This document shows, in pieces, positions 1 to 64,000 of a stretch of 64,000 nt of DNA. The notes beneath the pieces are model-generated. The model was not told where the DNA came from, ran no database searches, and saw nothing but the letters and a program-made list of their open reading frames with translations. Both the position numbers and the translations under genes were made by a program. How positions within the stretch are numbered: the first letter of the stretch is position 1; every line of letters starts with the position of its first letter. The DNA comes from an uncultured virus (IMG/VR IMGVR_UViG_3300025706_000025) (taxonomy: Duplodnaviria > Heunggongvirae > Uroviricota > Caudoviricetes), in the IMG/VR virus record IMGVR_UViG_3300025706_000025. One strand, 5' to 3'.

Positions 1-56
1 TGGAAATTGCGCTACGCATTAAAACAGAAGAGCACAAATGCTGTTCTGAGGATTTA

Positions 57-248
57 ATGAAGTTGCGTGAGAGCGAGCAATCTGGGTGGAAAGAGGCAGC
101 GATTGCGTGGGAGGTGTGTGGTTCGATCCACGAGGCATTTGCAAAAAAGAAAGACGCCCTGTACTCGACACGACATTCGGATTTTGAGCGACATGCGGAG
201 GACGCACGGAGGATGTTATCTACAGAGTCAAAGGAGAAAGTAGAATGA
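57..248 (+). CDS. hypothetical phage protein
   Basis: 63-aa ORF, GAGGA upstream, stop overlaps next start. Confidence 0.6.
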   Translation: MKLRESEQSGWKEAAIAWEVCGSIHEAFAKKKDALYSTRHSDFERHAEDARRMLSTESKEKVE

Positions 249-658
249 GCCGCGATCATAGCCAGAACCACTACGGACCAAATGCTTCGTTTGATGGATA
301 TGATTCAGACCTTGCCTCTGCCGGGATACTAATCGACTCTCTACAACAGCAACTCGCCGCAGCACTGGCCGCGATCAAGGTGAAGGACGGGGCACTTCAG
401 TCCGCAATATCCGCCCATGGGTATGAGTCCGGGGACTTGCATGAAGCACTCGCCATCCATCCTGACGATTCCGCACTCAAAACGTGGCTAGGGGAGCCTG
501 TTGCGTGGAAGCATGATGATCCCAAGAGACACGATGCAATAACCGATAGCGTCAAGGAACTGCTACAACGCGCTAATTCAGAGTACATGCACAGGCCCAT
601 AGACAAGACCGAGCATTACACGATTCCACTCTATGCACCGAAAGGAATGACGAAATGA
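245..658 (+). CDS. hypothetical phage protein (PVAW...IPLY motif)
   Basis: AAGGAG RBS, ATGA coupling. Confidence 0.65.
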   Translation: MSRDHSQNHYGPNASFDGYDSDLASAGILIDSLQQQLAAALAAIKVKDGALQSAISAHGYESGDLHEALAIHPDDSALKTWLGEPVAWKHDDPKRHDAITDSVKELLQRANSEYMHRPIDKTEHYTIPLYAPKGMTK

Positions 659-873
659 GCAAAGGTCTTATAGAACGACTGCTTGACAATCGTGTTACTG
701 GTTTCAATCTAACTGTTGCAGCCGTCGAAGCCGCTGATCTGATCGAAGCCCAAGCAGCGCAGATCAAGTTGCTACGGGATGCGCTTGAATCTATGTCTGC
801 ACTTGGGGGTAATGGCTGTGTACAACGGCTCACCACATTGGATTTTTCCGATAAAGGTTATGCACCGTTCTAA
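655..873 (+). CDS. hypothetical protein
   Basis: ATGA-coupled ORF with AAGGA RBS. Confidence 0.55.
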   Translation: MSKGLIERLLDNRVTGFNLTVAAVEAADLIEAQAAQIKLLRDALESMSALGGNGCVQRLTTLDFSDKGYAPF

Positions 874-1042
874 TGAAGCGCTCGCCGCCACGGAACCGAA
901 ATGAGCACACAAGATAAGTTGTACCCGTGGCGTATCGCGTTGGTACGCCATGCAATTGTTGGGTGGATCACTCTACCTTTCATAATTTCCGAAGCATTTT
1001 GGACCGCATGGTCCGCCGTCACATTTCCTGAAAGAAAGAAAA

Positions 1043-1321
1043 ATGAGTCGTCTCTCTGATTCCCGCAATCCTCCCGGCCTTAAGTGCCCGTCACGTATGC
1101 GCCGCGTAATCTTTCGCGAGAAGCAACCCAGCTATAACGCTCCGATTGCGCTACATGGCGTATGCCGTAGCGCTCTGAACGAGGCGATCCGGGGCAAGGA
1201 TATTGCTGCCGCTGATCATATCGCGAAAAAGCAGCACCGTCGCATTTATGCCCGTATGCCCAAAATGGAATTGCTCAATTTGTTGGCCGGTATTTTGCAT
1301 GGCCATCGTATTGTGCGGTAA
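1043..1321 (+). CDS. hypothetical basic protein
   Basis: 92-aa ORF on coding strand. Confidence 0.5.
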   Translation: MSRLSDSRNPPGLKCPSRMRRVIFREKQPSYNAPIALHGVCRSALNEAIRGKDIAAADHIAKKQHRRIYARMPKMELLNLLAGILHGHRIVR

Positions 1322-1348
1322 GCTTGTATTTTTTCAAGGACTCTAACG

Positions 1349-2077
1349 ATGGCCAAAACCCCTGCCGTTCCGGCGCCGAAGCGAATCAAGAGCTGGTCTT
1401 ATAGCCGGCTGGTTGATTTCGAATCTTGTGCCTTGAAGGCGAAACTCAAGCTGATCGACAAGATTCCTGAACCTGAACGCCCACTTCCCGCAGGGAAAAC
1501 CGAGCACGCGAACGATCGCGGCACGCGAGTGCATAACGAGATCGAGGCGTATGTCCGCGGTACCGGCGAGTTTCCACAAGAAGCCCGCCATTTCGTCGAC
1601 GAGATTGAATCGCTCAAGAAGCATTTCAAGGAAGGACGAGTTAGCCTTGAGGGTGAGTGGGCCTTCGACAAGGAATGGAAAGAAACCGAGTGGCTGTGGG
1701 GCTGGCTTCGTTTGAAGCTCGATGCAAATGTGCATCTCGGCAAGTCGCACGCAGTCATCGTGGATTACAAGACCGGCCGCAAGTTCGGTAACGAAATCAA
1801 GCACGGCGAGCAGTTGCAGCTTTATGCACTGGCCGTATTGCTCAAGTTCCCACACATCGAGCATGTGACTTGCGAGCTGTGGTATCTCGACGTGAATGAC
1901 CTCACGTCACTCACTGTCGTTCGCCCGATCGGTATGCGCTTCTTCAAGCCATTCGACCGGCGCGGCCGGAAGATGACCGAGACGGTCGATTTCCCGCCGA
2001 ACCCGAACACATACTCGTGCCAGTATTGCCCGTATCACCCTGTGAAGGGTTCCGGGGATTGCCCGCACGGGGTTTGA
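1349..2077 (+). CDS. PD-(D/E)XK exonuclease (RecB/Cas4-like)
   Basis: WSYS N-terminus, RGTRVH, KLD...VDYKTG, QLQLYA, C-terminal CxxC...C cluster. Confidence 0.85.
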   Translation: MAKTPAVPAPKRIKSWSYSRLVDFESCALKAKLKLIDKIPEPERPLPAGKTEHANDRGTRVHNEIEAYVRGTGEFPQEARHFVDEIESLKKHFKEGRVSLEGEWAFDKEWKETEWLWGWLRLKLDANVHLGKSHAVIVDYKTGRKFGNEIKHGEQLQLYALAVLLKFPHIEHVTCELWYLDVNDLTSLTVVRPIGMRFFKPFDRRGRKMTETVDFPPNPNTYSCQYCPYHPVKGSGDCPHGV

Positions 2078-2082
2078 TCAAC

Positions 2083-2146
2083 GACAGAGCTTGGTGCACA
2101 ATACGCGTTGACGTGCACCTGTAGCTGGTGAAAACCAGCCTCTGTC
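2083..2146 (+). ncRNA. tRNA-like structured RNA lacking a D arm
   Basis: GACAGAG/CTCTGTC closing stem, GGTGCAC/GTGCACC hairpin, GCTGG-TGAAAA-CCAGC T-arm-like hairpin. Confidence 0.5.
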
Positions 2147-2170
2147 TTCTTAAATAGCGGCTTCTCTGGC

Positions 2171-2247
2171 GTGGCGGTAGCTCAATTGGTTAGAGCCGCA
2201 GGTTGTGGTCCTGCTGGTTGTGGATTCGAATTCCACCCGTCACCCCA
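2171..2247 (+). tRNA. tRNA-His(GTG)
   Basis: full cloverleaf, GCAGG-TT-GTG-GT-CCTGC, C73, encoded CCA. Confidence 0.92.
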
Positions 2248-2266
2248 GAGAAGCTGCCCAATCAAT

Positions 2267-2354
2267 GGGGCGTTGGGGGAATTGGTTAACCCACGGGACT
2301 GTAAATCCCGAGTCGTGGCTGCACGTGGTGGTTCGAATCCACTGCGCCCCACCA
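2267..2354 (+). tRNA. tRNA-Tyr(GTA)
   Basis: CGGGA-CT-GTA-AA-TCCCG, long variable arm, TTCGAAT, encoded CCA. Confidence 0.92.
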
Positions 2355-2358
2355 GTTT

Positions 2359-2431
2359 GACTTGCCAGTGTCAGTCGCTTGTTGGTGCTTTCCCTAGTGA
2401 TGTCAGTCGCTTTATGGCGCTCTGGCAAGTC
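2359..2431 (+). ncRNA. candidate structured small RNA within tRNA cluster
   Basis: 10-bp stem GACTTGCCAG/CTGGCAAGTC enclosing two copies of TGTCAGTCGCTT. Confidence 0.4.
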
Positions 2432-2439
2432 TTCAGAAT

Positions 2440-2519
2440 TTCAAGGTAGCTCAGAGAAAGAGCGCGCTCACCAGCCAACCAGAGCGAGGTCGAAGGTTTA
2501 ATTCCTTCCCTTGAAACCA
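2440..2519 (+). tRNA. tRNA-like RNA, undetermined (12-nt anticodon loop ACCAGCCAACCA)
   Basis: perfect acceptor TTCAAGG/CCTTGAA, D stem GCTC/GAGC, anticodon stem CGCTC/GAGCG, T stem GAAGG/CCTTC, ACCA end. Confidence 0.75.
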
Positions 2520-2524
2520 GTAAC

Positions 2525-2599
2525 GCCTTGTTAGCTCAGTGGTAGAGCGCCTGCCTTGTAAGCAGGATGTCGTGGGTTCGATTCCTACACTCGGCACCA
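2525..2599 (+). tRNA. tRNA-Thr(TGT)
   Basis: CCTGC-CT-TGT-AA-GCAGG, encoded CCA; two mismatches in acceptor stem. Confidence 0.88.
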
Positions 2600-2603
2600 A
2601 TTT

Positions 2604-2676
2604 AGTCCTGTAGCTCAGTGGTAGAGCAGAGTCCCTTATAAGGCTTTGGTCGTTGGTTCAAGTCCAACTGGGACTA
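2604..2676 (+). tRNA. tRNA-Ile(TAT)-like with one extra nucleotide in the anticodon arm
   Basis: cloverleaf; GAGTC/GGCTT stem closes 8-nt loop CCTTATAA; followed by CCG, not CCA. Confidence 0.75.
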
Positions 2677-2695
2677 CCGAATTAAGGAGAAGATC

Positions 2696-2938
2696 GTGCA
2701 GCGCGGCCCTTCAAAGAAAATAAGGATGACGCTCGGAACGATCGTCGACGCTGCGCATGACCATCGTCTTTGCGTAGCGATTTGCGAAGATCGCAAGACC
2801 GGCAAGAAAGTGCAAGTGCTGTGCGAGTCGTACGTTGAAAACGGCAGCGTGCAGTACAACCCAGTCGCTCGTTTATTCAGCGGCAACCCACACAACGAAA
2901 TTACACCTCCGGGCCTCGCTGCGAGCAAACAAATATGA
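2696..2938 (+). CDS. hypothetical protein
   Basis: TAAGGAGA RBS; stop coupled to next gene. Confidence 0.6.
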   Translation: MQRGPSKKIRMTLGTIVDAAHDHRLCVAICEDRKTGKKVQVLCESYVENGSVQYNPVARLFSGNPHNEITPPGLAASKQI

Positions 2939-3192
2939 GCGATGACGCCGAGATGTGGAAGGAGTGGAAAAAGATGAAACAAGACGCCGCTACTCAACGC
3001 CGAGGCGACGCCCCTTATTTTCTTCGTGCAGCCGGTATTCCATTTACTGAGCACAACAAGGGCGCCCACTTAATTCTCGACACAAAAATTGGTTTTATTG
3101 ATTTTTGGCCGGGGACAAGCAAATGGAAAACGCGTGCATATCCTCCACAAGGCGGATATGGAATATCAAATCTATTCGAGTTTCTTAAATGA
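2935..3192 (+). CDS. hypothetical phage protein
   Basis: N.GAHLI...IDFWPGT.KW motif typical of small phage proteins. Confidence 0.65.
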   Translation: MSDDAEMWKEWKKMKQDAATQRRGDAPYFLRAAGIPFTEHNKGAHLILDTKIGFIDFWPGTSKWKTRAYPPQGGYGISNLFEFLK

Positions 3193-3240
3193 TCGCCCGT
3201 TGTTTTTCACTCACACGCAGCAAGAAGCGTTGTCAAAAGG

Positions 3241-4635
3241 ATGCAACCCATGAGTTCCAAGGCTGCCCTGTCTGCCAAGTCCACGCAAACGCCACCGCCT
3301 TTGTTCGAGCACCAGAAACAAACTCGAAGCGCGCTCAAAAAGAGCGAGATAGTCTTCGATACGTCCGATCCGGGGACTGGCAAAACAAGACCTGAAGTCG
3401 AAGATTTCGCTGAGCGTCGGCGAAAGAATGGCAAGTGTATGTTGGTGCTGGCTACCAAGTCGCTACTTGATGCAGCGTGGTACCAAGACTTTCGCAAGTT
3501 TGCTCCGGACATGAAGATCAGCCTCGCTTTCGCTACTAACCGTGAAGCCGCGTTCGCAGCAGCGGCCGACGTTTATGTAACGAATCACGATGCCGCAAAA
3601 TGGCTGGCTGCAAAGCCCAAGTCATTCTTTGCCAAGTTCGATACAATCGTCATCGACGAGTCAGTAGCGTTTAAGCATCATACGTCACAGCGATCAAACG
3701 CCGTGGCTAAGATCATGCAATATTTCAAGTACCGTCGGTTGCTGACTGGTACGCCAAACAGCAATGGCATCTGTGACATTTGGCACCAAGTATATTTGCT
3801 GGATAACGGTAAGCGACTTGGTAGCTCGTTTTTCAAATTCCGCTCGGCTGCATGTGTCCCGAAGCAAGTCGGCCGCGATGCCAGAATGATCCAATGGGTG
3901 GATCGTCCGGGTATCGAAAATACGGTCGCTACTTTGATTCGAGATATCACGGTACGGCACAAGTTCGAAGACTGCGTGGACATCCCAGATAATCACAAGT
4001 TTGCCGTGCCTTTCAAGCTCGGCAAGAAGCACATGGCTGCCTACGAGGATATGACTGATTTTCAAATCGTGCAGCTCAAGAAGACATCGATCACGGCAGT
4101 CAACGGCGCAGTTGTCGCTGGCAAGCTGTTGCAGATTGCTTCCGGCGCCGTGTACAACGACGACGGCGAGTATTCCTTGCTGGCGTCTGAACGGTACGAG
4201 CTGGTGCTCGATCTTGTCGAGGAACGGGCGCATTCGATTGTCTTTTTCCAATGGAAACATCAACGTGAAGAACTCATCAAGGAAGCAACTAAACGCCGTG
4301 TTCGCTTCGCTGTATTCGATGGCGCTACCAGCGATACGGATCGTGCCCGAATCGTTAAGGATTACCAAGCGGGGGAATATCAAGTTCTTTTTGCGCATCC
4401 CCAATCCGCAGGACACGGACTTACTCTCACAAAGGGTACGGCGACAATTTGGGCAAGCCCTACCTACAACTTGGAGCATTTCCTGCAGGGTCTTAAGCGC
4501 ATCCACCGTATTGGTCAAACTGAAAAGACCCAGACCATTGTTGTCATTGCCGAAGGAACGATTGACGAAGTAGTCTGGGATTCGTTGAAGAACAAGAGCG
4601 TCAAGATGGTTGAACTTTTGGAGGGATTGATGTGA
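3241..4635 (+). CDS. SNF2-family (SF2) DNA helicase
   Basis: PGTGKT, VIDES, LTGTP, SAGHGLTL, RIHRIGQ motifs. Confidence 0.92.
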   Translation: MQPMSSKAALSAKSTQTPPPLFEHQKQTRSALKKSEIVFDTSDPGTGKTRPEVEDFAERRRKNGKCMLVLATKSLLDAAWYQDFRKFAPDMKISLAFATNREAAFAAAADVYVTNHDAAKWLAAKPKSFFAKFDTIVIDESVAFKHHTSQRSNAVAKIMQYFKYRRLLTGTPNSNGICDIWHQVYLLDNGKRLGSSFFKFRSAACVPKQVGRDARMIQWVDRPGIENTVATLIRDITVRHKFEDCVDIPDNHKFAVPFKLGKKHMAAYEDMTDFQIVQLKKTSITAVNGAVVAGKLLQIASGAVYNDDGEYSLLASERYELVLDLVEERAHSIVFFQWKHQREELIKEATKRRVRFAVFDGATSDTDRARIVKDYQAGEYQVLFAHPQSAGHGLTLTKGTATIWASPTYNLEHFLQGLKRIHRIGQTEKTQTIVVIAEGTIDEVVWDSLKNKSVKMVELLEGLM

Positions 4636-4892
4636 ACTTGAAACAACTTAAAGAGGAATGTCTGAAGCACGTCGTATGCCCTATGACCTTCCGTGAGATC
4701 GAACAAAAGGTAGGTAAGCAACCGACTTTTGCACTTGGTATAGCGATTCATCAATTGGTATTGGCTGGCAAGTTGTATTCTGCCACGCCGCCTAAATACA
4801 CGAGTGAATGGCCGGTGTATTCGAACCAACCCATACCGAAGAAATTCACTTTCCCCAAACGAGATGTATCGGCTTTTTCGTTGGTGAATTAG
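4632..4892 (+). CDS. hypothetical protein
   Basis: GTGA coupling, GGAGG RBS. Confidence 0.6.
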   Translation: MNLKQLKEECLKHVVCPMTFREIEQKVGKQPTFALGIAIHQLVLAGKLYSATPPKYTSEWPVYSNQPIPKKFTFPKRDVSAFSLVN

Positions 4893-4979
4893 TTTTCGCC
4901 ACCCACAGTCTGATAACTTTCGGAGTGTGCTGCGGGAAACAGCGCAAGTGGGTGGCACCCTACAATCAAGGAGCAAAAC

Positions 4980-5300
4980 ATGAAAAGTTTTACCGAAGCT
5001 GACGGCATGGTTACATACCGGGCCGTTGTTTTCCCGCTGCCAATGTTTGTGCAGCAACAACTGAAAGAATCGGCCGAGCGATTGAAAGACCTTCGTACTG
5101 CCATGGAACTGGCCGATAGCGCCTATGCCCGTCGCCGTGCCGCTGACAAATATGCGGCTGCGCAGCTTGACCTTGATCAACAAGAAGAACTCATTCGGGC
5201 CTTCGCCGGCGTTTTAGTTACGCGACCGGAATTTGTTTCGATCGCTCCGGAAGTCAACCGTGGCCCGGCGCCAAAGAAAAAGGAGATCGTGACGCAATGA
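4980..5300 (+). CDS. hypothetical protein
   Basis: AAGGAG RBS, ATGA coupling to pol. Confidence 0.65.
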   Translation: MKSFTEADGMVTYRAVVFPLPMFVQQQLKESAERLKDLRTAMELADSAYARRRAADKYAAAQLDLDQQEELIRAFAGVLVTRPEFVSIAPEVNRGPAPKKKEIVTQ

Positions 5301-6589
5301 AATTCAATCTTGATGAACTCGTCACAATCGATTACGAGACCTTCTACAGCAGTACGTACAGCCTGCGTGCCAAAGTGTACAACACCTCTTCCTATATCAC
5401 TGATCCGCAGTTTCAGATTCATTGCTGCTCGATCAAGATGGGCAAGAACAAGTCTAAATGCTATTGGGGGCAAGACGCAGTAAAAGCAGCGCTCCAAGCC
5501 ATCGACTGGACAAAGCACGATCTACTCGCCCACAACAATTTTTTCGACGGGTTCATCTCGTCGCACCATCTTGGTATCCGTCCGCGTCGCCGGTTCTGCA
5601 CCGTGCAGATGACGCGCGGTCTGCATTCGGACATGTCCAAGGCCAGTCTGCAAGCCATCTGCGAGTTTTACGGTATCCCCGGCAAGACCGAGGGTTTGAA
5701 TGACGTGAAGGGCTTGCGTACCGACGAGATTACCGGTGAGAAAAAGAAGAACCTCATGTCGTATTGCAACAACGACAACGAGAAGTGCTTCGAGGTATTC
5801 AAGAAACAGATCGAGGTATTCCCGGAACGCGAGATCAAGTTGATTGACATCACGTTGTCCATGTTCTGTGATCCAGTGCTTCAGCTCGATACTGCACGTG
5901 CCGAAACCTCGCTCAATTACGAGATGAATGAGCGACTGAAGTTCATCGCCCTTTCTGGTCATGACGACAAGACGCTCACATCGACGCCGAAGTTCGTGGC
6001 GGCGTTGGAAGCCCTTGGCGTCGCTGCCCCGAAGAAGGTCAGCAAGTACAATGGCGAAATATCATACGCCTTGGCCGAGACCGACGCTGAGTTCGTCATG
6101 CTTCAAGAACACGACGATATGCGGGTAGTTCGCCTTGTGCAAGGCCGGCTTGCCGCCAAATCAACCATGATGGAGACGCGCGCGTGGCGACTGATCCAGA
6201 TGCAAGAGACCTGTGGTTCATTGCCAGTTTTGCTGAACTACTACGGCGCGAAGACGGGCCGGTGGAGCGGTGGGAACAAATGCCTAGCAGGGGAGACGAC
6301 GATCGTTGTGAGCCGCAACGGGAAGGTTCTGTATATTCCGTTGTCTACTCTGATGGACTCTGATAGAGTGTGGGACGGAGAGGAGTTTGTCTCTCATTCC
6401 GGCCTTCTCTATCATGGCGAAAAAGGAGTTATGACCTATGACGAAATTACAGGCACACCCGACCACGAAGTTAGTACCGCCTTCGGGCAGACCCGGTTGG
6501 ACGCTGCCGAGGACACCGGGGTCGCACTTACGGTTGGGAATCTCCCTCAAGGACTGGGTGCACCTTCGCAAGATTTGCCAAGTCGCTAA
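5297..6589 (+). CDS. family A DNA polymerase N-terminal half (3'-5' exonuclease, thumb) fused to split-intein N fragment
   Basis: DYET ExoI, AHNNFFD ExoII, YCNND ExoIII, YYGAKTGRWSGGNK then intein CLAGET. Confidence 0.92.
   Translation: MKFNLDELVTIDYETFYSSTYSLRAKVYNTSSYITDPQFQIHCCSIKMGKNKSKCYWGQDAVKAALQAIDWTKHDLLAHNNFFDGFISSHHLGIRPRRRFCTVQMTRGLHSDMSKASLQAICEFYGIPGKTEGLNDVKGLRTDEITGEKKKNLMSYCNNDNEKCFEVFKKQIEVFPEREIKLIDITLSMFCDPVLQLDTARAETSLNYEMNERLKFIALSGHDDKTLTSTPKFVAALEALGVAAPKKVSKYNGEISYALAETDAEFVMLQEHDDMRVVRLVQGRLAAKSTMMETRAWRLIQMQETCGSLPVLLNYYGAKTGRWSGGNKCLAGETTIVVSRNGKVLYIPLSTLMDSDRVWDGEEFVSHSGLLYHGEKGVMTYDEITGTPDHEVSTAFGQTRLDAAEDTGVALTVGNLPQGLGAPSQDLPSR
6281..6586 (+). mobile_element. 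split intein N fragment (IntN, 102 aa)
   Basis: block A CLAGETTIVV, D.VWDG, block B TPDH; ends at stop 6587-6589. Confidence 0.88.
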
Positions 6590-6995
6590 AGATCGGTGCG
6601 TTAATCCGAAGAACGTAATGTTCCCACGTTATGGCGGGCGCGGTATCACTTTCGGGTTTTCTACCGGGAGTGATATGGCGGAGTGGGTCATTACGAACCT
6701 CGGTCTTCGCCCGACTCCAGAACATACCCTCGATAGACGGGATAACGACGAGGGATACATAGCAGGAAACCTCCGATGGGCTACTCGTGACGAACAGGCG
6801 CAGAACAAAGGCCGCTATGTTGCGTGGCGGTACGGAGAGCGGCTTCGTGAACTATGTCGCTTACGGCCTGACTTAAGCTACGAAACGATCCGTACATGGA
6901 TCAATCAAGGAATGAACAATGTTGAAATTCTCACCCGAACTAAAACCACCAGCGGTCGCCCGCGTGTACGACATTCTGGAGTGCGGGCCACGTAA
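6438..6995 (+). CDS. HNH homing endonuclease overlapping both intein halves in a different frame
   Basis: RC...YGGRGI...LDRRDNDEGY..GNLRWAT..EQAQN; AAGGAG 9 nt upstream of ATG. Confidence 0.88.
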   Translation: MTKLQAHPTTKLVPPSGRPGWTLPRTPGSHLRLGISLKDWVHLRKICQVAKDRCVNPKNVMFPRYGGRGITFGFSTGSDMAEWVITNLGLRPTPEHTLDRRDNDEGYIAGNLRWATRDEQAQNKGRYVAWRYGERLRELCRLRPDLSYETIRTWINQGMNNVEILTRTKTTSGRPRVRHSGVRAT

Positions 6996-7029
6996 CCAGT
7001 TCTGGGCAAACGGTAAAATCGTCTCGAAT
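6919..7029 (+). mobile_element. split intein C fragment (IntC, 37 aa)
   Basis: block F VYDIL...QFWANG, block G IVSN followed by Cys+1. Confidence 0.88.
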
Positions 7030-7950
7030 TGCAATTTCCAGAACATGCCGACGGCCACGAAGGATTATCCGATGGCCGGCGAGTTGCGCAAAGCGATTCT
7101 GGCACCTAAAGGCCACATGATCATCGCCCCAGACTCGGCGCAGATTGAGGCACGGGTACTGGCGTGGATCGCTGGCCATGACGAATTACTAGATCGCTTC
7201 CGTAACAAGGAGGACGTCTACAAGTTCATGGCTTCATTGATTTACAACGTGCCGGCTGAAGAGATTGATGCGGAACAGCGCTTCATCGGCAAGATCGCCG
7301 TGCTGGGCCTTGGCTACAGTATGGGTGCCAAACGCTTCCAGACTACCCTCGCCCTCGGCGTCATGGGGCCACCGATGGTCCTGTCGATGCTCGAATGCAC
7401 GAAGATCGTCAAGATGTACCGCAAGATCAACAAGGTCATCGTCGACTTCTGGGGTGAATGCGAAGACGTTCTTGAAGCGATGTGCCAAGGCAAGTCCGGT
7501 ACGTTCGGCAACAACGGGCTGCTCGAATATGACGGTACCGACATCTGGTTACCCAATGGCATGGGACTACATTACCCCGGCCTGAAGATGACGTGGGACA
7601 CCGAGCGCAATCGTCGCTCTGGTTTCTCCTACATGTCGGCCGGCATCAAGAAGCACATCTACGGCGGGCTGCTCGCGGAGAATATCGTGCAGGCTTTGGC
7701 CGGCGTGGTGATTCGCGAGGAGATGACCGAGGTCGATGATTATTACGCGACACTCAAGCTCCGCAAGGGCGAGATCGCTAAGATCGTCACCATGACGCAT
7801 GATGAGATCGTCAGCGTCGTACCGGAGCGCATCGTCAAGAAGGCGCTGGAAGTTAATCTCAAGATCATGCGGACCCCGCCAACATGGGCACCCGACATGC
7901 CTATTTGGGCAGCGGCCGAAGCTGGCTGGGCACCGAATTATTCCGTGTAG
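6919..7950 (+). CDS. IntC fused to family A DNA polymerase C-terminal half
   Basis: NFQNMP, motif A DSAQIEAR, motif B RFIGKIAVLGLGY, motif C HDE; AAGGA 7 nt upstream of ATG. Confidence 0.92.
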   Translation: MLKFSPELKPPAVARVYDILECGPRNQFWANGKIVSNCNFQNMPTATKDYPMAGELRKAILAPKGHMIIAPDSAQIEARVLAWIAGHDELLDRFRNKEDVYKFMASLIYNVPAEEIDAEQRFIGKIAVLGLGYSMGAKRFQTTLALGVMGPPMVLSMLECTKIVKMYRKINKVIVDFWGECEDVLEAMCQGKSGTFGNNGLLEYDGTDIWLPNGMGLHYPGLKMTWDTERNRRSGFSYMSAGIKKHIYGGLLAENIVQALAGVVIREEMTEVDDYYATLKLRKGEIAKIVTMTHDEIVSVVPERIVKKALEVNLKIMRTPPTWAPDMPIWAAAEAGWAPNYSV

Positions 7951-7956
7951 AAAACT

Positions 7957-7986
7957 TTGTTGTTATCTGGTATCATCTGATATACT
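7957..7986 (+). promoter_or_regulatory. putative sigma70 extended -10 promoter
   Basis: TTGTTG-N18-TATACT with TGn (TCTGATATACT), intergenic. Confidence 0.45.
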
Positions 7987-8016
7987 CTGGCAGAGTGTTC
8001 TAAAGGATAAACAAAC

Positions 8017-8445
8017 GTGAGTCAAAAACTAAACGCGATGAAGCACGGGCAATCGAAAACCCCGCTTTATCGCGTGTGGAACGCGATGAAGAATCGTTGT
8101 GCAAATAAATCACACAAGGATTACGGCGGCCGAGGGATTTCAGTCTGCCCGCGATGGCTCGTGTGGGAAAACTTCCGAGACGATATGAGTCCGTCATTCA
8201 AAGAGGGACTCAGTCTCGATCGCATAGATAACGACGGCAATTACGAACCAACGAATTGCAGATGGGCTACTCGGATAGAGCAACGCGCGAATACACGACG
8301 TTCAGCTCCTCCGGAACTTGTACAAAAGTTAGCCGAAATCTGTCTGTCGTACTCGCATTACAAAAATCGACTTTTTCATGGCTGGACTCACGAACAAGCC
8401 AGCTCAATTCCTTTAGGAGGCAAAAGAAAATCATGGCAGTTATGA
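8017..8445 (+). CDS. free-standing HNH endonuclease
   Basis: KHG.SKTPLYRVW.AMKNRC...YGGRGISVC..W...LDRIDNDGNYEPTNCRWAT. Confidence 0.9.
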   Translation: MSQKLNAMKHGQSKTPLYRVWNAMKNRCANKSHKDYGGRGISVCPRWLVWENFRDDMSPSFKEGLSLDRIDNDGNYEPTNCRWATRIEQRANTRRSAPPELVQKLAEICLSYSHYKNRLFHGWTHEQASSIPLGGKRKSWQL

Positions 8446-8816
8446 CACTTGGTGCAATGATCGACAACATGTTCGATATCCGTGAGCAGCGCCGCGCACT
8501 GGGCGCAGAAGATAAGCGCCTCGAAGCAGACGCCAAAGAACTCGAAGCCAAGATCATTGCCAAGCTTGATGCCGAGGGCACTGACCGGGGCGCCAGCAAG
8601 AAAGCATCAGCCACTATCTCTGAATCTGACGAACCGAACGTGGTCGACTGGGACAAGTTCTGTGCCTTTGCCAAGCGCACTGGCAACATGCACTTGTTTC
8701 AGCGGCGTGTTTCTGCGCCGGCGTGGCGCGAGCTGCGCGGCCTGAAGAAATCTGAAGTACCCGGTTTGGAGGTCTTCAAGAAACGCAGCATCAATCTGCG
8801 TGTAGTTTCCAAATAA
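8433..8816 (+). CDS. conserved phage replication-region protein
   Basis: AGGAGG RBS; coiled coil then V.DWD.F...LFQRRVS...VPGL. Confidence 0.7.
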   Translation: MAVMTLGAMIDNMFDIREQRRALGAEDKRLEADAKELEAKIIAKLDAEGTDRGASKKASATISESDEPNVVDWDKFCAFAKRTGNMHLFQRRVSAPAWRELRGLKKSEVPGLEVFKKRSINLRVVSK

Positions 8817-8840
8817 CTTAACTCTCTGAAAGGAGAACCC

Positions 8841-9659
8841 ATGGCCTCAAAAGCTAAAGCAGCAGGTACCGCGGTAGCAGTTGCCCGCGCGAAAGTGAAC
8901 CTTCCGGCTCACCTTCAGGCAGGTAGCGATGACGTTGTAGCTTTTCAACAACGGCTGTCGGCCCCGTCGGGCAACAAGATCAGCGTTACGCAAGACAAGA
9001 AGTTCTCCATGCCCCCGACCGATGCTTTCCCGGCCGGCGTCAAGATGGACACCATTCATGGTGTGATCGTCGATTTCATCGCCAAGAAGAACTGGTACGA
9101 AGGCGCTTTCAATCGTGACAACATCGTGCCGCCTAACTGCTTCGCGCTGGATTTCGTTGCGCATGACGCGCTGCTTCCGTCCGAGAATTCGCCGGATATC
9201 CAAGGCGAAGCCTGCAAGACGTGCGAAATGAACCAGTGGGTTCCCGTCGCCCCCGGTGCAACGAAGAAGAAAAAGGCTTGCCAAGACAAGTACGTTTTGG
9301 CCCTTCTCGCTCCGGACGCAGCCGAAGGCGCATCGCTGATTACGTTGGAACTGTCGGCGACGGCCATCAAGGCGTTCGACAAGTACGTGCGTGATCTGGC
9401 CAATGACTACGGTCTGGCCCCTTACGCATTCGTCACCGAGTTTTCGTTCGATCCAAATTCGGAATGGGCGAGCGTTCGCTGCGGCAATCCGGCCCCGGTC
9501 AACAAGGCTTTGTACGAACTGGCAAAAAGCAAGCGCGAGGAAGCCGTTACGGTTCTCCGCGTCGAGCCGCAAACCAGCGAGTTCGAAGAAAAGGTAGTCG
9601 CAGCTCGTCTGCCTGCACCGAAAGCGCGTGCTGCCGGCAAGCCGGCCGCTAAGCGCTGA
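8841..9659 (+). CDS. putative ssDNA-binding/annealing protein
   Basis: position after pol; PNC...C..C..NQW...KAC Cys motif; function inferred. Confidence 0.5.
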   Translation: MASKAKAAGTAVAVARAKVNLPAHLQAGSDDVVAFQQRLSAPSGNKISVTQDKKFSMPPTDAFPAGVKMDTIHGVIVDFIAKKNWYEGAFNRDNIVPPNCFALDFVAHDALLPSENSPDIQGEACKTCEMNQWVPVAPGATKKKKACQDKYVLALLAPDAAEGASLITLELSATAIKAFDKYVRDLANDYGLAPYAFVTEFSFDPNSEWASVRCGNPAPVNKALYELAKSKREEAVTVLRVEPQTSEFEEKVVAARLPAPKARAAGKPAAKR

Positions 9660-9907
9660 TGTTCTGCGGATCGTGGCGCACTAACCGTGCGCTCGATTCG
9701 TACCGTTCGCTCCTCGGCGTCGTCGAGGAGCTGACGGAAGAAGAGGTGTATCACTGCCTCAAACTCGAAGTGCAATCCCAAAGGCGGAAGACAATTGTCG
9801 ACCGTCTAATCACCCGAGCTGCCGACCTTAACAAGCAGCAGTTCATCAATTCTCTAAAGGAGAAAATGTATGGCTCGCCCGAAATCCGTGATCCTCTCGA
9901 AGGATGA
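9659..9907 (+). CDS. hypothetical protein
   Basis: TGATG coupling. Confidence 0.55.
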   Translation: MFCGSWRTNRALDSYRSLLGVVEELTEEEVYHCLKLEVQSQRRKTIVDRLITRAADLNKQQFINSLKEKMYGSPEIRDPLEG

Positions 9908-10133
9908 GAAGAAGTCCATCGTCGCCGAACTCAAGACCAAGGTCAAGGCCGCGAAGGATAGCGTCAAGCAGTTCGCCGGCATCGCCAAGGAAGCCGACAA
10001 GGTCTATACCGCCGCCGGCAAGGCCCATCTGGCTGCCCTGAAAGCGAATGACAAGGCCGCGGCCGCCGCTGCCAAGGAACTGGCTTCGCTGGAAGCCCAG
10101 CTGAACGCGCTGACCACTTCCGTTACCGCCTAA
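9870..10133 (+). CDS. Ala/Lys-rich, possibly DNA-binding protein
   Basis: AAGGAG RBS, strong codon bias. Confidence 0.7.
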   Translation: MARPKSVILSKDEKKSIVAELKTKVKAAKDSVKQFAGIAKEADKVYTAAGKAHLAALKANDKAAAAAAKELASLEAQLNALTTSVTA

Positions 10134-10218
10134 AGCGGCTTGGAGTTTCCTCGTTCTCCGGTTGCGCGATCTTGTGATACCGCACAAACAAAACGAGGAC
10201 TAATTCTGAGGAGTAATA

Positions 10219-10767
10219 ATGCGACGCATCATGCTCGACATCGAGACACTTGATACTGCTTCGACAGCGGTTATTCTGTCAATCGGCGCAGTCGAATTCG
10301 ATGATACAACTCTTGGCCGTCGGTTCCACGAACGAATCGACATTGACTCGTGCCTCAAGCACGGGCTTACCGTGAGCGGCAACACTATCGAGTGGTGGAT
10401 GGAGCAGTCCGCGGAAGCGCGTAATATTTTCAAGCACGCTTCCCTACCACTCGACCGCGTGTTGATCGATTTGGCTACGTGGCTCGACTGGGGCCAAGTC
10501 GACGAGGTCTGGGCCAACGGCTCTGACTTCGACTTCCCGATCATCGCTAATGCGTTCAAGGCGATTGGTGCCGGTAATCCGCCGTGGGCATATTTCAAGC
10601 TCCGCGATTACCGGACCATTCGCAAAATGTACCCGAAAGCGTTGGCCAAGAGCCTCGAGCATGCCCCGGCCGTCAAACACGACGCGCTGGAAGATGCAAT
10701 TGCACAGGCGCTGACGCTGCAGGCGTTGATCGCCTGCAAGGAACCTCTTCAGGAGTTGGCAGCATGA
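10219..10767 (+). CDS. DEDDh 3'-5' exonuclease (Rv2179c/DUF5051-like)
   Basis: MLDIETL, TIEWW, WANGSDFD, RDYRT, HDALEDA. Confidence 0.88.
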   Translation: MRRIMLDIETLDTASTAVILSIGAVEFDDTTLGRRFHERIDIDSCLKHGLTVSGNTIEWWMEQSAEARNIFKHASLPLDRVLIDLATWLDWGQVDEVWANGSDFDFPIIANAFKAIGAGNPPWAYFKLRDYRTIRKMYPKALAKSLEHAPAVKHDALEDAIAQALTLQALIACKEPLQELAA

Positions 10768-11261
10768 AACTTGCCGAATGCCACCCGACCCGTAAGCACC
10801 AAGCACGCGGTATGTGCAAAGCGTGTTACGACAAATGGCTGAAGGCGCAAAATGCCGAGTACAAAGATCGTCAGCTTTCTAACGCAACAGTCTGGGCGCG
10901 TAATAACCCAGACAAGATGGCGATCATTGCGGCTCGGCGTAAAGCAAAAGATAAAGCAGACCCTACTTTCTCTGCTCGCCAAAGAGACAGGGCAATTAAA
11001 AGGAAGTACGGCATATCGCAAGTTGAGTACGAAGCAATGTTCAAAAAGCAGAAAGGACGTTGCGCGATATGCCACAGAGAATCCGGTGAAAAACCTTTAC
11101 ACATCGACCATTGCCATAAAACGGGCGTAGTACGCGGGCTGTTGTGTCATCAGTGTAACTGGTATCTCGGAACTATCGAGGCAGATCATCATGTATGGAC
11201 GAGGCTTAGTAAATATGTCGCTACCGCAAAAAGCATCAAAGCAAATAACTCCCGTCGCTAA
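10764..11261 (+). CDS. free-standing recombination endonuclease VII-family homing endonuclease
   Basis: KYGIS...QKGRCAIC...HIDHCHKTGVVRGLLCHQCN; AGGAG RBS, ATGA overlap. Confidence 0.88.
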   Translation: MKLAECHPTRKHQARGMCKACYDKWLKAQNAEYKDRQLSNATVWARNNPDKMAIIAARRKAKDKADPTFSARQRDRAIKRKYGISQVEYEAMFKKQKGRCAICHRESGEKPLHIDHCHKTGVVRGLLCHQCNWYLGTIEADHHVWTRLSKYVATAKSIKANNSRR

Positions 11262-11568
11262 AAATCAGGCGATGAAGAAGGATATCGGCAAACCACCACT
11301 CAGCCTCATATCCCGGGCTGCGCTAGAAGAGGAAGCACGTGTCATGGCCTTTGGAGCAGGGAAATACGGGACACATTTGTGGCGACAGGGCATGGATTTC
11401 AGTCGTCTCATGGATGCTGCTCTTCGCCATGTTTATGCCTTTGCTGACGGAGAAGACATGGACAAAGAAACTGGTCTTAGCCATCTCGCTCACGCTCGTT
11501 GTTGTCTCGCTTTTCTCCTTGAGTACCAAGGGAAGCGGATAGGCAAGGACGATCGGTATGGCCGTTAA
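11215..11568 (+). CDS. dATP/dGTP diphosphohydrolase domain protein (DUF5664-like)
   Basis: K.D.GKP.LSL...FGAGKYG...W..G...AALRH...GED.D.ETGLSHLAHA; start uncertain. Confidence 0.85.
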   Translation: MSLPQKASKQITPVAKNQAMKKDIGKPPLSLISRAALEEEARVMAFGAGKYGTHLWRQGMDFSRLMDAALRHVYAFADGEDMDKETGLSHLAHARCCLAFLLEYQGKRIGKDDRYGR

Positions 11569-11968
11569 ACCAGAGAATTCGTTCATCTCCGGGGTGCATA
11601 AGCACCTTCCATCTATCAAGGTGATTCACCGCGAGAAGATGAATAACCCGTATCGTGGCGGTACGGCCGACATGTGGTATTCCGGAAAATTGAACGATCT
11701 GTGGATCGAGTACAAATTCCTGCCGCGTGTGCCACAACGCGGCATCATCACGCCCGAACGAATTGGACTGTCTGCATTGCAGTCGGACTGGTTACGAGGG
11801 CGTTATGCGGAAGGTAGGAACGTCGGCGTGATTGTCGGCTGTCCGAAAGGTGGCGTCATCATGCGCGACCTTATGTGGGAATTGGAGTGGTCCGTAGAAG
11901 ACTTTAGCAAAGCCATTTGCGACCGCAAATTTCTTGCAAACTGGATCGTGCAGCAAACTACAGGATAG
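11558..11968 (+). CDS. VRR-NUC-like nuclease / Holliday junction resolvase
   Basis: E..F...G.AD...WIEYK...LS.LQ..WL. Confidence 0.7.
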   Translation: MAVKPENSFISGVHKHLPSIKVIHREKMNNPYRGGTADMWYSGKLNDLWIEYKFLPRVPQRGIITPERIGLSALQSDWLRGRYAEGRNVGVIVGCPKGGVIMRDLMWELEWSVEDFSKAICDRKFLANWIVQQTTG

Positions 11969-12322
11969 GTCATGGCTGTAGCCCACTTGGTAGTCGCGAC
12001 GAAAGTCGTGGGGTTGACCTACCGCCTGCTGTCGACAACGACAATGATCGGCTTTCTAGTTCTCGGTGTTGTGCAAATAGCACGTGAAGCCCGACGTCAG
12101 AAGCACGGCGGTTAAATACGGGAGTGGGCCACGTGCTCACTCCCGCTTTCTTTGGTGAGCAATTGATGAGTCTTTGCATCGTAGTAACCGGCAATCCTGC
12201 CGAAGGGTTCGAGCATATCGGCCCATTTACGCAAGAACACTATGCCGCAGAGTGGGCTGACACATGGCTGCCCTCTCTCGACTGGTGGGTAATCCCTCTA
12301 ACGAATGAAAAGGAAAAGGAAA

Positions 12323-12620
12323 ATGAGCCAGACAAAAATGAATGACTGGGAAACGGCGCGTATCGCTCGCAGTATTAGCGAAAAAGCTTTCGAGCATGTT
12401 ATCGGTCCGATCGACAACAAGATCAATGAGTTGTTGCGCGCAGGGTACGCGAACACACTTTCGTTACTCGGTGTTTCGCCTTCCATTCTCGCGGCCGGAA
12501 GCTGCGAGTTTCATCGCTTCTTATTTCAATATTGTCAGCCCGATATCCAAGATGACAAGCCCGCTCGAAGTGCTACTGGCTAAATATCTTCCGATGTTGC
12601 CAGCCCCCAAAGGAGAATGA
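12323..12620 (+). pseudogene. possible frameshifted or internally deleted gene
   Basis: N-part in frame of ORF 12305-12583, protein-like C-tail in frame of ORF 12342-12620 abutting next RBS. Confidence 0.3.
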
Positions 12621-12621
12621 A

Positions 12622-13593
12622 ATGAGCGCAGCAGTTGAAAGCATGGCCTACGTGGGCGCTGTCCCGTGGCATGGCCTCGGTAATCTCGTCAATGAAAACA
12701 TCTCGCTCGACGAGTTTCAAAAAGAAGCCGGTCTGAACTGGGAAGTCCAGAAGACGCCGGTACAGTTCACTACTCGTCTTGCTCAAGACGGCGAGCTGAT
12801 TACCGAGACCCACAGGTTCAAGGACAAGTTTGTCCTGAATCGTACTTCGGACTTCAAGCCGTTTGCCGTGGTCTCCGGTCGGTATAAACCGGTGCAGCCA
12901 AAGGAAATCTTTGAGTTCTTCCGCGACCTGTTGGCCATGCACAACATGAAGATGCACACCGCCGGCAGCCTCAAGGACGGCGGCCGTATTTGGTGCCTTG
13001 CCGAAACCGGTGATGTTCACAAGGTGCTCGGCAACGATCGTGTGGATGGCTACCTGCTTCTCAGCACGTCCTACGATCTGACGCTCTCTACGCTTGCGCA
13101 GTTCACCTCTGTCCGAGTGGTTTGCAACAATACCCTTCAGCAGGCACTGGCAAATAGCACCGGCCGGGTCACTATCCCGCACGTCAAGGAGTTCAACGCG
13201 GACGATATCAAGGGGCAACTGGGTATCGGCCGAGAGCAATGGCAAGCGTTTACCACCGCCCTCGATGTGTTGGCCAAGATCAAGCTCGACGAAACACATG
13301 CTACCAAGCTGGTCGAGAAAATCTTTGCCATTCCGGAAGATCCGGAAAAGCGCATGGTCGATCCCAACCGGCTGCACTCGGTCAATGTGTCCGACATGTT
13401 CAAGTTCGACAACGCCAAGGGCGCGGAGATGGCTGGCCGCACTGCGTGGGGTCTGCTCAACTGCGTGACCGAGTATGTCGATCACCATAAGCGCGCCCGT
13501 AACCAAGGCAACCGCATCGACTCCGCGTGGTTCGGCCCTGGCGCCGCCCTTAAGGGCGCGGCGATGAACGAGCTGATGCTTCTGGCAGCGTAG
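12622..13593 (+). CDS. DUF932 / TIGR03299 phage-plasmid protein
   Basis: MAYVG..PWHGLG, TAGSL.DG..IW.LA, VRVVCNNTL, TAWGLLNCVTEYVDH. Confidence 0.9.
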   Translation: MSAAVESMAYVGAVPWHGLGNLVNENISLDEFQKEAGLNWEVQKTPVQFTTRLAQDGELITETHRFKDKFVLNRTSDFKPFAVVSGRYKPVQPKEIFEFFRDLLAMHNMKMHTAGSLKDGGRIWCLAETGDVHKVLGNDRVDGYLLLSTSYDLTLSTLAQFTSVRVVCNNTLQQALANSTGRVTIPHVKEFNADDIKGQLGIGREQWQAFTTALDVLAKIKLDETHATKLVEKIFAIPEDPEKRMVDPNRLHSVNVSDMFKFDNAKGAEMAGRTAWGLLNCVTEYVDHHKRARNQGNRIDSAWFGPGAALKGAAMNELMLLAA

Positions 13594-13787
13594 TTGGTCA
13601 ACCGGAGCATGCTCCGGCGTTCCCAGCCACAGGTGGGATGCTCACGGAAAACAGTGGCAGTGGAAACCGGCGCCTTCGTACCGTCGGTCGCGTCCGCCGT
13701 AAGAAACGCTCGAGATGACGTTAGTCCCGGCGAGCCGTGTCCTTAATTCTGAGGACCAGTCTCCCGGGCACCAATTAGGAGAAGAAC

Positions 13788-14339
13788 ATGGGTTGGCTTT
13801 TCGGGCATTACGAACGTAGACCACTGATCGAACACCTCGTTAACGGCAACGGCCTCAAGACAATCAGGCATTGCTTGGTCGGCAATAACCTGTGGTGCGT
13901 GCATGAGCATGAAGAACAGCACGCTCCGTTGGTTCGTTTTACCGCTACTGGGGAACGGGTAACAGAAACCAGTACGACACACCGGTGGGCGTGTCTGTAC
14001 TTGTTGCGCGGTTCTCCGAAGGTCAAGAACGACTGCTACAACTGGGGGTACAAGGACGTCGACGAAACGATGGGGCCAAACGAAATTTCGTTCCCCTACA
14101 CGTGGCTCGGCCTTCTTACCCCGATCGCCAGCGAGTACGCGAACGCGTGGCGGGCACGGGTTAAAGAGCGCGGAGAGAAAAGCCGACGCATGGTTATCGG
14201 TAGCAAATGGAAAGGATACGGTCACGCTTTCGAAATTCGCGAGCGACGCGGTCCCTCTTCTTTTCTTGTTGTCGATGAGACCGGGATGTCATGGCGAGTA
14301 ACAACCAGACAGCTTTTGACTACTGAGGAGATTCAATAA
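13788..14339 (+). CDS. hypothetical protein
   Basis: AGGAG RBS; WGYKD.DE.MGP motif. Confidence 0.7.
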   Translation: MGWLFGHYERRPLIEHLVNGNGLKTIRHCLVGNNLWCVHEHEEQHAPLVRFTATGERVTETSTTHRWACLYLLRGSPKVKNDCYNWGYKDVDETMGPNEISFPYTWLGLLTPIASEYANAWRARVKERGEKSRRMVIGSKWKGYGHAFEIRERRGPSSFLVVDETGMSWRVTTRQLLTTEEIQ

Positions 14340-14668
14340 TGGGCTACACCACGTATTTCACCGTGTCACGTGAAGATGACAAACCATTCACTCCAGAAGA
14401 ACGTGAAGCGCTTCTCGCGTTAGACGTCTTTGAAGACGAAACAAACGAGGGCAAAGAGACCATCTGCATGGGTGGCCTCGCGAAGTGGTACGAGTGTTTC
14501 GAAGACATGAAGGACTTCAGCCTGAAATTCCCGGGCGTGGTGTTCAAGATGCACGGCGAAGGCGAAGAAAGAGGCGACCTTTGGGACGCATATTTTAAGG
14601 ACGGCAAAGGGCAAGATTGCCCGGCCGACATTCTCTACCCAATCTACGACGAGACGAAACTGACATGA
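14339..14668 (+). CDS. hypothetical phage protein
   Basis: MGY.T.F...KWY...GEGEE.GDLW. Confidence 0.7.
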   Translation: MGYTTYFTVSREDDKPFTPEEREALLALDVFEDETNEGKETICMGGLAKWYECFEDMKDFSLKFPGVVFKMHGEGEERGDLWDAYFKDGKGQDCPADILYPIYDETKLT

Positions 14669-14898
14669 CCACGAGAAACTGGAAACCGGAAGTCCAGACC
14701 GGCAATGACAAGAACTGGTACGGCAACGCGCTGGTGTTCGCGACCCAGAAGGAAGCCGAGTACAGCGCGCGAGATTTGATGAATCGCTGGCTGTTGGTGG
14801 TTGATTACCGCGCCATTGAGTCGGACGACCCGGTTAATTACCGCATCGACTTTGAGAACAATACGATGATCGCTGTGGAAAATGAAACTGCATCCTAA
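14665..14898 (+). CDS. hypothetical phage protein
   Basis: ATGA coupling; WKPEV...WYGNAL.FAT. Confidence 0.65.
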   Translation: MTTRNWKPEVQTGNDKNWYGNALVFATQKEAEYSARDLMNRWLLVVDYRAIESDDPVNYRIDFENNTMIAVENETAS

Positions 14899-15130
14899 TC
14901 TCGATATCCGTCACATGCTCGCTCCGTTGTTCAAACGCGGCTGGGTATTCGAGGACATCAACATGCATTACAAAATCCGGTCTCCGACCGGGCGATTGCT
15001 TTCGATGTCGTTGTCGTCTTCTAATCCGGCTTCGATTAAGCGCATCCGGGCCGATATCGCACGCATAGAAAGAAGTGAAAATGCATCTCTCCGAAGAGAA
15101 AAAAGAAAAACTGATCACGGCATTGATTGA
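14882..15130 (+). CDS. small basic protein, possibly HicA-like fold
   Basis: GW......HYKIRSPTG pattern. Confidence 0.4.
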   Translation: MKLHPNLDIRHMLAPLFKRGWVFEDINMHYKIRSPTGRLLSMSLSSSNPASIKRIRADIARIERSENASLRREKRKTDHGID

Positions 15131-15299
15131 TTGTCGTCTTCAAAACATCAGGAACTGCAGTTGCGAATCTGAATGGATTGCGGACGTAATGAATTTCGGC
15201 TGGATCGGTTATGACAAGCACACCGATGCAGAAATACTCGAAGACGCTGACAATCTTGGCTGGAAAAATATCGGTCTCAACAGAAAGGATTTCAAGTGA
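15075..15299 (+). CDS. hypothetical protein
   Basis: coupled to next gene (GTGA); start uncertain. Confidence 0.5.
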   Translation: MKMHLSEEKKEKLITALIDCRLQNIRNCSCESEWIADVMNFGWIGYDKHTDAEILEDADNLGWKNIGLNRKDFK

Positions 15300-15757
15300 A
15301 TCCCGACAAAGCGCGAAAGTACATGGAGATTGCCTATGCCGCCGCGAAGTTCAGCAAAGACACGTCAACGCAAGTTGGAGCGGTCATTATCGGCGCGTCG
15401 AATGAAGTCCGATCACTTGGATACAACGGCGCACCTCGTGGCTGTTCGGCGGATGATGAGGGAGATGCGCGCGGTACAACTCGCCCAGAAAAATATTTCT
15501 GGTTCTCTCATGCCGAACTCAACGCTATCACGAATGCGGCGCGCGTGGGCACACCTTTGGACGGTAGCACCATTGTTGTTACTCACCCTCCCTGTATGGA
15601 TTGTGCTCGCGCAATCGTCCAAGCAGGAATCAAGCAGGTGGTTGCTGTGCGGCCAACTGCCGAGTTTGCAGAGCGGTGGATTGAGCACATCCGAAGGGTT
15701 CAAGCTCTTTTCCAAGAGTGCAGAATTGGATATTACGAAATTTCAACCAAGGAGTAA
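15296..15757 (+). CDS. dCMP deaminase
   Basis: SKD.STQVGAVI, GYNG.PRG, HAELNAI, PCMDC. Confidence 0.93.
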   Translation: MNPDKARKYMEIAYAAAKFSKDTSTQVGAVIIGASNEVRSLGYNGAPRGCSADDEGDARGTTRPEKYFWFSHAELNAITNAARVGTPLDGSTIVVTHPPCMDCARAIVQAGIKQVVAVRPTAEFAERWIEHIRRVQALFQECRIGYYEISTKE

Positions 15758-15762
15758 AAAGC

Positions 15763-15996
15763 ATGAAACTGTACAAGGTAAATTCCCCTGAACATCATTG
15801 GGAAGACGGCGAAGTAAACAAGGCTGCCGTCGAGTGGCACGGCACGCAGGCAGACGCCCGCAAGTCGCGCATCGCCTTCGAGCAGCCGTTCAAGGACATC
15901 AAGCCGGCCAAGCGCCCGCGCGTCGAAGTCGAGGAAGTCGACGTTCCGACCGACAAGGCTGGCCTGCTTGTTTGGCTGAACACGAACGCAGTGTGA
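15763..15996 (+). CDS. hypothetical protein
   Basis: AAGGAG RBS. Confidence 0.65.
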   Translation: MKLYKVNSPEHHWEDGEVNKAAVEWHGTQADARKSRIAFEQPFKDIKPAKRPRVEVEEVDVPTDKAGLLVWLNTNAV

Positions 15997-16178
15997 GCTA
16001 CGTCGCCTACGCGCGACAGAAGGATGGCAAGCTGGCGGCATTCGAAGTGCCGTCGGACTTGTCCATTCCCGAAGTCATCGAAGCCGTGAAGAGCGAACTC
16101 GACGTCGAGCGAGCGATGGTGCTCGTATATGATGCCGACAAAACACCACGTCCTCCATCTGAAAAGGAAGCAGCATGA
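15993..16178 (+). CDS. hypothetical protein
   Basis: GTGA/ATGA coupling on both sides. Confidence 0.5.
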   Translation: MSYVAYARQKDGKLAAFEVPSDLSIPEVIEAVKSELDVERAMVLVYDADKTPRPPSEKEAA

Positions 16179-16855
16179 TCATCTCTCCGATGAAGGTTAC
16201 ATACCGTCGGCACATGGGCGACGATTTGACTATTGTCGATGCAGCCCGTGTATCGTTCGATAAAGAAAGCAAGTGGGAAGACACGGACAGCAGATTTAAT
16301 CAGCTGAATCACGACGATAGCAAACTCATCAACTATCTTGCCAAGCACAAGCACTGGTCGCCGTTCGCTCACACCAGCGTGCAGCTGCGGGTCAAGGCGC
16401 CGATCTTCGTTGCCCGCCAGCTGGTCAAGCACCAAGTCGGCGGCGTCTGGAACGAAGTCTCGCGTCGGTACGTCGATAGCGAGCCGGAGTTCTGGTTCCC
16501 GGAAGTCTGGCGCGGTCGTCCGGTAAACGCCAAGCAGGGAAGCAATGGGATGATCGACAATGTATTCACCAAACAACTTGTGGATGTAACGAGCAAGGAT
16601 ACGATGGGGAATGCTTTGGCAGCATACATCTACATGCTCGGCGAGGGTGTTGCTCCTGAACAGGCTCGCATGGTCTTGCCACAGAACATGATGACCGAGT
16701 GGATTTGGACCGGCTCGCTGATGTTCTGGTGCCGTGTCTGTCGCGAGCGGCTGGCCCCCGGCGCGCAGGCAGAGACTCGTGAAGTTGCCGAGCAGATCGC
16801 CGAGATCGTCGCCCCGCTGTTCCCGGTTTCGTGGGCAGCTCTGATGGAGAAGTGA
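16175..16855 (+). CDS. thyX: FAD-dependent thymidylate synthase
   Basis: AARVSF, H.SPF.H, PIFVARQLVKH, NEVSRRY, APEQARMVLPQ. Confidence 0.93.
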   Translation: MIISPMKVTYRRHMGDDLTIVDAARVSFDKESKWEDTDSRFNQLNHDDSKLINYLAKHKHWSPFAHTSVQLRVKAPIFVARQLVKHQVGGVWNEVSRRYVDSEPEFWFPEVWRGRPVNAKQGSNGMIDNVFTKQLVDVTSKDTMGNALAAYIYMLGEGVAPEQARMVLPQNMMTEWIWTGSLMFWCRVCRERLAPGAQAETREVAEQIAEIVAPLFPVSWAALMEK

Positions 16856-17481
16856 TGCACAAGACGATCGCGATCAAGTTGATCGGCGGGCTGAGCGACA
16901 CTAGCAAAATGCCGGGGTTGTCGTTCGGCTTGCCGACAGCGAACTGCATCACCGGCGAGAAGTTGGCCAAGGTTCCCGATTCGATTTGCAGCAAATGCTA
17001 CGCGAAGAAAGGCTTTTACAAGACCTATGCTCACTCCGTCATACCTGCTCAAGAACGTCGTCTTGCCGCACTTAACGACCCGCTCTGGGTCGAAGCAATG
17101 GTGGTCAGCCTCAAACGTGAAAACTGGTTTCGATGGTTTGACTCAGGCGATCTCCAGTCGCTGGAAATGCTGTTCGGCATCGTAGAAATTGCTCGTCGCA
17201 CTCCGCACTGCATGCACTGGGTAGCAACACGGGAACGGCAGTTCGTGCGTAGCTTTCTGATGCATAACACAGTGCCGGACAACCTCTGCATTCGAGTCTC
17301 TGCGACTTTTGTCGACGTACCAGTCAAACCAATCAAAGGAGTCAATCGTGGAAACGTCCATTCCAAAGACGCGCGGCCTACTGGATACGAATGCCCAGCC
17401 CCAAAACAAAACGGAAGGTGTGAAACCTGTCGAGCGTGCTGGGACAAGTCGGTCGCGGTTGTCTCGTATAAAGAACATTAA
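16855..17481 (+). CDS. Gp88-like Cys-rich (radical-SAM-like) protein
   Basis: SKMPG.SFGLP..C...CSKCYA...FRWFDSGD...CPA...C..CRACW. Confidence 0.7.
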   Translation: MHKTIAIKLIGGLSDTSKMPGLSFGLPTANCITGEKLAKVPDSICSKCYAKKGFYKTYAHSVIPAQERRLAALNDPLWVEAMVVSLKRENWFRWFDSGDLQSLEMLFGIVEIARRTPHCMHWVATRERQFVRSFLMHNTVPDNLCIRVSATFVDVPVKPIKGVNRGNVHSKDARPTGYECPAPKQNGRCETCRACWDKSVAVVSYKEH

Positions 17482-17497
17482 CTAAGGAGCAGCAGAA

Positions 17498-17902
17498 ATG
17501 AGCACTCGTTCTCTCACCTTCGTCAAAGACGAAAGTAATCAAGTCGTACTGAACATGTATCGTCAGTGCGACGGTTATCCATCTGGTATCGGCACGGAAC
17601 TCTATGAGTTCCTGAAGAACATCAAGATGGTCAACGGCCTCGGCCAAGAAACTCAGCCGGTTGCCAATGGCGCCGGTTGCCTCGCAGCGCAGATCGTAGC
17701 GCATTTCAAAGACGGTCCCGGCGGCGTGTATCTGCACAACCCGTCGTCGAAAGACTGTGGCCAAGAGTACGAGTACCACATCACTGCCGACCTTTCCGGT
17801 ATCACCGTCAAAGTTGTGGAGACAGGCGGAACCGGGCACCGGGCGAAGACCTTGTATCAAGGCGACTTGGAAGGCTTTGGCAAGTTCTGCAAGAAAGACT
17901 GA
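17498..17902 (+). CDS. hypothetical phage protein
   Basis: MSTRS...YRQCDGYP.G.G; TAAGGAG RBS. Confidence 0.7.
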   Translation: MSTRSLTFVKDESNQVVLNMYRQCDGYPSGIGTELYEFLKNIKMVNGLGQETQPVANGAGCLAAQIVAHFKDGPGGVYLHNPSSKDCGQEYEYHITADLSGITVKVVETGGTGHRAKTLYQGDLEGFGKFCKKD

Positions 17903-17973
17903 CATGCACCCCGACGAAGACTACGCATATGAAATGCGGCGCCAGCGTCACCTCGACGAGAAAGACGAAGCAA

Positions 17974-18855
17974 ATGTTCAGACCCATGCTAGCCTGCAGC
18001 GAGAGCTGCCACCACTTCTTCGACCAGTTGAAGTTTCCCTTGCTGGCCAGTGCCAAGATCGACGGCATTCGCGCGACGGTGCGTGACGGCGTCGTTTACG
18101 CCCGCAGCAACCAACCATTTCCTAACGCAAAGCTTCAAGCCAAATTCAAGCATCTTGAGCATGTTGATGGTGAATTTGTGCTTGGTGATCCGACGCGGCA
18201 TGATCTCTGCCGCGCCACCGGCGGCGTGACCAACAGCAAGGACAAAGACGTCGACGATCTGAAGCTGTACATGTTCGACCATATCCTGAACCTAAAGGAC
18301 GCATTCATCGACCGCCGCAATCGCTTGTTTTTCGATGCGCTACGCACGGCCGATGCAGTCATTCATGAGCAACGGACGGTGATGACGCTCGATGATCTGC
18401 TGACCTTTGAGCAGGAGTGTCTCGAAATCGGCTACGAGGGCGTGATTGTCCGCAGCCCGACAGCGTATTACAAGACCGGCCGTAGCACGGCGAAAGAGCA
18501 AGCCTTGCTCAAGCTCAAGCGATTTACCGACGCTGAGGCGACTATTGTAAACTACTTCGAAAGAGAACATAATGGAAACGAAGCGACGGTAAGTGCCCTT
18601 GGGCGTACGAAGCGCAGTTCTGCTAAGGCCGGTAAAACGGGCCGTGGTGACCTTGGCGGGTTTGTTCTATGTACTTCCGACGGTATCGAGTTCTCGTGCG
18701 GCACAGGGTTTTCCGACGGCGAGCGGCGCGAATACTGGGACAAACGTGACGAGTTGGTCGGGAAGATTGCCAAGTTTAAGTATTTTTCAATAGGTGTAAA
18801 AACCGCTCCGCGCCACCCTGTATGGCTCGGCTTTCGTGACCCGATAGATATGTAG
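17974..18855 (+). CDS. ATP-dependent DNA ligase
   Basis: PMLA, KIDGIR adenylation motif, DGE, YEGVIVR, LLKLK, GTGF, RHPVW.GFR. Confidence 0.92.
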   Translation: MFRPMLACSESCHHFFDQLKFPLLASAKIDGIRATVRDGVVYARSNQPFPNAKLQAKFKHLEHVDGEFVLGDPTRHDLCRATGGVTNSKDKDVDDLKLYMFDHILNLKDAFIDRRNRLFFDALRTADAVIHEQRTVMTLDDLLTFEQECLEIGYEGVIVRSPTAYYKTGRSTAKEQALLKLKRFTDAEATIVNYFEREHNGNEATVSALGRTKRSSAKAGKTGRGDLGGFVLCTSDGIEFSCGTGFSDGERREYWDKRDELVGKIAKFKYFSIGVKTAPRHPVWLGFRDPIDM

Positions 18856-18968
18856 GGGCTATATGCCCGCCCCAATTGCTTGAAGAGCTTCTGACCACCC
18901 TACCTCGTGGCGGGTGGCAACGAGTGGACGAGATCAAGAAAGAACTGAACAAGCTTGGTTGATGGGTT

Positions 18969-18998
18969 GAGCGCTAGAGGATCAGCGCTCCCCTTTTT
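18969..18998 (+). terminator. rho-independent terminator
   Basis: GAGCGCT/AGCGCTC stem followed by CCCTTTTT. Confidence 0.55.
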
Positions 18999-19154
18999 AC
19001 AAGGAGGTGAACCACTATCGGCACGATGTTATCGTCACCGACGCGAATAGCCCAGAAGTCCACTTATTATTTTTTTAAGGTAATGCGCTTGTAGTTATTT
19101 GGAATAGTAGCGAAAGCTAATTCTGTTCCATTTGTTCCATTTTGTGACCGGCTC

Positions 19155-19378
19155 GAAACCTTACACGAAGCTTACAACGGAAAACGCTTATATAGGTATG
19201 TCGCCCACGGCCGCGGGCACATGGAACAGGCGGAACGCTAAGTGCTTGTTTTATATACTATATATTATTTTATAGAAGAAGAAGAATATATTCATCTAAA
19301 AAATATAATAATAGAGGTAGAGATAATACAAATATTGCCGGCCAACTGAATTTTGAGAAACCTTACACGAAACTTACA
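19155..19378. repeat. AT-rich element flanked by 22-bp direct repeats
   Basis: GAAACCTTACACGAA(G/A)CTTACA at 19155-19176 and 19357-19378. Confidence 0.75.
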
Positions 19379-19379
19379 G

Positions 19380-19413
19380 CCATTTGGCATACGTTATTTT
19401 GTATGCCAAATGG
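19380..19413. terminator. 13-bp hairpin at convergence point
   Basis: CCATTTGGCATAC/GTATGCCAAATGG right after the giant gene stop. Confidence 0.6.
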
Positions 19414-19415
19414 TT

Positions 19416-22400
19416 TCACATAATTTCGTCGTAGGCCATGCGCTTCACCGCCTCGCCAACCGGCAAGGCGTCACGTAGCGTGCGCTTAGTGGCCACCGTT
19501 ACGCCGCTGAATGCCTCCGCCTTGGCAGCATCGGCAGCGCGTCCTGTGGCCGCTGCCTTGCGGTCTAGGGCATCGTCTCGTTTGATGTTCCGGTAGAAGT
19601 TCTTGGCGCCCTTCTCCACTTGCTGTGCGGCAGGGCCAAGAAGCTCTGACGGTCCCCATTGCGCTACATCAACACCAAGCTGCGGGATGCCGAGCAGGCC
19701 GGCCCGCTGCACGCCGTGGGATAGGTAGTCGCCCGGTCCCCAATTGCGCTTCCATGGCGGCTCTTCTCCACCGTTGGACAGGATGCCACGGAGGAAGTCA
19801 GCAGCGATCATCATCGGGACGTACGTCAGCACGAGGTTGAATGCCGGGTCGTAGTTGCCGTGTTTGCCTTCGAGGATCGCCCGGTCGATGATCGTCTTGT
19901 GGAAGGCATACGTGAATTGCTTCATGTGGAAGAACATCGCGTAGTGCGGGTCGGAAGACCACACCGGGCGCATCGCTGCGTTCGGGCGCAGCATGCAGCT
20001 GTCCACGTATTTCATCAGGGCTTCTTGAATGCGTCGATCGGTGAAGTCCAGCTTGCCGCCGGCGTTCAGTGCGATGTCGCCCTTCTTGTATCCTTCGCCG
20101 AAGAGTTCTTCCATGTACCGCTGGCTATGCTCGGTCGGATTGGTCAGGTGACGGGTAATGAATCCGATACCTGATGCCATCGCCCCGATGCGCGTACCTT
20201 GCGTGAAAGCTTCGACACCGTTGATGCGGAACAGACGGTCGTTCATCTTCTTGGCGAACTTGCCGAGGAAGATCGAGCTGTAGGCGTCGCCCATTTGTGA
20301 CAGGATGCCGTTCGCGTTCACGATACCAAGGTTGCGTGCCAGTTGCGACATCTCGTCTTGCGGGTATGTACCGCGCCAGCCATGCACCGCCCCGACCGCG
20401 CCGCGCTTGAAGGTGTCCCATGCGTCGTTGATCGTACCGCCGCGCACCAGCACGCCAAGCGGATCAGCGAACTGGCTGAAGAGGGACATCCACAACAGAC
20501 GCATGTTCTGATACACGATCATGTTCGACTGGAACGCGCGCCACTTGGCGTTGATGTCGTGCCCGAGGGTGCCCTCAAGCGCCATCACGGCCTTGTACGG
20601 GTCGTTCATTTCCGTGACCAGCGCGCTCGCCAGCTTCGGGTTCGTCTTGGCGATCTCCGCGATGAAGTTGTGCAGCGTCGGCTTGCGCGGGCGTTCGACG
20701 TCCTTGCCGTCCTTGACGTCTTGCAGGAACTTCTTCATGTTCGCTGCGTATTTGTCCATCACGGTCTTACGCGCGGCTTTGAACTCCTTACCGCCGTCCT
20801 TTCCGAATTTGTCTGCCTCGATCTCCGCCGCGCCGGCCAGCATGTTTTGCAGGACTTCGCCGTCGTTGCCGAAGCGGCGGGCGTACTCCGCGCGATGCAC
20901 GGCATGCCCGACGTAGGTCGTCAGGATGTGGATGGCGTCTTTGCTCTGGAAACCTTGGAAGCGTTCGTCCGAGAGGAACCCAAGCTTCCGCGCGTTGGCC
21001 GCTTGCATGTACGGAGTGAAGCCGATGCTGGCTTCGGACTCTGTCAGTGCTTCCGCGCCCTTGTTCAGCACTATGCTTTGCTGAATGGCCGCTGCTTCAA
21101 CCGCTGTCATGTCCTTGCCAGTCACTTTGTGATAGTCGTCTCGAACCATCTTCGTGAAGTTGTATGCGTCCTTCTGAACCGCCTCGACGTCCCATGTGCG
21201 CGGGAAATAGTTCTTGCGCTTCTGTACCGGTACGCCTGCCTCGTCGAGGTAGTCGTACATCTGCTTGAAGAAGCCGGTCTTGCCGTCACCGTCCTTGCCG
21301 ACCAGTCGTTCTTGGATCGCGCGAATCTTCGCGTCGTTCGACAACTTGAACCCCGGTGTTTGCAGTCCTTCCAGAACCAGCGCAACGTCTTCCTTGTCCG
21401 CGCCGGTGAAGATGCCCTTGATACGATTGAGCATCTGGTCTTCTTTCTGCTGCCGTGCCGACATGAAGCTGATGCCCTTCTTGTCGCCCGGAGCGCTGTA
21501 GAAGATTTCGGCAATCTCTTGCAGCAACTTGTTGTCGCGGCTTCGCAACACGCCGTCGGCAGAGTACCCCGCCCGTTTCATGGCGGCGAGTACCGGCACG
21601 CTTGCTTGCTTGATCGCTGCGTATAGCGCGTCGTTCTTGGCGACGTCCTTGGCCAATACCTCTGCCACGGCATTCGGTTCGCTCATCTTGCCGTCGTGAA
21701 AGGCCTGCATGATGGCTTCGGCCTTCTGGTCGTTACTCAACACGCCGAAGACCTTGCGGAAGGCGTTGGCTACCTTCTTGAACCACGACTCAGTCTGGTC
21801 GCCGACGCGCAGCTTGCCGGCCGCCCATATCTGGAACATGTAGGCCACGCGCTCGTGCTCGGAGCTGTCTAGTTGCTTCATAATCGCCGCGCGGTTCGGC
21901 TCGTTGTGGAAGAATTGTTCGAGCTGACGACGGATCGGCGCGCCGGCGGCGGCCCGCCCGAGAACCTTCGCAGCCTCCGGGTTGCTGTCCATGAGGCGCT
22001 GAAAGAACTCGTGCATGGCCTCGTGGTGCGCCTTGCTCATTGGGTTGATCGCATTGATCGCGATGCGGATAATCGCCTTGCCGTCCTTGCGGTTCCACGC
22101 CCCGCTGTTCCCGCCAAGCGCCTTGGCGAACTCTACGGCGACGTCCGGCCCGAGGGTCTTCTCGACGTATTCCTTCGCCGCCTCGATTTCGTCGGCCGTT
22201 ACTTCGCTGTCGGAAGGCTTGGAAGCTTCCTTGTTGGACTGAGCTACTCCGGCGCTTTCTGCCCGCTCTGCATTTTCTGATGCGGTACGCCCGGTGTCGG
22301 CGTGATCACCAGTCCGCTCTTCAGCGCCAGCTCCCACTGCTCTTTCAGTGTGTAGTGTTTTCGGGGCGTACGAGCTTCCTGTTTTTGCAGCTTCGTTAGA

Positions 22401-25400
22401 AAGTCTTTCATCGTACCCGACTCCGGAAGATTCCCCGGCGATTGCGGCGCGTCGTTCTTCGTCTGTTTTTGCATTGATTACTCCGTTTATGTAAGTCGAA
22501 ATTTCCGGCGAGTCCTTCGCCATTTGTGCAGGGAACATCTTCGTCAGCGCGTACAGCTGGGCGAATACTTCCATCTGAAACACTGGTTCGCCGAGCGTCG
22601 TGGCATTGGTTGAATACAACGGATAATCCAGAACATCCCATGCTCCGCCCTTGTTGTACAGCTCATACGCGGCGTTGACGAGGTTGTTCTTGTCTTTATT
22701 CGCTCGCAACACGACCTCAAAGCGGCCATTCATTGCGGCGAAGCTTATGATTCTTCCGTCCACTACCGCGGAAGCATCGAGCTTGTGAGCGCCCTCGTGC
22801 AGAAGCCCTAGCATCACGTCGGCGGCCTCCATTGAGTCGACTACCACTCCTTCGTGCGCAGCTGAAATAATGGTCAAGGCCTTAGTGCTTATCCCGATGA
22901 CGTCTTTGTCATGGGCATAGAACATGAAGGCCGCGTCGGAGTTGAAGGACACGAATGTCGTGTCTTTGACTGGCAGGCCGGCATCCACCAAGAACTTCCT
23001 CATGGCGGCAGATATCTTGCGCATCGCCGGGTGGTTCTGTATGCCCGCGCCATCGACCCTGTATTCGCTATCGATCGAGTTGCGTATCTCGTCGACCACT
23101 TCTTCTGCGATGTCTGCCTCTGGCGCAAGGTTTTTTATATCGGCTACGAACCCGTCAAACATTCGCCGCGCGATTTTTTCTTGGCCGGTAGTCAGCTTCG
23201 CAAATATTCCGGTGTTGTGCAGCACTTGCAGTTTGCCGTACGCTACGCGCATACGCTCCTTCTGCAGTCCGGTCTGCTCCGCCTTGCCCTTCTCGGCCAG
23301 AGTGTTCAGCGCGCTATTCAAGAAGTTCTGGAACTTTCCTTCGAGAGCCTCCATGGCTTCTGGGTCGAGGCGCTTGTTGAACTTGTTCTTCTGTGCCGCC
23401 TTGCCGATCGCGGTCGTAACCGGCTCGAAGTGGTTGGCCAGTCCGGGCGATACCTTGCTGGCCGCAGCAATCTTGTCCAGCAGCGCCAGCATCGGCTTCG
23501 TGAAGTCACGGCCGGTGACGCCGCTCGGTACCATCATCTTCAGTCCGCGCACCACGAGTTCAGACAATGTGCCCTCAGTGGCATCGACTTCTTTGCGTGG
23601 CTTCGTGCGTGGGTGAAGCACCTCGCCAGTGCTCTCGTCGTGGGTGCGCACCTTGCGCTCCGAGGCCAGTTGTGCACTATCGGCCATATCCGCGACTTCG
23701 CCGCCAGAGCTTCCGGCCATATCGACCTTGTCTACGCCCTCGATGGCCGCGGCAAATCCGGCCGCCGGCGAGTCGAGGTAGTCCTTCAGGTTGGCAGCCT
23801 CTTCTTCCAACTCCTCTGCTTGGTCGGACAGGGCGTCAGCTTCCTCTTGAAGCTCTTCGGCACGGGTCTCCAGCTTGTCCTTCCTTGCGCCCTTCGTCCC
23901 TTTGGCGCGCGCGGTCGCTTCGTCCGCCTGCTTCTGTTTCTCAGACGCAGCGGCTTCCAGCTCTTTGATCTCTAGTTCGAGAGCTTCGAGGTCTTCCACC
24001 GTCGATGCGCGCTCTCTTTGCGTGTCCTTTCCGCGATCGCCCTTGATCGTTGCGCGCTGTCCGTGGAGCATGTACTGCGCCTTGCCACCGAGCTGTCCGA
24101 GTTTGAAGAACTTACCGAAGGCGCCGAACACGTCGGCCTCGTGCGAAGCTTGCGCCTTGATGTTGGCGTACTGCTTGCGTAGGTCGGCGAGTTCTTCCGG
24201 CTTCGCTAACTTGGCGGCTTCTGCAAGCGTGACGAGCTGCTCCTTGAACTTCTCAGGGAAGCTGTTGCGGTGCTCAGCCGACTGCAATTGCTTCAGCTCG
24301 GCGTCCGTTACCTCGGTGGTCTGCGGCGTGTGGATGGTCTGCTTCTTCGTACCCTTGCCACCGTTGTAGACGTCGATCGCCTTGACGTCCGGGTTGCTCA
24401 AGATCGAGGACATGCCCATCGAGAAGTGACGTAGCATTTCAGCCGCGCCGCCCGAGCGATTTGCCTTGACGTCCACTTGCTCACGGCCGCGCATTTCCTT
24501 GATCAGCTCGTGTGCTGTCAGCGTGATCTCGCTGCCGTCTTTCATGTGCAGGGTAAAGCGGCCTTCACCCCGGTGGTTCAGGTTCTGCTTGGCGAAGAAG
24601 CCCTTGCCTTCCACACCCTCAACCGAGGTCAGGTTCTCGAACCCGAGTTCCTGTAGTGCCTTGCGCTTGGCCTTGAAGTCCTTTTCGCCGAGCGCGGCCC
24701 GCAGCTTCTGGGCTGTATCCAGATCGACCTTCGTCGACGTGTCCTTCACCGTCTTCTTGCCGAGGCGAAGGAGATCGCTCGTTTGGACGTCCGTCTTGTC
24801 AGCTGCCAGCCCGACCGCTCCCGCTGTAACGTGCAGCATGCGCGCCGGATGATCTTTCAGTCCTTCGACCGTAGTACCGAGTTGCTCTGCGATATCCGCC
24901 AACGGCGTACCAGACAGGGAGGCGTACTCTACGGGCGTCAAGCTCCGCACGTCTTCGCCTTGCGCTTTGTGTTTTGCCAACGCGTCGGTAAAACGCTTCG
25001 TGATTTCCTTCCGTGTCTGCGGAGTAGCATGCCCAAGGTTCCACATGCCGCCGTCGGCTCCGCTGCCGTGGAAGCTCTGGTTCGGTGCGTTGTCGAACAC
25101 CGTGCGGTCCTCCGGCGCGACACCTTCGTCGTTCTCGACCTTGCTCTCTTCTTGTAGGGCCGGCCGCTGGGCGCCGAGGGCTTCGAGCACCTTGTCTGTG
25201 TTCTTGCCGAATTGATCCTTCAATGCCGTGTCGAACTTCGCGCGCTTCTCGGCGCTCATTTCCGGGTACTTCGCCATGAGCGTCTTGATCTGCTGCGCAA
25301 TGGCGACGGCTTCGTGCGGGGTCGGCTGATCTACATCGAGCGCGGTGTGGTTCCGCACGAGGTTGGCCATGGCAAAGTCTGCGTTTTTGCCCGAAGACAG

Positions 25401-26951
25401 CGAGGCCTTGATTCGCGACATGAACCCGTCGTCAGCCTCGAGTTCGCCGCTTCGCACCAGCAGACCGTGCATGTTGCCCAGCGCTTCAGCCAGATTCTCG
25501 GGCGTACCGAAGTCGTCCTCAAGCGCGTGCAGCGGAAGCTCGCCCTTTGCGCCGTCGATCAAGTGCCGCTTCAGGTAGCCGTATAGCTCGGCGGCACGAT
25601 CGATATTCTCTGGCTGTGCCAGAGAGCTTGTCGGCGGCAGATACTTCTGCATCTCGTCGAAGATACGACGGTCAGCGCCGGTGAATTCCGCATTCTTGCC
25701 CTCGCCGTGCAGGCTCCCGTATGCGGCTTTGGCGGAGGATACGAAACGATCGACACCCGCCTTGGCACGCTGCGCCGTCTCGTGCTTGCCGAGGGCCTCG
25801 CTCATTCCGGTCCATGCGTCGGAGACACCGGCAGCGGCCTTGTTCTTGAAGTCGGTCGCAGCCTGCTTCAGGTCGTCCGCCGCCTCGCTGTTAAGGATAC
25901 GGTCGGCCAGCCCGTGGGCGGCTTCTGTGCGTCCTGCGTTGTCCTGTGCGTCCCAGTCCAGTACCGTGCGGTCGTCCGCCTGCGCCATACCGGGCGGCAG
26001 CGCCTTGGGCGCGAGCAAGCCCTTGATGGCCTCTGTCGCGCCGCGCCCTTGCGCCCACGCCACATCGGCGCCACGGCCCACCGTGGAGGTGCCGCCGCCG
26101 GCCGCCCAGCCACCGAAAAAGGCTTCCTTGAGGTCTTTTTCGTCCTTGGAAGCGTCGCGCTGGGGGTTGTAGTAGCTCTGCATGCCCTGCTGCATACCTT
26201 GCTGTAGGGCTTCTGGCACGCCCTCTGTGAGGGCCGCTTCCGGTACCGCCTTGGCCACGTGCCCGAAAGCATCCTTTGCCGTGGCCTTGAGGCCGTCCTT
26301 GAAGACGTTCTTCACCGCCGCACCCGCGCCGGCCGCCCGGTTCAGCAGTAGAGCGTCGCCGGCCGCTTCGAGCGGGGATGCCACTGCGGCGTACAGGCCA
26401 GAGGCAGCTAGGCGCTGCCCCGGCGTTGTATTGGCCATGATCGCCGGGTCTTCGCGTAGCGTCCCGGCCCCTTCGCCGAGCATGAGCGGCGCGGCCCCGG
26501 CGGAGCCACCGGCCCACGTTTTTGCGAGCGGCGACATCGCCGACCCACGTAGGCCGTACCGAGCCGCCGCACCGCCGATCACGGCCGGCACGACATTCAT
26601 GGCGTTCTCGCCGACCTTGCCGGCGACGTACGAACCGAGGGAGCCGAGGGAATTAACGTCTTCGTAACTCGCCACCGGCATCGGAATCGCGGCGGCTTGC
26701 GCACGGTTTGCAGCCGCCCAGTCGAACATCGGCTGTGCTGTCTCCGGCGCGAATGGCTCGAGTATCTGGCCGCCAGCGTCGGCAAGCAGCGCAGGCGCCG
26801 TCAGCATGGAGCGGCGTAGGCCGGCCCCAAACGCCGGCGTACCTTCGAGCATTGACTGCTGGCCGGCTGCCGCCAACTGCGCTTCTTCCTCCGGCGTCGC
26901 GAAAGAAGTTTGTGGCGCTACAGGAGAGAACGAGGTGCGGATAGACGGCAT
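19416..26951 (-). CDS. giant (2511 aa) internal virion/ejection protein, polyvalent-like
   Basis: last gene of virion operon; Ala/Gly-rich N-terminus; two HExxH motifs. Confidence 0.75.
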   Translation of the reverse strand: MPSIRTSFSPVAPQTSFATPEEEAQLAAAGQQSMLEGTPAFGAGLRRSMLTAPALLADAGGQILEPFAPETAQPMFDWAAANRAQAAAIPMPVASYEDVNSLGSLGSYVAGKVGENAMNVVPAVIGGAAARYGLRGSAMSPLAKTWAGGSAGAAPLMLGEGAGTLREDPAIMANTTPGQRLAASGLYAAVASPLEAAGDALLLNRAAGAGAAVKNVFKDGLKATAKDAFGHVAKAVPEAALTEGVPEALQQGMQQGMQSYYNPQRDASKDEKDLKEAFFGGWAAGGGTSTVGRGADVAWAQGRGATEAIKGLLAPKALPPGMAQADDRTVLDWDAQDNAGRTEAAHGLADRILNSEAADDLKQAATDFKNKAAAGVSDAWTGMSEALGKHETAQRAKAGVDRFVSSAKAAYGSLHGEGKNAEFTGADRRIFDEMQKYLPPTSSLAQPENIDRAAELYGYLKRHLIDGAKGELPLHALEDDFGTPENLAEALGNMHGLLVRSGELEADDGFMSRIKASLSSGKNADFAMANLVRNHTALDVDQPTPHEAVAIAQQIKTLMAKYPEMSAEKRAKFDTALKDQFGKNTDKVLEALGAQRPALQEESKVENDEGVAPEDRTVFDNAPNQSFHGSGADGGMWNLGHATPQTRKEITKRFTDALAKHKAQGEDVRSLTPVEYASLSGTPLADIAEQLGTTVEGLKDHPARMLHVTAGAVGLAADKTDVQTSDLLRLGKKTVKDTSTKVDLDTAQKLRAALGEKDFKAKRKALQELGFENLTSVEGVEGKGFFAKQNLNHRGEGRFTLHMKDGSEITLTAHELIKEMRGREQVDVKANRSGGAAEMLRHFSMGMSSILSNPDVKAIDVYNGGKGTKKQTIHTPQTTEVTDAELKQLQSAEHRNSFPEKFKEQLVTLAEAAKLAKPEELADLRKQYANIKAQASHEADVFGAFGKFFKLGQLGGKAQYMLHGQRATIKGDRGKDTQRERASTVEDLEALELEIKELEAAASEKQKQADEATARAKGTKGARKDKLETRAEELQEEADALSDQAEELEEEAANLKDYLDSPAAGFAAAIEGVDKVDMAGSSGGEVADMADSAQLASERKVRTHDESTGEVLHPRTKPRKEVDATEGTLSELVVRGLKMMVPSGVTGRDFTKPMLALLDKIAAASKVSPGLANHFEPVTTAIGKAAQKNKFNKRLDPEAMEALEGKFQNFLNSALNTLAEKGKAEQTGLQKERMRVAYGKLQVLHNTGIFAKLTTGQEKIARRMFDGFVADIKNLAPEADIAEEVVDEIRNSIDSEYRVDGAGIQNHPAMRKISAAMRKFLVDAGLPVKDTTFVSFNSDAAFMFYAHDKDVIGISTKALTIISAAHEGVVVDSMEAADVMLGLLHEGAHKLDASAVVDGRIISFAAMNGRFEVVLRANKDKNNLVNAAYELYNKGGAWDVLDYPLYSTNATTLGEPVFQMEVFAQLYALTKMFPAQMAKDSPEISTYINGVINAKTDEERRAAIAGESSGVGYDERLSNEAAKTGSSYAPKTLHTERAVGAGAEERTGDHADTGRTASENAERAESAGVAQSNKEASKPSDSEVTADEIEAAKEYVEKTLGPDVAVEFAKALGGNSGAWNRKDGKAIIRIAINAINPMSKAHHEAMHEFFQRLMDSNPEAAKVLGRAAAGAPIRRQLEQFFHNEPNRAAIMKQLDSSEHERVAYMFQIWAAGKLRVGDQTESWFKKVANAFRKVFGVLSNDQKAEAIMQAFHDGKMSEPNAVAEVLAKDVAKNDALYAAIKQASVPVLAAMKRAGYSADGVLRSRDNKLLQEIAEIFYSAPGDKKGISFMSARQQKEDQMLNRIKGIFTGADKEDVALVLEGLQTPGFKLSNDAKIRAIQERLVGKDGDGKTGFFKQMYDYLDEAGVPVQKRKNYFPRTWDVEAVQKDAYNFTKMVRDDYHKVTGKDMTAVEAAAIQQSIVLNKGAEALTESEASIGFTPYMQAANARKLGFLSDERFQGFQSKDAIHILTTYVGHAVHRAEYARRFGNDGEVLQNMLAGAAEIEADKFGKDGGKEFKAARKTVMDKYAANMKKFLQDVKDGKDVERPRKPTLHNFIAEIAKTNPKLASALVTEMNDPYKAVMALEGTLGHDINAKWRAFQSNMIVYQNMRLLWMSLFSQFADPLGVLVRGGTINDAWDTFKRGAVGAVHGWRGTYPQDEMSQLARNLGIVNANGILSQMGDAYSSIFLGKFAKKMNDRLFRINGVEAFTQGTRIGAMASGIGFITRHLTNPTEHSQRYMEELFGEGYKKGDIALNAGGKLDFTDRRIQEALMKYVDSCMLRPNAAMRPVWSSDPHYAMFFHMKQFTYAFHKTIIDRAILEGKHGNYDPAFNLVLTYVPMMIAADFLRGILSNGGEEPPWKRNWGPGDYLSHGVQRAGLLGIPQLGVDVAQWGPSELLGPAAQQVEKGAKNFYRNIKRDDALDRKAAATGRAADAAKAEAFSGVTVATKRTLRDALPVGEAVKRMAYDEIM

Positions 26952-26963
26952 ATTATTCCTTGG

Positions 26964-29495
26964 TTACTTAGCTCCGGCGTCTTGCAATTGCTTTTTGCGT
27001 AAAGCCGACATGTCGTTGCTTCCGAGTGGCCCCATTCCGCCCTTGATCGCATTGGCCCGCACTGTGCGTCCGCCGTTGAAGTCGTACATCGTGTCGCTGA
27101 TGCGTGGGTCAAAGATTTTGGCGTCGAGGTAGTCTGCGACCCCGATTTTACCATTCTTGCCCCTCCACTGCGGCAGGCCGATCAAAGAGTCCCGGTCGGT
27201 TGCGACGTCGCTAAAAGCCATCTTGCGTTCTTTTTGCAGTTCCGGGAATTCCGCAGAAGTGCCGGAAATAGACGCTCCGTTCACCGCCTTTGCGTACTCG
27301 TATGCGGACTTGAACGCGGGCAGAAGTTTGCGTCGCTGCCCCGGCGACATCTTCTCGAAGTCAGCAGTGGTCGGCAGCAGTGTGCCGTCCGGTAGTTGCT
27401 TACCGCCGAATGCGTTCATGCGGATGGCGTCGCGGAAACCGACGAGATCGTCGCCCTTGTATCCCGAGTCTTCAACCATTTTGTCGGCGTCAGCGAGGCT
27501 AGTCTCAGCCAGTTTTGCACGTGCGGTAGCTTCGGCGACGGTCTGGGTACGATCGAATTGCGAAGCTTGTTGCGCGAGGGTAGCGCGCTGGATGCCACGG
27601 CCTTCTTTGGCATCCGCCGTCTTCGCTTCGGTGTCCGTTGCGTGGTTACGGTTCTGTTGTTGCAGAATCTGCTGCTGCGCCTGCGCGAGGCCCATGGCAC
27701 GGTCCCGCGGGTCATTGCTCTCCATCAGGCTGTCAGTACGGAGCTTGTCAAAGGTCTGCACTTGCCGCGCCAAGTCCTTGGTCATGCGGTCCGCTTCCTT
27801 GGCACGCCCTGCTTCATTCTGCGCGTCCGTGTTGTCGAGGCCGGCCATCACATGCAACTGACCGTTCTTGTCTCGGCCCGACGTCACTGCGCCATTGACG
27901 GTCCCGGTTGTGTTGAGGCCGGAAAGACCCCGGCGTGCCACTTCTGCGTCCAGCTTCGGTGTCTTGGAAGCTTCCGGAGCCACGTAGTTTTCTGGAGTGC
28001 TCATCTGCGGGCGTTCAATACCGGGAACTGAGCGCGACGGATCGACACTCATTTGCGGTGCCGTCGGTAGGCTCAAGTGCTGAGCCTGTGCCTGCGCCGT
28101 CGGAGCGGCACCCGGGCGAAGATTGTCTGGCAACATGTAATCGCCTTTCATCCCCGGCATGTTGTTGCTTAGCCACCGGGCGCCAGCGTCCAGCCCGGTG
28201 GCCAGATTATGCTTGCCACCGGTGGCATAGTTCACCGCCTCGTCACCGAGGTTCACGGCTGTGCCGGTCCACGGGCCGACTGCCATTGCGCCGCCCTTGA
28301 TCGCCGCGGCTACTTGTTCTGCCGGAGCTTCGGCGTTCACCATGTCGATGCCGTTGCTGACCACGCCGGCAACTTGCGCCGCGCGGCCGAGGTTCTTCAT
28401 CAGTCCCGCCGGTTTGGCCGCAGGGGCAGGGGCGGGACGATTGGCAGCGGCTTGTTCCGCCATTGCCGTGGTTTGGTTCGGGAGTAGCTGCGCGCCGGGT
28501 GCGGCATTATTCACTTGCTGACGCAGGATTTCATTCGGCACAGCCTTCTGGAATTTGTTTGGCTGTTGCAGATTGCCGTAGTCGTCCACGAACCCGCCGA
28601 GGTTGTAGTTCCCGCCGTCACGCAGGCCGCGAGTCGGCGGGCGGCCGTCGTTGGACTGCTGAATGACGTCCTCGATCATGTCGAGCGCCTGCGGATTCTG
28701 GGCAGTCTTGACCGGCAGAACCACGGCTTTCTCACCGTCGGACACATTGATCTGGTTGCCGGCTACCTTCACCGGGATGTCATCGCTGGTGCCAGTACCC
28801 TTGCCCTCGAACTCGAATGTCTTCGCGCCGACCACGCCGCCGGCGGCGAGGTTGCCGAGCATGCGCTGACGCTCGCGGATGCCGTTGATCGCCCCGCCAA
28901 GACTCGGCGAAGCTGCTGAGGGAGTAGGTGCGGGGGCCGGCTGCACTACGTTTGGTGCGAGTGCCGGCGCAGGTGCGGCCGCGGTCGACATGCCGAGATT
29001 CCCCAGCGCGGCATTCTTCTTTGCGCGTTGGGCGTCCGTCAGGCCGTCATTTCCGATGACCCCGCCGTCGGCGAATCCTCCGAGGCGGCTACGCAGCCCG
29101 TTCATGCGTGCCTGACGCGCGTCGATGTCTTGCTGAAAAGTCGTCTCCATCGGAGAGGCAGGATCGGAGACCGCCGGCGAAGTAGACGGGCCGAAGCGCT
29201 TGGCAAGAGAGTCGCCTACGGTATTCCCAATGCGTTGCGCGAGCGCCGCCGTTGGGTCTTGTTTAGCGACCGGGTCCAAAAAAGCCTGACCGGGGTGTGA
29301 GCGCTGTCGTTGTTCTTCCTCAGCGGCCCACTTGACTGTATTGGCGTTGTTCAACACATCGGGGTTGTTGGTGAACTGAGCGGCGGTAGTTGCGCTCATG
29401 CCCTTGTAAGGGTCTTCCTCTCCCACGACTCCGCCGGCGGCCATACACAACCCGCGTTTTGCCTTGCTCTTGAATGCTTTTTGAATGTTGTTCAT
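26964..29495 (-). CDS. internal virion/ejection protein (843 aa)
   Basis: repeated A(A/D)GG motifs and GKGTGTSDDIP..VSDGE motif; low complexity. Confidence 0.65.
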   Translation of the reverse strand: MNNIQKAFKSKAKRGLCMAAGGVVGEEDPYKGMSATTAAQFTNNPDVLNNANTVKWAAEEEQRQRSHPGQAFLDPVAKQDPTAALAQRIGNTVGDSLAKRFGPSTSPAVSDPASPMETTFQQDIDARQARMNGLRSRLGGFADGGVIGNDGLTDAQRAKKNAALGNLGMSTAAAPAPALAPNVVQPAPAPTPSAASPSLGGAINGIRERQRMLGNLAAGGVVGAKTFEFEGKGTGTSDDIPVKVAGNQINVSDGEKAVVLPVKTAQNPQALDMIEDVIQQSNDGRPPTRGLRDGGNYNLGGFVDDYGNLQQPNKFQKAVPNEILRQQVNNAAPGAQLLPNQTTAMAEQAAANRPAPAPAAKPAGLMKNLGRAAQVAGVVSNGIDMVNAEAPAEQVAAAIKGGAMAVGPWTGTAVNLGDEAVNYATGGKHNLATGLDAGARWLSNNMPGMKGDYMLPDNLRPGAAPTAQAQAQHLSLPTAPQMSVDPSRSVPGIERPQMSTPENYVAPEASKTPKLDAEVARRGLSGLNTTGTVNGAVTSGRDKNGQLHVMAGLDNTDAQNEAGRAKEADRMTKDLARQVQTFDKLRTDSLMESNDPRDRAMGLAQAQQQILQQQNRNHATDTEAKTADAKEGRGIQRATLAQQASQFDRTQTVAEATARAKLAETSLADADKMVEDSGYKGDDLVGFRDAIRMNAFGGKQLPDGTLLPTTADFEKMSPGQRRKLLPAFKSAYEYAKAVNGASISGTSAEFPELQKERKMAFSDVATDRDSLIGLPQWRGKNGKIGVADYLDAKIFDPRISDTMYDFNGGRTVRANAIKGGMGPLGSNDMSALRKKQLQDAGAK

Positions 29496-29518
29496 AGTGG
29501 TTCCTATGTGCGTGGCGG

Positions 29519-29529
29519 AGTATAGCAGA
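29519..29529 (-). promoter_or_regulatory. putative extended -10 promoter
   Basis: TCTGCTATACT, intergenic. Confidence 0.45.
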
Positions 29530-29531
29530 AC

Positions 29532-31376
29532 CTAAACGTCTTGGTTTTGCGTTGTAATCGTTGACCCACCAGCCTGCATCGTGACGCCGACGTGGAGGTT
29601 GTTGAAAAGAGCCACGGCCTGTTGCGTTATGGTGGTGAGTTCCCCGAGCAGTGCTTTCAGATTGAACTCCGTGAAAGCTGTTTCCGTTGCTTGGTTTTTG
29701 GAACTGGCTTCAAGCCCGAGCGAGACGTTGCTCTTGCTGACATCCGTTGCGAGTGTCGCATTAAGCTTGCTTGCTTCGAAACCGAGGCTGGCGTTGGCCT
29801 TGCTTGCATCGAAGGCGAGCGACGTATTTACTTTTCCAACATCGACAAGAAGGCCGGCATTCGTTTTGCTGGCATCCAGCATGAACGCAGCAAAGGCTTT
29901 ATCGGCATCGAAAGCAAGTGAGGTATTTGCCTTTCCAGCGTCGATCGCCGCGCCCGTGTTTGTCTTGCTCGCATCCAAGGCCAGTGACGCCGTGACTTTG
30001 CTTGCATCCAAGGCCAGCGAGGATGTCGTCTTGCTGGCTTCCAAAGCAAGGGTCGACGTTGTTTTGCTTGCGTCAAGCGAAAGCGACGAGGTGGTTTTGC
30101 TCGCCTCAAGCGAAAGTGACGACGTTGTTTTGCTGGCTTCCAAAGCAAGGGACGAGGTGGTTTTGCTTGCATCTAGGGCGAGTGACGACGTGGTTTTGCT
30201 CGCGTCCAAGGCAAGTGAGGATGTGGTTTTGCTTGCGTCCAAAGCGGAGCTTACGTTGAATTCTCCGACCTTCGCCATGACATCTTTCGCATTCGCATCG
30301 GCGCTATAGAAAGACGCAGCCGATGAAATCAGTTTGGTTTGGATGTCGTAACCAATTCCGAGTAACTTCGATGCCATGTCAGGCGCAGAAGCCAGCGATT
30401 TTATGTAGTCATTTGCAGCCTTCAAAACCATGTCGCGTGCCGCCATGGCTTGCTGAATCACAAAGCGATACTGCTCAACCGACATTATTGCTATCTTTCG
30501 GCTGGACTCGGCCAAAGCATCTTGCGCTTTTTGTTCGATCTGCATTACAGCAGAAATAGATGCCGCAGCTGGCATCGGGAAACGCCTCGAAGCAAACTGC
30601 GCAACTACTGCATCTTGCGCCCGGAGTTTGTCTGACAGGATACGAGCAGCGTCGTCGCCCCAAATCTGCGCCTGTGTCGATGCCGGAAGGTAGGAGTCGG
30701 TTTGCAAAGCCGCCAGCAAAGAGCTTTCTGCTGCCGTGTAAAGCGCCTGATTATTGGGCGCGTAGGTTGCAATCCACGTCGTATATTGCGCCACAAGCCA
30801 CGCTGCGATTTCCAGATACTGCGTCTTCCACTCGTCCCATAAATCAGCCATTTCTATGTTGGCCGGTATATTAACGGGCGGCGCGACGATGACTGGGACC
30901 GTAACAGACCCAGACGTTACAGAGGCAGAAGTCACTTCAGAAGAGGCAACCGGGGATGCAAAAACAGCATCTGCTGTAACGCTACTTGATGTAACCGTAC
31001 CTGCCGTAACCGTTCCCGCTGTAACAGAATCTGCTGCCGCTGTCGGATAGGTAATTGTGCCGGCAGACAGGGCATCAACGGTGATCTCAGCCGGGGTCGT
31101 TACCATTCCGGAAGCAACCGCATCTGCTGCCGCTGTTTGGGCAGATACAGTTCCTGCGGTTATAGTCGGCGCTTGGCTCGGGTCAAACATAGCAGACCCA
31201 GTGATTGCGTCAACACTGGCGCTGGCGGCGTCAGACTTTTCAAGCGCCAAACACCATGTGGCGTTGATGACATCTTCCAATACCCCCATCGTGGCGTTTG
31301 GAACTTGGTATAGATTTACGCCGTTGTCGGGCGTCCCGATTAGCTGGGCTTCAAGGTTAATAATTTCGCAGGGCAT
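29532..31376 (-). CDS. virion protein with about 17 hendecad (11-aa) repeats
   Basis: ALDASKTTSSL-type repeats; GGAGG RBS before ATG at 31376. Confidence 0.75.
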   Translation of the reverse strand: MPCEIINLEAQLIGTPDNGVNLYQVPNATMGVLEDVINATWCLALEKSDAASASVDAITGSAMFDPSQAPTITAGTVSAQTAAADAVASGMVTTPAEITVDALSAGTITYPTAAADSVTAGTVTAGTVTSSSVTADAVFASPVASSEVTSASVTSGSVTVPVIVAPPVNIPANIEMADLWDEWKTQYLEIAAWLVAQYTTWIATYAPNNQALYTAAESSLLAALQTDSYLPASTQAQIWGDDAARILSDKLRAQDAVVAQFASRRFPMPAAASISAVMQIEQKAQDALAESSRKIAIMSVEQYRFVIQQAMAARDMVLKAANDYIKSLASAPDMASKLLGIGYDIQTKLISSAASFYSADANAKDVMAKVGEFNVSSALDASKTTSSLALDASKTTSSLALDASKTTSSLALEASKTTSSLSLEASKTTSSLSLDASKTTSTLALEASKTTSSLALDASKVTASLALDASKTNTGAAIDAGKANTSLAFDADKAFAAFMLDASKTNAGLLVDVGKVNTSLAFDASKANASLGFEASKLNATLATDVSKSNVSLGLEASSKNQATETAFTEFNLKALLGELTTITQQAVALFNNLHVGVTMQAGGSTITTQNQDV

Positions 31377-31378
31377 AC

Positions 31379-32956
31379 TTAAATCCTCCGACCGGACACA
31401 ACCGGCACAAAGCTGACGGACGCCAGCGTGAAATCGGAACCTTCGGTATTGTACAACGAAAGGTCGTACCAATTGGCGCGCAAGCCCTTGCCCGTATCAA
31501 TCCGCTGAATCTGAAGGCTCGTGCTGATTGACCGGGTTTCATACCGATAATCTTCATCATCAGGGGTTGAAACACGTAGCTCAATCGGCGTCTCGGACGC
31601 ACACCCGACATAACACGCAGGAAGGTGCTTCAGGTTTTCTCCGCCGAAGTCAGTTTTACCGAGCGAGACATGCGCATCCACCGCGCCGACAGAAGCAAGA
31701 TCGTAAAACCCTGCTGGTCCAGTGGCGTAGTTTCCTGAAACCGAAGTAAAGTCGTACCCGGTATATTGGGACGCCGCAGTATTTTCCAGATTCATGCACC
31801 ACCCACAAGATACGGCACGGTAGTACCCGTTGGAAGAAAACACTCCCGTCACACCGGAAGCCGGCGCAGTCAAGTCGATGTTGTCGATCATCGGAACAGT
31901 AACCTGCCCTGACGTGTCGGCAAGGACAAACCCGTTCTCGCTGAACCACCCAACTATCGGTTTGTACGGCACGCTGAACGTCGTTCCCGCCACACCGCCG
32001 TAAGGGAGCACATCAACCACGTTCTGCGCGTCAAGAATATCTGTACCGGCGAACCAGTAGGTTTTGTCAGCAGTGACGTAAACCCCGTTCTGTCCTGAAA
32101 TTGCGTTGGTCACATCGGACGGAAACGCCAACATCAGGTCGGTAGGCACATAGTACCCCGGTCGCGCCGGAAGGCCGACGTAGATGGTGCTGTCTTTGTA
32201 GGTGCATAGGCGGCTGTTGTGCAAGAACGGAACGCCAGCAGGGATAGGTTCTTCGTACCGCTGATTCGCCTCGCGCCCTGTTGTCTCCGACGTTACATCG
32301 CAAGTCGCAGTACCCGTAGTTACCGTCGCCGCAAGCATCGGGATTGAGCCATTCACCGTCGAAACATAGACGTTGATGTGCGTAGCACCAGAAGTTGCAG
32401 AAGGCAAGGTAATGCGCAATCCACCTACGGCGGTAAGTTCGTAGTTGCTGGACGGGCTGACGCCGCCCTCTTCGCCAGTGGCGCTGTTGCGGTACGATAC
32501 CGCCACCTGATACCATCCCTTGTACAGCGTGCCAGCAATAGTCGCCACGGACGGGCTGCTCGGCATGGGCAGTGCCCACGGATACCACACACCGGCTTCT
32601 ATGCGCCCCGAGTCCGTACCGTTCGAGTAGTAGAGCGAACCGGCGTACTCGGCATAGTTCACCTTGTCGTCATTGCTCAACACCTTGAATAGCGTCTGCG
32701 TATATGTTGGCAGCGCCACGGCGTACATTATTCCGCCGGCCACCATGTAGCGGGCGCCGCCCAAAGTCGTGTAAAGCGAGTGCGGCGCAGAGAGCGCCTG
32801 AAGCAGTGTGGCCGCTTTGCGTCGGCGAACTCGACCCGCGTTGTCGATGTCGACATTCTCCGCCGCACGTAGCCAGTACCCGTCTTTCGTTGCCAGCGCG
32901 AAATCAGGCAAGCGATTATTGATCCCGAGGAACCCGCCTATCGGTTGTGTTTTCAT
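31379..32956 (-). CDS. putative tail nozzle/stabilisation protein
   Basis: GF.GINN...LR.AENVDI...G.V.RR N-terminus; beta-rich; position. Confidence 0.55.
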   Translation of the reverse strand: MKTQPIGGFLGINNRLPDFALATKDGYWLRAAENVDIDNAGRVRRRKAATLLQALSAPHSLYTTLGGARYMVAGGIMYAVALPTYTQTLFKVLSNDDKVNYAEYAGSLYYSNGTDSGRIEAGVWYPWALPMPSSPSVATIAGTLYKGWYQVAVSYRNSATGEEGGVSPSSNYELTAVGGLRITLPSATSGATHINVYVSTVNGSIPMLAATVTTGTATCDVTSETTGREANQRYEEPIPAGVPFLHNSRLCTYKDSTIYVGLPARPGYYVPTDLMLAFPSDVTNAISGQNGVYVTADKTYWFAGTDILDAQNVVDVLPYGGVAGTTFSVPYKPIVGWFSENGFVLADTSGQVTVPMIDNIDLTAPASGVTGVFSSNGYYRAVSCGWCMNLENTAASQYTGYDFTSVSGNYATGPAGFYDLASVGAVDAHVSLGKTDFGGENLKHLPACYVGCASETPIELRVSTPDDEDYRYETRSISTSLQIQRIDTGKGLRANWYDLSLYNTEGSDFTLASVSFVPVVSGRRI

Positions 32957-32957
32957 A

Positions 32958-35183
32958 CTATGCCCACCCTACAAAACGAGATGAAAAAGTATCAGGAATA
33001 CCCTTTAACTCCGCCGCTCCATGCCCGTACACAAGCCCCCGCGTACTCGACGTAGTAAAGAATTGTTGCGACACTACCGGTGGAGCGTAAAAGAAAACAG
33101 ATATTTCAGGAGGCGGAGAAAATGGAATTTTGCAAAAAGGTGTAATTAATGACGCATCTATAATGTCGGTAGTTGTTTCGACCCTATCAGTAAAGTACGT
33201 CCGTACTGTTGGAATTCTGAATGAGTTATCCCCTATACGCGGCGCCCAATATTCGCCAACAGGGTGCGCCCCCGGACCGGGGTCATTAAGTTCGCTGTAG
33301 ATAATGTGCTGCGCCCAACTTGATGAACTTGTCGTTTCGTCTCCGTACCATCCAGTAGTTGTTCTGGTGGTTGTTTGTTCCCCGTAGGAATAAACCGCTT
33401 CGGCATCGTAAAAGGGAACAATAAGCAGCGCCATACTGGTTTTTACCTCTGTCCCAGACTCTTCTTTTAGTCCGTTCAGAACAGCCTGGGTAATAAACGA
33501 CACGGTGTAAAATGTATAGGCCCCAGTATACGACTCGTTGTAATCCGTTGTTGCGACATCGGCGTAGGTTCCAACAACCCCGTCAGAAAATATGTACGTT
33601 CCAGGGGTAACTGTAATAGTTGTATTGTATCTCCGACCGTCGTTGGCGTAGTAGGTGCTGTATCCGCCAAATTCACCAAGGGAGGAAATGGTTTTGCTTC
33701 CTAGCTCTTGCCGCTGAAGTTCTAAATACTGATTCTCTCCGATAGAGGCGGCCCCGCCGCCATAGAAACCGGAATTCATCACTTTGTTGTATCTTGCTAC
33801 CGCCTCCCTGTATCCACCTTCAGTAAACACCGTTGTTGTATTGTCTAACAATGAAGCGTTAGTAGGCGCTGCCAATGCGTCAGTTGTCCACGGACAAGCC
33901 AAGCCCCAATAAGAAGGAGAACTTTCGCGTTTGTACTCCGTAAGCGCCTCACCACCAGTTGCGGTAAACCTGAATGTCAGCAAAGTGTCGCGCTCGTAGA
34001 AGCAGTAAATTGGCGCGTCCCCAAAATCCCCGCCCCACAAGGTTCCAAACGTGTATAGAACACTGAGTGACCACAACGGATAGCTTATCACTCGCGTATA
34101 CATGCTGCTATGCCATTGAACCGGACCCTCTATAGTCTCCGAAGTTACCACCCAATTACTTGCTTCTGACGACAAAGACGTATTTTTAGCGTTGTTTCGA
34201 GAGATTCTTAAACGATAATGCGTCGACGTATGGATGTCGCCCTCATTGTGTTGAATTATGTCTGCCGCAGTTCCGGACCAGTTAAATTTCCACCCGTATC
34301 CAAGCATAGACATTTGTGGAATAGAAAGCGGCAATTCAACTATCGTAGAAGAAGGTATGGACTGAGACAAAACATATGCCTCGATGTAGTCTAGCGTTGC
34401 CATATCTCCGCCAGCTTTCAACAACGTGATAAGTGGTTCGACCGCCGAAGTCCTGGCTAATTTAACGGCACGCACCCCAGATTGATGCACTGTCATTAGC
34501 CAATGCGTATAGTTTGGGTCGCGGTAAACTCCGGTGTTTGTAGTTATTTCTGTTCCATCTTTATATACGAGCGACGGTTGTACGCCGTTGCCAAGCGCCC
34601 AATCCCACCGGCCAAGCTTTCTTCCGTACTGGGCCTGAACATACAACCGGGCCTTTCCAGTAAACATGCTTGCAGGGCATCGGGCAATACAAAACTTCTT
34701 CGCGGACAGATCGCCTGTAAACGTGCGTTGGCCGCTGCCATCATATGGCGTCAAAAAGGATATGGCAGGGTCACCAGAAATTGGCGCATCTGGAATGCTG
34801 GTTATGCCCGGTGGTGCGATATAACCCAACAAGCGCGGAACAGCCGCCGCTGCTTGTTGCTCAGTTGAATAGTACAAAACGCCGTTTGGATTTGCTACGT
34901 CGTACGTAGAAACGATGTCTATCGCTCCGGAGTCCATGAAGACCTTCGGATTATGGTCGTAGCTTACGGGAAGTTGTTCAGTGACGTACTCGCACATTCC
35001 ACCCCGCGTTCTGAGCCTGGTTACAGATCCGTCTGAATTCGTGTTGAACCGAGTATTGCAACTGTTTGTATCGAGAACGGACGCGCGCATCTGCCGTTCA
35101 AGAGAGTGTCCCATAGCGCCGCCCTCGGGGTGACTGTCGCTATGCCTTGTAGGGAGAACATCGGATTTTTCGTTATCGTTCAT
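32958..35183 (-). CDS. putative tail/receptor-binding protein (741 aa)
   Basis: Tyr/Thr-rich, AT-richer codon use, in tail module. Confidence 0.5.
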   Translation of the reverse strand: MNDNEKSDVLPTRHSDSHPEGGAMGHSLERQMRASVLDTNSCNTRFNTNSDGSVTRLRTRGGMCEYVTEQLPVSYDHNPKVFMDSGAIDIVSTYDVANPNGVLYYSTEQQAAAAVPRLLGYIAPPGITSIPDAPISGDPAISFLTPYDGSGQRTFTGDLSAKKFCIARCPASMFTGKARLYVQAQYGRKLGRWDWALGNGVQPSLVYKDGTEITTNTGVYRDPNYTHWLMTVHQSGVRAVKLARTSAVEPLITLLKAGGDMATLDYIEAYVLSQSIPSSTIVELPLSIPQMSMLGYGWKFNWSGTAADIIQHNEGDIHTSTHYRLRISRNNAKNTSLSSEASNWVVTSETIEGPVQWHSSMYTRVISYPLWSLSVLYTFGTLWGGDFGDAPIYCFYERDTLLTFRFTATGGEALTEYKRESSPSYWGLACPWTTDALAAPTNASLLDNTTTVFTEGGYREAVARYNKVMNSGFYGGGAASIGENQYLELQRQELGSKTISSLGEFGGYSTYYANDGRRYNTTITVTPGTYIFSDGVVGTYADVATTDYNESYTGAYTFYTVSFITQAVLNGLKEESGTEVKTSMALLIVPFYDAEAVYSYGEQTTTRTTTGWYGDETTSSSSWAQHIIYSELNDPGPGAHPVGEYWAPRIGDNSFRIPTVRTYFTDRVETTTDIIDASLITPFCKIPFSPPPEISVFFYAPPVVSQQFFTTSSTRGLVYGHGAAELKGIPDTFSSRFVGWA

Positions 35184-36337
35184 TCTTGTGCAAAAGCTCT
35201 TTTTTGTTTGGTTACAACAAAAACGGTTTGTGGGTACAGAAGTTCGCCGAACGTCCCGCGCAGGCCAGAAACAACCGGAACAGTTACGTCGATGCTCCCC
35301 TGTAGATATTGATACGCGCCGCCGAACATTGAGGCTCCGACGGGCACGGTTGCATTGATGTCGCCCTGTACTGGTTGGTAGGTGCTACAAAGGAGCGAAG
35401 CCGCAATCGTGGGGTTTATGTCCGCAAGCAGGGCGTTTCCACGCGATGCTGAAAACGAACAGATCGGTGTGATGGACGGTGAGAGCGCGCTATCCGTTCC
35501 AACGGCTGCCGACGCTGAAAAAACAGAGCGGATCGTCGCCGACAAAGCACTGGCAGTTCCGACTACCCCGGCCACGGAAGCAATCGTCGGGACGACTGCG
35601 TTGAGCTTTATGGACGGTACTGCCGATAGGCTGATTGCAGCAACAGGTCGAACTGATGCATCTATAACACCAGTAGTTCCATAAACACCGGCTATAGAAA
35701 CAAACGACGGAACAACCGCATTCAGCTTTGCAAACGGCACAGCAAAAAGGTTCATCGCAGCGACGGGCCGAATTGCCGCAGATATAGCCCCGGTAGTCCC
35801 GGAAATACCCGTCATAGCAGTAACCGCAGGAACGACCACGCTCAACCGTATAGACGGAACGGCCAACGCGCTCATTGAAGCGACGGGGCGAATTGATGCA
35901 GCTATAACACCGGAAGGCGCAGTATTTCCAACAATTGTCGGGCGTACCCTAATAGTTGCCGAAAGCGTAATAGGGTTAGAAACACCCCCATAAATAGCCG
36001 CGACAGGTCGCACCGTTGCCGCAAGTGTTCCGCTGACGGTCGTGTTTCCAAAGATCGACGCAGATACCACGGGGGCCATAAGGCCGACCGCGTAGACAGG
36101 GATGGTCGAAGTAAAACTTGCTTGTATCCCACACTCTATATTTATGGTTGCGGTGCGCGGCGTACTGTCTGCGCCGAACATTGCTACCGGAGATAGTGTT
36201 GCACCAAACGTTGCCGACGTACCAACTACTAATGAGGCAGAAAACTCCGGGGTAATAGTTGCCGCAATAAACCCGACATCATCTACGGAGCCAGTTGCGC
36301 CGTAGCTTAATTCCCCGTAGGTTGCTAGTCCGTACAT
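35180..36337 (-). CDS. repetitive beta-strand virion protein
   Basis: about 21-aa repeats such as SAAIRPVAAM. Confidence 0.6.
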   Translation of the reverse strand: MYGLATYGELSYGATGSVDDVGFIAATITPEFSASLVVGTSATFGATLSPVAMFGADSTPRTATINIECGIQASFTSTIPVYAVGLMAPVVSASIFGNTTVSGTLAATVRPVAAIYGGVSNPITLSATIRVRPTIVGNTAPSGVIAASIRPVASMSALAVPSIRLSVVVPAVTAMTGISGTTGAISAAIRPVAAMNLFAVPFAKLNAVVPSFVSIAGVYGTTGVIDASVRPVAAISLSAVPSIKLNAVVPTIASVAGVVGTASALSATIRSVFSASAAVGTDSALSPSITPICSFSASRGNALLADINPTIAASLLCSTYQPVQGDINATVPVGASMFGGAYQYLQGSIDVTVPVVSGLRGTFGELLYPQTVFVVTKQKRAFAQE

Positions 36338-36363
36338 TTAGTTGGTTGCTATGAGGTTAGGCA

Positions 36364-37941
36364 TCAGTACACCCTGAAATCGCTTATATAGCTGGACCCA
36401 TTCCAAACTGCGCCACCTGCATGAAGGTCACTTGTCGCGCTGCTGCTTGTCCCCGGCGTAATGTCCGTCCATGATCCACCTCCAATTACCGGGTACTGTG
36501 TTCCGCCCTGAATCGAGTAAGTGGCACCGCCGCCGGAAAGAGCGCGAATCTTGACTCGATACGCGATGCCTTCAGTAAATCCGCTACCAACTGTCCCTCT
36601 ACCCGTTCCGTTTTCAAAAACATTGATAACGCCAGAGCCTGCAAAATTTACAGCATGTGCCATGTCGGAATAGTTGATACCTGCCCCGGTGTTCCACCCA
36701 ACCATTCCGTATCCGCTGCCCCCTTGGTCAATTCCGGGGAAGAAATCTACAACAACCGTTGGTTGACCGCTTCTGGCATGGCTTCCTTGCTCATAAAGCC
36801 CGTTCGTATTCCATGCGGCGTTTCCGAAAAACTTGCACCACTGGTACGTCGTGTCGATTTCGACGTTGCCTGCGGTTGATTGTGTCCGCGTCCATGTGGT
36901 CGCGGTGTCTAGCGAAGCTCCCATAAAATCGTCGCGGAATGTATAACTTGCCGATACTGGATCGGCAATAACAGACCAGTCGGACGGACACAATACGAAC
37001 GAAATTGACCCGCTGGCCGCACCTCCTGTTGAGGTTCCAAGCCCAGACGCAATGTTTCCGGCAACACGCTTGCTGATCGCCATAGATAATTGGTTTCCAA
37101 CGCGATTGAAATCAGCGTCGTTTATTTCATCCCATAGATTTATTCCAGCGGTGCCGTATGACCCATACGCGCCAGTACGATACTTAAGAATAAGCCATGT
37201 CAGGTTGAATGTCGTATTTTGAACAATGATCGCGCCGTACGGTCCAGGAAGGAATGGCTTCTCTTGTTCCGCAGCAGTGATTTGCACGTTCCTAAGCGGC
37301 AATTCTGCCATCTGCTCCAGCCGAGAATAATACGTAGTCCACGGGTCTGAATAAGTTGGCGCAATGGGGTCGATCACTATTGCAGCAGAACCGGCGTCTA
37401 ACCCAACAAGCGTTGTGTCTCTCATGGAAAGAAACCGCTGTGGGTTCCGTTGTTCCATTCTTCCTGCACTACCGAGTCGGGTGTTGTAGCTCGCCAAAAG
37501 CATCTTTGTTTCTGACGAGCCAACTGCGTAGGAAAACGCCCCTGTTTTTAAGGACTCAATAGCATCCGGCTCAAGCGACGCGGCTAGGTATTTTGCGTAC
37601 CCCTCTCCGGAAAAAATTCTAGTTCCTTGTAGCGCCGTCATCGTCACAAATACACGCTTGTCGCCAGCCGCAAAGCTTACCAAAGCATCTGAATTGCTAG
37701 ACGCCAAGACCGTTGTTCGCGTCAGCGTATTTGCCGCCGAGTAGGTTCCGAGGCCGATTTCCCACGCTCCTGTTGGCGTTCCCCCAGAAGTACATTCGTT
37801 TATCCCGTAGTACAGCGTGTCTCCGGTACTGTACCGACTGGCAAAGGTGGAAAACCCCGTAACCGCACCAGCAAGGGTTATGTCACCTGTACCCGTCGTC
37901 GTCGCCGTTTCCTGCACACGATCAAATAGCTTGAAGGCCAT
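36364..37941 (-). CDS. putative tail fibre protein
   Basis: DRVQET.TTTGTG.ITL.GA..GF..F...WEIG.GTY N-terminal anchor domain. Confidence 0.65.
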   Translation of the reverse strand: MAFKLFDRVQETATTTGTGDITLAGAVTGFSTFASRYSTGDTLYYGINECTSGGTPTGAWEIGLGTYSAANTLTRTTVLASSNSDALVSFAAGDKRVFVTMTALQGTRIFSGEGYAKYLAASLEPDAIESLKTGAFSYAVGSSETKMLLASYNTRLGSAGRMEQRNPQRFLSMRDTTLVGLDAGSAAIVIDPIAPTYSDPWTTYYSRLEQMAELPLRNVQITAAEQEKPFLPGPYGAIIVQNTTFNLTWLILKYRTGAYGSYGTAGINLWDEINDADFNRVGNQLSMAISKRVAGNIASGLGTSTGGAASGSISFVLCPSDWSVIADPVSASYTFRDDFMGASLDTATTWTRTQSTAGNVEIDTTYQWCKFFGNAAWNTNGLYEQGSHARSGQPTVVVDFFPGIDQGGSGYGMVGWNTGAGINYSDMAHAVNFAGSGVINVFENGTGRGTVGSGFTEGIAYRVKIRALSGGGATYSIQGGTQYPVIGGGSWTDITPGTSSSATSDLHAGGAVWNGSSYISDFRVY

Positions 37942-37950
37942 AACGAGTCC

Positions 37951-38361
37951 TTACAGGGTAATGGTTCCGGCACTGATTTGCAGCGGGCCACCAATGACAA
38001 CACTAGTCGTATTCATCTGCATCGAACCACCGCCACCAGTTCCGGTGATGTCTAGGTCACATACCGTAACCCCTGCACTATCTGCAATGCGCGCCCATGC
38101 TGCCGTTCCGGTAGCGTCAGCCGACGTGTCCTGAGTAATACCGGAGAACGTAAACACGCCGCCAGTCGGCGTAGCGCCAGAAGGGTCTGTACAGGTCAGC
38201 GTACCGAGAAGCACTTGCGCACCAATAGCGTCTGAAGGAAGCGTCGCCATCGGCGAGGTGTAAATCTTGATCGTCCCTGCCCCGGAACCGGCGTCAATCG
38301 CGTCACGAATCGGGGTGAGCATGGAGTTTTTGACGGTTGTTGCGATACGGATAATTGCCAT
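37951..38361 (-). CDS. virion structural protein
   Basis: IDAG.G.GTIKIY...ADATGTAAWARI.DS. Confidence 0.65.
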   Translation of the reverse strand: MAIIRIATTVKNSMLTPIRDAIDAGSGAGTIKIYTSPMATLPSDAIGAQVLLGTLTCTDPSGATPTGGVFTFSGITQDTSADATGTAAWARIADSAGVTVCDLDITGTGGGGSMQMNTTSVVIGGPLQISAGTITL

Positions 38362-38379
38362 GATGTTGCTCCTTGTGGA

Positions 38380-38751
38380 TCAGGTTTTCTTGCGGTGTGC
38401 AATCACAGAATTGACTGCGGTCTGAACAACGGTTTCTTTGCTGCTGCGGACAAGTGCGAATACTTCTTCGGGTTGGGTGAAGCTGTAAGTAGTGTTTTGC
38501 GGGATAACTACATAGGCAGCGCCGGTCCTGAATGCTTTCTTTGGGACAGAAGCACGTGGCGCGACTTGCGTTTTCTCGACAGGAGCGCGGATCGCCTTGC
38601 GCTGCACAAAGACTTCAGGCTGCGATGTTATCACGCGAACGGTTCCACTGAAGAACGAATCTCCTGCCCCGGCCTGAATCGCCAGAAGGTGTGCCAAGGC
38701 ACTGCCGGTAGGCAGGCCGGATAGAGAGACAAGTTGCTCGCCGGTATTCAT
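38380..38751 (-). CDS. hypothetical virion-module protein
   Basis: ATGA coupling. Confidence 0.55.
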   Translation of the reverse strand: MNTGEQLVSLSGLPTGSALAHLLAIQAGAGDSFFSGTVRVITSQPEVFVQRKAIRAPVEKTQVAPRASVPKKAFRTGAAYVVIPQNTTYSFTQPEEVFALVRSSKETVVQTAVNSVIAHRKKT

Positions 38752-39677
38752 GGGAGCGTCTTCGCCCACGTGGCATCGGCGATTGCTTCACGTTCGGCGG
38801 CCGGCATTGAACGGAGCGCGTATTCCCAAACCGTTTGTGCTAGGGCATCCATATCAACGCCTCCTGAAGACGCCGTATTCAGTTTGTTGCCCATCGTGCC
38901 GGCATCGTTGTAGTCTGCCGCAAGCGCGTTCCACAAAGCCACTGCAATGCTGTCTGCTGTCAGTTCCGTCGCCACATCCGTCGTGCCGATCATGCTGCCG
39001 ATGGCGTATGGGGTAAGCGCACCAGAAAACGTGATTACTGCCGATCCAGTACGAGCCGGCGGCGTATCGTCAGTCGGAAGTATTGATCCAGCGATAGAAA
39101 ACGACAGGGTTGCAGACCCGACCGCACTTGCTTCTGCGCCAAGAACGGGATTGTTCGTCGTTACCGAAAATGAGGTAGAACCGTCTCCGCTGATCGACGC
39201 CGTAAGCAACGGCGTATTGGTGGAAATCTCCATGCTCGCAGAGCCGGAACCGGAGGAAATAAGCTGTCCCGTTGCGTCGAGGATCGATATTGAAAACGAG
39301 GCCGATGCGGTTCTTACCGGAGAGGTGTCATCGACCGGGAGAATGTCTGCGTCAGGAACAGAAAACGAAAACGCAGCGCTGCCGACAACGGGGAAGCCCA
39401 TCACGCCGGTAGCCGAAGTGGAGAACGTAATCTCTGCCTCGTTCCGCGAGGACATATCGCCGGACTTCTGCGGCATCATCCATGCGGACGGGTGCAAATG
39501 ACCGGAGGGTTTTGCGGCAAAGTTGCTACCTATCCCATCACCGACAAACTGATTCCTGATCGGCGCGGCTTGATTGAAGCGATTCAGCAGAACGGACGGG
39601 TTGGCCCCGTCAAGCGCCGTAGCGCCGAACAGTTTGCCTTTCAGCATGTGCCGGTATCCGTTTTGCAGAAGGCCCAT
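38748..39677 (-). CDS. virion structural protein
   Basis: Ser/Ala/Thr-rich, internal repeat ILP.DDT.P.RT.SA. Confidence 0.6.
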   Translation of the reverse strand: MGLLQNGYRHMLKGKLFGATALDGANPSVLLNRFNQAAPIRNQFVGDGIGSNFAAKPSGHLHPSAWMMPQKSGDMSSRNEAEITFSTSATGVMGFPVVGSAAFSFSVPDADILPVDDTSPVRTASASFSISILDATGQLISSGSGSASMEISTNTPLLTASISGDGSTSFSVTTNNPVLGAEASAVGSATLSFSIAGSILPTDDTPPARTGSAVITFSGALTPYAIGSMIGTTDVATELTADSIAVALWNALAADYNDAGTMGNKLNTASSGGVDMDALAQTVWEYALRSMPAAEREAIADATWAKTLP

Positions 39678-39679
39678 AA

Positions 39680-40585
39680 TCAGCCACCAAACCCATAGTC
39701 AAAGTTGGCATATACCGTCGCTGCCGCGGTCGTTGCGCCCGTGCCGAACACAAGGAACGTGACGTTTGCGCCATTGCGCAGTTTCGGGAAGCTCGGCAGG
39801 GTATTGACGAAATCCAGAATGTTGTACAAGCCCGTTGCAGGGACGGGGATAGGCATGGAGAGCGGCTTGCACAGGCCGACAAAGACCGAGCCGGAGGCAT
39901 GGGCGGTGCCGCCCCAGATTACGGACTCAATGTCTTTCACGCCCGTATCGCCAGCGGCCAGCGGCAGGAATGGACCATACTTGTTCGCGGCATTGCCAGA
40001 GTTCAGGACCGTGCCCGATGTTGCCGAGGCGGTCGAGACGCAGCCCGACGTCGTGACCTTGCCCGTCGCGCCTGCGCTGTTGGTGTATGTGACTTGCATG
40101 GTCGGCGCATTGGCGCCCATTGCCGCATAGGAAGCAATGAACAATCGCAGTCCTTCGCCGTTGGCGTAGCGGTCCACGTTCGCCGCCGTGTTGCTGATCG
40201 GCGTCATCGTGATGGCCTTGGTGCCGGTCGTAGATACATTGGTCGTCGTTAGCTTGGCATAACCTACGAGGTCAATCGGCAGCACGAACCACGGGGCGCC
40301 GGCTGCGGCAACAACGGAAGCGCCCATCGACAGAATGTGTTTGGTCGCCGGCGAAGTCTGGTCGCCGATTGGGATAGCCCCTTCCGACCACGTATTGTCG
40401 GTTGCGGTAAACGTCGCCTCCGTTCCGCCGAACGTCGCCGCAGGAATCGAACCAGCAGAGTTCAACAGGTGTTGCCAGTGCCCCGCTTGACCAACGGCCA
40501 CAGAGGTTTTCTGATAGACAATGGATTCGAGCTTTCCATTCGTCGTGATTTGGTTCGTCAGGTCGTCAGCAGAAGTCCAGCCCAT
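39680..40585 (-). CDS. virion structural protein (paralogue of upstream gene)
   Basis: GGAG RBS; TYTN.AG..G, PFLPLAAGDTGVKDIESV. Confidence 0.7.
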   Translation of the reverse strand: MGWTSADDLTNQITTNGKLESIVYQKTSVAVGQAGHWQHLLNSAGSIPAATFGGTEATFTATDNTWSEGAIPIGDQTSPATKHILSMGASVVAAAGAPWFVLPIDLVGYAKLTTTNVSTTGTKAITMTPISNTAANVDRYANGEGLRLFIASYAAMGANAPTMQVTYTNSAGATGKVTTSGCVSTASATSGTVLNSGNAANKYGPFLPLAAGDTGVKDIESVIWGGTAHASGSVFVGLCKPLSMPIPVPATGLYNILDFVNTLPSFPKLRNGANVTFLVFGTGATTAAATVYANFDYGFGG

Positions 40586-40586
40586 G

Positions 40587-41495
40587 TTAGCTCCAATGCG
40601 TTTCGAGAACGCCCGTAAGAATTGAGGATGCAAGCGTTCCCGCGTTGCCTAGCGAAACAATGCCTAGAACCCGGCCATCAATAAGTTCAGCGGGCGGGCG
40701 GTGGATGATGCTTTCAACCTGCGACGCCGCCCCGTAGCTTTCGAGGTTTCCGGATGTGGTACGCCGGCATTCCTGCGTACTGACAAAGTGCATCAAAGGC
40801 TTGACCAGAACGAGCGCCATCAGCCCGCCACCCGCAGCAGAGAACGTGACGGACTGGATAGACCGTACTCCAGTATCGCCGGCTTGCAGTTGGATGAATG
40901 GCTGCGAACCAGTCACGGCGGCCTTGGTGCTGCTGACCAGCGTTCCGCCGCCGGCGACGACCTTGGTATAGGTGACATCCGAGACGCGCCCGGCGACGCC
41001 GGCCTGATTCGTGTAACTGACGGTAAAGGTGCCGACCGCCGACGAAGCCGACTGCGACACGGCCATCATCATCACGCCTTGGCCAGATATGTATCGCGTC
41101 AATGCCGCCGTCTGAATCATTTCCTGCAATTCGCCTACCGCGTCCGTATCGACAAACGGGTAGTAGAGCAAGTAGTCGCACAAAACCATTCGCTGATTCT
41201 GGTTTGTGGTTCCCGTCGCGGATGCCGCCGCCGACATGACCGTAATGCTCTTGACGAACTGCTTCATCGGAGAAACATTCGGCACATGGATACCGCGAAT
41301 ATCTTCTACAGGTGAAGCAACTAGCGGCGCGGAAGCATAAAAGTTCGCAGGCGGGTTCCCGGCAAAGTAGGTGTAGTCTATAAAGTCGTTCGCAACTGTC
41401 GCAGCAGATGCAACCTGTTTGCGAAATGTCGTTACATGGTATCTGCCCAGATCGGGTGCAGAAGCCCATGCTTTGACGTTGCGAAATCCAGCCAC
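40587..41495 (-). CDS. virion structural protein
   Basis: SYTNQAGVAGR, PFIQLQAGDTGVRSIQSV. Confidence 0.7.
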   Translation of the reverse strand: MAGFRNVKAWASAPDLGRYHVTTFRKQVASAATVANDFIDYTYFAGNPPANFYASAPLVASPVEDIRGIHVPNVSPMKQFVKSITVMSAAASATGTTNQNQRMVLCDYLLYYPFVDTDAVGELQEMIQTAALTRYISGQGVMMMAVSQSASSAVGTFTVSYTNQAGVAGRVSDVTYTKVVAGGGTLVSSTKAAVTGSQPFIQLQAGDTGVRSIQSVTFSAAGGGLMALVLVKPLMHFVSTQECRRTTSGNLESYGAASQVESIIHRPPAELIDGRVLGIVSLGNAGTLASSILTGVLETHWS

Positions 41496-41500
41496 AAGAA

Positions 41501-41905
41501 TCAGTCCGCCGTTACAGTCAGTGCGGCAGCGGCGAACTGCGGCTGAATGCCAGCAGATACGTTCAGGGTTGCCGACAACGCGCCAGAAATCATTTGCGCC
41601 ACTGCGCCAGAGGGCGTATCGACTACGGCAAAGTTGGTGATCGCATTTGTTCCAGCGGTACAGGCACCGAACTGAATCAGCGCGGCATTCGTGAAGGATG
41701 AACCGCCATCAGTCCATGCGCTCGACTTGGTAAGTGCAACGCGGGCGTATCCGGTGTAATCCGCTTCGGCAGCAAGCGATCCTGCTTCGCCGGGGTCGGC
41801 AGTAAAGAGCGCCAAATACTGCGTAGCGCCCGCGCGATAGGCCGGGTCAGTGCCCTGAAGGTGCAACTTCAGCGTCGCGTTTTCTGTGGTGTTGGAAAGG
41901 CTCAT
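41501..41905 (-). CDS. virion/tail-fibre-associated protein
   Basis: YLALFTADPGE.G...E..YTGYARV. Confidence 0.7.
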   Translation of the reverse strand: MSLSNTTENATLKLHLQGTDPAYRAGATQYLALFTADPGEAGSLAAEADYTGYARVALTKSSAWTDGGSSFTNAALIQFGACTAGTNAITNFAVVDTPSGAVAQMISGALSATLNVSAGIQPQFAAAALTVTAD

Positions 41906-41920
41906 TGAGTGCTCCTTGGG

Positions 41921-42553
41921 TTAAGTCGTTACTTCGCCGGCTACTCGGACGGCATCGGGTTCGTCTTGCTCGCCTTGCGTCAGCTTAAGTTTCGTCACCA
42001 CGCCGCCGGAAGAAACAAGCTCGAGATCAGCCACGCCCTTCTTTGCGATTAGCGCCGCGGTATCCGTAGCTGAAATAGTCAGGGTGATAGTCTTTGTGGC
42101 GTTATCCACCGCAATATCTATGATGTCGAGTGGCGTATCCGCAACATCCGAAGAGGCCCATATGGTGCCTCCGATCTTGTCCTTGATGTCCATCCGTGCC
42201 GTGTAACCAGAAAGGCTTTGCGGCGTGTAGAACATCAGGAATCCACCCGATGTGTACGCCGACCATGCGCGCCCGTTATCATCGACCGGCGTAACCGAGT
42301 TGAACTCGACTGTGTTGGCGTCGATCACGGTCATGGACTGATAACCGATGTCGTTTAGTTGCTTCATGCCTTCGACGGCGTAGGGCGTACCGCGCCATCC
42401 GTCCGGCGCGCCGTGCGACGTTACCGTGAGCCGTGGGGCGCCAGTAGCGAGGGATACCGCCGTAATCGCCTTGCGGACAACCGGTTCAGTTTCCCACCGC
42501 ACGACTAGGGTAAAGGTCTTGCCCTTCTGGATCAGGATTTCTTTAGTGGCCAT
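41921..42553 (-). CDS. virion structural protein
   Basis: I.IQKG.TF...LSGYTARM.IK..DLELV. Confidence 0.65.
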   Translation of the reverse strand: MATKEILIQKGKTFTLVVRWETEPVVRKAITAVSLATGAPRLTVTSHGAPDGWRGTPYAVEGMKQLNDIGYQSMTVIDANTVEFNSVTPVDDNGRAWSAYTSGGFLMFYTPQSLSGYTARMDIKDKIGGTIWASSDVADTPLDIIDIAVDNATKTITLTISATDTAALIAKKGVADLELVSSGGVVTKLKLTQGEQDEPDAVRVAGEVTT

Positions 42554-42578
42554 GTCATTTCTCTGAGAAAATCCGTCA

Positions 42579-42821
42579 TTACGCGTCCTTCACAATCGCG
42601 GCAGAGATGTGTTCGGCCACTACGACAAGCATACCACACGCAGCAGTTAATTCGGCGCGCGGTTGCTTCAGTACGCCCTCGGCAAATGACGAATTCTCAA
42701 TGTTGTCAGGTAAGTCCTGAATATCTTGGCGCTCGTCGTTGAGCAACGCAGTAAGTTGCTCCGTCACTGCCCCGAGCGTTATTGCCAGTTGTTCCAGTTT
42801 GGCGCGCCTGATCTCGTTCAT
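42579..42821 (-). CDS. hypothetical protein
   Basis: ATGA coupling with Rz. Confidence 0.55.
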   Translation of the reverse strand: MNEIRRAKLEQLAITLGAVTEQLTALLNDERQDIQDLPDNIENSSFAEGVLKQPRAELTAACGMLVVVAEHISAAIVKDA

Positions 42822-43291
42822 CGTAAGCCCTCTATGTATCGCTGGAGAAAATTGGCCGTCAAGGTTGTTTCGGCGCAATCCGCCGCAACTCGCTCGGGAG
42901 AAGGTATTGGGTCGGCGCCGGCTCCAACAGTCGTTTGTCCAGTTGCGGCAGGGGCGGACACTCCACTGCCACTGGAATTTGTTCGGGCGGTGTAGCGCAG
43001 CTTGCGAGCGTTGTCAGCGCGAACAACATCGAGAGCAGCGGCCCAGCCTTTAATCGTCGCATCTGCATTCCTTTCGTTGAATTCTTTGTCGGCCTTGGCT
43101 TTGTCAGCGGCAATATCACCGGCCGCTTTGGTCTTCAGTACAAAAGCACTATGCTTCTCCTGACATGTTTCCAGCTTGGTCTGATACGCGTCGGATTCAA
43201 CTGAGTTCAGCCACCACATGCCGCCGGCGAACAGGTTGGTGCAGATCAGCCCGAGGATAACGTAGAAGTGGATCGGGTTCAGGCCGAACAT
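42818..43291 (-). CDS. Rz-like inner-membrane spanin
   Basis: N-terminal TM, coiled coil, follows lysozyme. Confidence 0.75.
   Translation of the reverse strand: MFGLNPIHFYVILGLICTNLFAGGMWWLNSVESDAYQTKLETCQEKHSAFVLKTKAAGDIAADKAKADKEFNERNADATIKGWAAALDVVRADNARKLRYTARTNSSGSGVSAPAATGQTTVGAGADPIPSPERVAADCAETTLTANFLQRYIEGLR
42859..43062 (-). CDS. Rz1-like outer-membrane lipoprotein spanin, embedded in Rz
   Basis: lipobox LASC, Pro-rich mature part, AAGGA RBS. Confidence 0.78.
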   Translation of the reverse strand: MRRLKAGPLLSMLFALTTLASCATPPEQIPVAVECPPLPQLDKRLLEPAPTQYLLPSELRRIAPKQP

Positions 43292-43803
43292 TATTCAGGC
43301 TCCCCGAGGCATATCTCGTGCGTTTCAAGTCGGTCAAGCCACACACCGTAGCACCCGTTCGAGCGGACGCTGCAATCCTTACCGACGGCTTTCTTGAAGT
43401 CGAGTATCGTGTCGCACGCGGCCTTGTAATCTCCTCGCTGCGCCTTCGGCACAATCGAAGAGTTGCAAACCTTGGCCGGGCCGACGTTATGCGCCAGCCG
43501 CACGTAGGCGTCCCACTCCCGCTGGTACAGCTGGGTGTCGTGACCGAAGCACTTACGCAGTTGCGGCTCGTCCTTGCCGATGTGCGTGACGGCGAGGCGA
43601 ACGGCTTTTGGCGGCGTGATCGTCGTCTGCATCGTCACTGGCGAGCCGTCCTCTTTGAACGTCGATCCAAAGCCAACGGTAGGCCGGTCGCCGGGGATCG
43701 GTATAACCGCGCGGTCCGTGTAGCCTTCCTTCGCAATGATTCCGACGAGAGCAACGGCGGAAAGGGTCAGGACAGCAACGGACGAGCGCGCGGGCTTAAT
43801 CAT
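43291..43803 (-). CDS. GH24 lysozyme, SAR-type endolysin
   Basis: Ala-rich N-terminal TM then EGY...D.PTVGFGST, NVG. Confidence 0.88.
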   Translation of the reverse strand: MIKPARSSVAVLTLSAVALVGIIAKEGYTDRAVIPIPGDRPTVGFGSTFKEDGSPVTMQTTITPPKAVRLAVTHIGKDEPQLRKCFGHDTQLYQREWDAYVRLAHNVGPAKVCNSSIVPKAQRGDYKAACDTILDFKKAVGKDCSVRSNGCYGVWLDRLETHEICLGEPE

Positions 43804-43985
43804 GGCGAAACCTCTGTCTTATCGGTTGCCTTCTGCGCTACGTTCGCCCCGACATAAACCGTCAGCGCGAGGGAAACCACCGTGACCCACATGCCGCCGT
43901 CGATCAGCTCGAACCAGCGCAGGCCGGTAGCCAGCAACACAATCAGCAACGTCAGGAGGAATTTGCGCGAGCCGTATTTAATCAT
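43800..43985 (-). CDS. holin-like membrane protein
   Basis: SRKF plus two TM segments. Confidence 0.6.
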   Translation of the reverse strand: MIKYGSRKFLLTLLIVLLATGLRWFELIDGGMWVTVVSLALTVYVGANVAQKATDKTEVSP

Positions 43986-44190
43986 CGTTCATGTTCTTCT
44001 GGAATTTGATTCTCGCCACCATGGCGCCGACTACAACAAGCGCGGCGATAATTGCCATCGGTCGTTTCGCCAATTCGTCGTTAAAGAACGGCATCGCGGC
44101 TTCCGCGCCGATGAACACGAAACCGATCGCGTTGAGGCGAAAGCTCCACGCTTTCTTGACGATGCGTTTCCAGTCAGGAAGCAATTTCAT
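43978..44190 (-). CDS. holin-like membrane protein
   Basis: L.PDWKR..KKAWS.RL, two TM, ARI..Q. Confidence 0.6.
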   Translation of the reverse strand: MKLLPDWKRIVKKAWSFRLNAIGFVFIGAEAAMPFFNDELAKRPMAIIAALVVVGAMVARIKFQKNMNDD

Positions 44191-44600
44191 TCGACCTCCA
44201 ACCAAGTCTCGATGCCGAGTTCAGCGGCGTCATCAATCGTGTCGATGATCATATTCACTGTCGGCGCGCTCTTTGCAACGCCGGTAGCGGTCTTGTACTG
44301 GCCGACAAGGATGCAGCCATTGAAGTCGTATGCGGTGTTGCCGCCGTGAATACGGACGCCGGAGAAACCCGGCACGTCGAGAACTTCGGGCAGTACGCGG
44401 CCGAAGCGCGGCGCCATTGACGTAACCAAGCGGTACTTGCCGCGCGGGATCGCTACTTTGTCCAAAGCGTCGCCGCCCGACCGAGCGTCGTTCCCTTCGA
44501 CCGTGTGACAGAACGTCACGCCGTCGAGAAACATTCGCCCGCGCGTGAAGTCCTCATGCGCGACAGGGCGAGTGCGAACCAGTTTGAAGACCTGTTTCAT
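44187..44600 (-). CDS. DUF5675-like protein (putative cell-wall enzyme)
   Basis: T.G.MFLDG..FC.T.E, AIP.G.Y, VPGFSGVRIHGGN...GCILVG. Confidence 0.8.
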   Translation of the reverse strand: MKQVFKLVRTRPVAHEDFTRGRMFLDGVTFCHTVEGNDARSGGDALDKVAIPRGKYRLVTSMAPRFGRVLPEVLDVPGFSGVRIHGGNTAYDFNGCILVGQYKTATGVAKSAPTVNMIIDTIDDAAELGIETWLEVE

Positions 44601-44857
44601 TTGTCGACCTTCATGTCGAGCTTGGTCTCGATGCGATCCAGTTTGGCGAAGATAGCGACGATGCTTCGGTCAAGATCATCTCGCCGCACGTAGTTGCCGG
44701 CGACCAGCACTTCGATGGCCTGCACTTTGTCAGTCAATGAGCTGTCGGCGGTTTGCAAGTGCGAGATCGCATCGTGCAGCCCTTTTAGTACCCACCCGCC
44801 CATTGCTGCGGCGAACAACACTACGACGTTGAAGATGTTCTGCATTGTGGCGTCCAT
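44597..44857 (-). CDS. small membrane-anchored coiled-coil protein
   Basis: one TM, YVRRDD, KLDRIETKLD.K.DK. Confidence 0.65.
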   Translation of the reverse strand: MDATMQNIFNVVVLFAAAMGGWVLKGLHDAISHLQTADSSLTDKVQAIEVLVAGNYVRRDDLDRSIVAIFAKLDRIETKLDMKVDK

Positions 44858-45549
44858 CAGAGACCTCCGTAGGTGACCACTCGGGTCTTGTGTTTGTAAC
44901 GCTCCCACTCCGCCGTCGCCATCTTGCAATACGCCTCAAAGAGCTTTCCGTATTCGTCCGACCGCCCCTTGTCGAATGTGTCGGCGTCGGCCTTCCGGTA
45001 TGCGAGGTGCTGCATCCAAAGGCACAGATGCGTGTGGTGCTCTTCGCCTACTTCATCGAAAGCGAAGTCCATGTCCGGGCTTTCCGGATCGAGCGCCGTC
45101 GCCGGCAAGCGATAGATGAACAGTTGCACTTCGTCGTCAGCTGTCGGAACCTGCACCCACTTCGCAACATTCCGCTGGGCACCGATGATCATGTAGCGCA
45201 CAGGACCGGGCGTGCTGTCCAAGAACAAAGGACGGGTGCGACCGTAATCAGTGCTTTGCGAGAAGGTCATGTCCGACTGATTGATGACCTCGATCTTGGC
45301 TTCGTCAGACAGGCGGTATGCTTCCATGACGCGCAAAATTCGCGAGTCCATCGGGGACGTAGCGTCGCCGGCGGTGATGGCGACGCGAGATAGGGCTGAA
45401 GTGAAATCGGCAATGCCGCCCGTGAGCCGCACGAACATACGGTACGCGTCGTTCATGTAGCGAACGACATCTTTCTCCGACCACAAATACGGCAACGCCG
45501 TATCCACCATGTCGGAACGGAATTGGTCGTACAGCTCTTGGGCGTTCAT
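44857..45549 (-). CDS. head-tail adaptor protein
   Basis: FR.D..D...PYLWS......YMNDA; position after capsid genes. Confidence 0.65.
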   Translation of the reverse strand: MNAQELYDQFRSDMVDTALPYLWSEKDVVRYMNDAYRMFVRLTGGIADFTSALSRVAITAGDATSPMDSRILRVMEAYRLSDEAKIEVINQSDMTFSQSTDYGRTRPLFLDSTPGPVRYMIIGAQRNVAKWVQVPTADDEVQLFIYRLPATALDPESPDMDFAFDEVGEEHHTHLCLWMQHLAYRKADADTFDKGRSDEYGKLFEAYCKMATAEWERYKHKTRVVTYGGL

Positions 45550-45929
45550 TACGAGTTCTGCTCTTCGCGATAGACCGTCCAGAGTTCTTCGACTTCCTTC
45601 TTGTCCACTTCGAAGTCGTCGACGATCTTCTTCAGGGCCGCTACAGACGGAGCGCCTTGGCCGGTGAAGTCACCGCGGTGGTTGCGTTCTTGCAGGAATT
45701 TGAATGCCTTGATCAGCACCTCACGACGGTCGTCGGGGGTCAGTTCGGGCTTCTGCTCTTTTTCCGGGTCGAGGACATCGACCGTTTCGTCCATCGATAC
45801 TGCGCCGATCATCGTGACTTCCCGGCGGCAGACGGGCGGTACATAAACCGGCTCGCCCTTGACGAAGTTGATGATGTGGCCGCTGGTTGAGCGGTGCGTG
45901 TAGTTCCGATTCAGAATAAACTCAGACAT
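45549..45929 (-). CDS. hypothetical virion-module protein
   Basis: GGAG RBS, TAATG coupling. Confidence 0.65.
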   Translation of the reverse strand: MSEFILNRNYTHRSTSGHIINFVKGEPVYVPPVCRREVTMIGAVSMDETVDVLDPEKEQKPELTPDDRREVLIKAFKFLQERNHRGDFTGQGAPSVAALKKIVDDFEVDKKEVEELWTVYREEQNS

Positions 45930-45951
45930 TAGATATTTCTCCGAGGGATTG

Positions 45952-45975
45952 AAAGACGGGGGCCGTAGCCCCCGT
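45952..45975 (-). terminator. terminator after capsid/decoration genes
   Basis: ACGGGGGC-TACG-GCCCCCGT followed by CTTT on minus strand. Confidence 0.6.
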
Positions 45976-45984
45976 TGTTACTAC

Positions 45985-46488
45985 TTACGCGGCACAGACT
46001 TCGTCTTGGCGTCCGTCGATGGTGTATTCCACGCGAAGGCGGAACTTACCGGCGGTAGCCGTGGCGGTCAGGCCGGCGGTGGTGAGACGGACGTTCTGGC
46101 CGCCGTTACAGGTCAGCGGAGCCGTCAAGAGCAGAGCGGTACGCGAACCAGCGGTCAGGGCGTCGATGTCGGTAGAGCCGAGCAGAGCCGTAGCAGCGCC
46201 GGAAATACCGACCGTGACAGTCGCGCCAGCACCGATGCCGACGTAGGCGGTTTCGCAGATCAGTTCGCCACCAGTGACCACGGCGCCCAAGGGCATCGGG
46301 ATCGCATCGAAGACCACTCCGGTACCGGCGGTCAGGCCGGATTCGTTGGGATCAGTCGAATTGGCGGCGGTTGCGCCGAAGGTCTTCTTGACGCCATCCA
46401 CCGAGTCAATGACCCACTGGTTGAACGACCAGACGAATTCAGCGACAGACTTCTTCTGCGCGCCACGAGTTGCTTGAAGTTTGGACAT
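45985..46488 (-). CDS. putative capsid decoration protein
   Basis: Ala/Thr/Gly-rich, directly after MCP. Confidence 0.6.
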   Translation of the reverse strand: MSKLQATRGAQKKSVAEFVWSFNQWVIDSVDGVKKTFGATAANSTDPNESGLTAGTGVVFDAIPMPLGAVVTGGELICETAYVGIGAGATVTVGISGAATALLGSTDIDALTAGSRTALLLTAPLTCNGGQNVRLTTAGLTATATAGKFRLRVEYTIDGRQDEVCAA

Positions 46489-46501
46489 AATTTAGTCCTC
46501 C

Positions 46502-47614
46502 TTATTGGGTGACGTAAACAGAGACCACACCGAAGTCTTCAGTGGTGCCGCCGCTGTATTGGCTGTAGAACTGCGGCTTCTTGAAGCCGATGATCTTGCC
46601 GGTCGAGATACCTTGTTGGTTCTCGTAGTCGAAGCCCTTCTCGACCCATTCCGGATTGCCGAGGTCGGCCATACCCAGAGCCTGCGCGCCGCAGATCAGC
46701 ACTTGGCAACCGTCGACCAGACCGCCAGAACCCCACTTGGAGCCAGAGGCTGCCAGACGGGTATTCACGACGTGACGGAATTCGTGGAAGACGAGGTTGT
46801 CGATCTTCACGGCATCGCCGGAGAACAGTTGGTTCTCGCTGCCGCGCTGGGCTGCGTAACGCAGGTTGGCCATGTAGGTCGGGTCGAGCTTCAGGCGGGC
46901 CATGGCTTGCGGGCCAAGGAACACGTGATAGGTCTCTTCGCCACCCTTGCCAACGACGCCACGGATGTAGTTGTCCTTCATGTAGGCCTTGGCCTGCACG
47001 AACAGTTCCCACATCGGGGTGTCAGCTGCAGCGATGGAACCGTTGCCGGTGCCCCACTCGATCAGCTTGGTGGTGCCGTTCCAACGTCCGAAACGCTTGG
47101 TCGTCGGAGCGACGACGTCTTGAGCGAATTCAAGGTAGGGCAGATCGGAACCGACGCGGGTGCCACCGGAGTTCTTGACCGAGTAGGCGACGCCCGACAT
47201 GGTCAGGAAGGCCAGCTGGTCAATACGGTCGCCGAGCCAGTAGGCCAGCTTGTCGCGGGATTCACCACGGAAGTTGACCACAGACTTCTGGTCAGCCATG
47301 CGGCCTTCGTGACGGTTGGCGTGACGCAGTTGGTCGATACGGATCACCTGATCGTACGACTTCATTGCCTCTTCGTTGCCTTCCAGCGTGCGGTCGCCGG
47401 CGATACCGTCGCCTTCGAGGTCGGTGAGCAGCGTGATAACGGCGCGTGCGCCCTTTTCAGACTTCTTCAGCTCGGTGACGTGCTGGATGATGGAGTTGGC
47501 GTCAGAACCAAGGAACTGGTTGACGAAAGACATGTTGCGGGCTTGTTTCCACAAGTCCATGGACCAGACGGTTTTTTGTTCGCTGGTCAGCTGTGCAAAG
47601 TTTGTGTAAGACAA
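46502..47614 (-). CDS. major capsid protein (N4-gp56/DUF4043-like)
   Basis: EL.K..KG......L...L.GDG..GD..LEGNEE......D...IDQ.RHA; TTG start after AAGGAG. Confidence 0.9.
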   Translation of the reverse strand: MSYTNFAQLTSEQKTVWSMDLWKQARNMSFVNQFLGSDANSIIQHVTELKKSEKGARAVITLLTDLEGDGIAGDRTLEGNEEAMKSYDQVIRIDQLRHANRHEGRMADQKSVVNFRGESRDKLAYWLGDRIDQLAFLTMSGVAYSVKNSGGTRVGSDLPYLEFAQDVVAPTTKRFGRWNGTTKLIEWGTGNGSIAAADTPMWELFVQAKAYMKDNYIRGVVGKGGEETYHVFLGPQAMARLKLDPTYMANLRYAAQRGSENQLFSGDAVKIDNLVFHEFRHVVNTRLAASGSKWGSGGLVDGCQVLICGAQALGMADLGNPEWVEKGFDYENQQGISTGKIIGFKKPQFYSQYSGGTTEDFGVVSVYVTQ

Positions 47615-47632
47615 TTTGATTCTCCTTTCAGG

Positions 47633-48178
47633 TCACATATCTGGCCAGACTCTGTTGGACTTCGTCAGATTTGCGGACGCGACAAGGAGCTGTAAGTTGT
47701 GCTCGCAGTGCAACCCGCAAACCCGAGAACTCTTGAGCGGTACGATGTGGTCCACATGGACTTCGACACCCAGCCGATCACTTTCGAGTCTTGCCAGTTC
47801 GTAGAACAGTGCGATGTACTTGTCGTTGGCCCACGAAGGAGTTGCCTGAAGTTTCCGTGCGCGGCGTCGAGCCTGAGTAGCGTTATGCGTATGCCTGTTG
47901 GCGGTACGCCACTTTCTCTCTGCTTCCCGTCGGACGGCCTTGTTGGCGTGGTAGTAAGTGTGCTGTCGAATAGCCTCGCCTAGCTTGTTAGCCTCGCGGA
48001 ACTTAGCTCCGGCAATCCTGTTCCGCTCGCGTACCGTGTTTCGGTTCTCGGCGGCGTAGAAATTAGCTTTCGCTTTCGCGCACTCTTTGCACCAGTTTGT
48101 AAGGCCGTCTTTCCTGCCACTGTGTCTGTAGAACGCAGTAACGGGTTTTACTTCCTCGCACGCTGTGCAGAGCTTCAT
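47633..48178 (-). CDS. free-standing HNH endonuclease
   Basis: CxxC..CKEC, ATP.WA, HVDHIVPL...VCGLH...NLQLL....N..KSN. Confidence 0.9.
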   Translation of the reverse strand: MKLCTACEEVKPVTAFYRHSGRKDGLTNWCKECAKAKANFYAAENRNTVRERNRIAGAKFREANKLGEAIRQHTYYHANKAVRREAERKWRTANRHTHNATQARRRARKLQATPSWANDKYIALFYELARLESDRLGVEVHVDHIVPLKSSRVCGLHCEHNLQLLVASANLTKSNRVWPDM

Positions 48179-48390
48179 ACCGTGTCCTTAATAGTCAATC
48201 TCAACTACACGGCCAGATATCGCCCTGACATGCGAAGTACGACTGCTATCGGGGCCGAACCGCCTGCTGTGTCGCCGCAGGGAGCGGGTGACTGGCTACA
48301 ATCCGCCAGTCAGGGATTTTGGTCAGCGGTGGGAGGTTTCCCTTCCCCACGGCCCGGTTGCCCGATGTCTTGTCGCTGTCCGTGCGCAGC

Positions 48391-48419
48391 ACTCTACCAG
48401 AGTCTGGTAGAGCGTGCAA
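48391..48419 (-). promoter_or_regulatory. sigma70-like promoter overlapped by a palindromic operator
   Basis: TTGCAC-N17-TAGAGT with TGn; perfect 10-bp inverted repeat at 48392-48412. Confidence 0.6.
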
Positions 48420-48425
48420 CACATG

Positions 48426-48977
48426 TCATGCGATTTCCCAGTCTTGCATGAGCAGGTCGGTAGTGCTCGGTACCCACCCCATGACGATCGCGCCTTGCGC
48501 ATTCTTCAGAGTCATCGCCGGGACCACCTCTGCGGTACCATCAGATTGAGCAAACGCGTAGTCCTTGTTGGGCTGTGCCCAGAAGTCCGTATGCCTGACC
48601 TGCCCGCCTCGGGAGAAGGCTACCCATTGCCCCGGTGCATTCCAGCCGGCGCGCGTGACGCGCTTGCCATTCTTGGCCTGTCGAATGGCCCAGCCGATGT
48701 CGTGGTTCTCGTCGCCACGGGCGATGGTGTGCCATTCTTCGGCCAGCAAGTAGCCTTCGAGTGGCCACAGCTTGCTGAAGGCGTCTTCGTAGGAGTATTT
48801 GCGACCAAGCGCCTCGTCGAAATTGCAGGCGAGGACGCAGGCTGAGTGTCCATTCACCGTGAAGTTGTTGCCCATCGTAATGGTGCAGATGGTCGTGCGG
48901 CCGTCCTTCATCACGATGTACTCGACGTCCCGAATACGGGACTCAAGATACTGCTTGTCGACGGATGTGCGGCTCAT
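48426..48977 (-). CDS. Phage_gp49_66 domain + DUF2829 (Tad2-type) fusion; putative nucleotide-signal sponge
   Basis: TIC...NNFTV.G.SAC....NFD..LG......A..KLW.LEGY; GWA....K.G.RV.R.GWN...GWVPS.TDLL..DW. Confidence 0.8.
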   Translation of the reverse strand: MSRTSVDKQYLESRIRDVEYIVMKDGRTTICTITMGNNFTVNGHSACVLACNFDEALGRKYSYEDAFSKLWPLEGYLLAEEWHTIARGDENHDIGWAIRQAKNGKRVTRAGWNAPGQWVAFSRGGQVRHTDFWAQPNKDYAFAQSDGTAEVVPAMTLKNAQGAIVMGWVPSTTDLLMQDWEIA

Positions 48978-49390
48978 TTGAATGCTCCGATACGCTCTTC
49001 AAGGATCGAGGAATACACGCTCATGGCGACTTCCTGCCTGACCAGCCGATTCTGTTCGACCGTATCAAGGGTCGGGAAAACGGGGCTGGACATATTGAAC
49101 CGGCGCAGCGCGGAGAGCTTCTTGTCCAGTTCCGTCTTTTCGTCGATTACCCGTTGCTCGTGTGAGGCACGCACGAGGTGGTAGGCGCGCTCGAAGACGT
49201 CCTTGGGCGACCAGCTGATGTACCCGGCGAAGTTCGGGTGGTTGGCCTTGCCGCCGTCCGTGTATTCGACCAGATAGCCCTCGTCCACGCCGTCCTCGTC
49301 CGCCGGAAGTGCCCAGCCGCGCAGGATGTTGTAATCGGCCCGGTTCATCGGTGTGGCATTGATCGTCTTGGTGCCGGTGTAGATTTTCAT
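48974..49390 (-). CDS. two-domain protein (Y.GTK...GY.SWSPK.VFE.AY + crAss001_48-like helical domain)
   Basis: motifs seen; both domain types often occur with gp49/DUF2829 domains in phages. Confidence 0.7.
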   Translation of the reverse strand: MKIYTGTKTINATPMNRADYNILRGWALPADEDGVDEGYLVEYTDGGKANHPNFAGYISWSPKDVFERAYHLVRASHEQRVIDEKTELDKKLSALRRFNMSSPVFPTLDTVEQNRLVRQEVAMSVYSSILEERIGAFK

Positions 49391-50403
49391 ACGAAGTCAC
49401 CCCGCATCTTGGACTTGGTGGCGTCAGGCAGCGCCGAGAACTCGGCGAAGGTCATCTGGCTGGCTTCCGGGATGTCCTTGGTCTGGCCGTGCTTGTCGCT
49501 GTCAGCGCCCACAGGCTTCGTGGAGGCCGGCTGGCGCGACGCAGCATCGAGGTTCTTGGCCACGGCAGCGGTCTTGCGGTCTTGGCCCTTGGAGGCCGCG
49601 CTGAGACCTGTCTTGGCCGGTTCATCTGCGACGGCGACCGCTGCTTGGCGGCCCATGACGTACTTGACGGCCTTGAGCAGAGCTTTGGACGCCGACAGGC
49701 GCTCGCGATCCATGTACCCGCGCTGTTTGTCCAGCACGTCGTCGGTGATGTCCTGATCGAACTCCTCGGAAGTCTCGTCGAGCTGCGGATAGTTGGCCTC
49801 GATGTTCTCGATGGCCAGCTCCATGCGCATGCCTTCCAGCGCCTGATCCTTGGCCGCCATAGACATGTCGCCGGCTTGTTGAATGGCGATCTGCCGATTT
49901 AGGCGGTCGGCCTCGGCGGACAGTTGCGCGGCCTTTTCTTCGTCGTTGTCGATGGTCGCCTTGCGTTCGGCAGAGCGCAGCTCCTGCACCTTCGCTTCGA
50001 GCTGTCCGACATCAGCATTGCGCTGAATCTGCTGGTTCGCCCGGGTGGCTTCAGCCAGCAGGCGCTCAGCCGTCTCGGCGCGGTCACGCTCCTTCTGAAC
50101 AGCGCTGTCGAAGCGCGCCTTCGGGATCGTGGCGCCCTCGTCCTTGGCCTTCGGCGCGAACTTGCCGGTAGCGTCGCGCGGCGGCTCATCCTTCTTTTCG
50201 CCCTCGCCTTCGCCGGTGGCGACCTTGAGGTCAGCCTCTTCTTGCGCGGCAGCGGCGGCAGCGGCTTCAGCTGCTGCAGCGGTCTCGTCGGCGGTCGACG
50301 TGGCGACGAAATTGTCGCCGCGGTCGGCCGTGCCGCCGCCACCCTCGCCGTCGCCGGCAGGGGCCATAAGGTTCAGACCAAACAGCTTCTGATAGAGGGA
50401 CAT
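49387..50403 (-). CDS. capsid scaffolding protein
   Basis: acidic coiled coil, IPK.RFD, C-terminal EF.ALP; between portal and MCP. Confidence 0.75.
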   Translation of the reverse strand: MSLYQKLFGLNLMAPAGDGEGGGGTADRGDNFVATSTADETAAAAEAAAAAAAQEEADLKVATGEGEGEKKDEPPRDATGKFAPKAKDEGATIPKARFDSAVQKERDRAETAERLLAEATRANQQIQRNADVGQLEAKVQELRSAERKATIDNDEEKAAQLSAEADRLNRQIAIQQAGDMSMAAKDQALEGMRMELAIENIEANYPQLDETSEEFDQDITDDVLDKQRGYMDRERLSASKALLKAVKYVMGRQAAVAVADEPAKTGLSAASKGQDRKTAAVAKNLDAASRQPASTKPVGADSDKHGQTKDIPEASQMTFAEFSALPDATKSKMRGDFV

Positions 50404-52569
50404 TTATTTCTCCTTGGGGGTGCTTGATTGCGGTTGTGCGCTGGCCCGTAGGGTCGCAGCGCGATTGGTTTCAGACTCTGCTTGCTTCAGTTCTGCATCG
50501 TGTGCTGCCTGTTGCTCTTTGATCCCGTGCTCTCGCTCGGCCAATTCCATTTCATGGTCTTGCTTTCGTTCGGCCAAAGACATCTCGTGTCCTTGCTTCT
50601 GCTCGGCCAGTGCCATCTCTTGCTGCGCTTTTTCCGGACCGTCGCCAGAAGAAGCGGCCTTCTCTGCTTCGATCCCAATACGAGCATCTTCCTGCGCGAT
50701 CGCGGCTATGGACTGCTGAGTCTTGGCCTTCTTCAGCTCGGCATCGGCAGTCTTGGACATGGCGTCGGCTTCCATGACCGCCACCGAGGCCTCATCCGCC
50801 CGAGCCTTGAGGGCGGCAGCGGCCTGCGCTTCCGGCCCGCTCTGCTCATTTTGCATGCGTTTGGAGATTTCCGACTTGCGCATCAAGCGGCTGTTCTCGA
50901 TGAGGACGTCATCAGGAATTGCTACGCCAGCTTCGCGCATCGCCACTGCCTGCTCGAACTGGCTGTCTTCCAACGTGGCGCGGTACGGCGTGCTGGTGAT
51001 CACGATGTTGTACTCGCCGACCGTCAGGTCGTTGGTGATCTCACCGGTGCTCTCATTGTACTGATTGACCGGAACTTCTTCGGCCGCCATGAGCAGATCG
51101 TCGTGGGTGATGTTGATCAGGCGTTCCTCGGTGTAATACTCCTGAATCATGTCGATCAGGTTCCGGGCAATCAGGAAGTCGGTGCGCTCCAGATTGTCCA
51201 TCACCTTCGTGGTGTTGGTGCTGCCAGCCTGTTGCTTGGCCTGAATCGCCTTGGCGGCCACGTCCTCGCGGTCGAAGCCCTGCATCGAGTCCGAGATGTT
51301 GCTGATCGTCTTGATGTGCTCTTCGGCCTTGTAGCTGATCCGGTCGAGACCCTGCGGCGTGGCATTCGGGGTGATCTTCTCCGCGCCGGCGACGTCATCC
51401 AGCTCCAGCACGAGGCCGGTCGAGGCGCCCTTCTGCTCCAGTTCCTCGATCGACATGTTCTTCAGGGCACCGGTTTTGATCTTCCAGCCGCTGTTCGCCG
51501 TGGTGTTCACGACGTGCAGCTCTTGGCTGGAAACCTTGTTCAGGAGTTCCTGCGGCCCCAAGAGGTTTTCCACCAGCCCGATGGTGCGGCCGTAGCGGAA
51601 GTACGGGAAGTACGGAATGACCGTGAAGTGCTTGTACGGCGACCAATCGTCATGGAGAACGATGTTGTCGGCCGTGACAGTCCAGCGTATGCGTTTAACC
51701 AGCTTCTTGGTGGTCGATACTCGGCCGCCTGCTTTTTCGATGACGGAGGCGATGCGATTTCGATCCCAGCTTGTCGGAATTGGTCGCATATCTCCTGTCT
51801 CAATATCGACGAAATGCAATTGCTTGTCGAGTTTTCGATATTGTCGATCGAGTACGCGAATGTTTCGGCGGACGTCGCTCGGATCAGTGACACCGTAATA
51901 TCCTGCAAGCGGTAATACACCGCCGAATCGATCACGGACGCGTTCAATGGAGTCGTAACCGTAGGGGAAAGAGGAACCATCTTTGAGCTTCAGGAGTTCT
52001 GCGTCATCTTCGGAATACAGGACAGCGATGTCCTGCGGCGTGGCCCACTTGGTCGTGAAGACGTCGTTCCACTTGTCCGGGTCGTATTCCTCGGCATCCG
52101 GGTCAATCACGACGTTCTTGGAGTTGAGGTTCTCGATGCGCGCCTCACCGATCATGCTGTCGGTGAAGTCGAGGCGGAGGTCAATGAAGCCTCGGCTGCG
52201 GATGACGCCGTCGGCGAACAGCTCAGAGCGCACCCATGGCAACTGGTTGTTCTGGGCGATCTGCTTGAAGACCTTCGTCATCGCGTCGGCAGTATCGGTG
52301 TTGGCGCCGGTGGACGGCCGCAGGATTGTCTCGCTGCGGTTGTAAATCTGCTGGCCGAACAACGTGCCGAGCGTGCTGATGATCTTGTTGATCGTGATGG
52401 CGGGCCGGCGCTGGAGCGCCAGCGTGTTCAGGTCACTCTGTAACCACTGATCGCCGGCGAAGAACTTGTCGCACTTGTCTGCCTTGTTGACGAATTCCAA
52501 ATGGCCACGATCGCGGCAATACTGAAAGCGCATCCATTGCTCGCTGGCGATGTGGTTATTGACTGGCAT
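50404..52569 (-). CDS. portal protein
   Basis: FFAGDQW, RP.ITINKI, D..I..RG, PY.HF..IPYFPY...G.VE.L..PQE.LNK. Confidence 0.9.
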   Translation of the reverse strand: MPVNNHIASEQWMRFQYCRDRGHLEFVNKADKCDKFFAGDQWLQSDLNTLALQRRPAITINKIISTLGTLFGQQIYNRSETILRPSTGANTDTADAMTKVFKQIAQNNQLPWVRSELFADGVIRSRGFIDLRLDFTDSMIGEARIENLNSKNVVIDPDAEEYDPDKWNDVFTTKWATPQDIAVLYSEDDAELLKLKDGSSFPYGYDSIERVRDRFGGVLPLAGYYGVTDPSDVRRNIRVLDRQYRKLDKQLHFVDIETGDMRPIPTSWDRNRIASVIEKAGGRVSTTKKLVKRIRWTVTADNIVLHDDWSPYKHFTVIPYFPYFRYGRTIGLVENLLGPQELLNKVSSQELHVVNTTANSGWKIKTGALKNMSIEELEQKGASTGLVLELDDVAGAEKITPNATPQGLDRISYKAEEHIKTISNISDSMQGFDREDVAAKAIQAKQQAGSTNTTKVMDNLERTDFLIARNLIDMIQEYYTEERLINITHDDLLMAAEEVPVNQYNESTGEITNDLTVGEYNIVITSTPYRATLEDSQFEQAVAMREAGVAIPDDVLIENSRLMRKSEISKRMQNEQSGPEAQAAAALKARADEASVAVMEADAMSKTADAELKKAKTQQSIAAIAQEDARIGIEAEKAASSGDGPEKAQQEMALAEQKQGHEMSLAERKQDHEMELAEREHGIKEQQAAHDAELKQAESETNRAATLRASAQPQSSTPKEK

Positions 52570-52750
52570 AGATGTCCTTGATCTTGGTGTAAAGCTCGCG
52601 TAGTTCGTCTTCCGACATTTGCTGCAAGTCCGGTTTCTTCCACACGTTATGATTGCCCCATGCTTCGGCTATCAATGCGGCGTAGTCGCCTCGGGTTAAT
52701 TCACGCGGTACGCCGGCCCCCCGAACGGCGTCCACGAGCATTTCTTTCAT
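52556..52750 (-). CDS. hypothetical protein
   Basis: ATGA coupling. Confidence 0.55.
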   Translation of the reverse strand: MKEMLVDAVRGAGVPRELTRGDYAALIAEAWGNHNVWKKPDLQQMSEDELRELYTKIKDIYASQ

Positions 52751-53100
52751 CGCAAGAAGCGCAACTTGTATGCGGTGCTGGCGATCAGATCGCGGATTTC
52801 ATCGAGGGTGTTGAGCAAGTTGCTGTCGGATGCATCGAGGCCTTTGGCGCACTCGTCGACGCATTCACGCAAGTCGTCCATGAGCAAGATCGGGTCGGAA
52901 TACGGAGAGTATTTCGCCGGGTAGCTGTCAATCAGCGCATGCTCGCCTTGGTATGCTTCGGCGAGGCCGTCGACCAAATCGATGATTCCTTCATAGAATC
53001 CTTGGAGAGCGACGTGCTGTGCGTACGACCGGCTCTTCAGGTGAAGGACATGCGCCGTGGTGCGCGCATGGAAAAGCTCCATTACCAGTTTCCCGATCAT
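52747..53100 (-). CDS. ferritin/Dps-like phage protein (DUF5856-like)
   Basis: H..HL...SYA.H.AL..FY......D.LAEAYQG...N..DEI......T.YKL. Confidence 0.8.
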   Translation of the reverse strand: MIGKLVMELFHARTTAHVLHLKSRSYAQHVALQGFYEGIIDLVDGLAEAYQGEHALIDSYPAKYSPYSDPILLMDDLRECVDECAKGLDASDSNLLNTLDEIRDLIASTAYKLRFLR

Positions 53101-53423
53101 TTCGGCTCCACGATTTCCCAAGCGACGACAGAAGTATCCGTGGCGTCTGCGGAAGTGATGGTGAACGAAGTGCCGACGACGCGAGCGGTCACGGCCATGG
53201 CCTTGGCAGCGGTCACGGTGCCGAGGGCTTGTTGTTGCAAGAAGATTCGGGAGTTGGCCGTCACGATGGAGGAGTTGATGGTAGCGGTGCCGGCCACCAG
53301 CGTGGCCACGCCCATGGCGGAATCCGCGTCGCCTTCCTTGATCTTGTCGCCGTCGCCGTTACGCGAGGCGGGCGGGTCGTAGTTGTCGTTTCCGATGTAA
53401 GGGCTGGAGTTCGTTTTGCTCAT
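53097..53423 (-). CDS. small virion-associated protein
   Basis: G.ATLVAGT.T....VTANSRIFL...GTSFTI.S....DTS.VAW. Confidence 0.65.
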   Translation of the reverse strand: MSKTNSSPYIGNDNYDPPASRNGDGDKIKEGDADSAMGVATLVAGTATINSSIVTANSRIFLQQQALGTVTAAKAMAVTARVVGTSFTITSADATDTSVVAWEIVEPK

Positions 53424-53450
53424 GGTGTTCCTTTCGTCAGATTGCGCGAG

Positions 53451-53461
53451 ATTGTAGCAGA
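53451..53461 (-). promoter_or_regulatory. putative extended -10 promoter
   Basis: TCTGCTACAAT just after TerL stop. Confidence 0.45.
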
Positions 53462-53463
53462 GA

Positions 53464-56169
53464 TTATGCCGCCATGTGTGAGGTCTCGCCGGCCCCCTCA
53501 GTGAAAGCGCCGAGCTTATCACGCCAGCTCTTCGTTTTCGGTGGCGGCTTCGGTCGGGGTGCTGAGCGGGTAAGCGTCAGGCGCACGCACCACGCCGCCG
53601 CATCGACTTGGTCGTCGTGCTTGCCGGCCGGGAATGTCATCAGCTCACGTACGAACGCGCCGGTCCACGCCTCGTCCTTCTTGATGAACACCTTGTGCAG
53701 CTGCATCCGGCCCTTGAGCGGGTTTGCCCGCACCAGTTTGTCCGTCAGCGGCTGGAGAATCTCGAAGGTGGTGTAGTGCTGGCGCTCAAGGCAGCGCTTC
53801 TCGTACTGCGCCCTGATCGACTTGAAAATCTGCCCGTCCTCGAAGCCCAGCAAGTCTGCGCCCCAGTTGATGCTCTGGTCAATCATGTGCTCGACGATCG
53901 CATTACCGTCGTCGGAGCGGAAGCGCAGGACGTGCAGCACGTAGAGGTTGTCGAACTCATCCTGCCCGATCGTGCAGCAGACCGTGTAGTCGTTGTGGGT
54001 GGCCTCGGTGATCGCGAAGTCCCATGCCTGATAGATGAACATGTTCCGGCGCTGCGGAGCATGCACGTAGTAGTGGATCATCTCCTTGCTGAAGTAGATA
54101 CCGTCGTCAGGCGTCGGGTTCTGCTGGTACAGCGCCTGCCACACCCGCTTCTGGCCGCTGGCCACGAGGTTGCGCTTGATCCGCAGCATCGCCTCGGTGT
54201 CGTAGCGCGCCGGGTGGATCGCCGTGCCGCGCGGCCGGGTGAGCTTCGCGCCTTCCGGGATTGTGGATTCCGGGGCGTACTGCACGATGCTGTCGTCGAG
54301 CAGCAGATACTCGTCGCCCTCGTCGTTGATCGCCGGGTACTTGATCACCTCGAAGACGTCGCCGTCGCCGCTGGCCATCACCTGCTGAATCTTCCCGGCC
54401 CAGTCATCTTCGTTCCACCACGTATTCGAAACGCATAAACCGTTCGCGATGAAATTCGTCGTTCTATCAACCTGAATATCGAAAACCTCCTCCACGCCGT
54501 CCGGCTCTATAGACAGAATTTCACTTAGCGTGAAGTCCGAGGTATCGTGCAGCGGCTCGTGCGACGGGCTCAGTTCTAATATGTCCGATTCCGGCGTTGC
54601 AGTCGTTGCAGAGTAGGCCCCTGACTTTGCCAGTGTCGTGGCAGTGGTCGACTGCGAGGGCGTAGTTCCACACGCTTGGGTTGCGTCGTCCGTCCCCCTT
54701 ACAAATGGCGCAGACACCTCCTTGCTGTTCGAGAAGCGCGTCGTAATCTGCGAGAGTAATCCCGTAGCGATGCTTGAGCCGCGCTTCACGGCGCTTCTCC
54801 CAATCGACAGCGCTCGGGCTACGGTGCCCGTCCGCCCAGCGTTTCTTCCCATAGTGCGAGTCGCATAACCCCCTGCATTTAGCCGGTTTGTCGCACCCTT
54901 CAACAGAACAGGATGTTCCCTTCCACTTTCCCCACTGCCCTTTAAGGTTACGATTCTGTTCGCCGTACTCAAGCTTCTCGCCCTGATCCATTTTAGTTCT
55001 CCGGTCGCGGTTGTCGCCAAAAACGGGTGTCTTCCGTTTGCCCGCACCACTTTACCAGAAATCATCGTGATTTTCAGCACGGAATCAGGCCCGACGCTCT
55101 TTTGCTTGTCCACTCTGGTCGTCGTCAGCTTACCGTTCTCGTAGGTAGCGATCATGTCGTCTCCACGGATGAGCGCAAGTGGTTTTTCCGTGCCGTCCGC
55201 CATCATCACCGGTGTATCGCCAGTCATGCACATGATACCCAGCACACCGCCGCCGGGGGCGAGGCGGGTGTATGCCGTCGAGCCATACCACTCCCACGTG
55301 TTTTCCCGGATCGTCGGGCTGTCCGCGGCCTCGATGTCCTTTACGAGGTCATCAAGCAGAAGGATGTGGGCGCCGCGGCCGGTAATACCGGTGCCGACGC
55401 CGGCCGCCATGTAGCCACCGCCAGACAGCGTGTTCCAGTTTTCAACGCTCTGGCTAGTCGGGTCAAGGCGCATGTCTGGAAAGAGGGCTTGGAAGCTCGG
55501 GTCACGGGTGAGATCACGGATATACCTCGAAAAGGACAGGGTCAGGGACGATGTGTGGCTGGCAGCGATGATTTCCCACTCTGGGTGCTGCCCGAGCACC
55601 CACGGCGGGAAGTGCCTTGATCCTAGCTCGCTCTTTCCAGAGCGCGGGGGCATCATCAGGAGCAGGCGCGGGGACTGGCCCGCCTCAACCTGCTGCATGA
55701 ACCGCTCCAGCCGGCGGCATATGTCCTCATGCACCCACCCGGCCATGTATTTCGGGCGGTAACGCTGCACGAACGGCAAGAAGCGCCGGCGGCACAGCGC
55801 CCGGTGGGCCATTTCCTTCTCCGGGTCTGCCTCTGCTTCCTTCAGATCGAAGGCCGGGGCGGCGTAGGGCAGCTCGAAGGCCTCGTCAAGCGCCTGCTGA
55901 AGGGCGGGATTCGACGCCTTGGGTATCTTCGGGGTGGCTGGCTCTGTCTGGGGTGCCTTCTTGGCTGCGCGAGCGGCGGCGAATGAGTCCGTACCGAGCG
56001 GCCGAACGATGATTTCCGGGTATTTCGAGACTTTGGCCGGTGGTTCAGCGGGTGCCGGGGGCGGTACGCCGGCGTCGACACAGAATGGGCACTGTCCATT
56101 GGCATCCAGCGTCGAGGTTTCGCGCTCTGTCTCACAGGTAGAGCAGGGAGTGAAATCATTCGTCGACAC
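53464..56169 (-). CDS. terL: terminase large subunit with intein
   Basis: MPPRSGKS, ITGRGA.ILLLDD..KD, YQQ.P, WDFA, FPAGKHDDQVDA. Confidence 0.95.
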   Translation of the reverse strand: MSTNDFTPCSTCETERETSTLDANGQCPFCVDAGVPPPAPAEPPAKVSKYPEIIVRPLGTDSFAAARAAKKAPQTEPATPKIPKASNPALQQALDEAFELPYAAPAFDLKEAEADPEKEMAHRALCRRRFLPFVQRYRPKYMAGWVHEDICRRLERFMQQVEAGQSPRLLLMMPPRSGKSELGSRHFPPWVLGQHPEWEIIAASHTSSLTLSFSRYIRDLTRDPSFQALFPDMRLDPTSQSVENWNTLSGGGYMAAGVGTGITGRGAHILLLDDLVKDIEAADSPTIRENTWEWYGSTAYTRLAPGGGVLGIMCMTGDTPVMMADGTEKPLALIRGDDMIATYENGKLTTTRVDKQKSVGPDSVLKITMISGKVVRANGRHPFLATTATGELKWIRARSLSTANRIVTLKGSGESGREHPVLLKGATNRLNAGGYATRTMGRNAGRTGTVARALSIGRSAVKRGSSIATGLLSQITTRFSNSKEVSAPFVRGTDDATQACGTTPSQSTTATTLAKSGAYSATTATPESDILELSPSHEPLHDTSDFTLSEILSIEPDGVEEVFDIQVDRTTNFIANGLCVSNTWWNEDDWAGKIQQVMASGDGDVFEVIKYPAINDEGDEYLLLDDSIVQYAPESTIPEGAKLTRPRGTAIHPARYDTEAMLRIKRNLVASGQKRVWQALYQQNPTPDDGIYFSKEMIHYYVHAPQRRNMFIYQAWDFAITEATHNDYTVCCTIGQDEFDNLYVLHVLRFRSDDGNAIVEHMIDQSINWGADLLGFEDGQIFKSIRAQYEKRCLERQHYTTFEILQPLTDKLVRANPLKGRMQLHKVFIKKDEAWTGAFVRELMTFPAGKHDDQVDAAAWCVRLTLTRSAPRPKPPPKTKSWRDKLGAFTEGAGETSHMAA
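54424..55230 (-). mobile_element. contiguous intein (269 aa) in TerL
   Basis: CMTGDTPV.MADG, NGRHPF, VFDIQV...NFIANG..VSN/T; excision restores GIM-TWWNEDD. Confidence 0.93.
54521..54991 (-). CDS. endonuclease VII-family homing endonuclease nested out of frame within the TerL intein
   Basis: CSVEGC..RGLC..HY, RYGIT, QGGVCAIC, VDHCHDTGKVRGLLCNDCN; GGAG 7 nt upstream of ATG. Confidence 0.9.
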   Translation of the reverse strand: MDQGEKLEYGEQNRNLKGQWGKWKGTSCSVEGCDKPAKCRGLCDSHYGKKRWADGHRSPSAVDWEKRREARLKHRYGITLADYDALLEQQGGVCAICKGDGRRNPSVWNYALAVDHCHDTGKVRGLLCNDCNAGIGHIRTEPVARAAARYLGLHAK

Positions 56170-56665
56170 GGGTGCTCTCTCCCTCTATGGCTGTGACACG
56201 CCCAGCGATGATGTCGAACAGCTCGGCATCCGTCATGGACTCGTATTTCGATTGCAGACGCTTCTGGCTGCCAGAGATTTCCAGTTTCTTGACCTCCGGT
56301 GCATACAAGCCCAGCACTTTCGCCGTCTCGGACCAGCCCTTGATCATGCTGGCCGGGTCTGCTGCCAGCTTGGCCATGTTGATGGCCTCCATGAACCCAT
56401 CGATGACGTCCGCCCGTGTGATCTGAGAGGCGCTGGACAACTCGTCTCGCGCCGCCGTCAGTGCCCGCTGCACGGCGACCGTCTTTTCGACTGCATTTCC
56501 CTGCGCTATCGGTCTTGCATACCCGGCCGCGCGGGCGGCAGCGATATTGTCTTTCCCCAGCATCTTGGCATCCACGAAGGCGGCCTGCTGCTCGGTGAGA
56601 AGAATCGACTTTGGACGTTCCGCCGTGATCGGTTTCTCCTTGGACTTCGGTTTCGCTCTCGCCAC
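56156..56665 (-). CDS. terS: terminase small subunit
   Basis: LT.QQ.AFV...AAARAAGY HTH; directly upstream of TerL. Confidence 0.85.
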   Translation of the reverse strand: MARAKPKSKEKPITAERPKSILLTEQQAAFVDAKMLGKDNIAAARAAGYARPIAQGNAVEKTVAVQRALTAARDELSSASQITRADVIDGFMEAINMAKLAADPASMIKGWSETAKVLGLYAPEVKKLEISGSQKRLQSKYESMTDAELFDIIAGRVTAIEGESTRVDE

Positions 56666-56790
56666 TCGATTACTTCCTGAAAAAATTTCAAAAATTATAC
56701 GAGAGAGTCATTCTAAAAGATAGGGTATGCCACTTGGGTAAAGAATCCACGGGAAAATTTTCAAAAAATATAGCGGTTTGAAAAAAAAAA

Positions 56791-56849
56791 TGAAAAATAT
56801 TGAAACGGCGTGGATTTCGAATTGAAAAATATTGAAACGGCGTGGATTT
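56791..56849. repeat. 27-bp direct repeat (period 32)
   Basis: TGAAAAATATTGAAACGGCGTGGATTT at 56791-56817 and 56823-56849. Confidence 0.85.
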
Positions 56850-56945
56850 ATCCGCGGTAGTGCCCTCCCCCTCCGTCCCAAAACCCGTACCCCACTTCGG
56901 ATTCGGTTTCGGGTTTCTGGGAAAGGAGTCTCTTGACTGGCAGTC

Positions 56946-56985
56946 CGCTCGTCCCTCGCGGACGTCGTGCGTTGTGGTGTGCAGA
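56946..56985 (+). promoter_or_regulatory. 40-bp upstream motif, copy 1
   Basis: CGCTCGTCCCTCGCG-N2-CGTCGT-N6-TGGTGTGCAGA. Confidence 0.65.
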
Positions 56986-57022
56986 GGAAGATTGGCTTCC
57001 TCGTCCATCAAGGAGAAACACC

Positions 57023-57283
57023 ATGACCCGCATCACGAAGAATGAATTGGTTGCCATCAATGCACGTCTGTCCGCCGAGGTTGCCGAGCTGCGTGCGCAA
57101 CTGTCTGCCGCCAAGGTGCAGCGCCACGTCGAGAGCAACGTGCGCCCCACCAAAGAGCACGAGTATGCGACCCGTGAAGAGGCGATCGCCGCGTGCAAGC
57201 GCTTGGCTTCGACCGAGCTGATCAGCCGCGCGAGCATCAGCGTGGTTGGCAACACGGTGATCGTCCGCGCACGCGCACATTGA
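57023..57283 (+). CDS. early hypothetical protein
   Basis: AAGGAG RBS. Confidence 0.7.
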   Translation: MTRITKNELVAINARLSAEVAELRAQLSAAKVQRHVESNVRPTKEHEYATREEAIAACKRLASTELISRASISVVGNTVIVRARAH

Positions 57284-57493
57284 TTAACCAGCAGGAGGGA
57301 CATCTGTCCTTCCTGAACTACTGTCACGGAGAATTACATGACAAATCTTCTCAGGGAAATCCAGTGGGAACAGAGCGGACGCTTCTGCGACCTTGACGAC
57401 ACGTTCTGCTTGCGCATTCACCATGGTGATTGGTGCGAGTGCCAAGCGAACATCACGTTCCTCGCCGGTCTCGGCTACGTCTAGGAGAATCAC

Positions 57494-57721
57494 ATGTCAG
57501 GCATTATCGACAACAACGGTGTGCAATGGGAACACTGCACGGTATGCGGCACCATGGTGCGGCTAGACGATCTCGGTTACGAGCCACCGAGCGAGCAACA
57601 CAAGCACGGGCGTGACATCTGTCTTTCGTGCACCAATCAGCACGACGACATAGAGTCAATCGTTCCTGCTCACAGGTGGGTCGCTCAATACGAAGGAGAA
57701 TCACATGACACGGCGTTCTGA
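57494..57721 (+). CDS. small zinc-finger-like protein
   Basis: CxxC...CxxC; AGGAG RBS. Confidence 0.65.
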   Translation: MSGIIDNNGVQWEHCTVCGTMVRLDDLGYEPPSEQHKHGRDICLSCTNQHDDIESIVPAHRWVAQYEGESHDTAF

Positions 57722-57981
57722 TTTCTCGCCTTACTCCAAACTGATGTTCCAGTTGTTTGGCAGTCCGCTTGGCGTCGCTGCCGAACTCAACGTCTTCGTC
57801 GATGACTACGGCGACTACGTTGTTACTTCGCACACCACATGGTGGTATTGAGCACATGACGCTGACATGTGTCCGTCGATGATTTTGTGCATCGCGAAAC
57901 ATGACGCTGACATGCATGTCGGCGTCATTTTCATGCTATGACAGATTCATTATGACAAACAAATATGGAACAATGTTCCGA

Positions 57982-58121
57982 GTTTCAAAACTTCAGCGGC
58001 AGAACAATATTTACTTATTCTCTACCTTTCTTTTATTATTTTATGTAATTGAAAGTAGTAGTAGTAGTTATAAATAATAAAGAGAGTAATAAATACAAGC
58101 ACTTAGCGTGTCTTTTGTTCC
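57982..58121. repeat. AT-rich element, inverted homologue of 19223-19360
   Basis: ACAAGCACTTAGCG (58095-58108) is the reverse complement of 19236-19249; similarity continues. Confidence 0.7.
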
Positions 58122-58198
58122 GTATCTTAGTCACTTTTCGACCCTCAAAAACGGCTCGGAGACTGCCTATTATTTAAGCACACCTCGGCCGTCGCAAT

Positions 58199-58242
58199 GT
58201 TAGTGGTCACTAACAAGTGGAACAAGGTTAGTGGTCACTAAC
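58199..58242. promoter_or_regulatory. two identical palindromic operator-like sites
   Basis: GTTAGTGGTCACTAAC at 58199-58214 and 58227-58242. Confidence 0.7.
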
Positions 58243-58267
58243 TTGAGAATTATTACATCGTCATGCA

Positions 58268-58307
58268 CGCTCGTCCCTCGCGTGCGTCGTATTTATTGGT
58301 GTGCAGA
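58268..58307 (+). promoter_or_regulatory. 40-bp upstream motif, copy 2
   Basis: same motif and spacing as 56946-56985. Confidence 0.65.
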
Positions 58308-58336
58308 TAATACGTCTGCATATCTAGGAGAATCAC

Positions 58337-58606
58337 ATGCCTGTCCTTAAATCCATTCTTTCCCCTGTGTTGGGTGTTGCTGTTATCTCTGGCCGTGGCC
58401 TCAAGAGCACGCTTGCTAGTACGCCAGCCAAGTTGAAATACCGTGTGCCACGCGCTGCTCGTTTTGTGACACGTGGTGTTGCTATGGTTGCGGGCGGCGT
58501 GGTTGGTATCACCGTTGCACCTTTGATTGAAGTTGTCATTGGCGCTACCGTCGGTATGCGTCTCGCTGAAATCACCGTTGATCATTTTCTTCCTGTTGGA
58601 GAATAA
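58337..58606 (+). CDS. hypothetical membrane-associated protein
   Basis: AGGAG RBS, hydrophobic C-half. Confidence 0.65.
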   Translation: MPVLKSILSPVLGVAVISGRGLKSTLASTPAKLKYRVPRAARFVTRGVAMVAGGVVGITVAPLIEVVIGATVGMRLAEITVDHFLPVGE

Positions 58607-58608
58607 CC

Positions 58609-58896
58609 ATGTCCGTCATGCTTAGTTCGGTACTCGTCTTTGGCTTGCTCACAGCGGCTGTTGAATTCATGCTGCTGTATAAGTTCATGCCGCTTCGTTG
58701 GCTTACCAAAAAGCCTGTTCAAGCTGTGCTGCACATCGGTGTAGCTGCTCTCAATTTGGCCATCCATTGGGGAACGATCGTCGGCACGATGACAGCAATC
58801 ACAGCTTTGTTCGTCAGCTTCGTTACCGTGCCTGCTGTCATTGCTTCATTGACTTTCGTCTATACGTGGAAGCATTCGAATGAAACCACATCTTGA
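58609..58896 (+). CDS. hypothetical membrane protein
   Basis: GGAG RBS, about 3 TM segments. Confidence 0.65.
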   Translation: MSVMLSSVLVFGLLTAAVEFMLLYKFMPLRWLTKKPVQAVLHIGVAALNLAIHWGTIVGTMTAITALFVSFVTVPAVIASLTFVYTWKHSNETTS

Positions 58897-58962
58897 AGAC
58901 GCTGTTATATATCTCGTCATCTTGATTGGCATCATTTACCTGCTTTCTACTTAGGAGTTGAA

Positions 58963-59154
58963 ATGGCACGTCCAGTTGATTTCGAACGATCTGTCGACGC
59001 TGTTCCCTTTGAATGGCTTGGCAGTACAGAGTACGACCCGTTGCATATTCTCTTGCAGCGGGAGCTAGACCGGAGTGATGACCCGGAGCAAGACAACGTC
59101 ATCTATTTCTTGGGCAATTCGCCCGTAACCAAGCGTCATCAATCTTCAAACTGA
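58963..59154 (+). CDS. hypothetical protein
   Basis: AGGAG RBS. Confidence 0.6.
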   Translation: MARPVDFERSVDAVPFEWLGSTEYDPLHILLQRELDRSDDPEQDNVIYFLGNSPVTKRHQSSN

Positions 59155-59169
59155 ACTAGGAGTAATACC

Positions 59170-60078
59170 ATGAACCTCAAGCACATCGTCAGCCAACTCG
59201 GTTTTCTCAATGAAGCCGCCATTCGTCGCGTGATCAATAGCTGCATCTATCCGTTGCGCCGTTACACACTGATCGAAATCACCAAAGAAGAGCCGAACAT
59301 CGCCGCCATCAAGACGTGCCGTACGTTGGAAGCAATCATCGCAGAGCACGACCCGGCACACGTGCATACGCTGGATTCCACCGCTCTCTTTGTGTTCAAT
59401 GCACAAGAAGATGAACGGCCGGAAGCAGAGCGCAAGCAACGTGCTCGTCAAGCGTTGATCCGTGAAGTTGCTGACGGCCGCGCACAACCGCCTCGGTCAA
59501 AAGCCGAGCTGGACAAGCGGATTGAAGCTGTCATGCACAAGCAGATGGAGGATATCACCGTCAATTTCGGCAAGGCAGCAAAGGCCGTCGGCGATCTCGA
59601 GTCTTTGGGTTATGCCCATACGCACGAAGAGATCGACAACGAGAATGGAATGGGTACTCGTCTCGAGTTTGAACTCACTAACGAATACGACCAGCATGAA
59701 ATCCCTGAATACGTGCAGGATGCCGTGATCAGTAAAATCGTTGATGCCGCTATCCGTGTGTATTCGGACGGCGTGCGGCAAATGGCCCGTGCACGTGTTG
59801 GTTTTCAAGAAGCCGAAGCAGCTGCAATGAAACAATCTGCGGTACTGCTCGCCGGTGCATTAGGCGTTAGCGAGGAAGAACTCGAGCTGGCAGTAACCAA
59901 GCAGACAACGCGCGTTGAAAACCTCTTTGCCAGTCTGGAAGGCGAGGCAGAAACGACGCTTGACAATCCGCCGGGCGAAGCAACTCCGGCAGAGAAAGCC
60001 AAACGGTATCGCGTAGCCAAGTCGATGGAGCAAGGTATCAGCTCTGCGGATATGGCTGCAGCCGGCGGCGTCAAGTAA
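59170..60078 (+). CDS. hypothetical protein (302 aa)
   Basis: AGGAG RBS, long ORF. Confidence 0.75.
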   Translation: MNLKHIVSQLGFLNEAAIRRVINSCIYPLRRYTLIEITKEEPNIAAIKTCRTLEAIIAEHDPAHVHTLDSTALFVFNAQEDERPEAERKQRARQALIREVADGRAQPPRSKAELDKRIEAVMHKQMEDITVNFGKAAKAVGDLESLGYAHTHEEIDNENGMGTRLEFELTNEYDQHEIPEYVQDAVISKIVDAAIRVYSDGVRQMARARVGFQEAEAAAMKQSAVLLAGALGVSEEELELAVTKQTTRVENLFASLEGEAETTLDNPPGEATPAEKAKRYRVAKSMEQGISSADMAAAGGVK

Positions 60079-60088
60079 CAAGCAGTTG

Positions 60089-60124
60089 AACCAGTGGCGA
60101 GTGATCGTCACTGGTTTATCTTTT
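60089..60124 (+). terminator. rho-independent terminator
   Basis: 12-bp stem, GTGA loop, TATCTTTT tail. Confidence 0.65.
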
Positions 60125-60161
60125 CAAAGCCGGAATTTCATGGCACTACAAAGGAGTAAGC

Positions 60162-60359
60162 ATGGCCACAGTTGATAAAGAAATTGCCGATCGTATTGTC
60201 GCCGGGGAATTCCCGGAAGACGACGCTCGCAAGATCGTCGAGTACGACAATGCTTTCGGCGGTGTCGGGTACGGTGTGATCTTCGGCGACGACGATCCGG
60301 ACCGGTACCGTGAAACGATGTTCGTTCGTAATCCCCGGTTGTACTGGGAGAAAAAGTAA
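60162..60359 (+). CDS. hypothetical protein
   Basis: AAGGAG RBS. Confidence 0.65.
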   Translation: MATVDKEIADRIVAGEFPEDDARKIVEYDNAFGGVGYGVIFGDDDPDRYRETMFVRNPRLYWEKK

Positions 60360-60771
60360 GCTCCAGCGTGGCCTCGTGTGCTTAATCACGAGACTGGTTA
60401 GCCCGTTCTTGGGGGCAGATCAATGCCTGCTAATATGCACTTCGAAAGGAGAACGATGAACCGATTATGAACGGGAGCTGATGGCTCCCCATCTCACATC
60501 ATCAAAAATAAATTCTCACTCCGCTGCTTCTTCTTGCCTCTAGCCTTGCTCCAATACGCGAGCACTGATGTGCGCAGAAGGCGGCATAGCGTTTTTACGC
60601 AGAGAGTTTCCGACGAGCATAGTCGTCGGTAAGCGTAGCCTCGTGCGCTTAATCACGAGGCATACGCAAGGACGCAGCAACACTTTGATCGGTGGTTCTG
60701 GAAAACATTTGGTTTTTTCCTTAACGCTGCGTCCTTCCGTATTTCAATCTTTTTACCCAAAGGAGCATCAC

Positions 60772-61458
60772 ATGAAACAGAAAGAACTGCTGCGTCCGTT
60801 CGACCACGCTCTTGCTGACGCCGGCGAGCCGATTTGCTGGAGTCATCTCGATACTCCGGTTGAATATGTCGGCATTCTGGTTAACGGTCTTGTCGCTGTG
60901 AAGACGCACTTGTTTCCCATCATTGAAATGCCGTCGGCTTCTGCTTTGCGCATGCTGCCGTTGTTCTGGCTCGAAGACAAACCAGTTTACAAAGGCGACA
61001 GACTTTGGCACACCTTGGTAAACGGTTACATCGTTGTTACTGGTTTGCAAAACACGTTGGACGCTGCTGAAAAAGGCTGGTTCACTACTTCCAATGCATT
61101 CTATGCAGCTTCGCTTTGCAAGTGGGAAAAGCCCGAACCGACTCCGCTTTTCATGCTCGATGACAAGCCCGTGTTCCCCGGCACTCGCGTGTGGCACGTT
61201 CTTGAAAACGGTTTCATCACGCTCAAAGAAAGAGCCAGCAATGGTGATTTCCTCGATACCAACAACGTTGGCCGGTCGCCAGCTTTCATGCGTTGGGAAG
61301 GCAAGCAGAAACACGTGAAGTTCGCGAACGTGTATTCCGATGGCAGTGGTGTCTGTTTCGGCTACGGATATGATATGGAGCAAATCGCCCATGAAAATCG
61401 ATCGCGCAACACACTCGCTATTGCTCGTGTCGAATGGGAAACTCCCATCAAGGCGTAA
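60772..61458 (+). CDS. hypothetical protein with duplicated PLF.L.DKPV..G.R.WH module
   Basis: AAGGAG RBS before ATG 60772; internal repeat. Confidence 0.7.
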   Translation: MKQKELLRPFDHALADAGEPICWSHLDTPVEYVGILVNGLVAVKTHLFPIIEMPSASALRMLPLFWLEDKPVYKGDRLWHTLVNGYIVVTGLQNTLDAAEKGWFTTSNAFYAASLCKWEKPEPTPLFMLDDKPVFPGTRVWHVLENGFITLKERASNGDFLDTNNVGRSPAFMRWEGKQKHVKFANVYSDGSGVCFGYGYDMEQIAHENRSRNTLAIARVEWETPIKA

Positions 61459-61460
61459 TC

Positions 61461-61631
61461 ATGGGCGAAGCCAAGCGACGCGGCTCTTTTGAAGAGCGAC
61501 GGGCGCAGGCTGAGCAACAAGCCGTAGCTCCGCCCCTTCGCCCCAGACAACCGGGCAAGTCACGCCTATCTGCGTTGCTGCTCGCAGCGTTGGCAGCAGG
61601 CGCTGGCATGTCTTCTACTTCCAAGAAATAA
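61461..61631 (+). CDS. small MGEAKRRG-type protein
   Basis: N-terminal MGEAKRRG, hydrophobic C-terminus. Confidence 0.55.
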   Translation: MGEAKRRGSFEERRAQAEQQAVAPPLRPRQPGKSRLSALLLAALAAGAGMSSTSKK

Positions 61632-61642
61632 GGAGCAATACC

Positions 61643-63643
61643 ATGGACTTCACGAAGTTCAAGCAAGCCGTCGCGACCCAGTTCGGGAAGATGACGAAGG
61701 GTAATCCGGAGCTTTTCCGAACGGCGATTTCCAAAGAAGACGTGTGGAACACGTACCTCAATAGTTTCCCGGAGGGTACCAACAACGTCTACCGCGAGCG
61801 TCGCGAATACGACTGCAACTGCTGCAAGCAATTCATTCGTGCCGTCGGCAACGTGGTTGCCATCAATGACGGCAAGCTGGTCAGTATCTGGGATGTGATC
61901 ACCGGCGAGCCTGCTTACGACATTGTCGCGGCCGCCATGTCCAAAGCCGTTAAGGCGCATGCGATTCAAAACGTGTTTCGTCACTACGAGAACCGAGCCG
62001 GTACGGACAAGAACTTTGAAGCGCTTACTGACGGTGTAGGTGCCAAGGCGTGGAGTCATTTCTATATCGACATCCCGGCCGCGTATGTCGCCAAGAAAGC
62101 GGCTCTTGCTACGCTTCTCGGCGAACATCGCTCAACCTTCGACGTCATGCGTCGTGGGCTGATCGAAATCACCGATGAAGCTATCAGCACTGTGCAAGAG
62201 CTGATCGCACAGAATTCGCTGTACCGCGGCGCCGAGCACAAGCTGGCTGTCGATGCTTTTGCGAAGCTCAAGGCCGCGTACAAGAAGATGCCCACGGACG
62301 AGTTCGTCTGGGCTTCGCTCAAGAACTCTGCTCGCATTCGTAATACGGCCATCGGCACGTTGCTGGTCGATTTGTCCGACGGCAAAGAACTGGACGCAGC
62401 CGTTGCCTCTTTTGAAGCCAAGGTAGCCCCGACCAACTACAAGCGCCCGACGGCGCTTGTGACAAAGGCCATGATCGACAACGCCAAGAAGACGATCGAA
62501 GGACTCGGTCTGACTTCGGCACTCGAACGTCGCTTTGCGCGTATCGACGACATCACGATCAACAACGTGTTGTTTGCCGATCGTTCGACGACGGCCGCAA
62601 TGGAGGGCAGCGTCTTCGACTCTTTGCCAACCAAGACCGGGAAGGCACCCAACCTCGACAAGATCGAGGAAGTCACTATCGATCAGTTCCTCAACCATAT
62701 TTTGCCCAAAGCAAAATCCATCGAAGTGATGATGGATAATTCGCACATCGGCAATTTGGTCAGCCTTGTCGCCCCAGTCAATCCGACGGCTCGTCTCATG
62801 TTCAAGTGGGCAAACAAGTTCAGCTGGTCGTACAACGGCGAATTCGCCGACTCGATCAAGGAACGTGTCAAGGCCGCCGGTGGTAACGTCACCGGCGAGC
62901 TGTGCTGCCGCTTGGCATGGGACTACAAGGACGATCTGGATTTCCACATGCGAGAACCCGACGGCGGCCATATTTACTACGGCACGCGACGCGGTCGCTC
63001 ACGCTGTGGCGGTACGCTTGATGTCGATGCCAACGGCGCCGATGGTCAGCGTGAAAATCCGGTCGAGAACATCTTCTACGAACGTGTCGCGTCGATGCCC
63101 TCCGGAACGTACCAGCTGAAGGTGAATAATTACAATCGGCGTTCAACAGGGATCGGCTTTGAGGTCGAGATCGACCTGTTGGGTACCATCCATCGTTTTG
63201 CCTACGACAAGGTGCTTCGTGACGGCGATACCGTCGATGTGGCCGACATCCGCGTTTCCAAAGAGGGCGTCGTGATCAATTCCAAGCTGCCTTCGACTAC
63301 CTCGCAGAAGGAAGTCTGGGGCATCAAGACTAACAACTTCCAGAAGGTCAACGCCGTGATGCTGTCGCCCAATTTCTGGGACGATCGGCAAGTCGGCAAC
63401 AAGCATTTCTTCTTCATGCTCGACGGTTGTCTGAACGATGGCAAGGCCCGCGGCTTCTTCAACGAGTTTCTCGTCGAAGACCTGACACCACACCGTAAGG
63501 TGATCGAAATGGTCGGCAGCAAGATGAAGACCGATGAGTCAGAGCATCAGCTCAGCGGTCTCGGTTTCTCTAGCACCCAGCGGAACAGCTTGCTGTGCCG
63601 TGTCAAGGGTAGCTTTTCCCGCGTAGTAAAAATCCTTTTCTGA
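61643..63643 (+). CDS. conserved 666-aa phage protein (C-terminal YfaP/DUF2135-like domain)
   Basis: DCNCCKQF; W...DDLD.H..EP...LDVDAN...PVENI. Confidence 0.75.
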   Translation: MDFTKFKQAVATQFGKMTKGNPELFRTAISKEDVWNTYLNSFPEGTNNVYRERREYDCNCCKQFIRAVGNVVAINDGKLVSIWDVITGEPAYDIVAAAMSKAVKAHAIQNVFRHYENRAGTDKNFEALTDGVGAKAWSHFYIDIPAAYVAKKAALATLLGEHRSTFDVMRRGLIEITDEAISTVQELIAQNSLYRGAEHKLAVDAFAKLKAAYKKMPTDEFVWASLKNSARIRNTAIGTLLVDLSDGKELDAAVASFEAKVAPTNYKRPTALVTKAMIDNAKKTIEGLGLTSALERRFARIDDITINNVLFADRSTTAAMEGSVFDSLPTKTGKAPNLDKIEEVTIDQFLNHILPKAKSIEVMMDNSHIGNLVSLVAPVNPTARLMFKWANKFSWSYNGEFADSIKERVKAAGGNVTGELCCRLAWDYKDDLDFHMREPDGGHIYYGTRRGRSRCGGTLDVDANGADGQRENPVENIFYERVASMPSGTYQLKVNNYNRRSTGIGFEVEIDLLGTIHRFAYDKVLRDGDTVDVADIRVSKEGVVINSKLPSTTSQKEVWGIKTNNFQKVNAVMLSPNFWDDRQVGNKHFFFMLDGCLNDGKARGFFNEFLVEDLTPHRKVIEMVGSKMKTDESEHQLSGLGFSSTQRNSLLCRVKGSFSRVVKILF

Positions 63644-63654
63644 GGAGCAACATC

Positions 63655-64000
63655 ATGTTTGAAAAGGCATCACGCTTGCGTTTGCGCTTCGAAACGCCGA
63701 AGGGCTTATTGTCTGTCGAGGACATCTGGCATCTTCCGCTGACCAGTACCACTGGCAAAGCCAATCTCGACGATATCGCCAAGGACTTGAACGGGTTGAT
63801 TCAACACCAGAATATCGGCTCGTTCGTGCAGGGAACGGCAGCGGTCGACACCCTTGTGCAACTGAGATTTGCCATCGTGTTGCATGTGATCAAGGCACGT
63901 CTGGCGGAAAACGAAGCTATACGCATGTCTGCAGCCAAAGCCGAACAGAAGCAGAAGCTTCTCGGCCTGATCGCCCAGAAGCAGGACGAAGCTCTCGGTA
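63655..64000 (+). CDS. conserved phage protein, truncated by window end
   Basis: GAGGAG RBS; MFEKASRL.LRF...KG.LSVED.W.LPL; open to end of window. Confidence 0.7.
   Translation, partial: MFEKASRLRLRFETPKGLLSVEDIWHLPLTSTTGKANLDDIAKDLNGLIQHQNIGSFVQGTAAVDTLVQLRFAIVLHVIKARLAENEAIRMSAAKAEQKQKLLGLIAQKQDEALG

Follow-up and report, generated by a model that had tools for sequence, protein, structure and literature searches.

We analyze a family A DNA polymerase (PolA) gene that lies in two pieces in a 64,000-nucleotide stretch of DNA (hereafter, the window) from an uncultured tailed virus (IMG/VR record IMGVR_UViG_3300025706_000025). Most likely this is a fractured gene whose enzyme would be assembled by protein trans-splicing of a split class 1 intein, and whose intein halves are parted by a free-standing endonuclease gene. 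Few natural split inteins have been characterised, and protein engineering relies heavily on them. An earlier reading of the same DNA, made from its letters alone (“the sequence-only reading”), had proposed a candidate new split intein pair here. The pair fits all our computational tests except the calls by hidden Markov models (HMMs) and a weak score in complex prediction; the novelty is more modest than that reading suggested, as the arrangement is of a known kind and the pair is one of many related ones.

Results

Layout of the locus

The locus holds three open reading frames (ORFs) with the following features, given with the evidence for each:

5297..6280, + strand: PolA N-extein, 328 aa, with a 3'-5' exonuclease-like N-part, up to TGRWSGGNK (phrog_17, tblastn, intein-less homologue P0009)
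6281..6589, + strand: IntN, 102 aa, and its TAA stop (6587-6589), with Cys1, a VWDGEEFV block and GTPDH (block B) (alignment A1, contiguous relative L030)
6423..6428, + strand: AAGGAG, ribosome-binding-like site of the HNH-like gene, within IntN codons (9 nt upstream of the ATG at 6438)
6438..6995, + strand: HNH-like putative homing endonuclease gene, 185 aa, in the +1 frame relative to IntN (phrog_3377)
6907..6911, + strand: AAGGA, ribosome-binding-like site of the IntC/C-half ORF (7 nt upstream of the ATG at 6919)
6919..7029, + strand: IntC, 37 aa, with C-terminus ...ANGKIVSN (alignment A2, L030)
7030..7950, + strand: PolA C-extein, 306 aa and stop, whose first residue is the +1 Cys, with polymerase motifs A, B and C (PF00476, phrog_17)

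The N-half ORF (5297-6589, 430 aa) ends ...TGRWSGGNK/CLAGET...TPDH...PSR, followed by TAA, and the C-half ORF (6919-7950, 343 aa) begins MLKF...VYDIL...GKIVSN/CNFQNMP, where the slash marks the splice junction. Modulo 3, the start coordinates (5297, 6438, 6919) are 2, 0 and 1, which puts one ORF in each of the three frames. The sequence-only reading, which had described the three ORFs in three frames, holds at every coordinate, including the C-half's own ATG at 6919 with AAGGA 7 nt upstream. The endonuclease gene (ORF 6438-6995; phrog_3377, E 2e-26) separates the two halves and runs in their direction. In-frame TGA codons directly precede the ATGs of the HNH-like ORF (6432-6434) and the C-half (6913-6915), and the HNH-like ORF shares 152 nt with IntN and 77 nt with IntC. 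At 749 nt, the element (6281-7029) is not divisible by 3 and thus cannot be a single in-frame insert.

Exteins and empty alleles

Both exteins match the DNA polymerase family phrog_17 (E 2.9e-16 for the N-extein, 8.3e-44 for the C-extein), and the C-half matches PF00476, DNA_pol_A (E 1.8e-25). Polymerase motifs are visible in the C-extein translation (PDSAQIEAR, KIAVLGLGYSMG, THDE), and the DNA_pol_A domain together with motifs A, B and C places the enzyme in family A. Its closest phage homologues are the polymerases of Pseudomonas phages KPP25/phiR18 (31-38% identity), to which the tblastn match ends at residue 328 of the N-half; blastn of the region against phage genomes returned no match, nor did the nearest virus record (G001) match the region.

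Joined, the exteins give 328 + 306 = 634 aa, the length that had been predicted for the spliced enzyme and that of the intein-less alleles P0009 and L007, with which they are colinear. P0009 is 97% identical across the N-extein, and in the empty allele L007 the site reads AAC AAA GTG AAT. All full-length homologues listed (P0009-P0123) have V, M, L or T at the position of the window's +1 Cys. Contigs from three sequencing runs (X2, X4, X6) join 6279/6280 to 7032/7033 via GTG or GGT, or to 7036 via GATGAAC, and these empty-allele junctions occur beside the invaded form in the same samples. Runs X6-X9, X11 and X18 are labelled RNA-Seq; X6, examined as contigs, is flagged as probably DNA.

Splice-site residues of the intein halves

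The halves carry the sequence hallmarks of a class 1 intein, namely Cys1, T-x-x-H, and a terminal Asn followed by Cys at +1. All 14 split relatives keep Cys1 (codon 6281-6283 in the window), T59 and H62 (alignment A1). Block B reads TPDH in the window, and [GA]TPDH or GT.NH is present in the nine close N-halves listed. On the IntC side, D18, CGPR, ANGK and N37 are invariant in the 14 split relatives (alignment A2), and the +1 residue is C or S in all 14 (...IVSN/C in the window). Our recount of charged residues returned the same figures as the sequence-only reading, with an acidic IntN (15 D/E, 6 K/R) and a mildly basic IntC (3 D/E, 5 K/R).

These residues bear on an alternative that we consider unlikely, in which the polymerase pieces form a non-covalent two-subunit enzyme and the intein halves, having lost splicing, serve as association handles. 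The penultimate IntC residue, His in 12 of the 14 relatives, is Ser in the window and L006, so the window type lacks the usual His. There is also a precedent in Aeh1 nrdA/mobE, where, as described in PMC2677866 and PMC3045599, an HNH-type gene parts two halves of a phage replication-related gene, its 3' end overlapping the downstream half, and the pieces, which have no intein halves, associate without splicing. Against this reading, none of the 14 split elements departs from Cys1, T..H, the terminal Asn or the Cys/Ser at +1. Moreover, the +1 Cys is confined to invaded alleles (empty ones have V/M/L/T), a restriction expected only if the nucleophile is needed.

Selection on the halves

Nonsynonymous divergence was below synonymous divergence (pN < pS) in every one of the 91 pairs, for IntN and IntC alike. 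Between the window and L006, dN/dS is 0.22 for IntN and 0.13 for IntC, estimates that the overlapping HNH frame confounds over part of each half. Within the overlap at 6438-6589, the single pair window-L006 has pS lowered in both frames (0.31 and 0.47, vs 0.56-0.80 outside), which is only suggestive of dual coding. Judged by these substitution patterns, both intein halves are under purifying selection.

Stops and frame changes within an essential-looking gene could also mean that a selfish insertion has broken the polymerase, which is decaying and non-functional while another polymerase replicates the genome. We rate this as very unlikely. Extein dN/dS is 0.23-0.30 vs L006 and 0.07-0.08 vs L038, selection appears to constrain both intein halves as well, and the split layout persists among relatives from 93% down to about 30-40% identity. 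No second DNA polymerase was found among the 53 of 73 candidate window ORFs scanned against PHROGs.

Integrity of the split

The whole element is spanned by contigs of X2 (6251-7098), X3 (6251-7100) and X4 (6251-7067) with no other letters and no gaps, and no insertions or deletions occur at 6251-7098 in any of the four runs examined. X2 and X4 may share one campaign; X3 comes from a different year and habitat. Across 6430-7030, the interval that the sequence-only reading had singled out for read mapping, the three runs are identical and hold no indel that restores one ORF. The split sequence is not an assembly slip.

This agreement among runs counts against a contiguous intein-endonuclease fusion disguised by assembly errors; for that explanation and its other form, two programmed +1 frameshifts, we see only a slim chance. 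Frames do step +1, +1 from N-half to HNH-like gene to C-half in 18 of 20 split elements, and contiguous relatives are known (L023, L026, L039). However, the HNH-like and C-half ORFs each start at an ATG with a Shine-Dalgarno-like site and an in-frame stop just before it; L015 and L022 have IntC in frame 0, parted from IntN by stops; and the HNH-like gene is out of frame even in the three contiguous relatives. The HNH/IntN overlap, 134-266 nt across relatives, means that a frameshift would lose either block B or the N-part of the HNH-like protein. Removal at the RNA level, by a group I or II intron carrying the endonuclease gene, is barely credible: introns with HNH genes are frequent in phage polymerase genes, but the boundaries here are exactly Cys1 and Asn/Cys, the intein blocks are in frame with the exteins, and a search of 5200-8500 against Rfam yielded no family, group I introns included, with E up to 1.

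Predicted fold and association of the halves

In an HMM search of the kind that the sequence-only reading had proposed as a check, curated profiles do not call an intein at their cut-offs. Pfam gave no Hint or intein family for IntN or IntC, IntN scored 16.8 bits against TIGR01445 (cut-off 24.5; E 0.01), and Pfam and NCBIfam returned nothing at threshold for the halves and three contiguous relatives. The IntN/IntC family is outside current curated profiles. Against PDB sequences, phmmer and profile searches with IntN and IntC found nothing significant, and the best profile match covered just the final 13 residues of the Spl DnaX mini-intein (E 0.43). Aligning the family alignment A3 by hhalign with the window's Pfam-positive TerL intein gave an uninformative probability of 2.6%. 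That TerL intein itself has an out-of-frame Endo VII gene inside it.

A Hint fold is predicted for the contiguous mini-intein L030, a relative of the window's halves with 36% identity to IntN (N-part) and 41% to IntC (C-part). The top matches of its AF2 model (pLDDT 77.4) are solely inteins and Hint domains: in Foldseek, the top 13 are all inteins, led by the Spl DnaX mini-intein (E 3.6e-4), and in VIA, 47 of 149 chains reach Z >= 8, with the Npu DnaE intein as best match (4kl5; Z 10.0, rmsd 2.8, 112 aligned residues).

Complex prediction with IntN (A1) and IntC (A2) scored 0.60, compared with 0.02 for the best of three controls. In the benchmark for this test, the mark is passed by 116 of the 157 solved complexes (18 of them at 0.60 or below) and by 2 of the 215 mismatched pairs, both at 0.60 or below. 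At least 96% of contacts are shared between runs, and the partner pLDDT is 61 or higher. Because split-intein complexes have been solved, the pass could stem from likeness to them. The prediction lends weak support to IntN-IntC association.

The HNH-like gene and signs of mobility

The 185-aa ORF matches PHROG families annotated as HNH endonuclease (phrog_3377 and another at E 2e-14), and no Pfam or NCBIfam family matched it. Its AF2 model (pLDDT 78.5) has two short strands and then a helix at residues 97-122, and it resembles known structures only weakly, PacI being closest (Z 5.2, rmsd 3.9, 84 aligned); Foldseek found nothing significant, with the Gme HNH nickase best at E 0.83. In alignment A4, the family has DR (DR.DN) at what we take to be the position of the first His of the HNH motif.

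Comparison with the close relative L038 points to movement of the element: DNA identity is 83-84% in the exteins and 95-100% in the element (95-99% over 6281-6995), and the left identity break falls exactly at 6281. An element far more alike than its exteins, with so sharp a break, indicates, on this identity pattern, recent homing or horizontal movement. The right break lies inside IntC (about 6975), off the splice site, which shows that the last exchange differed from a plain insertion of the whole element into an empty allele.

A family of related elements

A metagenome scan with IntN returned three loci. The IntN family comprises 2583 representatives at 50% clustering, split and contiguous together, and at least 65 diverged split representatives are among the best 150 matches. 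Among the 120 homologues listed, 21 are N-halves that end 89-151 aa past Cys1 (40-93% identity). Twenty-four elements interrupt this PolA motif (20 split, 3 contiguous, 1 incomplete), and the endonuclease ORF is in the +1 frame in all 23 complete ones. Javan255, MR14, L023 and others likewise have a contiguous intein with an HNH-like gene in +1. In GenBank, the polymerases of Javan255 and MR14 are annotated as a single long protein, and the internal ORF in the other frame is unannotated. That all relatives share one insertion site was rejected, because they fall in three registers up to 5 residues apart. Some split relatives have an IntC of 26 aa; the usual length given in PMC10189870 is 35-40 aa.

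The window's pair may represent one state of a very large uncurated lineage (VWDGEEFV / CGPR..ANGK.VHN type), for which we see about as much for as against. Such a lineage would always carry an overlapping +1-frame HNH-like ORF, would interchange cis- and trans-splicing via indels, would occupy other PolA sites besides three or more registers of a single PolA motif, and would include 26-aa IntC halves.

Discussion

Proposed mechanism

Beyond the observed ORF anatomy, colinearity with empty alleles, conservation with purifying selection, Hint fold of a relative and signature of recent transfer, we infer that the halves associate and splice and that the nuclease is active. The gene belongs to a tailed phage from wastewater, roughly 64-70 kb in size. 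A class 1 intein, whose +1 frame would hold an HNH-like homing endonuclease gene, would have inserted in the conserved TGR...N.QN.P motif of PolA, and stops and frame changes would have produced two intein halves. Separate starts would then yield three proteins: N-extein-IntN (430 aa), the endonuclease (185 aa) and IntC-C-extein (343 aa). IntN and IntC would together form the Hint fold, Cys1 would attack the ...GGNK peptide bond, the N-extein would pass to the +1 Cys, and the terminal Asn of IntC would cyclise. The product would be a 634-aa polymerase whose sole difference from uninvaded alleles is Cys for Val/Met at the junction. In co-infections, the endonuclease would be expected to cut intein-less alleles, so that the whole module is copied in (homing).

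Comparison with known systems

Dassa and colleagues (Dassa 2009, PMC2677866) had already described fractured genes that combine split inteins with a free-standing endonuclease gene, and the sequence-only reading had noted that genes of this kind are known. The cases described there share the one-strand order of N-extein-IntN, endonuclease gene and IntC-C-extein, likewise reside in phage-like DNA-metabolism enzymes, and occur as both empty and invaded alleles; in them, the 3' end of the endonuclease gene runs 6-69 bp into the IntC ORF, compared with 77 nt here. Their hosts are gp41, NrdA, NrdJ, IMPDH, DnaE, ligase, TerL and one unknown protein, without PolA, and their endonucleases are GIY-YIG or Vsr-like, with HNH named as a type that “could” fracture genes, whereas the gene here is HNH-like. 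Between IntN and the endonuclease gene, they have 27-51 non-coding bases, in contrast to the 152-nt overlap here and those of its relatives. Relative to the cases in that source, the PolA host, the HNH-like gene and the ORF overlaps on both sides are new. We found no report of a split intein in a family A polymerase in the literature.

The likeness to cyanobacterial DnaE inteins (Npu/Ssp) drawn by the sequence-only reading stands for half sizes (about 100 aa and about 36 aa) and for charge (acidic IntN, mildly basic IntC); both are class 1 with Cys1 and Cys+1, and Npu DnaE (4kl5) is the best structural match of L030. It does not extend to sequence, where no relationship to the window's pair is detectable. 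The DnaE host is the cellular Pol III alpha subunit, as opposed to a phage PolA, and the DnaE halves, as PMC2677866 describes them, lie at separate loci with no endonuclease gene.

In actinobacteriophage inteins (bioRxiv 10.1101/2025.01.02.630785), an endonuclease gene is nested in another frame, as in the contiguous relatives here and in the window's own TerL intein with its Endo VII gene. In the account given there, the out-of-frame type is endonuclease VII-like and in frame 3, HNH inteins are in frame, and the inteins are contiguous, unlike the split PolA element of the window.

Conclusions

The locus adds a probable split intein pair in a new host enzyme, a family A polymerase. Its module is found in empty, contiguous and split states, and the sharp identity break is a mark of recent transfer. 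The three states supply the intermediates sought by the gene-breaking model as set out in PMC2677866, with the HNH-like gene that was only predicted there. For annotation, phage polymerases listed as one protein can hide an endonuclease ORF in another frame, as in Javan255 and MR14. If the broader lineage is real, it would be a natural experiment in gene breaking and would offer dozens of split inteins that may be orthogonal to one another.

The polymerase locus uses three overlapping reading frames

The sequence-only reading proposed that a family A DNA polymerase (PolA) gene is fractured by a natural split intein and bridged by an HNH gene, and the three overlapping ORFs of this proposal are present in the window sequence, with start positions each in a different frame:

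5297-6589, + strand: PolA N-part followed by the N-terminal intein half (IntN), 430 aa
6438-6995, + strand: HNH-like middle ORF, 185 aa
6919-7950, + strand: C-terminal intein half (IntC) followed by the PolA C-part, 343 aa

The 430-aa ORF ends ...TGRWSGGNK/CLAGET...GTPDH...PSR-stop and the 343-aa ORF begins MLKF...VYDIL...ANGKIVSN/CNFQNMP (slashes mark splice junctions). Our recount reproduced the proposed sizes and charges of IntN (102 aa, 15 acidic and 6 basic residues) and IntC (37 aa, 3 acidic and 5 basic), the predicted spliced length of 634 aa, and the AAGGA 7 nt upstream of the ATG at 6919. A strong AAGGAG precedes the ATG of the HNH-like ORF by 9 nt, and both ATGs immediately follow an in-frame TGA. 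At 749 nt, the stretch coding for the intein (6281-7029) cannot be a single in-frame insert.

The polymerase C-half matches Pfam DNA_pol_A (E 1.8e-25), and both halves match PHROG DNA polymerase families. The nearest homologues from isolated phages are the polymerases of Pseudomonas phages KPP25 and phiR18 (31-38% identity), and the N-half alignment to these ends precisely at residue 328. The middle ORF matches PHROG families annotated as HNH endonuclease (E 2e-26) and no family in Pfam or NCBIfam; its predicted model, confident over residues 30-125, matches PacI (Z 5.2, rmsd 3.9, 84 aligned) and the Gme HNH nickase (E 0.83) weakly. Because these structural matches are weak and no Pfam or NCBIfam family is matched, we label the product only HNH-like, a putative endonuclease. 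Its residues 1-27, coded within the IntN overlap, are predicted to be disordered. In an alignment of HNH-like proteins from relatives, the bridging endonucleases are mostly ~255 aa with an N-terminal C.CG...SC..C zinc-ribbon-like segment (e.g. locus L008, 5139-5903); the proteins of the window, L006 and L038 have no such segment, and the stop of this ORF comes 5 codons sooner in L038 than in the window.

Intein-less alleles of the same gene

A search covering 5.8 billion proteins found full-length, intein-less polymerases of 631-634 aa, reaching 97% identity across the N-extein (protein P0009); these polymerases read ...TGRWSGGNK-[V/M/L/T]-NFQN... at the site. Since they read through it, the exteins of the window abut on an uninterrupted protein with neither gap nor overlap. 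The sole difference of the joined exteins at the site is Cys at +1, the nucleophile needed by an intein. One related locus, L007, is an empty allele, reading AAC AAA GTG AAT at the site and encoding 634 aa. Contigs from public sequencing runs join 6279/6280 to 7032/7033 via GTG or GGT (runs X2, X4 and X6) or join to 7036 via GATGAAC (X6). Judged by their sequence, these are Val and Met empty alleles present alongside the invaded allele; as the flanks of the joints are short (20-56 nt), this reading rests mainly on agreement with L007 and P0009.

Evidence for reading the element as an intein

The search for Hint domains suggested by the sequence-only reading came back empty, Pfam calling nothing in either half. 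TIGR01445 scored 16.8 bits on IntN, below its cut-off of 24.5, and the best result of PDB sequence and profile searches was the last 13 residues of a DnaX mini-intein (E 0.43). With curated profiles failing, the case for an intein rests on comparative and structural evidence. A tblastn search with parts of the window (40 loci) found the IntN, HNH-like and IntC module to be common to many viral PolA genes. Across 14 aligned split elements, IntN keeps Cys1, a VWDGEEFV block and GT..H (T59, H62) without variation; the invariant positions of IntC are VYDI, CGPR, ANGK and its final Asn, and position +1 is always Cys or Ser. A contiguous 125-aa relative lacking the endonuclease (L030) aligns to both IntN (36% identity) and IntC (41%). 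The top Foldseek matches of its AF2 model (pLDDT 77.4) are all inteins or Hint domains (best Spl DnaX, E 3.6e-4), and VIA-align superposes it on Npu DnaE (Z 10.0, rmsd 2.8, 112/125 aligned), Mtu RecA (Z 9.9) and gp41-1 (Z 9.7), with Z of at least 8 in 47 of 149 chains. A two-chain complex prediction for IntN and IntC of the window gave a weak result. Non-covalent assembly of the polymerase pieces, with no splicing, is an unlikely account of the locus.

The split state is conserved and under constraint

Twenty of 24 elements in the TGR PolA motif are split, three are contiguous and one is cut by a contig end; five of the split ones are near-duplicates of others and one (L005) is the window's own twin. 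Taking the IntN frame as 0, the HNH-like ORF is read in +1 in each of the 23 complete elements, and IntC is read in +2 in 18 split elements and in 0 in two. The first ATG of the IntC ORF comes 1-14 codons after the in-frame stop in 17/20 split elements, and 23 or 59 codons after it in L014, L016 and L017; a purine-rich site precedes most of these ATGs. By Nei-Gojobori counts, pN is below pS in 91/91 pairs for IntN and likewise for IntC (91/91). Between the window and L006, dN/dS is 0.22 for IntN and 0.13 for IntC, and the exteins are constrained too (0.07-0.30). The best 120 N-half homologues include 21 (plus 2 likely) N-halves of 40-93% identity whose reading frames end 89-151 aa beyond Cys1. 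A gene in decay is less likely still, since a split that persists with intact splice residues, in a gene essential for replication, is hard to square with a dead gene.

The stretch is present in public runs of several studies, and we compared contigs of four of them with the window. X2, X3 and X4 each supply a contig from 6251 to 7067-7100 that matches the window without a difference or gap; X2 and X4 share year and habitat and may represent one campaign, and X3 differs in both. Indels, which the sequence-only reading raised as a way to restore one ORF, are not listed anywhere in 6251-7098 for the four runs. The split form is the assembled majority in every run compared; rare variants are invisible in contigs, so a minor repaired form could exist. 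An artefact or programmed frameshifting is very improbable, and RNA-level splicing, with no Rfam family found in 5200-8500, more improbable still.

Recent movement of the module

Compared with L038, the exteins show 83-84% DNA identity and a synonymous difference of 0.56-0.67, versus 95-99% and 0-0.1 for 6281-6995. Dense mismatches end precisely at 6280/6281 and restart at ~6975, within IntC and not at the splice junction; the IntC proteins are 100% identical, yet 6 synonymous differences fall in 6996-7032. Because 6281-6995 is near-identical while the exteins have diverged, the alignment indicates a recent transfer, between divergent polymerase alleles, of the whole module or of IntN together with the endonuclease gene. 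Given the right boundary inside IntC, both partners of the exchange may already have carried the element, or a conversion tract may end there.

Directly after polA lies a second, free-standing HNH-like gene (8017-8445, + strand, 142 aa) with 27% identity to its bridging counterpart. Because it shares 98-100% DNA identity with L038 between flanks of ~84% and is absent from the intein-less L007, it appears to be a homing endonuclease gene that moves independently.

A wider intein family

An IntN profile run against 1.84 billion representatives gave 2583 matches at E <=0.001 and 1026 at <=1e-10. The best 150 of the 2583 comprise 65 proteins of at least 300 aa ending with IntN (split N-halves), 69 with IntN and IntC in one ORF, 15 fragments and 1 unclear case. 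The module occupies three registers in the PolA motif (after TGR., after TGR..G, and after TGRWSGGNK as in the window); motif B and a third site nearer the C-terminus hold it as well. L023 holds a contiguous version (798 nt) in the window's exact register, likewise ending ...IVSN/C. Two GenBank polymerases, annotated as single long proteins, contain motif-B members:

L002 3146-3919: Streptococcus phage Javan255, annotated 'DNA polymerase I' running across a motif-B intein
L003 3087-3845: Pseudomonas phage MR14, annotated 'DNA polymerase I' running across a motif-B intein

Each intein holds an unannotated HNH-like ORF in another frame, and the middle of the annotated polymerase is an out-of-frame reading of that gene.

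Three PolA genes (L014 4949-7659, L016 4952-7674, L017 1966-4697) hold the module twice: split in the TGR motif and, after that, contiguous in motif B with a nested HNH-like ORF in the +1 frame; many top family matches also have two IntN stretches per protein. IntC is only 26-27 aa in nine distinct split relatives. At 26 aa (L008, e.g. 5887-5964; L009, L010, L014, L018, L020, L027) it has the pattern M..VPVYDI..CGPR..ANGK.VHN with a partner IntN of 102-112 aa, and is shorter than the 35-40 aa usual for natural split inteins according to PMC10189870. Moraxella phage Mcat20 (L001 2788-3720) encodes a seemingly chimeric 'hypothetical protein' of 310 aa (phrog_26005): a thymidylate-synthase-like N-part, PolA-like ...AHTGRYGG, a contiguous mini-intein of the same family as the window's PolA intein (C...VHN/S) and a C-part unrelated to these. 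In the window, the thymidylate synthase ORF (16175-16852) likewise matches phrog_26005.

Comparison with published fractured and nested inteins

In Dassa et al. (PMC2677866), fractured genes carry GIY-YIG or Vsr-like endonuclease genes, 27-51 non-coding bases separate IntN from the endonuclease gene, the latter's sole overlap is one of 6-69 bp with the start of IntC, and PolA is not among the hosts. The window differs in that its endonuclease ORF begins inside IntN, with no non-coding gap. The start precedes block B in the window type, and the ORF shares 152 nt with IntN (in relatives, 134-266 nt) and 77 nt with IntC (in relatives, 4-77 nt). Synonymous change in the IntN overlap is lowered in both frames between the window and L006, a single pair, which would fit dual coding.

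Full-text literature searches, covering few subscription journals and main texts rather than supplements such as Dassa's Table S1, turned up neither a family A polymerase with a split intein nor a gene fractured by one of HNH type; earlier descriptions may therefore exist. The literature drawn on includes PMC7891396, PMC7156551, PMC3556154 and PMC7886860. The closest precedent for the nested layout is that of actinophage inteins with an out-of-frame endonuclease (10.1101/2025.01.02.630785, bioRxiv). The layout described there for TerL inteins also occurs in the window's terminase:

53464-56169, - strand: large terminase with contiguous intein, 901 aa (Pfam Intein_splicing E 8.7e-11, residues 344-582)
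54521-54991, - strand: nested endonuclease VII-like ORF in another frame, 156 aa (PF02945 E 8.2e-22)

The terminase intein is bounded by ...GIM/CMTGDT and ...CVSN/TWW, and its middle part resembles out-of-frame filler.

Proposed mechanism

Three polypeptides would be translated from separate starts, and IntN and IntC would associate. A thioester would form between Cys1 and the ...GGNK carbonyl, the N-extein would pass to the +1 Cys by trans-thioesterification, and cyclisation of the terminal Asn and an S-N shift would yield the peptide bond. The putative endonuclease may target empty alleles during co-infection. The fractured PolA gene with its split-intein pair is real and very probably functional; the pair is new, the arrangement already known, and the pair belongs to a large unrecognised intein family.

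Follow-up and report, generated by a model that had tools for sequence, protein, structure and literature searches.

Two inteins with out-of-frame endonuclease genes in one uncultured phage genome, contiguous in the terminase and split in DNA polymerase A

Anatomy of the two interrupted genes

The window, a stretch of 64,000 nucleotides from an uncultured virus of the Caudoviricetes (IMG/VR record IMGVR_UViG_3300025706_000025), carries intein sequences in two genes, those of DNA polymerase A (Pol A) and TerL, each with an endonuclease-like ORF in a different reading frame of the same strand. The features are as follows.

5297..6280, plus strand: Pol A N-extein, 328 aa, ending ...GRWSGGNK; matches phrog_17 (DNA polymerase)
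6281..6589, plus strand: IntN, 102 aa plus stop codon (6587-6589), with Cys1 and block B T59-P-D-H62
6438..6995, plus strand: free-standing HNH-like (apparently PacI-like) ORF, 185 aa, frame +1 relative to IntN
6919..7029, plus strand: IntC, 37 aa, with its own ATG, frame +2 relative to IntN, ending GKIVSN
7030..7950, plus strand: Pol A C-extein, Cys+1 followed by NFQNMP; PF00476, E 1.8e-25
8017..8445, plus strand: free-standing HNH-like paralogue just downstream of Pol; phrog_374/3377
10764..11261, plus strand: free-standing Endonuclease VII (Endo VII) paralogue within ORF 10584-11261; phrog_2914, E 3e-36
53464..54423, minus strand: TerL C-extein, starting TWWNEDD; PF17289
54424..55230, minus strand: contiguous TerL intein, 269 aa, without stop; PF14890, E 8.7e-11
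54521..54991, minus strand: Endo VII ORF, 156 aa, frame +2 relative to the intein; PF02945, E 8.2e-22; phrog_2914
55231..56169, minus strand: TerL N-extein, 313 aa, ending ...VLGIM; PF03237

The Pol A gene is made of two ORFs with a third between them. The N-extein and IntN form one ORF (5297-6589), whose last ~50 IntN codons are shared with the HNH-like ORF, and IntC and the C-extein form another (6919-7950, frame +2), which begins at ATG 6919 with an AAGGAA motif just upstream and crosses the junction IVSN/C. The intein as a whole runs over 749 nt, from the Cys codon at 6281 to the Asn codon at 7027-7029. The N-extein is 90% identical to the uninterrupted allele L005; together, 5297-6280 and 7030-7950 cover that allele end to end (90-91% identity; junction GGNK/VNFQ), and the two exteins likewise align end to end with a KPP25-like Pol. 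The HNH-like ORF shares 152 nt with IntN and 77 nt with IntC; its ATG, preceded by AAGGAG, lies on intein codons 53-54, six codons ahead of block B (T59..H62).

The class 1 intein signature is present in the Pol intein (C1, T59..H62, terminal N, C+1), and the penultimate residue is Ser both here and in TerL, in place of the penultimate His, which is common in class 1 inteins and not obligatory. The Pol intein matched nothing in Pfam, even at E <= 1, and no PDB sequence profile. In hhalign, its IntN aligned with the TerL intein profile colinearly from Cys1 to block B (E 6e-4, probability only 29%), and for a mini-intein relative (L028) the look-alikes in a language-model atlas were viral Intein_splicing/HINT clusters (0.90-0.92). 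The predicted complex of IntN and IntC scored 0.73, against 0.02 for the best of three controls, and so passes a mark that 116 of 157 solved complexes attain, but only 2 of 215 mismatches. At least 95% of the contacts agreed between runs, with a partner pLDDT of at least 66, and the score is to be read as likeness and not as proof, because many split inteins are present in the set of solved structures. Motifs, the weak hhalign match, the language-model look-alikes and the complex model thus point to a HINT member, whose two halves would be joined by protein trans-splicing.

The HNH-like ORF gave no Pfam match at E <= 0.01 and matched the PHROG 'HNH endonuclease' families (phrog_3377, E 2e-26). 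Its AF2 model (pLDDT 81.6) presents two strands and a helix at residues 97-122. A likeness to PacI is suggested along weak lines: profile comparison with the PDB (I-HmuI, E 0.07; PacI, E 0.17), a VIA-align search in which PacI 3m7k was the best of 48,161 chains (Z 5.7, rmsd 3.6, 84 residues), and a core motif, DR.DN..GY.P.N.RW.T...N, that aligns with both I-HmuI and PacI (PDB 3m7k, 3ldy, 1u3e); Foldseek returned nothing at E <= 0.001, its values being about 1. The protein lacks the N-terminal CxC...CxxC (zinc-ribbon-like) region found in relatives. At the position of the first His of I-HmuI, which is the general base of that enzyme, it has an Arg, as does PacI. Its endonuclease activity is putative. 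The earlier note had called both nested proteins His-Me endonucleases, which is well supported in TerL (PF02945, E 8e-22) and probable in Pol, where the matches are weak. The paralogue at 8017..8445 is 28% identical to the intein HNH and, in the HNH tree, is sister to the site-c intein HNHs (SH-aLRT 97), nested among intein HNHs.

The TerL gene, with its intein, occupies 56169-53464 on the minus strand. The intein has Cys1, block B N65..H68, the end GLCVSN and Thr at +1 (CVSN/T). The Endo VII ORF begins at intein codon 80, with its own ATG and GGAG upstream, and the linker of the intein (residues ~99-230) is what the Endo VII gene encodes in a different frame. This linker is predicted to be disordered: in the AF2 model, pLDDT is 72-93 for residues 1-98 and 231-269 and below 35 for 99-230. 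The free-standing paralogue at 10764..11261 is 41% identical to the core of the intein Endo VII, its start being placed, probably correctly, at the Met ahead of the homologous region. These results bear out the earlier description of a contiguous TerL and a split Pol with a separate IntC start, the coordinates being exact, and of a same-strand, out-of-frame endonuclease ORF in each intein with its own start and purine-rich motif.

Reading frames and allelic states

Errors of sequencing or assembly, or recent frameshifts that leave dead genes, might be blamed for the frame changes in Pol, or programmed ribosomal frameshifting might rebuild the chain, since two +1 shifts would in principle be enough to connect frames f, f+1 and f+2. 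Such explanations are extremely improbable. A relative (L004/L045) with ~75% nucleotide identity conserves all frames, both internal ATGs and the purine-rich motifs. The differences between the window and L004, counted by intein codon position, are 9, 4 and 26 where only IntN is coded, 64, 16 and 12 where only HNH is coded, and 0, 6 and 0 where only IntC is coded, so that each peak falls on the third position of the frame coding there. Sequencing error, which the earlier note had also rejected, is therefore excluded by a relative that is ~25% divergent and yet keeps every frame, with substitutions at the third positions of each. In the TerL linker, the corresponding counts (28, 62 and 37) peak at the third position of Endo VII, and in two pairs of contiguous site-b Pol copies 75 of 135 and 82 of 128 linker differences lie at HNH third positions. 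The three-frame layout recurs in 18 copies on many contigs; the stop in the IntN frame varies in position (codons 96-125) and is followed by 4-31 more; and an ATG stands ahead of IntC in all 14 unique split alleles, 12 of them with a purine-rich motif upstream. The out-of-frame arrangement is thus more than chance, and each frame is under purifying selection.

Pattern-based scans, which yielded a sample rather than an exhaustive set of loci, gave 35 related copies of the Pol intein: 20 split, 14 contiguous with an out-of-frame HNH and one mini-intein. IntC is in frame +2 in 18 of the split copies and in frame 0 plus stops in the other two; the HNH of the contiguous copies is in +1 (nine) or +2 (five). 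By clade, the HNH frame is +2 at site b and +1 elsewhere, and in none of the 34 HEG-bearing copies is it in frame with both intein halves. Further contiguous members are L059, Pseudomonas phage MR14 and Streptococcus phage Javan255, and an additional mini-intein is found in Moraxella phage Mcat20. G004, with exteins ~90% identical, lacks the intein at both the Pol and the TerL sites, while L021 has a contiguous overprinted copy, also ending VSN, at the window's own Pol site. All four states (empty, mini, contiguous-overprinted and split) are therefore represented among homologous Pol alleles; the outcome that would have contradicted the earlier note, exclusively in-frame endonucleases, was not observed.

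The two main states differ in how the linker frame is kept. All 12 unique contiguous Pol copies have no stop in the intein frame, against 0.5-7.7 in synonymous shuffles (P(0) <= 0.003 in 8 of the 12), and hence actively hold this frame open. In the split copies, stops in the former linker frame match the synonymous shuffles, being as many as chance predicts, and no residual openness was seen in any working split copy; the split clade is old. L031, with no linker-frame stops against 4.8 expected, and with frameshifts and a stop within IntC, looks like a dying copy and not a working split intein. When the states were mapped on a concatenated, unrooted Pol tree (33 rows, 338 columns, L031 and the mini-intein L028 left out), split and overprinted copies fell within a single intein-HNH family, the 19 split and 14 contiguous ones separating at one branch, with a support of 93/93 that is below the star threshold of the tree tool. 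One transition therefore suffices, and one state change was enough in 92% of 200 bootstrap trees. The site-a clade is split throughout; a tree of the splicing domains alone, however, places the contiguous L021 within that clade (SH-aLRT 94). The HNH tree is in broad agreement with the splicing-domain tree.

Among 25 TerL/Endo VII alleles, 24 are contiguous, one is a mini-intein (L043, still with 43 Endo VII codons) and none is split. The intein frame was stop-free in 12/12 and 13/13 alleles, and Endo VII is always in +2. These alleles diverge to 34-60% identity, and their records are named after Gammaproteobacteria, Alphaproteobacteria, Firmicutes, Actinobacteria, Chloroflexi and others. Shuffles of their intein frame gave a mean of 0.3-1.9 stops (P(0) 0.07-0.72), so the intein frame of Endo VII is naturally poor in stops, and no TerL sequence taken singly gives significant evidence of selection to keep the frame open.

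The splicing domains of the two inteins of the window share only generic intein similarity (BLASTP E 0.67; IntC E 0.04), and their endonucleases belong to different families; judged by sequence, the two inteins are unrelated. The VSN ending, correctly noticed before in both, is convergent: the window's CVSN is found in 1 of 25 TerL alleles, the others ending VSHN or VTHN (penultimate His in 24 of 25), and Pol copies end HN in 25 of 35 and SN in 10 of 35, with VHN in the nearest outgroups.

Relation to known systems

Fractured genes, in which a free-standing endonuclease gene lies between the halves of a split intein, were described by Dassa et al. (2009, PMC2677866) in phage replication genes, together with a model in which a free-standing endonuclease invades an endonuclease-less intein. 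That model, in which it is the invasion that fractures the gene, would equally account for a split state that arose only once. Pol A shares with those cases the adjacent same-strand ORFs, one ending in IntN and one starting with IntC, and an endonuclease gene between them whose 3' end overlaps the start of the downstream ORF. However, the endonucleases considered there are GIY-YIG or Vsr-like, fracturing by HNH enzymes being only predicted, while that of Pol A is HNH-like (putatively PacI-like). Unlike those cases, the gene in Pol A also overlaps IntN by ~50 codons, starting within the splicing domain, and its family has contiguous members with an out-of-frame HNH as well.

The window's TerL intein is related to those of Angelicage and Phlyer (Gosselin 2025): it occupies the same insertion site, likewise has Endo VII in 'frame 3' and contains, as they do, a linker that is open but unstructured (unstructured by prediction in the window); the layout is alike, with identities of 50-54% in IntN, 52-53% in Endo VII and 61-64% in IntC. 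In contrast to the phages of that study, the phage of the window is not an actinophage, its nearest cultured relatives being Pseudomonas phages (31-38% Pol identity), and its TerL tail is CVSN as opposed to VSHN. Thirteen more TerL alleles were found in genomes of other phyla; the supplements of Gosselin 2025 may list others. A contiguous intein with an out-of-frame endonuclease, there LAGLIDADG, was also reported in cyanobacterial dnaX by Phillips, DeSimone and Gogarten (bioRxiv 10.64898/2026.09.14.751524), with selection on the endonuclease frame and a proposed origin by secondary invasion of a mini-intein. The overlapping frame is as here, whereas the endonuclease family differs, the host is cellular and split members are not mentioned in the part of the preprint available. 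The two architectures, like the invasion model, have already been published (Dassa 2009; Gosselin 2025), and so, for the most part, has the idea of the earlier note; no published account of an HNH-type fractured Pol A family, or of a census of its states, was found.

Origin of the split state

The earlier note had proposed that the two inteins are consecutive stages of one route to split inteins. An ongoing route of this kind, with a short-lived overprinted state that decays to split, might draw on the presence of both states in one genome, on the one transition that connects them in the Pol family, on L031, apparently caught breaking, and on L021, overprinted at the window's Pol site. It is nonetheless improbable: the two inteins and their endonucleases are unrelated, none of the 25 TerL/Endo VII alleles is split despite divergence to 34-60% identity and hosts of several phyla, the contiguous Pol copies actively keep their frame open, and L031 resembles a dying copy rather than a functional split intein. 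As the inteins are unrelated and each lineage keeps one state, the two arrangements are better taken as stable alternatives than as successive stages.

We regard as reasonably probable, then, that the window holds two independent composite mobile elements, inteins with out-of-frame endonuclease cistrons, as parallel stable outcomes, and that the Pol element passed from overprinted to split. Each consists of an intein of class-1 type together with a homing-endonuclease gene that forms its own same-strand cistron in another frame. In Pol A this is a three-cistron cassette, in which the N-extein-IntN cistron stops within the HNH-like gene, this gene starts within IntN and ends within IntC, and IntC-C-extein would be translated from its own ATG and a Shine-Dalgarno-like motif within the 3' end of the HNH gene, the two polymerase halves presumably being united by protein trans-splicing. 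The TerL intein would be made as one chain, with a ~130-residue linker that is the Endo VII gene in another frame, probably unstructured, merely kept stop-free and excised by cis-splicing; Endo VII itself would be produced from the internal start. Both elements belong to old lineages of fixed state, contiguous in TerL/Endo VII and split in the site-a Pol clade, and in the Pol family the split clade and the contiguous overprinted copies lie one transition apart. The passage from overprint to split is accordingly the plausible part of the earlier proposal, for the Pol family; its direction on an unrooted tree follows from an argument of irreversibility, overprinted to split being the likeliest course because the reopening of a decayed frame is improbable.

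The same pattern could have been produced by direct fracture (step II of Dassa et al. 2009): a free-standing HNH gene, on invading a mini-intein, would have broken the gene at once by bringing an upstream stop and a downstream start. The split clade would then have passed through no overprinted stage, and the contiguous overprinted copies would stem from separate, luckier invasions. The split copies do form a single old clade, the IntC ATG and its ribosome-binding motif lie within the 3' end of HNH, as that model predicts, the HNH frame varies by clade (+2 at site b, +1 elsewhere), and the nesting of the free-standing HNH at 8017 among intein HNHs (SH-aLRT 97) means that switches between free-standing and nested states did occur. 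However, in split and contiguous clades alike the HNH starts in the N-terminal splicing region and ends in IntC, and its tree is broadly congruent with that of the splicing domains; one composite ancestor fits this common architecture and congruence better than repeated invasions, and direct fracture is considered unlikely, with some weight left to it.

Finally, the transition from overprinted to split may be part of a longer record. It is conceivable, and put forward here tentatively, that the members of the Pol A intein-HNH family form a natural series, a record of the origin of both split and canonical two-domain inteins. A free-standing PacI-like HNH would have become nested out of frame in a small intein, giving a contiguous overprinted intein whose frame is held open by selection. 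One irreversible loss of the linker frame would then have produced a mobile three-cistron IntN-HNH-IntC cassette, later spread over three adjacent Pol sites. In the P0001/P0002 sub-branch, a small indel would have put the HNH core in frame with IntN, a capture that may be the first step to an in-frame endonuclease domain. The relatives of the polymerase intein join whole and split forms within one family.

The two inteins of the window and their nested genes

The coordinates under which the earlier note had described the two inteins, 6281 and 55230, are the first codons of a split intein in Pol A and of a contiguous one in TerL. In the former, the N- and C-terminal intein halves (IntN and IntC) and the endonuclease are separate cistrons. 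In the latter, a single open intein frame is overprinted by the endonuclease gene.

Features of the two inteins (frames relative to the intein frame)
5297-6589, plus strand: Pol N-extein and IntN; Cys1 at 6281, block B T59..H62, IntN of 102 codons
6438-6995, plus strand: HNH-like gene, frame +1; ATG within intein codons 53-54, preceded by AAGGAG
6919-7950, plus strand: IntC and Pol C-extein, frame +2; IntC of 37 aa after AAGGAA, ending in IVSN, then Cys+1
56169-53464, minus strand: TerL with its intein, a single 901-aa ORF
55230-54424, minus strand: TerL intein, 269 aa, matching PF14890 and ending in CVSN before Thr+1
54991-54521, minus strand: Endonuclease VII ORF, 156 aa, frame +2; PF02945 (E 8e-22), GGAG ahead

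Key information on these frames came from G003, an IMG/VR genome (loci L004 and L045) of about 75% nucleotide identity, which retains every feature of both genes. When the differences between the window and L004 were counted by intein codon position (1, 2, 3), they amounted to 9, 4 and 26 where only IntN is encoded, 64, 16 and 12 in the HNH-only segment, and 0, 6 and 0 in the IntC-only segment, the peak in each segment being the third position of the locally coding frame. In the TerL linker, the differences between the window and its relative (28, 62 and 37) peaked at the Endo VII third position. These frame-specific peaks point to purifying selection on all three Pol cistrons and on both of those in TerL. 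The out-of-frame arrangement is therefore real in both genes, and the layout claimed for them stands on the exact frames and ORFs in the window, on their retention in G003 and on the frame-specific substitutions.

In another genome, G004 (L005, L046 and L048), the exteins are about 90% identical to those of the window and both sites are empty, with the junctions GGNK/VNFQ in Pol and GIM/TWW in TerL. Residue +1 of Pol is Cys in the window (TGC, 7030-7032) versus Val in the empty, 90%-identical L005 (GTG, 4985-4987), and therefore this allele is not a simple precise excision of the window's Pol intein. As for co-conversion tracts beside the Pol site, identity of the window to G003 climbs to 0.83-0.86 over the last 180 nt, a conserved motif that reaches 0.79-0.86 also against the empty G004. 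A complex of IntN and IntC was predicted with a score of 0.73, compared to 0.02 for the best control; of the solved complexes, 116 of 157 attained the mark applied, and of the mismatches 2 of 215. At least 95% of contacts agreed between runs, with a partner pLDDT of 66 or more. This pass may be explained by the split inteins among the solved structures.

The nested gene in TerL is clearly a member of the Endo VII family. The Pol HNH ORF matched PHROG HNH families and gave no match in a Pfam search; the alignment of its invariant motif to I-HmuI (E 0.07) and to PacI (E 0.17) is weak. Its AF2 model (mean pLDDT 81.6, falling below 50 in residues 1-24, where the ORF overlaps IntN) found PacI as the best structural match among 48,161 PDB chains (Z 5.7, rmsd 3.6, 84 residues), and Foldseek against the PDB returned nothing at E <= 0.001. 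ORF 6438-6995 is thus described here as a probable PacI-like HNH.

The window, a segment of a phage genome, has genes for a portal, a major head protein, TerL, a 2511-aa virion protein, a helicase, Pol A, a ligase and ThyX. Among cultured phages, those of Pseudomonas belonging to the KPP25/phiR18 type come closest to it (Pol identity 31-38%), and their Pol is uninterrupted. For each nested endonuclease gene the window also holds a free-standing paralogue (at 8017-8445 and at about 10764-11261); these count among five homing-type nuclease genes in all, together with a classical HNH endonuclease gene (...HVDHIVPL...HN...N) at 47633-48178 on the minus strand, between the major head gene and the genes upstream. 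No third intein was found in the window at E < 0.03 by tblastn with parts of both inteins, and a supposed split exonuclease at 10219-11261 was discarded, as it consists of a complete 182-aa exonuclease followed by the free-standing Endo VII gene. The adjacent minus-strand ORFs 48426-48977 and 48974-49390 match N-terminal (13-86) and C-terminal (55-170) portions of phrog_872, the downstream one with an additional N-terminal domain (phrog_322/3934); they may represent a split or domain-shuffled gene. Separately, the contig carrying L003 (G002) has a Pol region 100% identical to that of the window and a best TerL-like match of merely 26% identity, so that G002 is either a mosaic relative or a contig without the TerL region. 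In G001, the nearest record, neither gene found a match.

States and phylogeny of the Pol intein family

With the N-terminal Pol ORF as query, 33 IMG/VR loci were obtained, from which 35 intein copies were scored, the window included; L003, identical to the window, was omitted, as were L011 and the second L029 copy, both cut by the contig end.

States of the 35 Pol intein copies
Split, HNH in +1 and IntC in +2: 18 copies
Split, IntC in frame 0 but with many stops: 2 copies
Contiguous, HNH in +1: 9 copies
Contiguous, HNH in +2: 5 copies
Mini-intein, lacking the endonuclease (L028): 1 copy
HNH sharing the frame of both halves: 0 copies

Endonucleases restricted to the intein frame, with no overprinted or mini-intein states, had been named as the outcome that would contradict the earlier note; this outcome was not observed in the family, and an HNH in frame with both halves occurs in 0 of 35 copies. 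The copies lie at three neighbouring positions in the GRxS...NLQN motif (a0, a1 and a2, the last being the window's), at two later Pol sites (b and c) and at others. Three Pol genes (L012, 4949-7074; L014, 4952-7077; L015, 1966-4100) carry two inteins of the same family, one split at a1 and one contiguous with an out-of-frame HNH at b. Contiguous overprinted copies are also found in GenBank phages, namely Pseudomonas MR14 (L065, 2510-3376) and Streptococcus Javan255 (L066, 2501-3427), whose records show one plain DNA polymerase CDS and leave unannotated the intact out-of-frame HNH ORF inside; Mcat20 has a mini-intein of this family.

The intein frame is free of stops in all 12 unique contiguous copies, compared to 0.5-7.7 expected from synonymous shuffles (P(0) <= 0.003 in 8 of the 12), and in contiguous pairs the linker evolves like HNH coding sequence. 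Split copies showed no residual openness of the former linker frame, their stops matching the shuffles with the exception of the decaying L031. In this locus (4013-4779), IntN has a stop at codon 64 and IntC an internal one, although across the HNH the linker frame still has 0 stops (4.8 expected); the copy resembles a contiguous intein that broke recently. An ATG stands ahead of IntC (26-43 aa) in each of the 14 unique working split alleles, and a purine-rich motif in 12 of them. GC content was rejected as deciding between the two forms, with 0.47-0.63 in contiguous and 0.43-0.60 in split copies.

An unrooted tree of concatenated IntN, IntC and HNH (33 rows, 27 of them different; 338 columns; L031 and the mini-intein left out) placed the 19 split copies on one side of a single branch and the 14 contiguous ones on the other (support 93/93), and one state change sufficed in 92% of 200 bootstrap trees. 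The a0 copies L009 and L010 are sister to the window plus L004, and the window-type intein (749 nt) corresponds to an a0 type (989 nt) shortened by 240 nt, with loss of the CxC...CxxC region at the HNH N-terminus. Copy L021, contiguous at the window's site a2 and with a VSN tail, clusters with the other contiguous copies in this tree; a shorter tree of the splicing domain puts it within the site-a clade. A search for longer proteins that contain the HNH recovered P0001 and P0002 (578 and 579 aa, site a2), in which Pol N-extein, IntN and HNH core form one ORF terminating at the HNH stop; in such a split intein the endonuclease is joined in frame to IntN. They are sister to the window plus L004 (SH-aLRT 89) within a clade (SH-aLRT 98) whose other copies are out of frame, and because of this nested position the capture of the HNH by IntN looks derived. 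The viral scan gave no loci encoding these two proteins, and the metagenome scan only empty alleles and two site-b copies.

These observations could be integrated by assuming that the Pol family underwent one transition between overprinted and split forms. Although the tree is unrooted, the direction from overprinted to split is favoured, because a frame with 4-31 stops is unlikely to reopen. According to the model of Dassa 2009 (PMC2677866), the invasion itself breaks the gene with no overprinted stage, and a single old split clade is explained about equally well in that manner. The notion of one route from overprinted to split inteins thus holds in part: one transition links both forms within Pol, while the window's own two inteins are unrelated.

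The TerL intein and its Endo VII lineage

The TerL/Endo VII layout of the window recurs in Mycobacterium phage Phlyer and Gordonia phage Angelicage, at nine IMG/VR loci (one, L044, is cut by the contig end and was excluded from the tallies) and in at least 13 bacterial or MAG records, named as Oleiphilaceae, Endozoicomonas, Kistimonas, Anaerolineae, Gallionellaceae, Bradyrhizobium, Oribacterium, Dysosmobacter, Clostridiaceae, Microbacteriaceae, Geobacteraceae and Caulobacteraceae. These 13 are the alleles with both Endo VII and intein parts among 80 loci retained from a scan with 199 further relatives. The 25 alleles classified comprise 24 contiguous ones, with Endo VII in +2, and one mini-intein (L043) in which 43 Endo VII codons remain; none is split. 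Linker residues 99-230 are predicted to be disordered (pLDDT below 35). The intein frame over Endo VII is naturally stop-poor (shuffle means of 0.3-1.9 stops), and therefore the openness of the linker is not significant for any single TerL sequence. The Endo VII ORF of L045 is open and lacks about seven conserved-core residues (...HDTG-NDCN... versus ...HDTGKVRGLLCNDCN...); its product may be inactive, within an intein still retained.

The TerL tail L-C-V-S-N of the window (54424-54438, minus strand) is alone among the 25, its 24 relatives having V-S-H-N (V-T-H-N in L042); three adjacent codons are changed, and only this allele misses the penultimate His. The VSN ending shared by the two inteins, formerly taken as a link between them, is thus convergent. 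Nor do the Pol and TerL inteins represent consecutive stages, since each lineage held one state through deep divergence.

Earlier work and implications

Earlier publications already contain the idea of invasion, the arrangement as a fractured gene and the out-of-frame Endo VII intein. Dassa 2009 described invasion by an endonuclease gene that fractures the host gene. Gosselin 2025 gives a split gene as the usual result of invasion and an out-of-frame nested gene as a rare one, and the out-of-frame Endo VII intein of TerL was described there for actinophages; the architecture is the same, the window being a non-actinophage member. The openly available literature searched yielded no report of an HNH-type fractured Pol A family, nor a one-lineage census of empty, mini, overprinted, split and IntN-fused states.

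Regarding annotation, the GenBank entries of MR14, Javan255 and Angelicage present a plain polymerase or terminase, with the nested nuclease genes unannotated. In phrog_26005 (310 positions), positions 8-65 match the ThyX N-terminus (window 16175-16855) and positions 69-183 the Pol IntN region (window 5297-6589). This family seems to combine a ThyX N-extein with a related IntN, a hint that thymidylate synthase genes may be fractured in other phages. Judging from sequence, the Pol family would add new natural split inteins, some with an IntC of only 26-27 aa, of potential interest to protein engineers.

For the origin of split inteins, and for the way in which inteins acquire endonucleases, the two published models draw on few linked examples. 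A single intein-endonuclease family in Pol unites empty sites, mini-inteins, contiguous inteins with an out-of-frame HNH, and split inteins with the HNH either free-standing or fused to IntN. Since split and overprinted copies stand side by side in L012, L014 and L015, the order of events becomes testable by phylogeny and experiment.
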